64,000 nucleotides of DNA, taken from contig JAYWIR010000016.1 of the NCBI GenBank assembly GCA_036172245.1, forward strand, positions 1,550,001 through 1,614,000. Reading direction: 5' to 3'. The stretch's first letter is position 1. Every line of letters starts with the position of its first letter. Both the position numbers and the translations under genes were made by a program. This document shows positions 1-64,000 of the stretch, one piece after another. The stretch is from Raillietiella orientalis. Its lineage: Eukaryota. The notes beneath the pieces were generated by a model that had not been told where the DNA came from, did not search any database, and saw only the letters and a program-made list of their open reading frames with translations.

Positions 1-2799
1 CTGGCTCCAGTAGGTGGCGGCGGAGCCCGAGGAGGCATCCCCCGCGAGGACGCGCTCGGTCTGCGCTCTCCTGCCCTCAGCGGCGGCGACAGCGGCAGCA
101 ACGGCTCGAGGAAGATTTATGTGCGCTCCGGCGCGAGGGAGGGGGAACCCTGCGAGGAAGAGGCGCACGCGTTCAGGCGCGCGCGAGCCACTTCCTGCAT
201 CCTGCCGCCGATCATACCACGGGCGTCCACGCGCTACCTGCTTCCTCAATTAGCAGGAGGGGGCAAAGGAGGAGGAGGAGGAGGAGGGGGGGGGGAAGGG
301 GAGGGCCAACCGCGCACTATCGCTCGATCTGACCTGAGCCTTCCGCGCGTCTCTCCGGGAACCTTTCCCTACGCTCTATCCTCCTCCTCCCCCAGGTGCG
401 TCCGTCCCCTCGCACACGAGAGTAAACGCTCGCGAGAGAAGGAAGAGGAGGAAGATATCTCTCCTCGGCCTTTTGGCTATGATCAAGGAGGAGGAGGAGA
501 AAGGTGGGAGGGGGAAGACGCCTCCCGAGGTTTCGCCTCCCCTCCCGACGACCCCACCACCCTCCGATCCGTTCCTCTTCCCTCCTTCCCTCTGCCTCCT
601 TCTCTATTTTCGGCTGCTTCTCGCGGAAAGCGCGCGTCACTCTGCGAATTCCCGGTTCTCGGAAATCGAACGCGCGCGCGGACTCGGGAGGACTGCATCG
701 CCGCGTCACACTCCGGAGAGCGGCACAGCGAAGGTCCCAGGCAGGGTGGGGTTGCGCTCTCTTCTTCAGGAAAGGGATGACGGAGCCCTCGCGAAGAGGA
801 CATGGGAGGAAGAGGAAGGAAAGAGCATTCCGATTTTCTCCTTTCCCTTTCTTTTCCTTCCGTCTTCCTCCTTTCCTTCCCTTCTCGCTCCACTGCCTCT
901 TCTTCCTGCCCCCCTTCCTCCCACATCCGTTTTCTGGGCGAGGAGTCTGGACGGCTCGGGACGAAGTCGCATCCTCAGTTCCCCTGCCGATCTTTAGGGG
1001 TCGCTTCTCCCGTTTTCTCTTGCGCCACTCCTCCCTTCCGTCCTCCTTCGTTCCCCATCCTCTTCCCATTCGCTCCAGGAAACCACGTTTGGCTGGAGAG
1101 ATCTTTTGTAGGGATGCTGCTCGGAGAGGAGGTGCGAAATCGGGAAGGGAAGAAAGGGGGAAGAGATTTCCTCCCCTCCCCCACTGTGCGAACTTCTCGT
1201 CCGAAGCGATCGCTACGGGCTCTGCAGGTGCCACCGCTTCAGGTGCGGTCGACCTCCGACTCTTGGAGCTACTTCGAAGCGACGAGGTGGCACGCGTGCC
1301 ATGCGCTCCTCTGGGGGATCCAGGAAGACGTCCTTCTCTACTCTCCCTTCCCTGAGGTCCTTCCATCCTCCCGAAGGCGGGCGCATGGTCTCGACGTGGG
1401 CGCGCCCGCTTCGCTGCCTCGAGCCGTTTGCGCCGCGGTCCCCCCCCCCCCTTCCTTCGGCTTGTTCGTCACCCGCTCTCCGCACGGAAGGCTTTCCCGG
1501 GGTGGTGAGCCTCGCGGGCGATCAGTCATTCCCTTCCCTGCGGGCCTCCGGAGGGGTTATTCCGGAAAGTAAGTCGCACGGGTGTGAGAGAGGAGGAGGG
1601 ACTGTCGCGGCCGCCGGAAGGGGGCGCTTCCGGACCCGCGGGGCGCGAGTGATCGCCCTCTTCCTTTCCAGGTGGGAAGACGCTTCCGTCGGCTGGAACG
1701 GATGCAGCCCATGCGTCTGATGGATCAAAAGCCTGGCTCCAGCAGCTTCTTCCGCACAGCATAGGACACCTCAGCCTATTGGGACGCCTCGCCTCCGTCG
1801 CTCTTGCTCCGAGGGAACGGCTCGAGGGGCGACTTCCCAATGGGACCACCCTCACCCGAGCGCCCCATCCGCACGCCTCCCTCTCACCTCGCCACCTTCC
1901 GGCTCATCTCCGAGCTAGAATGCGCAGCTTCTTGAAAATACAAAAGGAACATCAGGATGTCGTTTTCTTTTCCATCTGGTTTTTCCTTCTGGAGGAATGG
2001 TGCCGCTCTTGAACTCCCCATTCCTTCATCGAGAGTGGAGCCACAGAGCCTCCGGCCCTTCTGCATTCCCCCCTAACAAACGGAATGGAACATCCGCTCA
2101 CCCAATTCCCTGCGCTGGAGACCCGCATCTCCGGAAGGGAGGGGTTCTCCTCAGGTCCGGAGGCAGGCGGCACCAGAGTCTCGTCCAGGAGAGGATGCCC
2201 CTTTCCTTCCACTTCCTCCTGAAACGCCGGTCTCCAAGGCCGCTAGCGTTTCCCTCGGCCCTCCTGTAGGAGCGCAAGGATGCACGCGACATCAGGGGGT
2301 GAATGGGGATCCCCCTACACGGAGGACGGGGATCAAGGGCAAGAGAAAGGGAAGGGAATATCAGCCGGTGGAAGAGGGTCTTCAGTCTCCAGGAGAGCAA
2401 GAGCAATTACAAGGTGTGAGCAAGGGGGGACCAAAGGGAAAGGGAGGGGTAGAGCGGGGTAAAGAACCGGGTCGGAGCTTGGACTCTTCGTCCGCCTTCA
2501 CGTGCCTTTCTGCGGCAGACTTCGCACTGTTGCCGCCGCCACTCCCAGAGTGACAGCAGCAAGAAAGTGGCCCTTCTCCAGAAAGTATCTTCAGGAGACT
2601 TCCGTCGGTTTGGATCGGCTTGGTCAGCACCAAAGACTTTCACGAGGCTCCGTCCCTTCGCCTGAGGGGCTGCTGGTGGGGCGCTGTGGCGATCCAGAGA
2701 GACTTTGGACCTGTCTCGGCAGCGGGAGCAATGCTCGGTCTCCCGTGCACACGGCGTTCCTCGGCGCTCTCGGAGGGGTCGTCAGCCCCTAGCTTTGAG

Positions 2800-3000
2800 G
2801 CGCGCTGACCGGCCAGCCCGGGAGTTCCGCCGCTTCCCCACACCTTCCGACCCGCCGAGAGCAAGGGGAATCCGGAAACGGGAAGATTGGAAGGGATCTG
2901 ATGCTGGAGCGTCATGGAAGGAGCTGCTCCTGGAGGCCGGCCCGAGAGGCAGATCGAAGCAACGTGATCGCTGGGATGAGACCGCAGGGCTCCGAGAGAG
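2800..3000 (-). mobile_element. Decayed Tx1-like ORF1 relic
   Basis: MTLQHQIPSNLPVSGFP followed, after a frameshift, by GRCGEA; resembles the M.L...IPS.L.V.G plus CCHC-knuckle region of Tx1-type ORF1. Confidence 0.4.
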
Positions 3001-5584
3001 AGGGGGAAAAACTTTGGATAAACCGAGGACGCGGGCGCAGTGGGGTACGGACACGGCGGGATTCCAGTGTTTTGCTGCAACGAAAGCCCGAGCAAGATGA
3101 GGCCTCCCTCATCCCCACTGATGACGATCCAGGATTGCATCAGGGACCAATGGGACAGAAGAGGTGATTTTTTAGCATCCGGGTGATTGGGATAGGGGAG
3201 GGGGAAGGGAGCGGACAGAGGGAGAGCAAGCAAGGAGGGCTGGGTTCTGGACGCGATATCAGTGCCGCCGACGCAGTGTTGGAGTGGGCCGTGTCTTGCT
3301 GGAAGCGTCTCAGCGCTCCCGGGAGCTATTCCTTCCTTAATCAGCAGGAGGAGGAGAAGAAGGGGATAAGGGATGACCAAGTGCGATCGTCCGATTCGGT
3401 CTGACTCCGGATACATCCGTCTACCCGCATACGAGAGCGAACGTGCACGAGAGTGGGAAGGGGAGAAAGGGAGGAGGAGGAGGGGGACGTCGCTCTGTCC
3501 ATCTTCCAAGGCTTGTCTCCTCACGACGACTCCAGTACCCTCCTACCCGTTCCTTTCCCCTCTCCTTCCCCCTTCTGCCTCCTGCCCCGCCTGTTTTCTG
3601 CCATAGAAGGGGAAGCTGGTGAAAGCCTGGAAAAAGGAATCCTTCCACCTTCAGGGCGGTGGAGGAGGAGGAGACTGTGATGAGACCTCATGATTTCGGG
3701 CTGGAGACTGGACACTCCTGGATCACGTCCAGAATTCTTCCTCCATCTGAGTGGATGTGCCAGTGATGGGAAAGCTAGCAAAAGGCTAGAGGGGACATGT
3801 GGACTGTAGATTCTAGAAAGAGCAGCCCCTCGGGACCTAGGGGGCTGTCTGAACCCAAAAAGGGGTCCGCACTGTCTGCTTGCTGATCCTTGCCTAATCG
3901 AGGCTCTGGACCTGACGAGAGAGGGAGCTCCAGGAGCTGACGAGCGCAACTCTTTGCAAGGCGCGGAGCCATGAGAGCTCCGCAGCGAGGAGCAAACCGA
4001 TCTAGAAGAGCATGAGAGGAAGGTCAGAGGGTGCGAGGTGAGGGTACAAAGGCATCCGGGGGACAGGGGTGATGGAGGAGCATCTTATAGAAGGGGAAGG
4101 AGAAGACGCAGCCGGCAATCCAACCTCAACATCCCAGTCTAGCTGACCTTTCTGGAACTCATCGAGGGATGGGGTTTGTTACTCCGGAAAGCTCACTGGG
4201 GATATAATAGGGAGGGAGTCGAAGGCTGCTGTCAAAGAAGACCCTCTCTCCAGAACCCACGAGAAAGGAAGGACTCCTTCACTAGGATCCTTCGCGTCCA
4301 CGGGTTCTCGGAGGAGCATAATTTCCCTGTGGGCAGGAGGAAGAGCTCCTGATGAAGGACATCGGAAAAGCTCCCGAGTCATAGGGGACCAAAGCCCTGT
4401 AGATGGTCTCGGGTTCTTTATGGAAACGGGAGTCGGTCTGACGATTACTCTGCCGGATACATGGGAAGGTCCAGGATTAGCGGACGAAGAAGAAGGGACA
4501 GGAAGAGAGCAAAGGAAAAGCCCGCTTTTTCGCTTTGCTCCTCCCTCTCCCAGCTGTGTATCCTTGTTCCTCTCTTCCTCCTCAAGGGGTCTTTCTCGAG
4601 GAAAGCGTTTTTCTGGGTTCTCCTTCCCCTTCTTGCTTTTCAGCTCAGCCCTTCTGGGTTTCTTTCTCGAAGCCGCAGTTTCGTGAGGGAAAGCTATCCC
4701 TTCTCTTTCTGTGCGTGGGACGCCCAGGTCTCCGTCCTGTAGACAGACGGAAAGCCATGCCTCCCTTCCCTCCTCGTAACTGGCCTTGCCCTTCTTCAGA
4801 GAGGGCAGTCCTGACGGGCAGTCTCTCTCTTCAAGGAGCGCATGAGAGGGAGGATCCGGAAACGGCAGCTTCCTCTTGTTCGCTTCCTTCTCCTCGTCTT
4901 CCGAAGGCCTCCGGGTTAGCTGGGAAGGGACGCGGAGGAACCTTCGGCGGAAGACGGCATCCAGCCGCCGCGGAGGGTCTCCGGAAGACTGGATGTGGAA
5001 AGGGGGAACTCTGCAGGAAGCACGTTAGCATCGTCCCTGAGCGGCAGCCTCCGCATGCGCTCGCCCGAAGCTGCGGCGCCTGTTCCACGCGGGCACGTGG
5101 ACGGGATCCATTCCGTGCCCCCACCCCCGTCCAGCCCTTCAACGCGCTTAGAGGCTGGACGTCCTACCCCCGCGCGGGAGTGCACGGCGCTGCTACTTGT
5201 ATCCCTCAGCGTCTCGTCGGCAGTAGGTGAGAGCGGGTAGTGGAGCTGGAGCGTTCCCCTCTGGGGAATGAGGGCCGAGTGTACCTCAGACCCCAGCGGA
5301 GCTCCGGAGTGCTGTGTGGCCAGCCACGGGCTTCCGGTTCAAGGTTGCGGCGGCTGGTTCGGAGCCGAAGAGAGAGGCTCCCTGCCCCTGCTCTCAGGTT
5401 CACGACCCCTCCTCTCTCCGCCCGTCTTCCGCTATCCTTCGAGTTCGGATGGGACCCCCCTCCCAGGGGTCCCTTCACCCTCGCCGTAGCAGGGAGAGGG
5501 AACGAGGATTCGGGTCTCCTGGGATCGGGAACGGCCCCTCGTTCTTGCAGGTGCTCCTTTGATCCCCTATGCAGCCAAGAGCGT

Positions 5585-5812
5585 TCCGGGAACTCGCGAC
5601 TCTCCTCACTTTTGGGTTCCTTTCGGAGAAGAAAAATGGAGCGGACCCCTCCGGGAGTCCTTCCGGAGAGAACAAAGAAGGGAATTTGTCTCGGGGTTTC
5701 CGTCGAAGACAACCAGGGTGGAGGTTCCCTTCGGGGATTCCTCCCCCTGCACGAGAGGAACGGACTCCCTTCTCCGCGGAGCTTTCCCTGGATTCATGGT
5801 CCCCTTCCGGGG
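5585..5812 (+). mobile_element. 3' tail fragment of the same SINE family
   Basis: GAGAAGAAAAATGGAGCGG...GAGGAACGGACTCCCTTCTCCG...TGGATTCATGG matches the reverse complement of 48962-49190 and 63550-63805. Confidence 0.65.
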
Positions 5813-8800
5813 CAGCACCTATCTTGAAGCGCACCCTCGGGTGACGTGGAACGACGTCAAAGACCTGCGTGAGCTGCCAGGAGCGCGATGGTTCTTGAGG
5901 TACTCAGCAAACCAAAAAAAAAATCCCTCGAGCTCCGACTTTGGGGAGGGGGGATCGAATGACCTGAAACCTCCCTGCTGCGTGCATATGTGCACGAAAT
6001 GGGGTGAGGGTGGAGTGGCATTTCTCCTGCAGGCAAGGGGACCCCAGTCTCGAACTTATCAGAGCTATCGCATCCAGGATTGAGGGATTCGTGGATTCTG
6101 TTCCCACGGGCCTCCAGTCCAGGAGAGACCTAACCCTTTCTCCTTTTAAGAGTCGGTGGGTGGTGGGTGGGAAATGGGAGGGAGAAAAGCTAGGCCGCTC
6201 CCATCAAGCCCCGAAGAACCTGGTGCGTCCTGCGAGCGACCTCGGCTCTCCTCCAAGAAGGTCCAGCTTCGGGAGAACCATCCCCTCCCCCCGCTCGTTT
6301 GGGGGTCGGTAGGAGAGGCTTCCCAGCGAGCGAGACGATTCCCACCTTCCTGCCTGCAAAGCCCAGGACACTCTCTAGAACACTCTCTAGACCCGGTGGG
6401 CTAACTGAGGGAGGCTGCGTGTGAGCGCAATCTCCGCAGATCCCCGAAGATCGACCCGGAGCACTGGAGGCGTTGCGCGCCTCCTAGGCTTGATCGCACT
6501 GACCAATCGTCGACCATCTGGCTCGGGAACCCTGTCGCCATCTTCCTCCGGACTTCTCGCGGAAACAATGGGAACTCTGAGGGGAAAACATAGGGGAGGA
6601 GAGTGAAGGTTGCGAAGATGGGCGCCAGGGATGGAGCTGCGCCGAGTGGGAGCTTCCCTGAGTCTCCGTTTCTTCCGACGTCTCCACAGAAAGTGGATCT
6701 TTGCATTTGGAGGTGGTTCCGCGGATGCTTCGCAGCCGGCCAGTTGAGCACTGGTCAATCGAACTCCATTTCCCCAGGTCTGGATCACCTTTTCTCACCG
6801 GATAGCTTTGAGACCCAACACCTAGTGGGGGAGGGAGGAGGAGGGAAGATGTCTCGCAGTGCCATCTTCGGAAGGTCCCCGATTGTTCCTGGAGCACCCA
6901 CCAACTCGCAGGTGTGTTCCAGAGACTCTCCTCGAGTCTTCTGGAACGCGGCGATGCCTGCAGTGGGATCCTGAGGCATCGGACTGCAGGATCGGGAAGC
7001 CTCCTGGTCAGCTTTATGGCGTCCGACCACGGGGCGGGGCTGAAGAGAGGGAATGAAAGGAGTAATGGGGTCACCCCGGATGAAAAAACTTTCGTCCAAC
7101 GGGGATGGAGAGGCTGCTGACCCCGCGTTCGAAGGTGGGGCACCCGCACAGGGCCACTCTGCTCAAGTCTCGTTCTTGATGCTCGCGCGCATGCGCGAGT
7201 ACTCGCTCAAGGATCCTGGCGCCTCGCCAGTCGACATCCCAACTCTTCTCCGCCAGCGGCAGAGGGCGGAGGACAGAGGAAGGGAATGCGAAAATGAAAA
7301 AAAAAGAAGGGAGGGGACGGGTTGAATCAAAGAGGGTAGAGTCCCGATTTCCAGCCCATCCCACCTGCGTTCCGGAGACAGGAGCTCAAGGGGCGACGAT
7401 GGTTCCTCCCTTCCCTCTTCCTCCCTCCTTTGAATTCCTCCTGGACATCCAGGTATCTCAGGCATCGGGAAGCTGGGAGCTCAGCATCGTGAAAGGATTG
7501 CAGAAGACGCGGCGACCTCAGAGCTGCCACGTCCTGAGCGGTGGATGCGCCCGCGGGCCTCTCAGCACCTCGCCGAGGCTCCCGCCCGCCCCTATGCGAA
7601 AGCCATGCCAGCGGGTGGGTGGAGGGAAAAAAGGGAGAAGGAACCACATGCGCTCGCCAACAGCTGAAGGGAGTGTCCTCGAGGAGGGAAGATGCATCTC
7701 GTCATCCCGTCCTCGGGCGCGCTCTCTCTCTCGGAAGACCGGACGGTCATCCGCGAGGGCAACGTCGCCACGAGACGGCGGGAAGCTACCGGCAGCAGCT
7801 TTTCCTGAGTGCCCGGCGACCGCCGCGTCGGAAGGAGGGGAGGGGGGGGGGGGGTAGCTGCGTCCGGCTGGGAACGCTCTGGTCCAGCCCGGTTCCGCAC
7901 CATCTGGTCTCTCACGGTCTGATGCCCCTTCTCTCCCGAAAAGCTCCGGTAAGAAATGCGTGCGCGCGTGCGCAGTTTTTTTGTTTTTTGCTTTTTGTCT
8001 CCGTTTTTCCTTCCTTCCTTCCCCCCCCCTCTTCCCTTCTCGGCCTGAGTTGCCCCGCGAAACGCCCGGTGGTCAACAAGAACGGATGCAGGCGAGCTGC
8101 ACTGGTCGGGGGGAGGGAACTCCGTCGCCGCCTGGGTGCCTCTCGGCCCGGCGTCGCACCCCGGAGAGCCCGTCCCAAGCGCCAGATACCCCCGCATCCT
8201 CCCTCCCTTTCCCTCTCCCCCGCGCGCGCGCGATCCGAATGAAGATTTCATCTCCGCATGATCGAGCGCACGCGTAAACAGGAGGGGACCGGCATTTCCC
8301 GCGCGCGCGACTCTCTCCCGCGGCGATCTCGGGTGCGTGCGTGCGTGCGCGCTTGGAACGAGGAAGCACTCAAACAGCGGAAGTGGCGGGGTGAGTGCTC
8401 CCCGCGCAGACGCGGTTGGCAGTCTCGACAGGAAGATTCCGTCGCGTTCCAGAAATTAGCACCGGACTGCTGGAGCTGCAAGGAGCCGGAGGAGACCGAG
8501 GAGGAAGAGGAGGAGGGACACAAGAAGAAGAACGGATGCTGCTGATGGTGATGATTTGCGAGAGGGGAGGAGGGGGAGAAGGGAAAGGGCGAGTTCGGGC
8601 GGAAGCCGGCGGCGTTCCTCTCCGAGAGGGAGATCCACGAGCGCACGGCCCCAACTCCGTCTCCGCGAGACGGCAGTCCAGCCTTCTTGGGAGACTGGAT
8701 TTCTGGATCGCGCGCCCGAGAGAGAATGCACTCTTCGGGAGACGCCTCGTCTTTCCAGATGTCCCTCCCTCTTCCCTCCCGAGCTGGAAAAGAAGGAATA

Positions 8801-10959
8801 GGCCCTCTGGATCGGAAGGACAGAGAAGACCTCGTGTCTTAAAAGGTTGGGGAAGAAGGGACGGAGGGTAGCCGCAGCACGGAGACGAAACCTACAGACC
8901 CCCTGTTTGGAAGCGGTCAGATCGCCGTGACGATCTGCCTCTGGCAGCAGCCGCAGCCGCTCTGCGTTTTTTCTTCGAGTTCTGGAAAGTCGCCCTGCGG
9001 CGATAGGTCTTCCGGGAGGTTTAGACCCTTCCGGCGTCTCCTTCAAGATGCGTGAGAGCGGAAAGCGAAACAGGAGCGTGAGGATCCCAGTTCCGCTCCG
9101 CTAGACGTTCCTCCTACAGGAGGACACCGCAGGAATCCGCCATCTTTTCGGATCCATGTTCCACCTTCCCTCTTCCTCCTCGCCTGGGAGGTCTCCTGTT
9201 GCGGTTGTTGGTCCGCGAGGGGCGGCCGGCAGTCGCCATTGCGGTCAGCCGCGCTCCCCCGATAGAGTGGGGAGAAACCTGGCTGGGAACATCTCCGGCC
9301 TCTGATGGCCGACGCCAAAAGACTGAACGAACGGACGGACGGCGCGAGCCGGGCGTGGTGGTCACGCGTGTGCGCGGTCCTCCATCTCGTATGATCCACA
9401 CGGCGACGGTAGACGTGGCGAAATGGGGATGGCGGAAAGCTCCCCTAGCAAAGGAGGGCGCGGCGAAGAGGTGAAGAACCGGATCTTCACGTCTCCCGAG
9501 ACGGCACCTAGGAGGAGGTGCGAGCCGGCGACCAAACAACGAAAACAGCCGGGTCGACATGCAGGAGTCACCGCGAGGCCGCGGGATTCCTGCTACCTCC
9601 ATCCGAACCGTTCGAACGGCACCTCTCTATCCTGGAAAGGGACCGAGTGGATACGAACGAAGAGCGCGTTCCCTCGCCGGAGGCTACTGCGCATCCGGAT
9701 AGGAAGGAGTTGGGACTCCCCTCGCGTCTCATGGAAGGCCTCTACGTCTGCAGGGGGATTCCGAGATGTTGGGCTGCAGTATCAGGAAGGCCCCGGACCG
9801 GCTTTGTCGCTGCTCGCCCCTGGAGGAGGGGGGGTTGAGGAAGAGGAGGAGGAGGAAAAGGAAGTGGAGAAAAGGGGGTCGTCCCGGATGAATAAACACA
9901 CCTTCGTCCAACGGAAGCGGAGCGGCCGCTGGCCCCAAATTCGGAGTGGAGCAACCGCTCACGGAGATCCAGGAAAACGCCGTGCTGGTAGTGAAGGGAG
10001 GGGAAGAGGAACGGCGGGGTTGCCGTGGTAATCTCACTGCCTGAAAGGGGGGGGTGAGGAAGGGGACGAATCCTCTCTTGCCAACGGCTGACAGGCGTCC
10101 CGCTGCACCGTCGAACAGTCTCCCACAAATCCAGACTCATCATGTCCTCAGCTCCCTTAGGAACGGGGATGAGGGAAAGGGGAGGCAGGGAGAGGAAGGG
10201 ACGGGTGCTGTCGAGAACGGATCTCCGGTCAGCCCTGGTCGAAATTCCTTCTTGCGTACCTCCACAACGATGCCCTTTCGACCCTCTTTTGCTCCCCCTG
10301 TGCATTTTGGCGCTTGCCACATTCATCTCCACGTGCACCTCGTCAGGAGGGATGGTCGAGGATGCCTTCACTGCCCCCACATGCCGCCATCCTTCCTCAG
10401 AGGGAACCTTTTAATGGTCATTTCGGATACCCACTTCCGTCTCTCCCTTTTAGGCTTAGAGTGGCCACAACTGGGGTCTCTCATTCTTGGTCTCGGCTCC
10501 CTAAGATGCTTCCTCTTTCCTGGCAATCATGCTTTACGATCTGCGGTCCTCCAGAACGCTTAAGGGAACCATCGGCTATAGCCATGACAGCCCTCGCCAC
10601 ACCCCATCTGCCTTCCCCAAGTATATCCTTTGTGGTGTCGTCATGTGACCTTTTCGCTCGAAAAGGAGCCACTGGCCCAAGGCCAGAAAACAACCTAACC
10701 GGTTCTCCAACCTGTTCGGCGACTGCGATGCCGACTGCTGGCCTCCTCTCGATGGCTCGCTCCGCATCGGGGTCTCAACAGGGGGCTTCAGACAAGCAAT
10801 CCGTGCCTCGATTGGCTACCAACGACCCATCACTCGTCACTTCAGCCACCCATGGAAAAATACGTCTTGGTTCTTCCTGAGGGGCCATCTCAAATGCACC
10901 TCGTCCAACAGGAGGAACCAAGCACGGGAAGAGTGCTGCTCCCCGTTCTTCAGCAACGG

Positions 10960-11230
10960 ATAACCCTATCAATTCACCGTTGAGGGACTTCGAAGTGGAA
11001 TTTCCATGTGGGTCATTACCGAAATCTTAGAAACAATCCTCGTCGGTGGGATGCTGACAGGTCGTTCGAGAATCCCGAGCCCTTCAGCATGGCAGCGGTC
11101 CCTGCAGCTTCCTCTCAACGCATGGGCCGTCGCTTTCTCGAGTCCAGTTGCAAGAGGAGGTTGCTGGAAGACCCCACCCCTTCCCTGCCTTATCTCCGAA
11201 CCTCAGGCATTCCCAACTGCCCCAACATTC
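10960..11230 (+). mobile_element. Decayed Tx1-like ORF1 relic
   Basis: PYQFTVEGLRSGISMWVITEILETILVGGMLTGRSRI resembles the ORF1 RRM-like segment ending in G..TG.R; same strand as, and upstream of, the zf-RVT relic at 12621. Confidence 0.3.
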
Positions 11231-11894
11231 CCATTCTCCTCGTGGACTGCCGAGAAGGACCGACTTCGTTCAGGACGACCTGAACGAAGACCGACGAGGG
11301 CTTCAGACTGATTCTCGCCGTTCTCGACTCCAGGAAGCGAAGCAATCTCCTCTCTGTCATTGTGCTATCGGACCGGGATTCTCCCGCTCCAGATTTCGGA
11401 GGTTCCATGCTGCAGGCGACGACGAAAGCCACAAAGCGAAGTTCCAAGAGGGGGAAGAGGGGAGAAGAGTAACGCCTGCTCCTCGAGGAAAGGCTGGTAG
11501 GGAAGAGTACTTCCACCTTTTGGGTAGTTCTTATCGGCGCACACGTCACATCGAGCCATACGACCACAAGTCGTTCGTATGGCAGAAGATCGCAGTCTGA
11601 GGATGTCTGAGGCTCAGATTTGCTTTCCGACAGCCCGGCAGTAGGGAGAAAACCTTCTCTGGTATAGATTTCGGTCATTAGCTTCGCAACTGGGGTCAGG
11701 GAATAAGAACCGTGACCACTGAAACATTTGAGGATCTACGAGGGTTTCGGCTCAGTCCGAACACACCTGCGCCAAGCAGCTCTTTTGAAGAAGTGCTGGA
11801 GATGAATACGAGGATGTCCAAACTTTCGGAACGTGCAGAGGTGTTTCCTTCTGCTATCGGAGGTTCCATGCGAATGACCCTTAAAAGCTCGCTC

Positions 11895-12442
11895 TGGAGG
11901 GCGGCCGTAAGGCTGCTATCTGCTCTTGGCTCCAGGCGTTGCGGGTTCGAAACCCATTCGGGGAATAGGCGGCGCCGAGAAATGGGGGATGCGTCGTGGG
12001 TTTTGAGTTCCCTCCCCCCCCCCGCAGGATGACTCTGGTTGGTCTTTGAGCTTCGGGTGAGGCAATGGTGAAAGCTGGAGCTTCCTGAACCCCCGTTGAC
12101 TGGTTGGGCTTGGAAGCTGACCATCCGGGGTCCTTCCAGGAATCAAGGAACACCCGTTCCCTTTGGGTTTCCTCTCCAGTTGTGAAAATGGAGCCGTTGA
12201 TGCCCCCTCGGGGGATTGCCACTCCAGAAGTGTTAAAGAAGCGCGCTGCATGCTTCGGGGAGCTTTCCTTAGAGAAATTCGGAAGCGCCCCTTCGGGGTG
12301 CTCTTCAGAAGAGGAAACAGGAGCGGTTCCCTTGCGGACTCCCTCCGAAGAAGAAATTTAGGAGCAGATCCTTTCCGGATTTCCTTAGAAGAAGAAATGA
12401 GGAAGAGGTTCCCTTCGGAGACAACCATGGTCCCTCTGGGGT
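11895..12442 (+). mobile_element. tRNA-derived SINE, near full-length copy
   Basis: B-box GGGTTCGAAACCC at about 11943, shared body (GCAGGATGACTCTGGTTGG...CCTTCCAGGAATCAAGGA) and tandem ~40-nt tail. Alignable by eye with the copies at 42k, 46k and 51k. Confidence 0.75.
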
Positions 12443-12620
12443 CATCCTCGCTGACCTGAAGAGTTTCACGCACCTTCGGGTGGTGTGGACACTGTTAAAG
12501 GGTTCTGTGACCCTCCTCCCCCTAAGGAAGAGAACGTTTCTTCAGCACTCCCCGAACCAAAAATGAGCAATCCCGGAAAAAAATGCTGTAAGCAAAGCAG
12601 CGAAGACAGGAGCAGCAAAG

Positions 12621-12809
12621 AATTTCCATCATCTCTGGCTTCCCCTCGAGTGGCAGGAGTTGGCATTGCTGGTGCTGCATGAGGGAATCCCATTCAAGGC
12701 ACGCCTTCACCACTGGACACAGGAGAGCGTGGGCAATCAGTGCGACAGGTGCGGGAAGAAGGAGACCCTTTCGCACCTGCTGTTGGACTGCTCTGCCCAC
12801 CGACTGTGC
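12621..12809 (+). mobile_element. L1/Tx1-like LINE relic, ORF2 C-terminal zf-RVT domain
   Basis: Translates as NFHHLWLPLEWQELALLVLHEGIPFKARLHHWTQESVGNQCDRCGKKETLSHLLLDC, fitting the LP..LH..P...RL...CxxC..ET..HL..C pattern of zf-RVT. Confidence 0.75.
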
Positions 12810-15341
12810 TGCTGACTCCGTTCTGAGGAGATTTGGGATCGCCTCGCGACGATCCTGGGAATCCCGGCGGGCGGCCCGAGGGACATTTTCAGACTCCTCT
12901 TCGTGCGCAGTGCCGCACTACGTCAGCCGCGTCCCTCGCAGTTCTGTGCTGTCTTCGCGGGATAACGGCGGCCTGGGGCGCTGGAGTAAGAGGCCGAAAT
13001 GGCAGGGATGCCATCCCCCGGGGGCGGATCTTCCTGAGGACCACTTCGAGATGGCCCCATCTGGGCGAGATACGGACAGAACTTGCCAACATCCTGTTCA
13101 GTTCCCTCCCCTGTTTTCTTTGTTTATTTTTTTATTTTATTTTTGTTTTCCCTTCTCCCACGTTGCCGAAGCGGACCTCTCCTGCATGCACATCGCTCTT
13201 CGGCAGGTTCGTTGCACGTGTACCAATGTATTTTTATTACTTTACGTAACAAATGCCCCGGCATAACCGGGTGATCATCATCATCTATGGTTTGGATCCT
13301 AAAAGAGTCCAGCCAGAGGTTTATTTTCCTTGCAGCGGATGTGAATCCATTCAAGTGCGCTCGCTTCCGGAAAGCTCATGGGCTTTGTGAATCGCCGCCG
13401 TGGTCAGCGGTCTTCTCTTCGACCCGCCGATCTTTGCCAGGAGCGTTCCCATCAAGGGTGTGCCAGATTTCTTTGGTAATCCTGAAGGGGGGGAACGGGA
13501 GGCGGTTCCGACCGTAAAGCTTGCTGCGCACGGCTCCTCTTTACTGACCTGCGCGACGGGCTGCCGTAGGCCGTTCGGCGAGTATCTCCACTGGGGTGCT
13601 TGCGTTTCTGCGCTCAGCTTCCTTGCGGCAAGAAGACTCGACGATCCAGATCTTGTGCGACCCCGGGCTCGATGGCAAGGTGCGACTCCTTGGGGAATGC
13701 GCTTCCCGAGGCGATTCACATCTCTGAACGGGCTCTCAGGATTCGTCACACATCAATGGACCCGCTCGTCTGCTGAAGAGCGGGGTTGTAGGACGTGACT
13801 GAGAAGGTCGAGATCGGAAAATCGTTCCAGAAGAACCTGAGAGCTCTTTTCCGGGAGTCTCGCAAGGAGCTGCGTCCTGGCATGTCCGCGCCGTTCCACG
13901 CAGCGGTAAATCCCGTTCGCAAGTGCAGCTCCCTTCCTGCTCTCTCAAGCATTTGATTCGAAACGGAAAGAGCAGGAAAGGCTGGCCACCGGGCTGTCGC
14001 GCCGGCTTCCGCGCGAGCCGTTGAACTGCGCCGTGCGGCACTGGGCGTTGATCACCGCAAGCGCACGCGCGTCGTTCGTTCGAGTCCTCAGGGCGCATGC
14101 GTTGGTCTGGTTCTTTTCGGGGCCGCTTCCGCCTCCTCCTACGGGTGCTGGACGTGCCGGTGTCTCCGCTGTCCGTGCTCACCAAACTCACCTGCCCGCG
14201 CCAGCTTGCCTCTCCCTCTTCCCTCTCTTCCGAGAACAGTGGTGACCCGCATTTGCAAGGAGGTAGTTCCAAGTTGTCGCAGCTTGGCCTAAAAGTAGGA
14301 CTGTTCTTTGCGGGTTGCGCGACGAGAGTCCGCACCCATGCTGGGAAGCAGCAGGAATTTCCAGACGGCTACAAGAAAGGACCGCAAAAGACCCGAAATC
14401 AGCTTCAGCTCTTTCACTTTCTTGGGAAACCATGATAACTGAGTCAGGAGATCTCGGTAAGCCTCCAAAATCGCCGAAACATAGGGAGGCGGATGCGCGA
14501 TCTCTTCTCGGAAGGTAGAGGTCACGGGGGTGCGCAGAGGAGAAGCAGCTGTCGAAGGAGCCGAGGGCTTCCTATGAAAACCAAGTGGTGAAGGGAATCC
14601 AGGGCAGGAGCGGTTCGGGAACGCCAACCCAGACCGGGACAGAATGGCGGAAGTATGCTCGTGATGCTGGATTCGGAATGACCTCACAGGGACGACGGAA
14701 AGAGAAGGCCCTCGCGGAGCAGGGAAGGTCCCCTTCTCGCAGTCGGGAAGAGGGGAGGATCCCTCGGCTGCAGGAGTGGCTTAGGTACGGGAAAAGATTC
14801 CCCGAAGGAGCGCCCATACGGTCCGCCGTCCTCGCGCAACGCGACACCTCCGCCGAGGCGCAAAGTGGATGCGCAAAGTGGATGGGCGAGATATCCGAGG
14901 CGCCTTCCCTTCCGTTGCGTTCTGGCATGCATGACACGGACCCCCGAGCTCCTTTTCATGAATGACCATTAAAGATTGCAGGGTCTACACCGGAGTAATT
15001 ACCGGATATTTTCTCTTCATAGCAAAATATTAGCCATAGAGAATTGACACCAATCAAGGCTCCGGCAGTCAGTTAATTTGGCAACCCGGCAATTAGCAGA
15101 CGAGCGCGCCTCCATATTTATTTTCCTTTTTTTTTTTGTCTTTCTTTGTATTCCGCGCCTCTTCTTCCAGTACTGAGATGTGTGCGATGCACATCTTGCG
15201 ACCGGCTCTCATGTACCGTGAGGCGTTTGTCCTTTTCATTTGAATGAACATCGTGCAGATTACCGGCATTATCCTTCACTACTGATGCATCGTCTCCGTA
15301 GAATAAGAGAACAATGATAGCACTTAAAAGCAGCAGACTGT

Positions 15342-16795
15342 GACCTCCGTCATAGCCGTAGCCTTCACGGAAGACCCCTGCCAGCGATGAGAGCACGTTC
15401 ATACAATTATTCGATGTCTCCAAAATCTCATATCCTCTCTCCAGTTTGAAAAAAAAAAAAAAAAAATACAGGAAGAAGAAGAAGAAGAAAAAGAAAATGT
15501 CGCTCTCTTGTTTTCCTCACCGTTAAACACGGGGAAGCTTCGCGCAAAGCCACGACACTAACACGAGGCAGGCGCTGTGCCCCCAGGCGGCAGGGCAAGG
15601 GACAGCGCGTGCACCTGTTGCGGGAGCACATGCGTGCCAATGTCTCATGCTACTGCTGCTGATGATAATGATGACGACGATGATGATGCAGACCGCAGCC
15701 CTGATTTCTGCGGAAAGAGACCCTCACGCCTCTGCAACGGTGCAAAGGTCAAACCACTGTCACTCTTCGCACCTGCGCAAGCGTAGCAGTGGCACGACCT
15801 TCCCGACCGCAAACAGCAGCAGCAGCACCCGCGCTCTGCGAAGCGACAGCTGCCTTTCTTCCTCCCTTCCGTCTTCCCTCCGCAGTCGTCTGGGGCAGAC
15901 GATGCCGATCCGGAGCGGCCCGGGAACGCTCCGTGCCGGGCAGCCCAACGTACCCGGCCGCGCGTGCGGACGCGCAGAGAACCTCGTGGTGCGTCTGGTC
16001 GGATCCCGCGTGCCCTCCCCTCGCACGCCGCGCCGAGCAGCACGGCAACCGTTTTTCGATAGTCCCTGGGGCGCGAGAGCAGCTACCGGAAGCCGCCCTC
16101 TCTGGCGTCTCCGGCGAACGGGAAGCTGCGCCTCCGTCCTCCGGAGAGTCAGGGCTCCTGTCCGCCCGCTGCTCTTGCCAGACGGTCGCGCGGGCTTCCT
16201 GCGGGAGACCGGTCGTAGCAGCTCCACACGCTCGCAGAGGGCTGTGCGCCCGCAGGAAGAGCGGACGGCACCTCGCTCGCGGGTGCTCGACCCGGGGTCC
16301 CTAGTTCGAAGAGGCACGCGGAAACGCGGACTTCGGCCGGGAGAGCGTGGCAGCAGGCAGGTGCGTCGTCGCATCGCTCCCGAGCAGGACGAGGGGAGCC
16401 AGCGGCAAAGGAGTCACGGAGACCGCTCCAGCCTTTCCGCGGAGCTTTCCCGCGACGGCGGAGACCCCGCGCGGCTTGCACTGCGGACTGGTAGCCTCCC
16501 GCTCGCTCGCCCCCTGCCGGAAGCAGGAGTCCGGCGCTGCGGACTGAGGCCGGGCTCGCGCTGCGTGAGCTTCGGCCCCCCTCCGTGGGGTCAGGGTGTC
16601 TCCCTCGGGTGCGATGCAGACGATGCGAGATGCAGGAGGCGCCGCAGCTTCGATGGCTCCGCGAGCGATCCTTAGCTGCGGAAGCTGTCTGCGTGGAGTC
16701 GCTGTGGGCTCCCTGGCAGCCGTGTGACTTCACCGGAGGCGCGCGGCGCGGTCGTGTTCCCGGTGCCGGCGTCTCGCGTCGCAAGGCGCGCGTGC
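15342..16795 (+). repeat. Left arm of 1.45 kb inverted repeat
   Basis: Reverse complement of 54504-55956. The same ORF translations appear on opposite strands (342 aa at 15647+ and 55652-). Only three differences noticed: A-run 18 vs 17, and substitutions at 16140 and 16784. Contains an A-tract, (GAA)n and (GAT/GAC)n. Confidence 0.97.
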
Positions 16796-17429
16796 GAGGG
16801 GGTCGGCGGGCACAGGGATGGCTGAACCGCAGGTCTGCTCGCTCGGGGTCGGAATTTTCCCCTGCTGTCAGGGATTGACCACGAGGTGCTGGAGCTTGCC
16901 CGTGAGACGTCTCACGGCATGAGGGCATCTTGCTGGTTGCGAACCCACACGACTGGTGAGGGGCACTCTGGAGTGCATCCCGTGGACGGAAAGGTCCACG
17001 AGTAGCTGCGTTCGGTTTCCGCAGATGGGATTTCTTTTGGGGTGAGCCGAGGTCTCTCAGGTGCCCAGCGGCGAGAAACAGCTTGGAACAGAACACGAAC
17101 TTGGGTCACTAGCGGAGACAGCTGCTGTCTTAGCGCTGTTCCAGTGGCTTCGGAGACTGTAAGGAGGAGAGCCGAGTCCAAGGGGAAAGGTTAGGGAAGA
17201 TCCTTGCAGGTCCACCGCTTTCGTCTCTGCGCTGCCAAGGTCACTCTTCACGGTGCCCCTGGTTCAAAGACTTGCTGAGAGAAGCGGTGGAAGCGGATGC
17301 GTGGGTGGTTGGGAGGAAACCGGTGGCCTCCGTCCCGCTTTCTCGTTTGTAGCAGCTAGAAAAGAGCGCAAAACATCAGCGAAAGGAGGAGCTTTCCCCA
17401 CAGCCCATAATGTGATCAAAGGATGTAAT

Positions 17430-17710
17430 GCTGCAGGAGTTCTGCCATTGCGTTCGGTTTGCCTTCACAGCCAGCCCTCAGGAGAAGCACAACCAGAACC
17501 GGAAGCTTCTCGGTTCATCACGGTGTGATGGCCCCCTAAGTCCACCTATCCACTTGCCCCGGCCACAACAGAAGGTCATCCGCAACCTCACCGTTTGCCC
17601 AGTGAGGCGGAATCCTGAAGATTTCAAGGTCATCAGGTGGCTCTCGTTTTGCCCTTCCTCGTGCCGCAGGTCAAACCCGTGCAGTGCTCCAACCAACCTG
17701 ATCTTTCCTT
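17430..17710 (-). mobile_element. Decayed Tx1-like ORF1 relic
   Basis: GLTCGTR, MTLK...GQTV and LCFS*G motifs spread over several frames. Confidence 0.3.
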
Positions 17711-18696
17711 CCTCCAGTAGGAAGGAAAGATCTGCGATGCCACAGGGATTCCAAAAACGAGGATGCGAAGAACGGGAGCTCGGATGGGGGAGAGAAGGCG
17801 GGGAGAGGGAAGAGGAGGGGCAGATTCTCGGCGGATCATCCGCGGATCCTGTCGGTCGGCGCACCGAGCCCTCCAGCTTCCGGGATTCGTGGGCTCTTCT
17901 CTTCGGATGGGGGCGGAGACGGAGCTCTCAGCTAAAGATTCTCGATCGCGCAGCGACTGAAAGATGAAAGACGCTGACGTGAACAAATGGGCAAATAAGG
18001 GAGGAAAAATGGGGTCCTGGGGCGGAAAATCCTGAACGTTTCCAAGGTTTCTTCGCGTTTTCGAAAGATCCCTCACCTTCCTTAATAGGGTAGTACACGC
18101 AGCCTCCAGCAGCAAGCCGAGAAAGATTATTGACTGCAGGTGATCTGCAAAAATTAAATGGAGAACTTCATACGTCATCAGGGTGATGTTTGCTTAGGGG
18201 GACGCTGCCCTTCCGCCAAGGGATCTTTTCCTTTTCATTCAGCTCGCGGTTCCTTTCCCTCCTTCCCAATCCCTTCCCTCCTTTCTCCTCCCCTCCCTCC
18301 TCCGAGGTCCCACGAGGCAATTTTCCGTGGACGGTGGTCATCACTTGAAGCTGGTGGACGAGCTCATGCGAGTAAGTGGATCATACCAATTTTGATCCGC
18401 AGGATTTCTGCATCCTGGGGTCTCGGAAAAGTCCTGGGAGGCTGTGGACCGAGCACGGAGCGGAGGTTTTGGTGTTGTCTGAGAAGAAGGTTTTAGGGAT
18501 GTGGTGGTGATGGAGGAAGAGGGAGGAAGAGCGCTCCAAGCTGCCGTGGCGTCCGGCCGGAGAGGGGGCGACGGTGGCCGGTTGCCTGGCAGCGGCGGGT
18601 GGGGGGGGGAGGGAGGGAAGAGGAAGGGGACAGGGTAGGGGGAGGCCGGCGGGCACGCTCCCCTCACTCCGCCACGCCGTGGGGCGCGAGCAGGAG

Positions 18697-18925
18697 GTAA
18701 ACAAAAAGCCCCGTCGCCATCACGTAATTTGATGCCATCCGATGGCGTTCGCGACGGGCCCAGGGGGACTCGCACCAGGAAATTGCCCGATAATGAATAC
18801 CGCGTTTCGAGAACTTTCAGAGCCCCATTGTTTGTTTACGGCGGGCTAATAGCCTGCCGACCTGGGAACACTCCCGCACGTCTCGGAGATGACGTCGAGA
18901 TCATGTAATGGCTGTTATTCCCGCC
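18697..18925. promoter_or_regulatory. Candidate enhancer-like motif cluster
   Basis: Forkhead-type GTAAACA (18697) and TGTTTAC (18833), several TAAT cores and TGACGTC (18890) in a less repetitive island. Confidence 0.25.
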
Positions 18926-19404
18926 GGAAGATCGCTGGTCACCTTCCCACGCGGGGCGGGTCATCAGAAGAAGATCGCTGGTCACTCAGGAGTTCCCTGA
19001 GACGCCTGAATGAGGCCGGACTTCTTAAAGAGAGGAGAGAGCCTGTCCAGGGGGTTGGATCTCGCAGAAGGGCGTGGGGGACTTGCAAGCACCGGAGTCC
19101 CCGTGGCGTGAGGCGTTCGCCCGTGGGATGTGAGGACGCGCGAAGACGGGCGGCTGGTTGGCGGCGACCCGCAGGCAGGGACGGCAGGGTACCGGAAGGT
19201 CGGAGGGCGGGCTCCATCGCTGTCAGGAGAACTCGTTGTGGGCGGGTGGGTGGTGGAAATCCGCTGCTTTTCGGCCGGGATGCTGGCAGGGTACGTCACG
19301 GGACGGCTCCTCCCGTTCTGGGGATAGCACGGGAGTTGAGTTCCGTCTGGAAATCGGATCCAGGGCAGAGGCTCCTTTTTTTTTTTTACAAGATGAAGCT
19401 TCGA

Positions 19405-19555
19405 GGTCGAGAGGGAACGCCGGAGGGAACAACACAGTTCTTCCGGGCAAAGAAAGCGGGTTTCAGAGGATCCTTTCAGAGGATCTTCCAGGATCCACCT
19501 ACTAGCCATCTCGGTCGATTCAGTCCCGCCCTTTCAGTGGGGTCTGCATCCGGAA
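19405..19555 (-). mobile_element. Possible very degenerate SINE copy
   Basis: GAGGGAACGCCGGAGGGAAC and CCATCTCGGTCGAT resemble body and head segments of the other copies, in the same order. Confidence 0.3.
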
Positions 19556-22500
19556 CAACTCTTCTCAAAGCAGATGGTGGCCTCCAGGGAACCGGAGGTC
19601 CGTCAACTCCTCCTCTGATCCCTGGTTCATTTCTAAGGGTTCCCCTTTCTGTGTAGAGGGTGGGACGGGGGATGGAACCTCAACAATTCTGAGATGCGAT
19701 CCTCTTCCCTTCCTGATGGAGAACGATCCTTCCACCCTTTTCTCTCTTTTGGGAAATCCCGAGCGCGCCCACAGGGATTTTGATTACAGGGTATTCCTGG
19801 ACTCCCCCGCTTTCGAGATTCCGGAAAGCGTTAAGCGGTCCAGAAAGGGCCTTCTGGAGAACGGAGAGGAAGAGCAGAAAAGGAGGCAAAGAACCCAGAA
19901 TTCCTCCCTCCTTCTCCTTCCTGTTTCCCTTCCTTCAACGTCCCCTCAAATCGACTGCGTCTTCCAGGGAAAGAGCGGATGATTCCCTAGGAACGGGAAA
20001 GCAGAAGGAACCAGCAGCGCCTTCCGGAAGACAACAGACGGAGTGGAGGAGGAGATTGGGCAAAAGATCAGTCAAGAGAGCTCGTCTTGAGATGGACGTT
20101 GCCATGGATGTTGTGGGCAAAGAAATGGGAAAAAGGGGTTTCCTGGAGGATGTTCCGCAAACGCCATTCTCCATTTCCTCACCTTCCTCTTCTCCTTCTT
20201 GGAGATCCTTCCGGGTGCTCTCCATACCCAAATGGAGAAGAGACACGACCCTTCCCAACAGCTGCAGGTGATCAAGCGAGGCCGGTGGGCGTTCCCCTTC
20301 ATGGATCAAGGGAACGGGAGAAGGTCCCCTGTCCTTCCTCGTCCAATGGATTGCTCCTCGAAGTGAGCGTGGAGAGTCCAGACCATGGGTTTTCCGGAAC
20401 CGATATCCTGAGTTTTGGGCACTCTACCACCTGGCACATTCTCGTAATTCCTTGCCTATCCCCTTTCCTATCCCGTTTCCTGCGCAGGTGCTGTCAGTGG
20501 CAGAGTCGCTTGCGACCCAATGCTTCCCGTCCTTCCTTAAGTCGGCTTCCGCCTTCGCGACCGGACGCGCTCCTGAGGCCAGTCCAGCGCAGGAGAAAGC
20601 GGCAACCTGTGCGCCTGCATCCCATCTCGAAGCACCCTTGGTCTTCTCGAGGAAAGCAAGGCGAAGGAAAAAGCGTCCTAAGGGATCCCTTGGAATTCCT
20701 CGTGACCAGGCACTGCGACGGAGGGCGGCGCGACTTTCGCCTCAGGGATGCCGCGAGGGTTCCCTTTGCACATCTGCGCTCTGCACCCCAGAGGTACCAC
20801 CCATGTGCAAGCGCGGTGTTCCCCAGCTCCATGGCGGGATGCCCTTTTACGCGTGGGGCTCTCGCCCCTCGCCCGCCGCGTGGGCGCACCGCGGTTTCCC
20901 GCAGGCGACTGTGCCGGCTGCGACGGCGTGGTGTCCGCCGCGCCGCGAGCCGTCGCAGCCTGTACGGAGTGCCCACCGGAAGGGGCGGCGGGCTGGAGGA
21001 CCCGGATGTTTGCGTGCCTTCTGCCGCCACCGGCTCTGCCCCCTCCCTCTGTCTCCCCTGCTCCGGGTCTCCCTCAGGACGCAGTGAGGCCACGCGCGCT
21101 GCTTCCCGGCGGCGTCCGCGCCTCTCGCGCGAGGCGCTTCCGCCAGGAGGGAAGGTCGGGCGCGTGCGGCAGAGCGGGGAGTGCCCTGAACGACGTCGCC
21201 GACTGCACGCCCCGGCAGATCTCTTTTGTTCGCCCCGGGAACCCAAGGCGGACTTCGCCGTGACCTTGAAATTTGAATGCCTTTCGTTCCGCCAAAGAAC
21301 GAATCCGTCCGCCCCGGAACGCAGCACCAAACGTGGCCGCCGGCAGTACATGCTGGACACAGCCGTACTATGGCAATGCCGCCTCGGAGTCGGCGCGTTC
21401 AAAGCCACCCGCGGTCGGCAGCAGCGCCAGGTTCCTTTCGGCGGCACACCGCCTTCCCCTCCCTCACTCTTCCCTCCTGCGGCGCGCGCTCATTTCGGGA
21501 TGACTTTCAGGAAACGCCGGCGCTTCCCCGTCCTCCTCCAGCTCGCGGAGCCACCGCCCGCTCTCCCGTCTCTGTCCCGGGGCCCGCCGCCCTGTAAAGA
21601 CTAGGGCTTCCGACTTCTCCAGGAGGCCTCGCCTGCTCTTCAGGCGCCGCTGCGCCAGAAGGTCGGGAGGGAGGGCTGCGGAGGAAGGTGGAGAGGGGGA
21701 GAAGGGATGGGAAGAGACGTTCCTTCGTCCGCTGCTGAACAGGACCGGACGTGTCTCACCGAAAAGTAAGGACCGAAAGCGAACGATTCTCTGGCTCTCG
21801 GTGAGGCGGCGGCCCGACGCCAGCAGGGCGTGGAGAGGGATAACGCGCGTGTGCGCCGTACCGGCGTCTTCTCGCCTGTCGTCTCCCTCGGTTCGTTCAT
21901 CCCGGCGTTCCTCCAGGGGGACGGGAACTCTCCGTTCCGGAAAGAGCGCGCTAAGAGCGAAAGAGATCGTTGCGAGGGGAGTGGGAAGGAGGGAGGGGAA
22001 GGAGACGCTCCACGATCTGATTCGCAACGACCCGGAGGAAGAAGGAAGAGGACGGGAGTTAGAGGAACCACTCATCCGCCAGGGAGAAAGCGACTGCGAA
22101 TGGGAGGGGGTGGTGGGGGAGGACAGGGAAGAAGAGTTCGCTCCTCTTCTGCCCCGCCAGGTGCGCCCTGACCATCCCCTTTTCCAGAACCGCAATGCCT
22201 CTTCCCCTTCGCGTATCCCTTCTCCCACTTCTATGCAGAAGCCGTCGCACTTTTCCAGCAGAGGAAACCGGGAGAGGAGAGGCGGTACTGGGGAGCACCA
22301 CCCCTCTGTCATAGGCTGTGATCACTCCCTTCGTCTCCCCTGTTCCGGGACTTCCTCAGGGCATCCGCTGCTGAGGAGGCTGTCGCCAATTACCAGAGGA
22401 GGCAGTGTCACCCCTCAACACGTGCTCAACAGTAGGCGCACCACCACCACCTCTGGTAGAGGTAGTAGGCAGCCAGCCGTCCCCATTGCTTCCAGCACCA

Positions 22501-25500
22501 CCGCTGACCGACAGCAGCGGCAACAACAACGGAAAAGACGCGATCTCGGAGAAGAGGTTTGTGCCATCCTGATGGCGCTCGACTCCTCCATCGAGTGACC
22601 ACGCTTCCTCTGCATCCGGCTCTCTGGAGGAGGGATCCAAGGAACCTCCTTTCCTCATCTCCCCTTCTCTCCTCCCACGCAGTCCAGGCTCCGTCTCCGG
22701 AGTGCGCATTCTCGAGGAAAAAGCGATCCCCTGCCTTGAGGGTGGTGCACGCCGATGCTCAGCTGGGTCAATGGCTCTCCTCCTTCTCCCCTCCTCCTTT
22801 CCCTTCTTACCTCCCGTTCGAAGCTCGTTCAACCCACTGGCGCCTCCTCTGTGGTATCGTGCTCCTCTGCAGCCACCAGGAAGTCCGTGACGCAGGGGTA
22901 AGGCAAGGAGATCCAAATGCGGACCTTCATGAAACTCAGACTCCTGGAAAGCACTTAGAGACTCATGTCGCATCGGGCTGCAGACAGGTTCGCCCCGATA
23001 GGGAACCCCTAACGGGTCGGCAACAGGTTGAGGTCCTGTTCTCTTGGGAACCGAAGCAAAAGGATGGGAGTGAAATGGGGTGGAGGGAAGAACCCTGAAA
23101 GGGGGTGGGACGCGTTTTGAAGGCACCGAAAATGGGAAGCCCGAGTGGGAAGCTTTCCGCCATGTCCGGAGCGCACTTGGACAGGTCAGTAGCCCCTGCA
23201 GATGTGAGTTCGGGTGCTGGTGACCAAGTCCCCTTGGTTACGGAACTGCATTTTTGCTTTCCTCGCACACAGGAAGACGGATCAGGGGACTGATTTTGAG
23301 GGTGGATCGGAGAGACGGAGGGGTCTGCCTCAGGTGCCTACTGCTGGGATGCAGGGCTCCTCAAAGGAGGATCGACTCCGATGAGCAGCTTCGCAGCTCA
23401 CCAGGAGGGCGAATAACCACCGGCCATCTTTCTGCTGCTACGAGTGAAGGGGTATCAACTGACCGAGAGGAAGGAAGGCAAACAAGAAAGAGAGAAAGAG
23501 GCCTTTTGGTTCCTTCCTGCGTAGGGTCGCCTAAGACACAGGAAGTTTTTCTCTGGGGGCACAGGAGGGGGTCGCCCTGTCCTCGTGCTCCGAGCGCATC
23601 TGGAGCTCTCAGCCGGGCGCCATACTTGTTTACTCGGAGGTCATTGATCCGGGGACTCAACTCGTCTTCCTTTCGGAGAGTGGGAACGAGCTGCTCCTCG
23701 TCCCAGTTCGATTTGGGTCAGAGGCAGAGGAACGGAGGGAAAAAAAACGGAACAATGGAAGTGAATGGCAGACCGGAAACGTCAAAGAAGGCGACGGAGG
23801 GAATCTCCTTGCCACCAGAGGGCTCCGGAAGGGAGAAATCTTTCGACAGGATCATTCCCAATTTGGCGCTCGTCTGTCGCGATGGGACAAATGGCCTGAA
23901 GGGGGGGGGGAAGGGGGGCTCAGCACCTGCGTCTCTTCTTGCTCCCTCCCCACCTGATGCGTTCCATTTCAGACCTTCCGGTGAGTGGACGGGGAAGAGA
24001 CCTCCCGGGGAAGAATCTCAAGGTCACTGCTGTGGCACGTGCGAGTGCGAAAACTTCGCGTGCCACGTGCAGTTCTAGAGCTGGTGCGCCTGGCAGCACC
24101 GTGGTTTCCAGTCCTGAACCACCACCACATAGTTCGTGGCTGAAGGCCATCTCCAGCTTCCGAGTCAGCGTGCCGTGGAAGTTGCAGGCCACTGTGCAGG
24201 TCGACGTCTCCGCATAGGTGGCAGTCCAGGCAGCCCGTGCAGTGTGGTCTCAGGGTCATTCGAGTAGTAGGCAGTATGCGCCTGCTTCCGGGAAATTTTT
24301 CGCGAGCGGAGCGGGGAGGGACACCCCTCCTGGGTTCTCAGCCGCCCGGAATCTACTGGATGAGGGCGCGAGATGGCGCTCGCAGTGACGACGGGCGGCA
24401 GACTAACGGCGTTACCAAAATAACGCGCCGTCTTCCCTCGGGATGCGGGGAGCTCTCCCTGTCAACAAGTAGCGTGTGTCGGATTACCAGGGGGCACCGC
24501 TGCAGCCGGGTCCCGGGCTGGTGCATGTCTCCCGGGAGACTTCCGTCGCTGCGCTCCGCTTGGTTTCTCCGACCCGTAGGGTTCCGTGGCTGCCCACCCC
24601 GAAGTTCCGAGCCCTCCTGGAGCCCGTCCGACGGCGGGGAGACGGGCGCCTCGCGATCGCAGACTCAGCAGCAGCAGCAGCAGCGGGAAGTGCGCGTCTG
24701 CTCTCGCGCTGCATCTTTACCGAAAAACGGGGCGGGACGCGAGCGACGCCCCTCTTCCTCGAGCAGGATGACCACACCTCGATCCTAACAGACCCTGTGG
24801 AGAGGGCGGGAGCGTGGGAGTTGAGGGCCAACGAGCCCAGGAGGGAAGGGACGGAATCGAGGGGTCATCTGGGAAAGGAACGTCGTCGCGAGGAGGCAGC
24901 GTCCTTGATGGATCCCGCCTGGGGCTGGGGGAGACAGCTCGAGACGGGTGGGCGACTCAAGCGGCGGGGAATAGCGCCTACCTTCCCGGCGTTGCCCTCT
25001 CCCTCACCCCCTGAGAATTAGTCCAGAGGGGTCCCGAGGAAGAAGCCAGAGAAGTCAGTCCCATCCTGCTCCCCCCGCTTACCCCCTCCATCCTTTACCC
25101 CTCTCCAGGAGAGCGTGGAGAAGACTGGCTGGGCTTCCTCCCGTCCTCCAAGCGGGGAGGGACTTCTCCTGAGACAGGTTTGCTCAGGAAGAGGAGGAAA
25201 CGTCTGCATCCGGGGTCGGCTGCGGTGACCGAGGGCGGGTGAGTCGGGGGTAGAGCGCGGGATGACGATGGGGTCGGGGGAGAGTCGATAGTCCTTTGAG
25301 CAGTCCCGTGAGCGAGGCTATGCTCCCCAACGGGGAGACCGAGGGACTCGCTCGCCCCCTCTCCCCTCCTACACCCCTCTCCCCCTTCTGGTCCTCCTCA
25401 GACCCCGCGAAGGCAGAGGAGGACGCTCTCCAGGATGGCCCTGTTCCTCGCGCGCATAGGCCGCGCAAGCGCAGAGCCAACCGACGTGTAAAGCGCCCGG

Positions 25501-27755
25501 GTCCGGCGTCCACACCTCTGCGAGCAGCGTAGGCGAAGGGGCGGTGACTGCCACAGAGATGCGTCGTCATGCCGACGGGATCGCGAGCAGCGGCGCCCAG
25601 GCGGTCGGAGTTTCTTCTCTGACCAGCTGGCCTCGGCTATCATTCTCAAGAGCCCTTTATTTCCGTTACCCCTTCCTACCCCCCCTCCCCCTCTTCCTCT
25701 TCCTTCGACTTATTCCCCCCGCTGTTCCCTTGAAAACGCATCTCCGGAAGGAGGAGCTCCGTGAAGCTGAGGAGCCGACGCGCTCGAACGGCGGCGGCAG
25801 GCACGCCAGACGGGTGGAGCCTCCCTTCCACCCCCTTCTGGAGCCCCTGAGGGGGATGAGGGGTCGAAGGGAAAATGACGCGATCCTTAGAACGGGAAGG
25901 AACGGCGATCCCGTAGAAACTCGGGGGAGAGAGGGAGGGGGGGGGGCGGGAGGGGATGTGAGCCCTTCAGGAAGGAGGAGAAGAGGATGAGCAGCAAAAA
26001 AGGGATTGGGAGTGCCTGAAGGCAGGCCTGTTGGTCCCTCATCGGCCTTCGCGGCTCTCCGCTCGGCCGGGAGTCGCGAAGGGCGCGCGCGGAAGTCGGT
26101 GGCGCACCCCCGGCCACTGCGCCTTTTCCGGGAAACGTCTGGAGTGAGGTGCAGGAATGCAGGGTGAGAGGTTGGGGTGCCGCAGGAAGACTGTCCCGAA
26201 GGGGGGGGGGGAGAGGCGATCCCGGGGTCCTCCTCCTTTCCGCTGCTGCCCCCAGGAACGGTCGACACATCGAGCTGCGCGAGCAGGAAGGGTGGGGGAG
26301 GGAGAAGCGCGCGACTCCCGCGACCCCCTGCACCTTCCTGTCCTCTACTCCCCCTCCCCTCCTCGCTGCTCAGGCGCAACCAGCAGGGTGAGGGGCAGAA
26401 GAGAAGGGGAGGAGTCCACCGTCCGTGCTCCTTTACACTCCTCCCTGACGCGGCGGCCCAGGAGCTTCTCTTGGAGAAGCCGACCCTCGCCCCTCACCGC
26501 TCCCTCGCCGTCCTTGCCTGCTGCGAGCAGAAGGGAGGAGGAGGGAAAGGGATGGTTCCCACCGCGGGCAAGTCCCTTCCTTCTCGCTCCTCCTCCTTCG
26601 GGAGAGGTCGACGTCGACTCTGGCTCCAGGGTACGCGATCCGGGAGCGGAGGGGAGGATCCTGAAGGGGAACGGGCGGACGGAAGGGATTGGGAGGGATT
26701 TCTCGGCAGCAGTGAGACAGGAGTCCGCGGGGTCAAGAAGGTCAGCAGCAAAGGAGGAGTGTGGTGGGAGTGGGAGGAATGCCAGAAGCGGAGTGGATGC
26801 TGCTGAAGGGGGGAGAGTCGAGGGCGTGCGGACTCCCTCATTTCCCACCCCACCCCCGTTTTCCTTTTTTTGTTTTTGGTTCCTCGCCTGTCTGCTTAAC
26901 GGCGTACAGGCAACGGCAGTGTGGTTCTCCCCTTCCCCCTCCCCTGTGACGCCGCAGGAGAGGACGAAGAGGAGGATCCCTCCCTGGGAGACCGGTCATC
27001 CCTCAGCCAGAAGGCCGTCTCCGGGGACGCTGCTGCTTCGCCCTTTCTTCCTTCCCTCCCGCCCGGAGGACGGGGAGACACCCAGCCGGCCTCCCCCCCG
27101 CTCTTCTTGCGAGGGGAAGAGAGGATAAAGGGGGTGGGCAGGGTGGGATTCCTCTGGCCCCTCCTCGCTGCTCCCTCCCGGGGGGTCCCGCCGTCCAGAG
27201 GGGTGGGACCGGACCACTCCTCCGGACGGCTTTCCAGGGAGTGCGGAAGGAAGCGGTGCCAGGCGTGCCGCTTCACCCTCCCCCTGTCCCCCGTGGGAAG
27301 GAAGGTAGGGGGGAGGAGGAGGAGCCACGTCCGCCACTGGCCCGCGCACGCGCGCTCGGATGAGCGTCTCGCGGGAGCAGCCGAATCACTCGGGCGTGAA
27401 GGGAAGCGCGCGCTTTCCGCGCGCGCGGAAGAATGTAGCGGCAGCATGACGTAGAGGAGAGGGAGAGGGGAGGAGGAAGAGGGAAGGGGAGAAAGAAGGG
27501 AGGAGGGAGGAGGAGGAGGGGTGACGCGCGTGCTGAGTATCTCTCTTTCTCTCTCTCACGCGCGTCTCTGCCAACGGGAAGGCGGGGAGAGACGCCGCCG
27601 CGCAGCCACCACCGTGTCTGGGGGAGAGAGGGAAAGAGGAGGAGGGGGAGAGAAGAAAGGAGGAGGAACGGAGGAAAGAGAGAAAGGAAGGAGGAGGAGG
27701 AGGAGGAGGCCGGGAAGACGGAGCGCGCGCGCGCACCGTCCGTCGCGCGCACGGT

Positions 27756-27764
27756 TATAAGGAG
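27756..27764 (+). promoter_or_regulatory. TATA box of the alpha-tubulin promoter
   Basis: TATAAGGAG about 165 nt upstream of the ATG, in CpG-rich sequence preceded by GA/CT-rich tracts (about 27450-27710). Confidence 0.65.
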
Positions 27765-27922
27765 GGTCTCCGCCGCTGCGCGCAGGAAGTCCGAGTGCCG
27801 CATCCCGCGCGGTCGCACCGTCCGCCCGCCCACCCGCTCGTGCGCTCTCCCGTGGCTTCCAGCAGCGCCTCCGCCGCCGCCAACGCAGCAGCCGCCGTCG
27901 CTCCCGGGAGCACACACCGATT

Positions 27923-41652
<13,730 letters not shown>

Positions 41653-41793
41653 AAGAGGACAAATCAGTGAGTAATCGGACCATGACCACGAGAGCACGTT
41701 TGCTGCCTCCCTCTCAGGAGAACCTATGGTGGCTCGAGGTTTCGGAATGGGTGCACGTTGTCATAGTTTCGGATGAACGTTTATTCACGACGA

Positions 41794-41799
41794 AATAAA
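41794..41799 (+). terminator. Polyadenylation signal of alpha-tubulin
   Basis: AATAAA 142 nt downstream of the TGA stop, in an AT-rich 3' UTR-like stretch. Confidence 0.6.
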
Positions 41800-42370
41800 A
41801 AGTCTGAAAAAAAAAAAAAAAGAGAGAGACTAAAAAGTGATTGTGATCATCTCGTGCGCCTTTCCAGAAAATGCAAGAATTCATCTTTCCTTCTTCCCCC
41901 TTTCCGCCTGCTGTATGGTGCGGACATCTCGCGTTGGTTTTCGCTACCACCTGGCTGAGGTTTGAAAGCCTCGTCCGAGTGGCAGGTTCGATTTTCTCCA
42001 CCCCTCAACCGTAGTGGCTGAAGTTTCCTAGCTGGAGCTCGCCTTCGACCGCACGAAGTGTGGAACCAGGCAGCAGCCGCTGGAACTCGGGATCGTCCAC
42101 GGCGTGCCTTCCGCTTGGCTGCTGCTGCTCCCTTCACTTCCTGCCACGCAGCTTTTTGCCTCTGGTCACCCTCTAGAAGCACACTGTAGGCTGTTGAGCC
42201 CGTTCTCAGCTGAGGGATGCCGGCAAAGCTTTGAGGGAGCGGGAAGAAGAACGTACCATGGAGCTTTGCAGTCTTTCATTCACGTTCCGTTGATCGCATC
42301 CATGTGGAGAGGGATGCCAGTGCCGAGGACTGGAGCATGTGGCCCATTCCCTCTTCTCAGATTGTCGTGA

Positions 42371-42645
42371 TCGTTTTCACAGCCGGAGGGGAATCCTGAA
42401 GGGAACCGACTCCTTGATTCCTGGAAGGATCACGGAGGCTCAACCTCCAATCCCGGCCAGTCGACGGAGGCATCCGGTTTCCGGCTGCTTCCACCAGTTC
42501 CTCATCCAAATAGGCCAACCAGAGTCATCCTGCGGAGAGGACTCGAAACCCAAGACGTACCCACTTCTCGGCGTCGATCCTTCCCCAGGCGGGATTCGAA
42601 CTCGCAACGGCTAGTGCCACGGCAAGGCCACAGGGCCGCCGACGC
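42371..42645 (-). mobile_element. tRNA-derived SINE (head and body)
   Basis: Minus strand reads GCGTCGGCGGCCCTGTGG...GAGTTCGAATCCC...ATCGACGCCGAGAA...GCAGGATGACTCTGGTTGG...CCTTCCAGGAATCAAGGA. Confidence 0.8.
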
Positions 42646-45600
42646 GGGCTGTCGTGACCGCACGACTCGTGTTCTGTAGCACCGGTTGCATCCCAAGACA
42701 TGACCTCAGCCTTGAAAAACTTGCGGTCCCAGAGCGTCACGGGAAATGGGAAAAAATTTTCAATTCAAAAGGAAAGTCAAAGGTTCCGTCAAAAGGGGAA
42801 CGCGCTGTTGGTGTCCGTGCCGGCGGGCGCCTTGCTTTTCGTCCTTTCCCTGAGGCTCCCGTCGGCTCCACGACCCAGACTCCTCATCTTCCTTCCTATT
42901 CCCTCCCTGCCACTTTTGTCACTTTTATGCTGAGTCGATGGACCGCATCTGGAGGTTGCAGCTCTTGAATCTTTGATCTTGGCTGTTCAGTGTCATGGAC
43001 CACTGGACGGGCCGGAGAGCTTTTCTTGCGAAGCTCTTTTCTCTCTGGGAGAATAGGGTTAGGGCACACATCTCGGGATGCAGCACTCGCGCATGTTCCT
43101 GCTGGCACTGGGCAAGTAAGGAGGGATGGGATGAAGGGAGGGACATGTGGCGCCTCTTCCTGAGATCACCAACTCCCTCCCCTGCTTTGCTCTGCGAGAT
43201 CATGCACCAGCTAATGACCTACCCACAGGGCCAAAGAGGAACACGAATTCGTTCCCCCTCTACCCCCTCCATGTAAGCCGGAGAAGGCGCGGCCCCACGC
43301 ACAGTCCCACGCAGGTCACGAGCCTTCCGCTGAGGCTGGCGCTCACATCGGGCGGCTGCTGCACGTCTGGCACTTCCGAAAAAGGTTGCCAGGGGGACGA
43401 GGTGGGTTTCCAGGACCACGGAATCCCCGCGTCGCCGCACGGGTGCGTGTTCGTGATCACCAGCACATTTCTCCGGGAGAGGGAACGGGTTTTGTGGCCG
43501 CGAGAGACTGCGTGCCTCCCGAGCTGGATGCAGGCCTCCTTCCTCGTTGAGGAGGAGCGCGTGGGCGTCCTGGATGCGGACTGCCCACGCGCAAAAGGAG
43601 AAGAAAGTCTTCCCTACGTGCAAAGGAGCACCTGGTGCCACATTTGCTTTCCTGTCGAGGCTTTCCTGTTCGGAACGCGGTATCCCAGGGAGACGCACCA
43701 TGTAGACTTCCACCCCGCAAACCTGCTGCCTGTCGGCACCATGACAGACGGGCGTTCCTCATCTCCAGCGCGAAGGGATGAGGAGGGGAGATCCGGAAAA
43801 AACAGAGAAAACGAACACAGTGTTTGTAAAGGAAAACAACGAGACGGGGAAGGGGGGAACGTGTCGAACGTCGGGACGACGCGCCGAGCTTTCAGGAAGG
43901 TCTCCATGGGCGTTCTGCTCAGACGAGACGCAGCTGTCTCTCCTCTTGCACGTCCCTCGTCATCCTTCGCAAGCGGGAGCGTCCGTTCGCACATTCGAGT
44001 GGGCAACAGGGATAAACCAGGATCGCTGTCGAGTGCTTGATAATCTCTGGCGCATGTTTGCCCGGAACCGCCAGACACTCCGGGCGAGTGACCTCCGGGA
44101 AGGGCAAGGGTGGGCTCACATGCATGGAATGGTGCGGTCACGGAAAGGTGGCAGATTCTCGAGGTGGCTGCCGGGAGGCGCTGGCTCTTATCTCGGGGAG
44201 AGGACTTCCTGATCCACCTCCGCCTCTCGATGTCACCACGGGGCCTTTAGGGTATAGTTTCGTACGCAAGAGTCGTCAGCAACTACCTTTACGTGCGTGG
44301 GACGGGTCTCCAAGACTAGCTCGTGGGTTTTGCTGCTGCGTGCGGCGAAGAAAGTGTCCTCCTAAAGAGAGCGTCAGACTGCCACCTCTTCCTTTGCCAT
44401 CGTTGTCTGAGGTCCAGGAATGATCGCTGTTTCCAGTGCTTCTGGCACCAGGAAAGTCAAGCGTTTCAGCGCATCCTTCTTGCGGTCCGGATCGTTTGGC
44501 TTAGCACCGCATGCAGGGGTCGTCTAGAAAGATGCCTCAACAGCAGGGAGAGACGCTGGACTCCTACACGAGAATACACTTAAAGCAACGGTTTAGATAG
44601 TTGAGTCCTTCAGACGCTTATGCCGGGATGGAAGGTGTTTCTCCTGCATCCATGTGTGTGTCTGCTGATCGAAGCTCATTCGTGGGTAGTAGGCGGCGAT
44701 CATCCTTGGCACAACGTCAGACGTTTTCTTAAGTTATATGTGGGGTCGGAGATCTCGGCATTGCAGTGAGCGTGAGGGGTCGAACGGATGGGATGAGGAG
44801 GATTTCTCCTCGGCGGTCCGTGGTGTTACGGGGATTGCAGCTTGGTCATCCAGAGAAGTTTCATCAGCCCTCAGGCTTCAGCGGTATGCTGCTAATCCTG
44901 GTAGAAGGGACGATACGAGGCAGTGCCTGCGACTTGCTTTTCGTCCCTTCCCTGAGTGTCCTGCTGGTTGCCACGACGTAGTCTCCTCACCTTCCAGCTC
45001 CCGCTTTGCGCTTTTGTCACTTTGGTGGAAGTTCGCCCCCAATCTGCGGGTGGCTGGAGCTTTGTAAAGCGCTCTCATCTGGTGAAAATGGGTTCGATGC
45101 CCGTGTACTAGTCTGTTCACGATGCTGCGCCATCTGCCGTGGATGCAGAGTATCAGACATCTCTAGTGACGGAAGTGACAACTCGTGCCGCGCGTGGTTC
45201 TGGTTTTCCAGCCTAAGAACTGGATGCATCCTAGTGGTGCTGGAGACTATGGAGAGCGTTGGGTTGTTTTTGGAAAACACGGAGAAGCTTTCGAAGTCTC
45301 TGCGTCTCCCAGTGCGGGTCCCGGAGGGAGGTGGCCCTGTGAGTCTGGATTCCAAAACGCCTCTGGAGAAGGAGCTGAACACGGGTGGTGAAGGAGGCGT
45401 TCGTCAAATGTGTCCTGGTTGGTTGTACAAGCGTGAAGCAGCAAAGAGGAGTTAATGGAGTGGTCATATATATACGGAATAAATAAAGCTTATAGATATG
45501 GAGGAAGACTGAGTGCAGACGAGTGTTGTTTGTGTGAAAAGGAAGAGACGGCAGGGACCGGGAGGTTACTCTGGGACGTTTATTTTAAAAAATAAACTAC

Positions 45601-45989
45601 AACTAATAGGGGAAAAATATCCCCTCAAAGAAAAAAGAAGTTCATCCGGGATAACCACTGGCACGCAAGCCGGCTTCCAAAAAGTAGGAAATGGAGGGAG
45701 AGGACGATAAATAAATAAAAAAAAAAAGACGAGAGGGCGGGGATAGGGGTCTCTGGTTTCATTCTCTCCTTTCTTTCCAGGAGCGGCTGCGTATGGTGAC
45801 GATCTCCCTGGCGACTTCTGGCAGATGAGGCCACCTTGCTGCTGTCTTCATGAGGGCCGCTGCCATGCTGGTGGCCTCTCTTCGCCGCGAACTTGATTCT
45901 AACACATGACGAGCTGTTGCTATGGCGCGGATGCAATCGACTGTTGCGGTCACAGGGGCTTCTTCAGTCCGCGTTCTGTGAAGAAGCGT

Positions 45990-46300
45990 CGCAGCAAGTC
46001 CTCAGCGGGATCCTGCGGTTGTCGGAGCTCCGGAGCGAGTCTCCGCCACAAGTCCTCCAGGGCACCGCAGTCCAACAGGAGGTGCGGGAGCGATTCCATC
46101 GCCTCGCACTCGGAACAGTTTCGAGGAGGCAACTCCCCCGGAAACCAGATGTCTGCGCTGATGGCACTGGAATCCCCAGTGCAGGAACAGCTTCCACCGT
46201 GGCAGGAACACGGAGGCGTCCACACAAAGGGGAGGGACCAGGAGTTCTTCGGACACCGCGACGCCAATCCGTCGCTCCCAAGGAATGTTCTGGCGGACAG
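45990..46300 (-). mobile_element. L1/Tx1-like LINE relic, zf-RVT domain (frameshifted)
   Basis: FLPRWKLFLHWG in one frame, then NCSECEAMESLPHLLLDCGALEDLW in another. Confidence 0.65.
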
Positions 46301-46494
46301 GCGCTCTCGGCATCCCTTTGAATAAAGTAGCGATCCCCGCCATTTTCCTCAACGGTTTAGCACTTCTCTCCCCTTACTCGAGTGGAACTGAACGTTTGAA
46401 GTTTTGTGGATGCCGAGGGCGATGCGATGCTGCAGCCTGGACCGGGTCTGAGTCCACGCTTCGTACGAAACAGAGTAAGTCGGCGTAACTCTTG

Positions 46495-47043
46495 GTAGGG
46501 AACACCGAATTTCTTCCTTATTTTCTACGGAGGGGTTCCCTGGAAGGGACCACTCCCCATTTCTTCTTCTATGGGAACCCGGAATATATCTGCCCCTTGT
46601 TTGCTCCTCTGAAAGGAGCTCTGAAGGGACCAAATTTCTCCGAAGAACGCTCCTCGAAGGGAGAAGCGAAGCTTCCTACAGTATGGAGAGGCAATCCCCC
46701 TCTGGAGGCCATCATCCAGCTCTATGGTACATGATGGACGCGCTCCATTTGCACAATCAGAGGGGAACCCCGGAGGGAACCGACTGGAAGAACTCTGGAG
46801 CCATTTTTAACTTTCAACCCTGACCAGTCAATGGAGGCATTCGGCTTCCGGATGCTTCCACCAGTGCTGAGCCTACAGGTCAAGTTTTCAACTAGCAATA
46901 ATACAGGTCAACCAGCATCATTCTGCGGATGGCACTTGAAACCCAAGACGTACCTATTTCTCGGCGTCAATCTCTACGTGGAGATACGAACCCTCAACGT
47001 TTGGCACCACATGCGGAGATCTCAGCCACACGGCCGCCAACGC
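46495..47043 (-). mobile_element. tRNA-derived SINE, near full-length diverged copy
   Basis: Minus strand reads GCGTTGGCGGCCGTGTGG...GGGTTCGTATC...TTGACGCCGAGAAATAGGTACGTCTTGGGTTTC, then the shared body and tail. Confidence 0.75.
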
Positions 47044-48199
47044 GTGATCTCGCTTCCCAGGCTCATCACCAAGTTGGAGGCCACCCGCCCCATTTGCGCA
47101 GCTCCCAGTCTGAAAGGCTGTTCGACCCCTGCGTTCGAAACTGCGATCGGACTCCGGTTGCTCCGTCGTTGTCTGGGAAGGATTAGTCCGGGACGAGCAT
47201 TCGAGAACGGGAGGGGAGGAAGAAGGGTGTGTGCTCTTTGGTGAGACGGGTACTTCCCGTCGGGCAAGCTCGACCCCGTGGTTTGGGACCTCTGCCTCTC
47301 GGCTCTGAGAGATTCTTCACTGTGGAGTCAAGCTCGCTCTCCCGAGCTGTGACGATGCTCAGGTTTAAAAGTTGGCCAAAAACGGAAGGGCCATCCCTTC
47401 AGAGAAGGAGCAAGCCCTCCTCTCATGGCCGCACACCCAACGGGAGGACCCTTCCGTTTTCGTTCGGAATCGAAGATTAGGTGCAGACCTCCTGCACCTG
47501 AAAGATCAGCGGAGGATTCTCATCCGGTCACACCGGGAGGCGTCGTTTATTTACAGAAGAGAGTGGAACGTTACGGCTCAACGAGTCCAATGATTCTTGA
47601 AGGAGAGAGAGGGGGGAGGGAAGGTTGCCGGTGCCCACAACGGGAGGGGAGGGGAATGGCGAAAGAGAAAAAAAAAAAAGTAAACATAAAGCAAAAAGAT
47701 CGTCTGCGGAATTATGAGGGGGAGCAGGGGAGGGATCACATTCTGTGCCGTCGGTTTCCTCCGCATCCTGTGCAGGATGTCAGGATCCGAGCTGCTCCTC
47801 AGGCCGTCCTAGGTGGGTCCATCTCGAGGCGATCCGCAGAACCCGGACTGCGAAGGGAATGGCGCTCCTGTGGTTGCGGTCTCTCCCACCCTCTCACCTT
47901 GCCTGAAGCAACGCCACCCTGACATCAGAGAGCTGACTGAGCCTGACAGCAGACTGAGACAGCTGACGACGAAGGCGAGCTTCGCAGCATCGCTGAGGTT
48001 GTCCACCGGGCTGGGAGTGTCGTGGGGAAATGTTCTCAGAATGCTCACAGGGCAACAGTGTGCACCAGGCGCAGTTCGGCGCGACGCTTCCCCTCGTCCA
48101 GTGCTGTCGCCCTACAGCTGCAGTTCAGGATGACGGCCTCCATGGCCGAGAACTGGATGTGGCTCTGTGCGCGAAATCCCGAGGCATACTGTCTGCTGG

Positions 48200-48730
48200 T
48201 TGCGGAGAAACGGCAATTTTGCTACCGAGACCACACAAGGCTCTCGGGTCCCCACTGAGGAGGGTCGCCGTTCTGTGGGAAAAGCAATATGCGGATCTCC
48301 TGCCTCCTGGCAAACCACAAAAGGAGGTGGTGGACACCTAGATCCCCAGCACGAGGACGGACGCCGCCCATGATGCTTCCCATCCACACCTTCAGTCTCT
48401 GCTGGAGGCAGCCGAGGGGGACGGAAAGAAGAGGACCCGAGACACTGCCACCCCTCATCTGCAAAGCTCTCCTCCCTACGGCAGAGAAACTACAATTGTC
48501 GACTGGCAGGGCGGGCGATGTCGCAGCAGGAGAGACGAAACTGGTGAGCCTGTGGAGGGCGGGCCAGAGGTGGCCTTGAGGCGGAGACGCCCAGTGCCCA
48601 CGTGAAAGGGCTTCTCGGTTCGGCGGAATGCTGGGGGAGTTGGTGACACCTCCCTTCTGCCTGAGCAGCTTCGTGCACACCCCCTCAGGCGGCAGTACGA
48701 GGAGGCTTCGCCGTTCGCTCACCAAGGCTT
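48200..48730 (-). mobile_element. Possible decayed Gypsy-type integrase relic
   Basis: LLVLPP...KLL...HLWPALHRLTSFVS (with CCD in an adjacent frame), then GPLLSVPLG...IMG; order resembles the HHCC domain followed by the start of rve. Confidence 0.35.
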
Positions 48731-48961
48731 CCCGCGCAACTGCCGTCTTGGCAGGTTGGTTTCGAGGCTTCCTCGGAGGAAAGCGCGGTGACTTTTGATG
48801 ACGAAAATCCTTTTGGGTTCTTCTCTGCCTTTCCAGCTTTTGGGGGGGGGGGGTGCCAGATACCTCAAGAACCGTTGCGCGCCTGGTGGCCTACGCAGCT
48901 CTTTGACGCTGTCCACTCCACTCGAGGGGGAGTGTACTTCTAGATAGTATCCCGGGACGGA

Positions 48962-49190
48962 ATAGCACCCTATGAATCCAGGAAGGGTTCCATAGAATGG
49001 GGTCCGTTCCTTTCAAGCCTGAGGAGGGATCCCAAAGGGAACCACCACCTTGTCTGTCTCCGAAGTAACCCTAAAGGGAATCTCCTTTCTTGTTCTCTCC
49101 GGAGGGCCTTCTGGAGTGATCCGCTCCATTTTTTCTACTTGGAGGGAACCCTCAAAAGATCCGCTATTATGAATTTCTTCTACGGAGGGA
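48962..49190 (-). mobile_element. 3' tail fragment of the SINE family
   Basis: CACCCTATGAATCCAGGAAGGG...GTCCGTTCCT is shared with about 63564-63610; TCCGCTCCATTTTT is shared with the 5.6k copy. Confidence 0.65.
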
Positions 49191-50659
49191 AAGTTTGCTG
49201 CTGCTCCCCTTCACCCACTACTTTTAGTTTGCCCCTTCCCTCCCGAGGTGAAAAAGCGGCTGGAGGATCTCCTGTGCATTGCCCTATGGGGCAACGGGAG
49301 GCCCCAAGTCCTGCTGTCCGACTTGTGCGCTCTGCGTCGGGACGGCGGTCTCAGCCTCCTGATGTTGGAGCGCATGGAAATCTATGTCGGCGAATCTTAG
49401 CCATCGCAGCGAAGTCAGGAGCACCCCATGATGCGTTCTGGCACGTTTCTCTCCAGCTGTGAGGCCGGGACGGAAGGACTCGCATCTTTCTTCTCGTGCT
49501 CGTGACCCAAGGTGCAAAGATGAGGTCTTCTCCTGGTCGCATGGTCACTCTGTCGAAGGAGAACGACTGGATGGTCTTCTGCCCCACCAACTCTAGTGCA
49601 TGGCTAGAGGAAACAGTTGGCTCTTGGGTGAAGCTGAACGAAATGCAAAATGAGAGGTGGAACTGCCTACGACTTGGCAACCACGCCCGCTGCTCGCTCC
49701 GGAAGGTCCTGGAATGTCCTGCTAGGAGCATGTGAGCGAAGACGAGCCCCCTTGCTGCAACGCTGCCCTTTCTAAGAAGGGCACCAAGCAGTAGCCAAAG
49801 GCCATGGTGGGAAGTCGCCTGCGAGATTGCAGGCAGGAAGCAGTGGATGAGTGGTTGGATCATGGAACAGCTGGCAGATGCAGCGACCATGAGTGTCCCT
49901 CCATCCCTCCACATAGTACTGGGGCAAGCTGTTCAGCATTCCATCAGAAGACCTGGAGTGGCCCTCAGTGCTGAAGGACACGATCCCCCTGAAATGGCAG
50001 GAGTCGGTGCTTCTGCTGTTGCCCTGGAACGCGTGCCGACACCACTAGACGCTGGGGAGGGCGAATCCGAACTGTCGCAGGTGGGTGGAACGGGAATTCT
50101 TCCCTCACCTGCTAGTGGACTGCGCTGTCCTCCGGCTCCTATGGGAACGTTTTGCAACGAACCTCTGGATCCCGGTTGGCAGCCTCCCCAGGGGCTTTTT
50201 ACGGCTCCTCTTCGAGTGGCCCGCTCTGCAGCCAGCCGCCACCTAGCTGCAGCAGTTTGCTGCATCTGCAGGATCGTGGCGGCATGGAGAGAAGCCGACA
50301 GGGGATGGGATGGGAGGGACGCCGTCCGGTTTGCAGTTCGCTTCCTGCAGATGGCGGCCGGATGCCCCCATCTAGGGATTATTCGGAAGGACCTTGCTGG
50401 AATCCCGAAACGGATGTAGACACCGTCCAGCGGGCGGTGAACCCTTCCGGCACCTTCCAAGTGTTTCTATTGATTTCTATTTATTCTTTTTTTTTCCTTT
50501 TTTTGTTTTTCCCCATTCCTCTCCGCTGCCGAGGCGAGCCCACCGGTCTGCATACCAGCGACCCGGCAGATCCATTGCTGAGTTGGCCGTAGGGGGGCTT
50601 CGGACCACGGAAGTTGTAAGTTTATTGAAATCAATAGACGCCCCGGCGTGACCGGATGA

Positions 50660-51128
50660 CAACTCCGGAGGGAACCCGCGAGGGAACCGCTGCTGTTTAC
50701 TCTTCTGAAGGAAGCCCAAAAAGGACGCTTCCTTTTTTCTCTGAGGGACGTTCCCCGTAGGGAGCGGCACGCTTCTCTGTACTCTGGAGAAGTAACAACA
50801 CACCTACTCCATGGTACGAGACGGAGGGTCCCCCTCGAAGGAAGGGTCCGCTCCTTTGCACGAGCGGAGGGAAACTCCGACTCCTCGATTCCTGGCAGAA
50901 TCCGGAGGGTCGACTCTCAATCTCCGCCGGTCATCGGAGGCATCCAGTTTGAACCGCCACCGGCGCCGCACCAGAATGCAGGCCAACCAGCGTCATCTTG
51001 GCAGGAGGAACTCGAACCCACGACGCACCCCCCATCTCGGCGTCGATCCTTCCCGGGGTGGGATTCGAACCCTTGGTGACGCTTGGCTGTGCCACGCGTA
51101 GAGAACGCAGCCACGTGGCCACCGACGC
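50660..51128 (-). mobile_element. tRNA-derived SINE
   Basis: Minus strand reads GCGTCGGTGGCCACGTGG (A-box)...GGGTTCGAATCCC (B-box)...ATCGACGCCGAGATGGG..., then the body and part of the tail. Confidence 0.8.
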
Positions 51129-53699
51129 CATCTCTGCTGGGGCGTATTTGCTGATCGCAGTAATGCAGGCGTGGATCGTGACAAAACGCGCCACCGACAG
51201 CCACTACGACGGTGGCTTTTTCCACGAGAACGAGAGAGCGGTTCGACAGCAAAAGCTTCTGATCCCTACCATTCTCTTTTCAGATTCCCTCGCTCCCGAC
51301 AGATGCTTCTTCGCAGAAACAGAACCTCTCTGCTGTGATGACATGGAGGAACCCCTCAGAGCAGCGGGATTGGGAATCCTATTCCAAAGCAAGCAAGATT
51401 TTCAATCCTGCTGCTCTCCATTGTGCTGCGATGGCGCGGGAAGATTCCCGGATCAGTTGCAACTCCTGGACGGCGTGAGTGGACCACCCGTTCTGGACGG
51501 GAATCGCGTAGAAGACGGGAGGGAGGGGGCTCAGTCAGCATCGTGAAAGCTCGGAGGTGTTGGTCCGGTAGAGAATGGACCGGAAACCGCGGACACGGTG
51601 TCCTTCCCATACTCCAGTCGCTTTCGATCTTGCGTGAGAAAGGTAGTAAAGTGTCGACTCACGACGACTATTTCTTGCACCCAGCTCAAACGTGTAGATC
51701 TGCTGCTGCGACATCGGTCCAGCCTTTGTGGGACCACCGGCTTGTTCCCAGTGACCGGAACGCTCCAAGAAACAGCGTGAGAGGCGAACCGGCTTTCCTT
51801 CACTGGGACGGATGCGGGATTCTCAATCCTTGGTAGCTCCTTTCACTTCCGTGCAGTGTTGCCACATCAGTCTGAGGACCGGGTTCGAGTTTCTTCAGGA
51901 GCGGCTGCGGAGACCGATTGCCGAGACGATTTCCGGACAGAAGACACCGGTCGCTCCCACTTGCCAGCGTTGCAGTTTTGATTTGACTCGTTGCAAAGGG
52001 TCTGCAGCACTTTGTCCCCATTGTCCCCGAGCTGGAGAGGCAACGAGACGATCACCCTTGAAAGGAGTGGATCTCCCTTTATCGATTTCCTGTTTAGTTC
52101 GTCATCACAGCCTGTTTTCGAGAGGCCAGTCAGAGTCCGAGGATACAGAGCCGCCGAAAAGCAGGCAGTTTCGGCTCCAGATGCGGGAAGAAACTGCTCT
52201 CTCACTCAAGCCTCTCGGTTCGCGAACGACCGTCATCGGCTTCGTAACTTCCTACCGCGATTCCTGCATCCACTGCAGCCGCCGTCTCCTCGCCCTCGCG
52301 ACGAGGGGGAAACCTGGCAAAAACAGGTCGGAGTTCACGTCTCGAGGGGAGAGACTGATCGCTTTCCGGAGAACTTTCTCCCTCACCCGAGGTGCGATGG
52401 AACGCGCCCGTGTCCCGCGCACCTTTTTTTTTCTTGCCTCGGAAAGGGAAGAAGAAAGAAACGGCGTCATTTGTTCCGAGCTGCGGGTCGACACGAATGA
52501 CCAGACCGGGCACCTTTAGAACTCCCCAGGCTCGAACGGACGGACTTGCCCCACCGCAGCTGATCGCAGAGACTCCGCGACCCACTTCACGTGTCAGTGA
52601 GCGTGTCGGAATTCAAGGCCCCCTCTTCCTCTTTCCAGAGGGCGAAATACGAGATCGCCCCCATTTCAGATGTCTTCGGACCTACTGCGTTCTCTTCGAG
52701 CCGCGCCATTTGAAGTCACCGGACTCTGCTCATAATTTCCGAAGTTCCCGACGAAGGTGGGCGTTTCGCGCGCCCTTGTCCGCCCAGCTGGACTGACGAA
52801 AGCGGGAGCACTGGGGAGTAAAACGGGAAAGGAAAGCAAGGAAAGGGGAGAAAGTGAACTCCTGGTCATGCTGGGGTTGCAGAGCGGGGAGCAGCGAGAC
52901 GGTTGCCAGGCATCGGTCTCGGCGCAGCTTCCCGTTCACGGCGGGCGAGCGAGCGCTTCTTCGCCTGGCTGGTTTTTAGAGGTCGCTCTCCCCTGGACAC
53001 TCCCGCGACCATTCGCGAGTTCTAGATCGCCTCTCGACGACCTTCCGCGCGGAGGACTTCGGCGCTCAGCGAATTTCGATTTCCGTCGGAAATTCGGGAT
53101 CGCTCCCTCCGGAGGTGGTCAGGTGACTTCCCCCCTCAAAACTCGACCACGGTGCACAACCCTCCTCACGGCGGCGTGGCACGAGTAGAGGGAGTTCCTC
53201 GCTTTCGCTTCCCGCGTTTCAAGGAAAAATCTGCACCACGCAGCAAGATGCCTGCAGTCACTTTTGTATTGCCGTTTGCATGTCTCGTGATCGAAGAAGG
53301 TGGTGTTTCGGCAAGTCGCCAAGAGGCCATGCCTGGTCACCCTCAAGAGAAGAGAGGAGGATCCCGTCCTATGGGATCTCGTGGGAAGCTGAGGAGTTTC
53401 CTCTGGCTAATTTTTCACTTGAAGTACGCAAGAAGGTGCTTGCAGAAGCCATAAAAAATGGGAGGATTGACCCTCGGAATATCTGGAAGGAGAACCTAAC
53501 GGAGAACAAGGCAGCTGAAATCGCTCCTGAAGACTGCCTTCCTGTTGGATGAAAAAAGTCAGAAAATTGGAATCCGCTGCCGGAGGGAGGCAAAGGCGCT
53601 GAAGAGCCGAAGAAGACGAGCCATCCAAATTGTGAGATCACCTTATCAGCCACCTCCGTCAGACGATCGGTTCGTGCGATCCGCTGTATCCCAACCTTC

Positions 53700-54111
53700 G
53701 GAGAGATTCCGCGGTCCTTCTTCCAACAAACAAGCCGAAGAGCAGCCACCCGAAACAAACAAAGCGGAACGGTCTCCGTGACCCCTTCCCCTCTGCCATC
53801 CCAACAAGTAGCAGGCAGCGCCCCTACCGAGGGATGAGACAACCCAACGAAGACAACGACTCAAGGGACAACCCAACGAAGCCTTCCGGGATCACAAACG
53901 CTGCGACTGTCGAAGGGGCGCCTCTACATGACAAAAGGGTGATTGCAGCCCGTCGATGATCAGAGGATGCCCTCGACAGGAATAGATGCTGCTGAAAAAG
54001 AGCTTCAGAACGACTGTATCCATCTACCTCTGTAACTTCTCCCACTGTGGACACTTCTCCCAGCATCCGAAAAGCGTCGTCAGTGACCAGGATGCCCAAA
54101 CCAAGAGTCAA
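53700..54111 (-). mobile_element. Decayed Tx1-like ORF1 relic
   Basis: TLGLGILVTDDAFRMLGEVSTVGEVTEV, then GALPATCWDGRGEG resembling GQP.TC..CG.EGH. Confidence 0.4.
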
Positions 54112-54503
54112 GGAGGAAAGTAAAAGACATTTTCAGAGGAGCACCAACACGCCAGAGGATTTCCGCAGCATGCACGCCTAGCCTCTTCTCAAGATCCCTA
54201 GCAGATCATTGCGTCTCACGAGATCGACACGGAAGACGCGAAGTCCTTCGAAGATGGCATGCCAACTTCCCGATAATGACAGGAGACGTGTCCCACCAAT
54301 GCCCTTACCAGAAAAGGACATTTGTACGGTGTGTCTTCTGGAAGTCCCTCTGCCTGGCGCCCCTTCTCCCGGAACGACCGATTCGGAGAGAAGTCCAGGG
54401 AGGACAATGAAGGGTCACCTCGCGTTGCCCGAGCGATAGGAGGGTGCCAACCGCGGAGACGGACGTCCCTGCTGAATGCGCGCCTTCCACAAATCCGGAA
54501 GCG

Positions 54504-55956
54504 GCACGCGCGCCATGCGACGCGAGACGCCGGCACCGGGAACACGACCGCGCCGCGCGCCTCCGGTGAAGTCACACGGCTGCCAGGGAGCCCACAGCGA
54601 CTCCACGCAGACAGCTTCCGCAGCTAAGGATCGCTCGCGGAGCCATCGAAGCTGCGGCGCCTCCTGCATCTCGCATCGTCTGCATCGCACCCGAGGGAGA
54701 CACCCTGACCCCACGGAGGGGGGCCGAAGCTCACGCAGCGCGAGCCCGGCCTCAGTCCGCAGCGCCGGACTCCTGCTTCCGGCAGGGGGCGAGCGAGCGG
54801 GAGGCTACCAGTCCGCAGTGCAAGCCGCGCGGGGTCTCCGCCGTCGCGGGAAAGCTCCGCGGAAAGGCTGGAGCGGTCTCCGTGACTCCTTTGCCGCTGG
54901 CTCCCCTCGTCCTGCTCGGGAGCGATGCGACGACGCACCTGCCTGCTGCCACGCTCTCCCGGCCGAAGTCCGCGTTTCCGCGTGCCTCTTCGAACTAGGG
55001 ACCCCGGGTCGAGCACCCGCGAGCGAGGTGCCGTCCGCTCTTCCTGCGGGCGCACAGCCCTCTGCGAGCGTGTGGAGCTGCTACGACCGGTCTCCCGCAG
55101 GAAGCCCGCGCGACCGTCTGGCAAGAGCAGCGGGCGGACAGGAGCCCTGACTCTCCGGCGGACGGAGGCGCAGCTTCCCGTTCGCCGGAGACGCCAGAGA
55201 GGGCGGCTTCCGGTAGCTGCTCTCGCGCCCCAGGGACTATCGAAAAACGGTTGCCGTGCTGCTCGGCGCGGCGTGCGAGGGGAGGGCACGCGGGATCCGA
55301 CCAGACGCACCACGAGGTTCTCTGCGCGTCCGCACGCGCGGCCGGGTACGTTGGGCTGCCCGGCACGGAGCGTTCCCGGGCCGCTCCGGATCGGCATCGT
55401 CTGCCCCAGACGACTGCGGAGGGAAGACGGAAGGGAGGAAGAAAGGCAGCTGTCGCTTCGCAGAGCGCGGGTGCTGCTGCTGCTGTTTGCGGTCGGGAAG
55501 GTCGTGCCACTGCTACGCTTGCGCAGGTGCGAAGAGTGACAGTGGTTTGACCTTTGCACCGTTGCAGAGGCGTGAGGGTCTCTTTCCGCAGAAATCAGGG
55601 CTGCGGTCTGCATCATCATCGTCGTCATCATTATCATCAGCAGCAGTAGCATGAGACATTGGCACGCATGTGCTCCCGCAACAGGTGCACGCGCTGTCCC
55701 TTGCCCTGCCGCCTGGGGGCACAGCGCCTGCCTCGTGTTAGTGTCGTGGCTTTGCGCGAAGCTTCCCCGTGTTTAACGGTGAGGAAAACAAGAGAGCGAC
55801 ATTTTCTTTTTCTTCTTCTTCTTCTTCCTGTATTTTTTTTTTTTTTTTTCAAACTGGAGAGAGGATATGAGATTTTGGAGACATCGAATAATTGTATGAA
55901 CGTGCTCTCATCGCTGGCAGGGGTCTTCCGTGAAGGCTACGGCTATGACGGAGGTC
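54504..55956 (-). repeat. Right arm of 1.45 kb inverted repeat
   Basis: Reverse complement of 15342-16795. Begins about 470 nt downstream of the flamingo stop codon. Confidence 0.97.
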
Positions 55957-56425
55957 GCGGTCTCCTTCGAAGTGGCACCGCTGTTACGTTCCGAATGCTT
56001 CTGTCACGTGCTCCCCTTTACAGATACAGAGAGCAGAGAGACTCTGAACTCCGTAAAGGTGCTCTGAATGCGCTGCTTTTGCCTGTTGCGGTTGACCTTG
56101 GTTTCTTTCCACTGAAGGCAGGGTCAAGTGCACATACACGGCTGGAAGGAAACACCACAAACGGAGAGGTCGAACGAAAGGTTGGTGGTTTGGAACCACG
56201 CCTCTATGGGACGCGATGTTTTCTCGGCACGGGTCCGGGTGGCTCCTCCGCTCGCCGAGAGACAAGAGACGGGCACCTCGCTCTGCTTGTTCGTCTTCAT
56301 TGCATTCTTGTGCCCTTTTTCGATCTTCACACGGACGTGAAGGTGAGGAAGGAGTTGGTCAGCTCAATCCTCTCTGAAAACCCATCATTGATGTTTGCCT
56401 GAAGAGGAGGTTTCTTTTTCTGTCC

Positions 56426-59400
56426 TTACTCTGAGTCAGGGATGTCTGCTGTGATGGATGGGATAGGTAGACTGGCGTTGATAAGGTAGGACAAATCGAA
56501 CCCTGGAGCGTGAGAGTCTTCCTCGTTTTCGGCGTCCCCTTCGAGGGGTAGGATGGGAAGGGAGTCCATCGATGCTTCGTTTCCCATCCTCTGAGGGAAG
56601 ATCTCAGGGGACAGATCGTCTATGGGGCTTTGCAAGGAAGGGGACTCGTGACTCTGTTTGGCACTTTCATCTGTTGGCCTTTCGAAAACGTGGGGTTGGC
56701 CATCCTGGTACATGGAGTACTCTGGGGGCAGTTGGCTGGCCCATACCCGCGAGTAGTACGGCTTTATGGAAGATTCCCTTGCGGTCCTGGCATCTTCCGC
56801 AAGAGACGAGAATGGCGCTGGGGTGCACGAGGATCACCTTGACACCCGCAGTCTCGACCCCGATCCTAGTTACCAGGTGAGGGGGCGCTCCTCTTGGGCA
56901 AGTCGCCGTTAGGCGTGAAGTCCGTGTCCTCATCGCTGCTGTGACTAGACGCAAGGTGCAGGCTGGCTTTCCCGAGGGAGTGGTTGGAGTCGGATTCCGA
57001 TTCCTTTGGATGAAATCTCTTCCCTGTGGGCGTTCTGGCAAACTGGGACGCTTGGGTCCTAAACCGCGAACACCAGGAAAGGAAAGCCGGTCCCCAGAGA
57101 GCACCGATTTTCACGTTACCTCGGAAAGTTGGACACGACCTCACTGCAAGGAGTGCTGGAGGACTCGGTGACCTGATGCCTGCTAGGTCAAGGCAGAATG
57201 ACCACCCGTTTCGGAGCGGAGCAAGCTCTTACCGGTACTGGCTGCTGCTTGTCTTGGAGGTGTACCTCGAAGTGGTGCTGCAAGTGGAAACCATGAACAT
57301 CTCCTTCCTCGCGTAGTCAGGCGTGTTGTAGGCCAGGGCCGATTTCTTATAGAAGGAATAGAAGAAAAATTTTAATCAGTGAGTTTTCCCTTCGTGGTGA
57401 CTGAGCGAACACCGACTACAGGATCGCTTTTACAGGGGTAACGATCCTGAAGTCGAAGGAAGAATAAGTAAAGGGAAAAATGAAGAAAAGGTTCTCGCCC
57501 GCCTGTCACTGACTTCTTGGATGGGAAGACGAGGATTTACCTGGTGGTGGAAATATTCCTCTTTCTCGTACATTCTTCCCGTGAGAGTTTTCATTATGCC
57601 TCTGCGGACTCTTCTGTTGAAGACGCAGTACGAGAGGAAGAGGTACGTGCTCGAGACGACGAACGAAGCGTCTAGGCAGTAGTAAACGGTCGAGATGCTG
57701 GAATTGATCGCCACGAAGCTCAGCATCCAGGAAACGCTGACGAAAGGCAGCGATCCTATGCTAAGCCACAAGACCACCCTGGAAAGAGATTTGACAAAGA
57801 GAGAGGAGAGATGAGCTCAGGTTCCCTCAGGAATTCAGACTTCCACCGACCCATGGTTGGTGCCCTTCCCATACCAACCTCAAGTTGCCGAAGGCTTCCA
57901 CGTTGTCCTTCAGAGTTATGGAGGCGCAGACGCTGATGAGGAAGAAAATCAAGGTAGCCAGGATGAACCCACATACAGGGCCAATCATGCCCCAAGCGAT
58001 AGATTCGTACAGCGATATCCAGCAGCTAAACGGATTCGATGTTTCGAAAAGGAAAGGTCGGTTGAGGACGGACGGGTGGAGGTCTGACTGCTTACAAGTA
58101 TGCAGTTCCGTACTGGTCCGCCCTCACCCCTGCGGTGAGGCCGACCACGATGGCAGGCATGCCATAGCCGACGAAATAATAAAAATTCATCTTGCTGTGG
58201 TTCACGTCTCTCAGCTCGGTAAGCATCCTGTACAGATGGATGCTTTCCACCAGGATCCACGAGAACACCGTCAGCCACAAGTAGTGCAATATGATGGACA
58301 CTATTTTGCAAGCGGCCTACAAGGACACCAGCGTGGGAAGGGGACGGAGGTATCGACTCACGTCAACTTGAAGCAGCTGGATGCGAAACTTGATGGACAC
58401 CACGTAGAAGACGTTCATGACGAGGAGGCAGAACACGATGTTCTTGTGGATGCCATTGGAGTTGGTTTGCATGCCGTTTCTGATGATGTTCAAGCCTACC
58501 AGGGTCACGATGAAAATCAGCGTCGACGCCACATGACAAACCAGGAAGATTATCTCCTCTTTCAGTGGCAAGGCTGTGAGGAGCTGGAGGGAGGGAGGGG
58601 AGAGAAAGAGGAGGGGAAAGCTGCGCTCAGGAGAGGCGCTCCTGTCATCCCCGACTGCCGTACCTCGCGCTGCACGACCTCTGCGACGACGGCCACAGGC
58701 AATCTCAGCTGACACGTGCAGTTTATGTGGTCCAGGTAAGGCTGGATCTCCGATATCTCCGGAATTTCCGTTCTGCAGTTCTCCCTCGACCACTTGCTCC
58801 CTCCGTCGTTCCTGAAGACGGAGAAGGGGAAATCAGAGGAGAGAAAGGAGGGGCACCGGAGACTCACTTGAAGTGCCACTGGACGCACTTGGGGTTCGTT
58901 TTGTAGTGAAGGCCCTCGAAGGGGAAGACCACCTTGTAGAAGCTTCCCGCTGCCGAGGAGTTGCCATCCAGGAGATCGAACGCAACGAGTGGGGAGTGGA
59001 CGCTCAGCTGCAAACCATAGCGACGGTACACGCTCGAGTCGAAGCGCCGCGGCAGGAGGGTGCCGAAGCCGTTGAAGACAGCGTAGTCGACCACAGTCCG
59101 GGCTTCAGAGACGCTCCGCCTCTTCCTCTCCCTCGAGCTGACTAGCTGCAGAGGGACGAGGATGCTGATCCTCCCGTGCCAGTCTTCCTTCGAACGCTGG
59201 TAGTTGTTGTATTTCGGCAGGACGAGCCAGTAGCGGTCGTCCTTGAGACCGCTCCTCACCACGTGCTGGGTGGTGTTGCCGTCCTCGAATAATTCGTAAG
59301 GGGACACTGTGTCCATTCCGATCGCTGGAAAGGACGCAACCCACCGTTTTGACGATCCGTCTGGGATGCGCGCGGCCCTCACCGATCATGTCTGTGGTCA

Positions 59401-62400
59401 GCTCGAAAGGGGGGGTGAAAGTGTCCGCCTGGTTCTGAATGATAACTCTCAGATACTGGAGGACGGCCTGTAGCAGCTGTTCCGGCCCTATCTCTGACAC
59501 TTCGGCCACTCTCTTCCACAGCGCCTGCCTGCTTGTTCTGACGACGCTGCTGATGCTCCTGAAAATGTTCTGGGACCCGGGATGGTGTCACCCCGGCCGA
59601 ATGATGGAGTCTTACGTGGATGAAATATTTATCCTGTCTGTGAGAAAGGTTGAGGCCACGCTGGACGATTTCCCGGTGGAGGATGTAGTAGAGAAGCTTG
59701 CCGGCTATTAAGAAGTCCGAACCGTACAGGGAGCGGCTCCCATTCAGGATCGTGCTCAGGTCTTCCGCCAGCTTCACAGTCATGTAGCTCGTGAGCTCAA
59801 GCTCCGACTTCTCCAGCTTCACCAGCTAAAGGAGATCACAGAGGGTGTGGGATTGAGGTCACTCCCACCGCAAGTACCATGTCTCTCAGCTGGATGAAGC
59901 TCTTGGACAAGCAGTCGAACATATCCGGTTCCATCCACCCAGTGCTTTTGTTGCAGTTTCTCTTGGCTCTCCCCCTGGACCCTTCCGGACACTCCTCTAT
60001 GGAGATCTGATCGAAGTAGGTCCTGCTCCACCAGATTCCTTCCGCTTTGTTCCGGGGACACCCGTCGTATATCACTGAGAGCCACGGGTTAGGGAAAGAA
60101 GTCAGAGCAGTGCTCCTCACCCTGGCAACCATGGGAAGTGACCTCGGCGAACGCGTGGGCGCAAGAGTCGCACTTCAGGCCGGTGATGCCGGAGTTGCAT
60201 CGGCACTGCCCCGTGCGGATGTCACACTTGAAATCCTGGGACCCGACTGCGTAGCAGTCACACGGCTGGCAAACGGAAGAGTTGGGTAGGAGATAGTGGT
60301 TGGGGCGGCAGTAGCACTCTCCCGTGGTCTTGTTGCAGTTGGAGTCGTAGCCTAGGTGCGTCGAGCAGTTGCACGGTCCACAGATGGGATAGCCCCACCA
60401 GTGGACAGGACAAGGCTGGAGTACACTCTCCTCGCAGTGGAGCCCTGGTGAACCCGAAATTCGAGGGAGGGGCTCCTTCCGCATTCCCACCTTGATGTAG
60501 AGGTGAGCCACACTGGCAGAAGTACCCGCTGGAGTGCCTCCTGTCCTGCACGCAGGTGCCGTTGTTGCTGCAGGGCTCGAAGTCGCAGATGTTGCGGCAG
60601 TTGTTGCCGATGAACCCTGAAGAGACAAAAGGTTGTTCGTGGGAGGAGTAAGAAAGGGGATCAGCAGTGATCCCACCCTAAGTTTTAGTGAAATACAAAC
60701 TCAGCTAACCGCTGTAGCAGCTGCACTGGTAATCTCCCCACAGATCTGTGCAGGAGCTCTGAGGAGGGCACCTCGAAAACGAACACCCCTGCAGTGCACT
60801 GCAGCCCTCTTTCACGTTGCTCTTCACGGTGTTCTGCAGCCAAAACCTGTCGCTGGAACTTATCCTGATATCCTGGAAATCAGAACGTTCCTCCCCGAGG
60901 AAGCCTCCCTGGAGACTGGTCACCTTGAGGCACCCTTGGAAACCATCCAGGTCACGTTCCCCAGATTCCAGGCCTCCCACAGATATTCGGCTGATGTACA
61001 GACCCTCTACCATCATGGCCGTGTACTGAGTGATCTCATAGTGGCCATAATCGATGCTTATCCAGATCTCATGGTTCATCCACTTGACCTCCACGTTGTG
61101 CCAGGAGCCGTCGTTCAGCTTCACGATGTCGACCACCATTTTTTCCGGCCCGTGCTTGTAAACGACGTACCCCTGCTCCATCTACGATGGATTTGAGGCA
61201 ACGCGGTTACTCTGCAATTCTCCTCGTGCCTACCATGAGTACGGATTGCAGGCTGGGGTCCATCTGAAAATCCAGGAGGAGGCAGTCGAGCTGGCGTGTG
61301 CGGATGGATAAGCTGAAACTCCAAGGGATCTGAATGGGGTGAAAGGTTGGAGAGAAGACCAAGTATCCATTTCCGAAGAACTGGCGGATGTGATCCACCC
61401 CTAAAGAAGAGACGAAGAAAAAAAAAATGGTATTGAGGGTCTCGGTAATGTCTGGCAAGGTTCATACGAAGACACCAATGTTTGCATCATACCTTTTGTG
61501 TCATCCGCTAGAGCTAACGGCAAAAGAAACGCATTATTGACAGAGAAATGTACACAGCACGCTCTCTGCACATCCACGCAGTCCACTACCAACTTGAGCA
61601 TTTTAAAAAAAAGCTCTCAGAGTGCACACATACACGAGAACCACAAGAAATTCTTCACTCACTTTTGGAGCAGTCTTTGTTCCCCCATCCTAGTGGGCAG
61701 TTGCACAAATAGGTGTCCCAACCTTCGATGCACTCCCCTCCATTACGACAAGGTTTCGAAGCACAGTGGCTCTTCTTCGGGGCGCACCCCTGACTGGTTC
61801 CATTTTCTGCAACGAAGCTGAAGGAAATTCGGGGATCGATAGCTTTCGTTTCCCCCCTTTCCCGAGTTGGGAACCTTTCATGGTCCTCCAGGATACTCAC
61901 ACGTTCAAATCTTGCAGGCGACTATCGATGGAGAAGTCGGAGATGCAGCCGACAAAGGATGATGTGGTGATCTGGAAAGCGAGGGGAAGGGAAGGTAGGC
62001 CTCCCAAATGCAGTGGACCGGTGAGGTCCAGGAATCTCTGGCAGCTCTGAGTGAGGGAAGAGCACCTGTGGAGGGATGAAAAAAAAGAAAATGAAGAATC
62101 CTCTTATGTCGAAGAATGGATGAGAGGGAAAAAAAAAAGTCTTCTCAACCTCGGTTCTAGAACGTGCTCCGTGCGGTTGATGCAAGAGAAATCGTCGGTG
62201 AACCTGTCAAAGTGCGGCGGCAGGCTGACGCAGTCGTCCACGCTCAGGACCGCTACCTTTGAAAGCATGGCGTTCTTGCGGTTAACGGTCAGAGAGCCCT
62301 CCTTACTCTATTCAGGTAATTCACCGACACGGTGTGCCACTGACCGTCGCTAACGCCACCGAGGGGACTGACGGTCACCTGATCGGTGGAAGACCCCAGG

Positions 62401-63389
62401 GAGAAGGAAAACCGTATGCCCCTGTCGACTATCTCCAGGGCGACGAAGTCGTGTCTCTGGTTGTAGCGCCCGTTGTAGAGCAGGAGGCCGTTACTCCCCC
62501 TGGTGGCGAACCTGGAGGAAGAACCCATGCAGACTGGAGGGAAGAGGGGAACGGGTCTCTTCACCTGAGCGACAAATGAAACCTGTTCCTCTTGTGCATC
62601 CCTTCCAGCATGAGGAAGGAACCGTTCGCGAAGTTCCTCGCCTTGAGCTCGCAGAACTCGGTGGAAAATTCCAGCATGGTGCAGTTTTCGCAGATGATGG
62701 CGCTGCCGGAGGGGGATGAGCACAGGGCGTCCGCCTTGCACAACCCTTCGTGGCACTGGTACACGGGCGTCTCGCAGGTTTCCCCTGGGGGCATAGTCAG
62801 ACCGCTTGGATCGAACCTCCATGCTCCGCGAACCGGTAAATCCCGCGGGGCAAACGCACGTGAATCCCCTTTCCTTCCTCCTGCAGAGACCATGGTTCTG
62901 GCAGGGGCTGGAGTAGCACAGGTTGATCTCGGCGTCGCACTCGTAGTATTCCTTCATCCCTGGAATGAGATCCGCCCTCTTGCCCGTGGAGCTTTTCCTT
63001 CCAGGCACCTGTAAACCCTTCGGGGCACTGGCATGAGAAGGTGTTCACCGGGTAGATGGGGCGGAACAGGATGTAGTCGGTGTTCACGAACGCACCCGCC
63101 CTCCCGAACTTCAGGACAGAGTGGCACTCCTCAAAGTTCAGGCATGGTTCTTGGACGCAGAGGTCGTCGTCGAAAGGCAGCACCTTCGGTGTGCGCGTCA
63201 GGCAAGCGCCAACCACCACCACCCTCCGCGGGAGCTCACCTCCACGGAAGCCAGGCGTCCCAGAGCGTGCCGGTTCAGGTACAGCTTTTCCTGGAGTCGG
63301 CGCGGGTCGTGGAACAAATCACGGGATCCGCTGGGAAGCTTGACGGAGAAACTCACGTTCAGGATGCTTTCCTCCACGTCGTGATCATC
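56426..63389 (-). CDS. stan: Flamingo/starry night (CELSR-family adhesion GPCR), 3' part; 5' cadherin exons lie beyond the window end
   Basis: 26 phase-consistent exons on -: 63240-63389, 63009-63183, 62834-62959, 62565-62784, 62307-62511, 62150-62256, 61901-62065, 61663-61817, 61234-61400, 60924-61181, 60710-60872, 60491-60616, 60121-60444, 59878-60074, 59616-59825, 59383-59569, 58868-59324, 58664-58811, 58362-58583, 58096-58316, 57879-58025, 57541-57778, 57233-57345, 57120-57179, 56874-57058, 56426-56817 (5118 nt). Domain order: ILNVSFS/LQEKLYLNR, VLPFDDDLCVQEPCLNFEEC, EGF, LamG (FATRGSNGLLLYNGRYN), EGF, LamG, EGF, laminin-EGF (CPVHWWGYPICGPC), HRM (YDGCPRNKAEGIWWSRT), GAIN/GPS, 7TM (LYRMLTELRDVNH), tail with STTSR and LASSHSSDED motifs. 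The last three exons are less certain. Confidence 0.95.
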
Positions 63390-63549
63390 CTGGAAGCAGA
63401 GATGCCGAAGATCACTCATCGCTCAGGGAGAGAGGTGCGACGGCATCCTGTACGAACACCCCGGCTCCGTTCGCCTGGCGGTTCACGAAACTCTTTGATG
63501 CTGTCCATGAGACTCGAGGGTGCGTGTTAGCTCTTCAATTTAGGGGGTA

Positions 63550-63805
63550 CCCCGGGGAGAGGCCACCCTATGAATCCAAGAAGGGCTCCGGAGAAAGGAG
63601 TCCGTTCCTCTGGCGCCTGAGAAAGAACCCCGGAGGCAACCTCTTCCTTATTCTCTCCGGCCCCTCCAGAGGGAGCTGCGAAAAGAACCTAGAAAGGTTC
63701 CGCTCCTGGAATTTCTTCTCCGGAAGGAACAAACATGGAAATGCTCCCTGTTTCCTCCTCTGAAGAGAACCCCGAAGGGACGCTTCCAAACTTTCTCTGA
63801 AGATG
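63550..63805 (-). mobile_element. 3' tail fragment of the SINE family, in a flamingo intron
   Basis: Minus strand GGAAGCGTCCCTTCGGGGTTCTCTTCAGAGGAGGAAACAGG matches about 12281-12321. Confidence 0.7.
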
Positions 63806-63828
63806 GAATATTTCCTCAGGAAGGACTC

Positions 63829-64000
63829 TGAAAGGTTTCCAATTCGGGAAAGGGGGGAAACGAAAGCTATCGATCCTCGAATTTCCTTCAGCTTCGTTGC
63901 AGAAAATGGAACCAGTCAGGGGTGCGCCCTGAAGAAGAGCCACTGTGCTTCGAAACCTTGTCGTAATGGAGGGGAGTGCATCGGAGGCTGGGACACCTAT
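63829..64000 (+). repeat. Inverted duplicate of a flamingo intron end plus EGF exon (source 61709-61880); runs off the window end
   Basis: TGAAAGGTTTCCAATTCGGG...TTCAGCTTCGTTGCAGAAAATGGAACC...GGACACCTAT matches the minus strand of 61709-61880 with about 6 substitutions in 172 nt. Confidence 0.93.

Follow-up and report, generated by a model that had tools for sequence, protein, structure and literature searches.

Inversions that arose through staggered breaks in the Drosophila melanogaster group carry inverted duplications which, in the account of Ranz et al. (2007, PMC1885836), measure between 46 bp and about 1.9 kb; one-sided duplication is common (12 inversions). In humans, the inversions considered in a 2014 study (PMC3961182) span 5.1-226 kb and are flanked by repeats of 1.6-24 kb, and the repeats of FLNA-EMD/HsInv0389 are given as 11.3 kb (preprint 10.1101/2020.04.20.051185). 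On Saccharomyces chromosome XIV a flip/flop arrangement has been described, in which homogenised, near-identical inverted repeats of 4 kb border a 24 kb segment and cause it to re-invert repeatedly (Salzberg et al. 2022, PMC9731477). Inverted copies may also be produced by replicative repair, as in the DUP-TRP/INV-DUP and template-switch (MMBIR) events treated by Beck et al. (2015, PMC4352052).

The locus analysed here, in which near-identical inverted repeats (the arms) bracket an alpha-tubulin gene of Raillietiella orientalis, resembles each of these systems in part. With the Drosophila cases, as they are described, it shares inverted copies at the ends of a segment, a size of these copies within the reported range and the apparent lack of an involved transposon. 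The duplicated sequence is reported as non-repetitive in Drosophila, a property that is seen here within the 64 kb of the window, namely the whole stretch of DNA analysed. Unlike the inversions of Ranz et al. 2007 (PMC1885836), however, the segment is only 37.7 kb long; moreover, the Drosophila inversions were established by means of outgroups, with a mean identity of 88% between their copies, while the present copies are 99.6% identical and are known from one sequence. As in the human cases, a segment of tens of kb that carries a gene is bordered by inverted repeats of high identity, here presumably low-copy, but the arm (1.46 kb) falls just below the human repeat range of 1.6-24 kb, and in humans both orientations were demonstrated, whereas one orientation, from a single assembly, is known here. 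The yeast flip/flop region is comparable for segment size and for the near identity of its inverted repeats; these are conserved across a genus and hold expressed genes, whereas the present arms show no gene. [quoted passage not shown]

The pair had been identified in a preliminary description made from the sequence, which placed near-identical inverted repeats around 37.7 kb containing the tubulin gene, and this arrangement was confirmed by a repeat finder, by self-blastn and by global alignment (table 1). A self-comparison, which the same description had suggested as a check, recovered the pair as a single HSP (54504-55966 versus 16795-15332) with 99.59% identity over 1464 columns, by far the strongest among the window's 16 non-self pairs, the runner-up being 179 nt long and 95.5% identical. 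The repeat finder returned two inverted matches, one of 1346 nt shown as 100% identical (15450-16795/54504-55849) and one of 134 nt at 98% (15332-15465/55833-55966), which belong to one repeat, divided by a 1-nt difference in poly-A length. From the positions of the differences, the longest perfect block shared by the arms is 690 nt (15450-16139). A 35-mer taken from the arm has two occurrences in the window and was found in none of 100 shuffles; it has no exact match in collections of metagenome, prokaryote-genome and viral contigs, none of which is aimed at animals. No third copy of the arm, even a diverged one, was detected by self-blastn within the 64 kb. At all four junctions the homology stops abruptly, both ends of the arm being sharp, and the 600-nt flanks beyond the arm ends gave local alignment scores of 10 and 12, to be compared with means of 11.4 and 11.6 in shuffles. 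Diverged homology past the arm ends, which would point to an old duplication whose core has been converted, was sought in these flanks and none was detected.

Table 1. Positions of the repeat arms, of the differences between them and of the genes discussed, numbered from the first nucleotide of the window.
Feature	Position	Strand	Details
Left arm of inverted repeat	15332-16795	+	1464 nt
Right arm of inverted repeat	54504-55966	-	1463 nt; reverse complement of left arm, six differences
Outer 10 nt of repeat	15332-15341	+	partner 55957-55966; 7/10 identical between copies
Substitution	15334		C/G; global alignment
Substitution	15339		T/C; global alignment
Substitution	15341		T/C; global alignment
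1-nt indel	in A run 15449-15466		poly-A length change; global alignment
Substitution	16140		T/G; global alignment
Substitution	16784		A/T; global alignment
Bracketed segment	16796-54503		37,708 nt, the spacing between the two arms
Alpha-tubulin gene	28555-41652	+	at least 9 coding exons; stop 41650-41652; AATAAA 41794
Alpha-tubulin exons, first to fifth listed (about)	28555-28674, 28716-28859, 31693-31866, 31930-32058, 34401-34634	+	
Alpha-tubulin exons, sixth to ninth listed (about)	38190-38347, 38406-38546, 38593-38751, 41515-41649	+	
Flamingo/CELSR-type gene, 3' part	56426-64000	-	stop TAA 56428-56426; gene continues past the window

Global alignment of the arms revealed five substitutions and one 1-nt indel. 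The figure of about three differences, initially proposed for 15342-16795 versus 54504-55956, is exact for that interval. The differences are unevenly distributed: four of the five substitutions are no more than 12 nt away from the end of an arm, three of them in the outermost 10 nt and one at 12 nt from the inner end, whereas the 1442-nt interior contains one substitution and one homopolymer indel only, with none of its 165 CpG sites differing between the arms. Under a uniform spread, such a distribution would have a probability of about 3e-6 and 4e-7 in the two calculations made. The identity in the outer 10 nt has a chance probability of 0.005, and these nucleotides either form the actual boundary of the duplication or represent imperfect microhomology where a repair joint was made. 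Point changes near joints have been ascribed to low-fidelity replicative repair (Beck et al. 2015, PMC4352052), and mutations concentrated at the junctions would suit error-prone fill-in, replicative repair or imperfect microhomology at the joint.

The arms are GC-rich (65%) and appear to be non-coding as far as tested. The left arm has a GC content of 0.649 and a CpG observed/expected ratio of 1.09, to be compared with 58% GC and a ratio of 0.87, indicative of little CpG depletion, for the whole window. Its outer 117 nt have a higher AT content and precede the A18 run and (AAG)5, the remainder being 60-72% GC. The period-3 signal of the arm core (2.9) is above that of three controls (1.0-1.5) and below that of exons (3.6-8.2); the GC content of the core does not vary with codon position and there are trinucleotide runs, and the arm was therefore read as non-coding. 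No Pfam domain was found in any of the stop-to-stop ORFs of at least 70 aa in the arms, no Rfam family was found in them, and Tandem Repeats Finder detected no tandem array inside either one. A 382-aa ORF of the arm had no homologue among 8000 candidates scored, all of 210-669 aa, and a 109-aa ORF across the left outer junction had no match among 1.84 billion representatives.

The explanation preferred here, with a confidence only slightly above even, is that of a genuine and locus-specific inverted duplication of approximately 1.46 kb of non-coding GC-rich DNA, generated by one event of either repair or replication. Both copies of the arm would thus exist in the organism, and the arm is presumably low-copy genome-wide. 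The final layout, L-x-M-x'-R, could be reached by two routes. In one, inversion of the 37.7 kb segment would involve a staggered break at one of the breakpoints, the filling-in of which would leave x at each end; in the other, template switching would copy x and paste it reversed 37.7 kb away, with no inversion. By either route the arms would now be of sufficient length and similarity for pairing with each other; a crossover would then turn the alpha-tubulin segment around, and a non-crossover event would preserve the identity of the arms. The layout fits that expected after a staggered-break inversion or for a segment that is invertible by arm-arm recombination, and arm length (1.46 kb) and identity are, by analogy, within the range that mediates inversion elsewhere. 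Recombination acting on the pair could now lead to inversion. We infer that an inversion has happened or can happen. If the repeat is real, the chances that the segment is inverted with respect to the ancestor may be set at about even, and it is rather unlikely that both orientations still exist; both are rough personal estimates and not computed values. As far as the nucleotides themselves are concerned, an inversion-associated duplication, a reverse-pasted copy with no inversion and a mis-oriented contig would be accommodated alike. Four ancestral or empty-site junctions were reconstructed and no repeat spans any of them; ORFs across the reconstructed junctions are uninformative in GC-rich DNA, and GC profiles do not discriminate which junctions are ancestral.

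The mis-oriented contig is considered unlikely. According to this explanation the genome contains a single x, and two contigs overlapping by x were left unmerged with one of them reversed, creating two artificial joints. The L-x-M-x'-R layout exactly matches an unmerged 1.46 kb overlap combined with a flipped contig, the interior is almost perfect (one substitution in 1442 nt), and the differences are found where the consensus of contig ends is weakest, with three in the outermost 10 nt, another near the inner end and a further one within a homopolymer. The substitution at 16140, however, is far from any end, and overlap-based assemblers seldom make blunt joins that no reads support. Gaps usually mark the joins of scaffolds, whereas there are no Ns in the window; with the long tubulin and CELSR exons also intact, the assembly is therefore taken to be contiguous and of good base quality here. 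Also against an artefact, a second inverted duplication nearby (61709-61887 versus 63822-64000, 8 mismatches in 179 nt, 95.5%) is too diverged to have arisen from an overlap. It is older than the arm pair and, being present, demonstrates that local inverted copying does occur at the locus. Distinctly less probable still is that a young, non-autonomous mobile element inserted twice, independently and in opposite orientations, with the bracketing of the tubulin gene a coincidence. The two copies are near-identical and have the same two termini, like full-length copies of an active family; the remains of retroelements described below indicate that such elements were once active in the genome; and the search for copies spanned 64 kb, with which a moderately repeated element is compatible. 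Yet a target-site duplication, which should be intact at 99.6% identity, was absent at the left copy, and the only candidate at the right one, CTTC (4 nt, offset 2), does not exceed chance level. TIR- or LTR-like ends were not apparent, since five of six comparisons of arm ends scored within their shuffles and the sixth (direct, 150 nt), with 13 versus a shuffle maximum of 12, was read as chance among six tests. There is no 3'-terminal poly-A or simple repeat, the A18 run being internal at 117 nt from the outer end; neither coding capacity nor a homologue of the arm emerged from the searches described above, and there is no third copy or diverged relative in the 64 kb. Helitrons end in 5'-TC and 3'-CTRR; the arm termini show neither, which also led to the rejection of a Helitron. 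For the pair as a whole, two earlier statements were upheld, namely that no target-site duplication flanks it (whichever boundary was chosen, the two sides had no 4-15-mer in common) and that no intact transposase lies inside, the Pfam scan of the segment ORFs of at least 70 aa having returned tubulin domains only. A large TIR-bounded DNA transposon, either composite or Maverick/Polinton-like, was discarded by taking into account this lack of a target-site duplication outside the arms and of transposase, integrase, protein-primed polymerase or capsid genes between them in the Pfam scans. A foldback element was likewise rejected, the arms not being built of tandem sub-repeats according to Tandem Repeats Finder.

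A sub-case of the preferred explanation, for which only a slim probability is allowed, is that of an inverted repeat of old date whose copies are continually matched by gene conversion, with recurrent flipping of the tubulin segment, after the manner of the 24 kb flip/flop region of yeast or of the FLNA-EMD inversion in humans. The near-perfect interior set against 70% identity in the outermost 10 nt, as if conversion rarely reached the edge, and the CpG sites of the interior, 0/165 of which differ, would agree with it. The similarity gradient that should accompany such a history is, however, missing, in that divergence is confined to 10 nt at one end, with no detectable similarity further out, and the other end has a single difference; furthermore, the arm contains no gene whose conservation would explain its long-term retention. 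Equally doubtful is a natural animal flip-flop in which conversion-matched arms would repeatedly invert the 37.7 kb tubulin block and both orientations would segregate in the population. If this were true, the orientation of alpha-tubulin would change relative to the 3' end of flamingo/CELSR and to flanking regulatory DNA.

Returning to the genuine inverted duplication, if both copies are real the locus belongs to a well-known class of candidate inversion sites, at which an inversion would locally suppress recombination in heterozygotes, the alpha-tubulin gene could be repositioned relative to its neighbours, and orientation would be easily genotyped with four primers. Inverted low-copy repeat pairs around gene-bearing segments are common in eukaryotes and no new mechanism is indicated here. 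The main practical value of the observation is as a flag for assembly curation, since a flipped contig gives the same picture.

The surroundings of the arms were characterized by Pfam scans that took in 523 of the 593 stop-to-stop ORFs of at least 70 aa, including all those in the arms and in the bracketed segment; the other 70 are Arg/Ala/Gly/Pro/Ser-rich ORFs of 70-109 aa, none of which is wholly inside the segment. Decayed interspersed repeats are present in the window, and a reverse-transcriptase zinc-finger fragment was recognized at 12567-12812. To the right of the pair, the preliminary description had set the right arm just downstream of the flamingo stop, and the distance was found to be 460 nt (TAA 56428-56426). 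None of the poly(A) signals downstream of this CELSR gene settles whether its 3' UTR enters the arm. Its product contains EGF, laminin G, laminin EGF, HRM and 7tm_2 domains and a C-terminal tail; along most of the fragment, identity to proteins of arthropods and vertebrates is 31-39%, in a search whose lengths left out full-length CELSRs, and the matches of the fragment in a protein atlas are generic EGF/laminin-G clusters only. Alpha-tubulin is the sole gene recognized in the bracketed segment, the rest of which has no Pfam domain and low codon-usage scores. Neither its promoter nor the exon carrying its ATG was located, the latter not being among those listed in table 1, and its introns comprise two short ones (58 and 46 nt) along with multi-kb ones. 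One of its exons is up to 95-97% identical to alpha-tubulins, the named matches, at 94-95%, coming from many animal phyla.

Repeat search, MAFFT alignment and self-blastn of the window all single out one outstanding repeat, a pair of inverted arms (see the table) that match each other with 99.59% identity over 1464 columns in self-blastn and are 37,708 nt apart. The runner-up among the 16 non-self blastn pairs is 179 nt long (95.5% identity), and the others, at 66–91% identity, are for the most part decayed interspersed repeats. Global alignment of the arms yields six differences, namely five substitutions and one change in poly-A length. The preliminary description had placed a near-identical pair at 15342–16795 and 54504–55956 with about three differences; exactly three are counted within these limits, which therefore confirms the observation. 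The pair is truly present in the given sequence and is a further instance of an ordinary, known type of structure. Homology between the arms ends sharply at either end: local alignment of the 600-nt flanks past the outer and inner ends gave scores of 10 and 12, respectively, on a par with the averages for shuffled sequence (11.4 and 11.6). The outermost 10 nt of the arms are identical at seven positions, a level of identity (at least 7/10) reached by 0.5% of comparisons between unrelated 10-mers of the window.

Location of the arms, their differences and other features of the window
Feature	Position	Strand	Details
Left arm	15332–16795	+	repeat search, MAFFT, self-blastn
Right arm	54504–55966	−	reverse complement of left arm; repeat search, MAFFT, self-blastn
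Arm difference	15334		C/G; global alignment
Arm difference	15339		T/C; global alignment
Arm difference	15341		T/C; global alignment
Arm difference	15449–15466		poly-A run, left arm longer by one A; global alignment
Arm difference	16140		T/G; global alignment
Arm difference	16784		A/T; global alignment
Open frame, left outer junction	15121–15447	−	109 aa, from left arm into outer flank
Open frame, right outer junction	55650–56399	+	250 aa, from right arm into outer flank
zf-RVT fragment	12567–12812		reverse-transcriptase zinc finger, one ORF; Pfam, E 4e-7
Alpha-tubulin gene	~28555–41652	+	stop 41650–41652, AATAAA 41794
Near-perfect palindrome	39313–39365		53 nt; self-blastn
tRNA-Pro call	52478–52561	−	84 nt; ARAGORN
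CELSR frame stop	56428–56426	−	TAA
Second inverted repeat	61709–61887; 63822–64000	inverted	blastn
Decayed repeat family 1	5609–5902; 48861–49158; 63472–63659		
Decayed repeat family 2	11927–12375; 42374–42619; 46748–46972; 50663–51072; 63692–63798		

The arms have a GC content of 65% and a CpG observed/expected ratio of 1.1. From the outer end, 117 AT-richer bases are followed by A18, (AAG)5 and approximately 1.3 kb of GC-rich sequence (60–72% GC) that includes short runs of GAT and CAG. We read the arm as non-coding: no Pfam domain is found in any arm ORF, a 382-aa open frame is without homologue among the candidates scored, and GC content by codon position is flat. The period-3 signal of 2.9, as opposed to 1.0–1.5 in three controls and 3.6–8.2 in exons, is modest and accounted for by the trinucleotide runs. 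With respect to the frames that leave the arms, the left one has no match among 1.84 billion representative proteins, and the right one, which is antisense to the 3′ region of the flamingo/CELSR-type gene, is without Pfam match. The 1-nt difference in poly-A/T length between the arms decides which outward frame stays open. Rfam gave no match at gathering scores anywhere in the window. An exact 35-mer of the arm had no match in metagenome, prokaryote-genome and viral contig collections, which are not animal-directed.

Of 593 stop-to-stop ORFs with a length of 70 aa or more, 523 were scanned against Pfam; the other 70 (70–109 aa, rich in Arg, Ala, Gly, Pro and Ser) include none lying wholly inside the bracketed segment. 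Sixteen scanned ORFs gave matches: seven with tubulin domains, every one between the arms, eight with EGF, laminin G, laminin EGF, HRM or 7tm_2 domains, all on the minus strand and right of the right arm, and the zf-RVT fragment. Coding sequence of the alpha-tubulin gene is split into nine or more exons, and of its introns two are short (58 and 46 nt) and several span multiple kb; its ATG exon was not found and lies upstream of 28555, since the first recognisable coding exon opens after a splice acceptor. A scan of codon usage, with the known exons of only two genes as training set, revealed nothing convincing as further coding sequence between the arms. The assignment of the minus-strand gene as CELSR rests on its domain set and on 31–39% identity with CELSR/stan fragments from arthropods and vertebrates, and its frame stops 460 nt beyond the outer end of the right arm, in keeping with the earlier remark that this arm sits just downstream of the flamingo stop. 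In the second inverted repeat, which continues past the window end, 179 nt or more are duplicated with eight mismatches in 179, and 1934 nt separate the copies; the left copy takes in a stretch of a CELSR EGF exon together with its upstream intron on the minus strand, and the other is an inverted duplicate inside the same gene.

With regard to the origin of the arms, we lean towards a real, locus-specific inverted duplication produced by one event as the most likely explanation. A staggered break at one inversion breakpoint would generate exactly the layout L-x-M-x′-R, where L and R are the outer flanks, x and x′ the arm and its inverted copy and M the bracketed segment; alternatively, a template switch pasting x reversed 37.7 kb away would give the same layout without inversion. 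A Drosophila study describes staggered-break duplications of up to about 1.9 kb, and 12 inversions with the sequence of only one breakpoint duplicated (PMC1885836). No indication of the ancestral junctions came from features spanning the reconstructed junctions, GC continuity across them or poly(A) signals downstream of CELSR. An apparent inverted pair would also result if two contigs overlapping by x had been left unmerged and one reversed, and both arm copies are known from this one assembly sequence; such an artefact is nevertheless unlikely, as the window contains no N and so no gap character, the substitution at 16140 is distant from any arm end, the exons are intact and the nearby second inverted duplication is too divergent for an overlap. 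Even less probable is that the pair is a mobile element: no target-site duplication was detected around the pair, as initially observed, or at the single arms, where nothing beyond a 4-nt CTTC at offset 2 came up; the arm has no tandem sub-repeats, terminal poly-A or coding capacity, and blastn found no third or diverged copy within 64 kb. Terminal inverted or direct repeats are also lacking, five of six end comparisons falling within their shuffles and the remaining one (direct, 150 nt) scoring 13, where the highest shuffle gave 12. A Maverick-like or composite element was rejected because Pfam revealed no transposase, integrase or polymerase between the arms, and the absence of an intact transposase noted previously holds.

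The differences between the arms are unevenly placed. Of the five substitutions, three crowd into the terminal 10 nt at the outer end and another is found 12 nt from the inner end, leaving one substitution and one homopolymer-length change for an interior of 1442 nt that contains 165 CpG sites. Under an even spread, the probabilities of these clusterings are about 3e-6 and 4e-7. The end-clustered changes may have arisen at the joints during the event, through error-prone fill-in, imperfect microhomology or replicative repair, itself described as error-prone in PMC4352052, or they may be consensus errors at contig ends, and the sequence would fit both. An old repeat with a core homogenised by gene conversion is disfavoured because no decaying similarity extends past the arm ends.

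By analogy, arms of such length and identity are plausible recombination substrates. Inverted repeats of 1.6–24 kb, a range slightly above the arm found here, mediate human inversions of 5.1–226 kb (PMC3961182); for the FLNA-EMD inversion the repeats measure 11.3 kb and share more than 99% identity (preprint 10.1101/2020.04.20.051185), and in yeast a segment of 24 kb is flipped between repeats of 4 kb (PMC9731477). The recent or still polymorphic inversion of the tubulin block proposed initially is a candidate reading, neither supported nor contradicted, and an effect of the arrangement on tubulin regulation is speculation.

As to the remainder of the window, only two genes are recognisable in 64 kb. 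Its composition (58% GC, little CpG depletion at an observed/expected ratio of 0.87), with a GC3 of 0.70 in known exons, is odd for animal DNA. The two decayed repeat families (66–81% identity, copies in both orientations) and the zf-RVT fragment are probably remnants of old non-LTR retroelements. The palindrome (90.6% self-complementary) is situated within a tubulin intron whose flanking exons end at 38751 and start at 41515. The tRNA-Pro call is unusual in its length and its GGG anticodon, and could therefore represent a pseudo-tRNA or tRNA-derived repeat.

What the first reader, a model, noticed from the sequence alone, without database searches (positions are those of the whole stretch)
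61709..64000. Antisense copy of a flamingo exon and its splice acceptor inside an upstream intron of the same gene
Seen: 63829-64000 is an inverted copy (about 6 mismatches in 172 nt) of 61709-61880, covering most of the 83-nt intron, the 3' splice site and most of the EGF exon FVAENGTSQGC. It abuts a SINE tail and continues past the window. Inference: the pre-mRNA could fold into a 170+ bp duplex that masks this acceptor and loops out seven exons, allowing exon skipping, A-to-I editing or endo-siRNA production.
Basis: partly seen in the sequence, partly recalled or inferred. Interest (0 to 1): 0.75.

Follow-up and report, generated by a model that had tools for sequence, protein, structure and literature searches.

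The report
Backwards flamingo exon captured in repeat
A 286-base backwards copy of one whole flamingo exon sits inside a common repeat element in an upstream intron of the same gene; it is likely an ordinary DNA-repair scar of a known kind that is frequent in this genome, and although it is predicted to pair with the original exon in unspliced RNA, no effect on splicing has been shown.

Summary
Window 63822-64107 (it runs 107 nt past the window) is an 89%-identical inverted copy of 61606-61887. It holds the whole 155-nt EGF exon, 70 nt of the upstream intron and 57 nt of the downstream intron; the copied donor GT is lost. Only these two copies were found in the genome. The copy interrupts a SINE-like repeat: 23 of 27 other copies lack the insert, and the junctions show microhomology plus about 25 nt of filler. 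This fits a repair-mediated duplication (PMC2671141, which already reports an exon copied backwards into its own gene's intron). Such two-copy local duplicates are common here: 21 pair rows in 870 kb. The scan has noted like cases in other genes of this genome (UNC5, RIM-BP, neurobeachin, tolloid). The core is 96% identical and the outer 101 nt 80%, which suggests later gene conversion. A strong RNA duplex around seven exons is predicted, but every splicing outcome I tested breaks the reading frame, and I saw no sign of selection on pairing. No RNA data were available. Verdict: a new member of a known kind, probably neutral; a 1148-nt circular RNA is a cheap test.

The parts
61606..61887 (-). 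Source (donor) arm: 70 nt of intron H/I with the 3' splice site, all of EGF exon I (61663-61817), and 57 nt of intron I/J with the 5' splice site
61663..61817 (-). Flamingo EGF exon I, 155 nt, phase 2 in and phase 1 out
   Evidence: CELSR1 match; flamingo-like homologues
61818..61900 (-). 83-nt intron H/I; its donor (GT at 61900) lies 13-20 nt outside the duplicated arm
61901..63389 (-). Seven exons B-H between the arms (63389-63240, 63183-63009, 62959-62834, 62784-62565, 62511-62307, 62256-62150, 62065-61901); 1148 nt in all, the predicted circle
63822..64000 (+). Inverted copy (acceptor arm), the part inside the window; it continues to window-equivalent 64107 (G000:C16:1614107). The core near this end is about 96% identical, the outer 101 columns about 80%; the copied donor GT reads CT
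63804..63828 (-). About 25 nt of filler between the end of the clear copy and the resumed repeat; it includes a few bases of weak similarity to the source (BLAST extends the arm to 63822)
63467..63803 (-). 3' part of the interrupted SINE-like repeat; its 5' part lies beyond the window at window-equivalent 64108 to about 64440
63390..64000 (-). Window part of the 2744-nt host intron A/B (window-equivalent 66133-63390)

Best explanation
A 286-base inverted copy of a flamingo exon interrupts a SINE-like repeat in an upstream intron of the same gene; it was likely captured when a DNA break in the repeat was repaired from the template 1.9 kb away, was probably partly re-homogenised by gene conversion later, and is likely neutral. 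Steps: (1, shown) an intact flamingo exon and an interrupted repeat lie 1.9 kb apart in one gene. (2, inferred from the junctions) a broken end in the repeat annealed through a short TCAGAG-containing microhomology to intron I/J, copied about 280 nt through exon I into intron H/I, and rejoined the other repeat end with about 25 nt of filler and a short target repeat. (3, partly shown) the copy decayed: donor GT lost, conserved residues changed. (4, inferred) the 185-nt inner part was later overwritten by conversion between the arms, leaving an older, 80%-identical outer shoulder. (5, predicted) in the fraction of nascent transcripts where intron A/B is still attached when exon I is made, the arms pair. 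The likely products are by-products (some circular RNA, some editing, some NMD-bound mis-splicing), not a selected switch.
For: Only two copies in the genome. The insert splits an abundant repeat (3697 first-look candidates). 23 of 27 other top-scoring repeat loci span the site without a gap of 20 nt or more, and run X1 has contigs of other family members that join across the site (3787 to 4108/4111). Microhomology and filler lie at the junctions. Size (286 nt) and distance (1.9 kb) lie inside the ranges published for repair-mediated duplications (up to 619 bp; 753 of 1136 under 3 kb; PMC2671141). Background: 21 low-copy pair rows in 870 kb, 12 under 10 kb apart, none between contigs; 4 of 4 other arms tested have a single full-length partner genome-wide. 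Divergence is uneven along the arm: 20 events in 101 columns versus 8 in 185, permutation p=0.003. Shoulders are seen in 18 of 21 rows, with the same transition:transversion ratio as the cores (100:51 versus 91:45). At 4 of 7 changed residues homologues share the source residue, not the copy's. Mismatches break rather than keep pairing (14 A.C versus 5 G.U). Every mis-splicing outcome tested breaks the frame.
Against: No related genome or allele without the insert was available, so the empty site is inferred from repeat paralogues, not from the orthologous locus. The best-preserved part of the copy is exactly the part facing the 3' splice site and the 5' half of the exon, which a selection model would also predict. 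The predicted duplex is very strong, so some RNA effect is plausible. At one residue homologues favour the copy (Q 3 versus K 0) and at one they are split (D 6 versus N 4). Short 25-nt 'shoulders' may be BLAST end effects or junction homeology rather than conversion. The inversion bias among close pairs shrinks from 10:2 (p=0.039) to 7:2 once three rows of one palindrome are merged and this pair is left out.
Confidence: 0.8

Rival explanations
1. Co-opted RNA-pairing element. The copy pairs with exon I, masks its acceptor and donor, leaves the donor of exon H free next to the stem, and so drives back-splicing of exons B-H (1148-nt circle) or NMD-coupled skipping that tunes flamingo dose, or directs A-to-I recoding of the EGF exon.
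For: Duplex of -472.6 kcal/mol; 253 of 275 bases paired in the segment MFE. Donor H lies just outside the arm and the other arm about 430 nt upstream of acceptor B, the layout of reverse-complementary matches that promote back-splicing and skipping (PMC8330042, abstract only). Six exonic A residues face a C in the duplex; ADAR's preference for A.C mismatches is recalled, not from a call. The highest identity lies over the 3' splice site.
Against: The arm is a chance-type insertion among many in this genome. There is no excess of pairing-preserving G.U changes. Conversion explains the conserved core without selection, as in non-genic-looking pairs. All linear outcomes tested are frameshifts or an immediate stop, costly for a core planar-polarity gene (established knowledge).
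Confidence: 0.1
2. Single recent capture with an error-prone or homeologous end, and no later conversion: the 80% shoulder arose during the copying itself.
For: Ragged ends are general here (18 of 21 rows); junction-proximal errors in template switching are recalled from the MMBIR literature, not from a call.
Against: The shoulder is 101 nt of unique flamingo sequence at 20% divergence, rich in transitions (13 ts, 6 tv) and with two 2-nt slippage-type insertions. That is the spectrum of slow mutation, and it matches the cores' ratio across pairs.
Confidence: 0.07
3. Assembly artefact (a mis-joined or duplicated fragment).
For: No independent reads cover the arms.
Against: The arms differ at 28 events in 286 columns, and the copy is flanked by the two colinear halves of one repeat with filler. 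An assembler does not build that.
Confidence: 0.02

Closest known systems
Repair-mediated duplications (RDs) by capture of proximal DNA, SDSA-type (Pace et al. 2009, PMC2671141; read: abstract, search passages, sections 6, 12, 14; supplements not opened)
   Same: A transposable element interrupted by a sequence found at one other place, donor within 5 kb, 50-619 bp long, with microhomology, filler and a short target repeat. [quoted passage not shown]
   Different: An invertebrate-type genome rather than a vertebrate one. The local density of close two-copy pairs looks much higher (about 10 per Mb of all sequence here, versus 0.08-0.65 per Mb of TE DNA in vertebrates; methods differ, not like for like). 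The arm has a homogenised core with a diverged shoulder.
Reverse-complementary matches flanking circularised or skipped exons (PMC8330042, abstract and outline only)
   Same: Inverted arms in one pre-mRNA bracket a block of exons.
   Different: One arm is itself an exon with both splice sites, not intron sequence. No circle, skipping or conservation has been shown here.
Editing-site complementary sequences (ECS) for ADAR (recalled, not from a call)
   Same: An intronic sequence complementary to an exon, with A.C mismatches.
   Different: Known ECSs are conserved across species and shown by editing data; neither could be shown here.
Arm-to-arm gene conversion in inverted repeats and palindromes (search listing only; mechanism recalled)
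   Same: Near-identical core between inverted arms with a diverged edge.
   Different: Arms of 0.3 kb inside one gene, not kb-to-Mb amplicons; conversion is inferred, not polarised.

Membership tests
Repair-mediated duplication (PMC2671141) | A transposable element interrupted by an insertion of at least 50 bp, with both halves colinear and in the same orientation | tested here: met
   both halves on the minus strand; 23 of 27 other loci span the site
Repair-mediated duplication (PMC2671141) | [quoted passage not shown] | tested here: met
   2 matches (lower bound; the tool scores only the best candidates)
Repair-mediated duplication (PMC2671141) | Donor within 5 kb and more than 50 bp away | tested here: met
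   1935 nt between the arms
Repair-mediated duplication (PMC2671141) | Breakpoint signatures: microhomology, filler, small deletion or target duplication; no poly-A tail | tested here: met
   TCAGAG shared by repeat and source at one junction and repeated at the other, about 25 nt filler; intron sequence is copied, so not a processed mRNA. The A-run at one end is templated by the source.
Repair-mediated duplication (PMC2671141) | Empty orthologous site in a related genome | not testable with these tools
   No relatives held; only paralogous repeat copies could be used
tRNA-derived SINE (host repeat) | tRNA-like head with Pol III A and B boxes | tested here: inconclusive
   A B-box-like motif is visible in several copies and degraded in the host copy (box consensus recalled). 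Rfam finds no tRNA match in the host or in one fuller copy.
Reverse-complementary match driving circRNA or skipping | Stable pairing between arms that flank the exon block | tested here: met
   (prediction only)
Reverse-complementary match driving circRNA or skipping | Back-splice or skipping junction in RNA that depends on the arms | not testable with these tools
   No RNA run available
ADAR editing-site complementary sequence | A-to-G differences between RNA and DNA in the paired exon, and cross-species conservation of the intronic arm | not testable with these tools
   No RNA run, no related genome

The most novel reading that the evidence does not exclude
This animal makes local inverted duplicates at a rate far above that reported for vertebrates and keeps their cores identical by ongoing conversion. 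Many essential genes therefore carry long exon-versus-intron hairpins in their pre-mRNA. At flamingo the capture has created a working switch that masks exon I and back-splices exons B-H into a 1148-nt circle, or recodes the EGF exon at its A.C mismatches: a regulatory RNA structure born from one repair event.
Probability: 0.1. Interest if true: 0.7.

Novelty: new member of a known kind. Interest (0 to 1): 0.27.

Why it matters
As a single locus it is ordinary: a clean, well-anchored example of repair-mediated duplication, with donor and acceptor identifiable because the copy interrupts a repeat. Its value is as a test case. The genome holds many such pairs, so it offers a natural experiment on how much exon-masking double-stranded RNA an essential gene tolerates, and on whether circles or editing sites arise directly from repair scars. 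At this locus the predictions are exact: one back-splice junction (61901 joined to 63389) and six exonic A.C positions.

Tried and rejected
Sequencing runs: no RNA holder listed; one DNA-type run with a small share. Laid on the locus, it gave no cover on the source arm and only repeat-family contigs near the copy, so it says nothing on expression or on the duplicate itself. A homologue search with the 51-aa exon against longer proteins found none at E<=1e-6; that search stops at 2000 residues, so I used the representatives search instead. The source region has no unusual fold of its own (z=-0.24). My first exon map had four wrong boundaries and 10 stops and was corrected; the exon lengths are superseded, while its duplex, mismatch and codon results do not depend on them. 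Coding constraint on the copy: 5 of 12 exon substitutions are silent (hand count) against 0.23-0.28 expected, too few to tell. Origin from an edited RNA template was rejected: A>G (7) is matched by C>T (7)'s list, and introns are copied. A capture hotspot in this repeat was rejected: no other of 27 loci has a large insert at the site (two gaps of 21 and 39 nt, two partial copies), and none of 28 loci showed a local repeat of 60 nt or more. Long terminal inverted repeats of a transposon were rejected for the background pairs: 4 of 4 arms tested are two-copy and no target duplication was evident on inspection. A staggered-break inversion was rejected: the gene and the repeat are colinear across both arms. 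A fifth background block was not obtained. Literature: searches; one search lists 9 papers with the term 'repair-mediated duplication' and none of the titles concerns an arthropod survey (listings only); one search listed no paper on a flamingo circular RNA among 10 of 202 shown. These searches are narrow and do not show absence from print.

Full report
Observation. The window is G000:C16:1550001-1614000. With the next genome stretch added, the copy ends at window-equivalent 64107: 286 columns at 89.2% against 61606-61887. A genome search with the source region gave 2 matches, the source and this copy.

Gene context. The gene lies on the minus strand. The source exon (61817-61663) matches CELSR1 over residues 1-50 and flamingo-like proteins at up to 57% identity. 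Exons B-H (150, 175, 126, 220, 205, 107, 165 nt; 1148 nt in all) lie between the arms, all GT-AG with an open frame. The host intron is 2744 nt. The copy holds 70 nt of intron H/I with the acceptor, the whole exon and 57 nt of intron I/J; its donor reads CT. The donor of exon H is outside the arm.

Host repeat and junctions. The copy is not next to a repeat but inside one. Aligned with six uninterrupted copies from the surrounding 120 kb, the host repeat runs 5' part, insert, 3' part on the minus strand. The family is abundant (3697 first-look candidates, 40 scored). With one natural copy as probe, 23 of 27 other top-scoring loci span the site with no gap of 20 nt or more; two are partial and two have gaps of 21 and 39 nt. 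Contigs of run X1 from other family members also join across the site. At one junction the repeat and the flamingo intron share a TCAGAG-containing microhomology; at the other, about 25 nt of filler precede a second TCAGAG where the repeat resumes. A B-box-like motif is visible in several copies, but Rfam finds no tRNA head, so I call it SINE-like.

Divergence. A change-point test gives 20 events in the outer 101 columns and 8 in the inner 185 (p=0.003). Ten codons differ, seven with a residue change. Among 32 alignments from the 50 long proteins of 150 hits (lower rows may be a neighbouring EGF), the source residue is the shared one at 4 positions (3:0, 12:0, 5:0, 12:1), one is split (4:6), one is matched by neither and one favours the copy (0:3). 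The copy is therefore mostly the decaying side. In the predicted RNA duplex the transitions give 14 A.C mismatches and 5 G.U wobbles (p=0.064), so nothing suggests selection to keep pairing.

Background. In 870 kb from four contigs (the block around the window and three blocks picked by arbitrary coordinates) there are 21 low-copy pair rows of at least 150 nt and 84% identity, and none between contigs. Twelve rows lie under 10 kb apart, 10 inverted and 2 direct (p=0.039). Three of those rows are pieces of one palindrome and one is this pair, which leaves 7:2 among other events. Several distant rows on C1 also belong to one cluster, so rows overstate events. Four of four arms tested have one full-length partner genome-wide. 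In 18 of 21 rows one end is significantly more diverged than the core, and shoulders and cores have the same transition:transversion ratio (100:51 and 91:45). This fits older duplicates whose cores are refreshed by conversion, though the shortest shoulders may be alignment-end effects. Earlier notes of this scan describe like inverted exon copies in UNC5, RIM-BP, neurobeachin, tolloid, phantom and V-ATPase genes of this genome and ragged-edged duplicates. I did not check those loci; my own sample shows the class independently.

RNA consequences. The arms are predicted to pair at -472.6 kcal/mol, against -75.0 and -83.9 alone, and 253 of 275 source bases pair with the copy in the MFE of the 2701-nt segment. 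Pairing needs intron A/B to be still attached about 1.8 kb of transcription later; this is plausible for some transcripts (inference). Skipping exon I, skipping B-H and skipping B-I all shift the frame, and retention of the 83-nt intron stops translation at once. No productive isoform can arise from these events. The one distinctive product would be a B-H circle, since donor H stays outside the stem; reverse-complementary matches promote both back-splicing and skipping in C. elegans (PMC8330042, abstract only). None of this could be tested on RNA.

Comparison with what is known. PMC2671141 (abstract, passages and sections 6, 12, 14 read; supplements not opened) defines repair-mediated duplications as transposable elements interrupted by a sequence found at one other place. 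Of 1136 human cases, 824 had the donor within 5 kb, up to 619 bp long, with microhomology, filler or target duplication at the ends. [quoted passage not shown] This locus meets every defining feature I could test; the empty orthologous site could not be tested. What differs is the lineage, the apparent density (about 10 close pairs per Mb here against 0.08-0.65 per Mb of TE DNA in vertebrates, by different methods) and the converted core.

Verdict. Real, correctly described apart from its extent and its position inside the repeat. It is a new member of a known kind, most likely a neutral repair scar (0.8). A co-opted splicing or editing switch is not excluded (0.1) and is cheap to test. Interest 0.27.

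Noticed in passing
window 15332-16795 and 54504-55966: A 1464-nt inverted duplicate at 99.6% identity, 37.7 kb apart, two-copy in the genome, with the few mismatches mostly at the ends.
   Followed up: partly
G000:C16:1634636-1635594 and 1641323-1642282 (L005, L006): A 960-nt inverted two-copy duplicate at 99%, 5.7 kb apart, just downstream of the window.
   Followed up: partly
870-kb sample on C1, C3, C7, C16 (L039-L113 plus window and L003-L008): Genome-wide class of local two-copy duplicates, 21 rows, with near-identical cores and diverged edges in 18; close ones are mostly inverted; arms are more GC-rich than their flanks in 14 of 21. This class may be more interesting than any single locus.
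   Followed up: partly
G000:C3:3000001-3012024 (L099, L100): A palindrome with arms of at least 4.7 kb at about 99% identity around a 2.4-kb spacer; it extends beyond the fetched block.
   Followed up: no
G000:C1:4047548-4120647 (L063-L071): A cluster of overlapping direct and inverted 0.4-2.2-kb duplicates spread over about 70 kb.
   Followed up: no
G000:C7:1090071-1090387 (L088): A 322-nt self-complementary hairpin-like palindrome at 85%.
   Followed up: no
window 11928-12418, 42374-42619, 46488-46972, 50663-51114, 5606-5902, 48861-49158: Further copies or fragments of the same SINE-like family in the window, about 65-80% alike; several show a B-box-like motif at the head, with no Rfam tRNA match.
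   Followed up: partly
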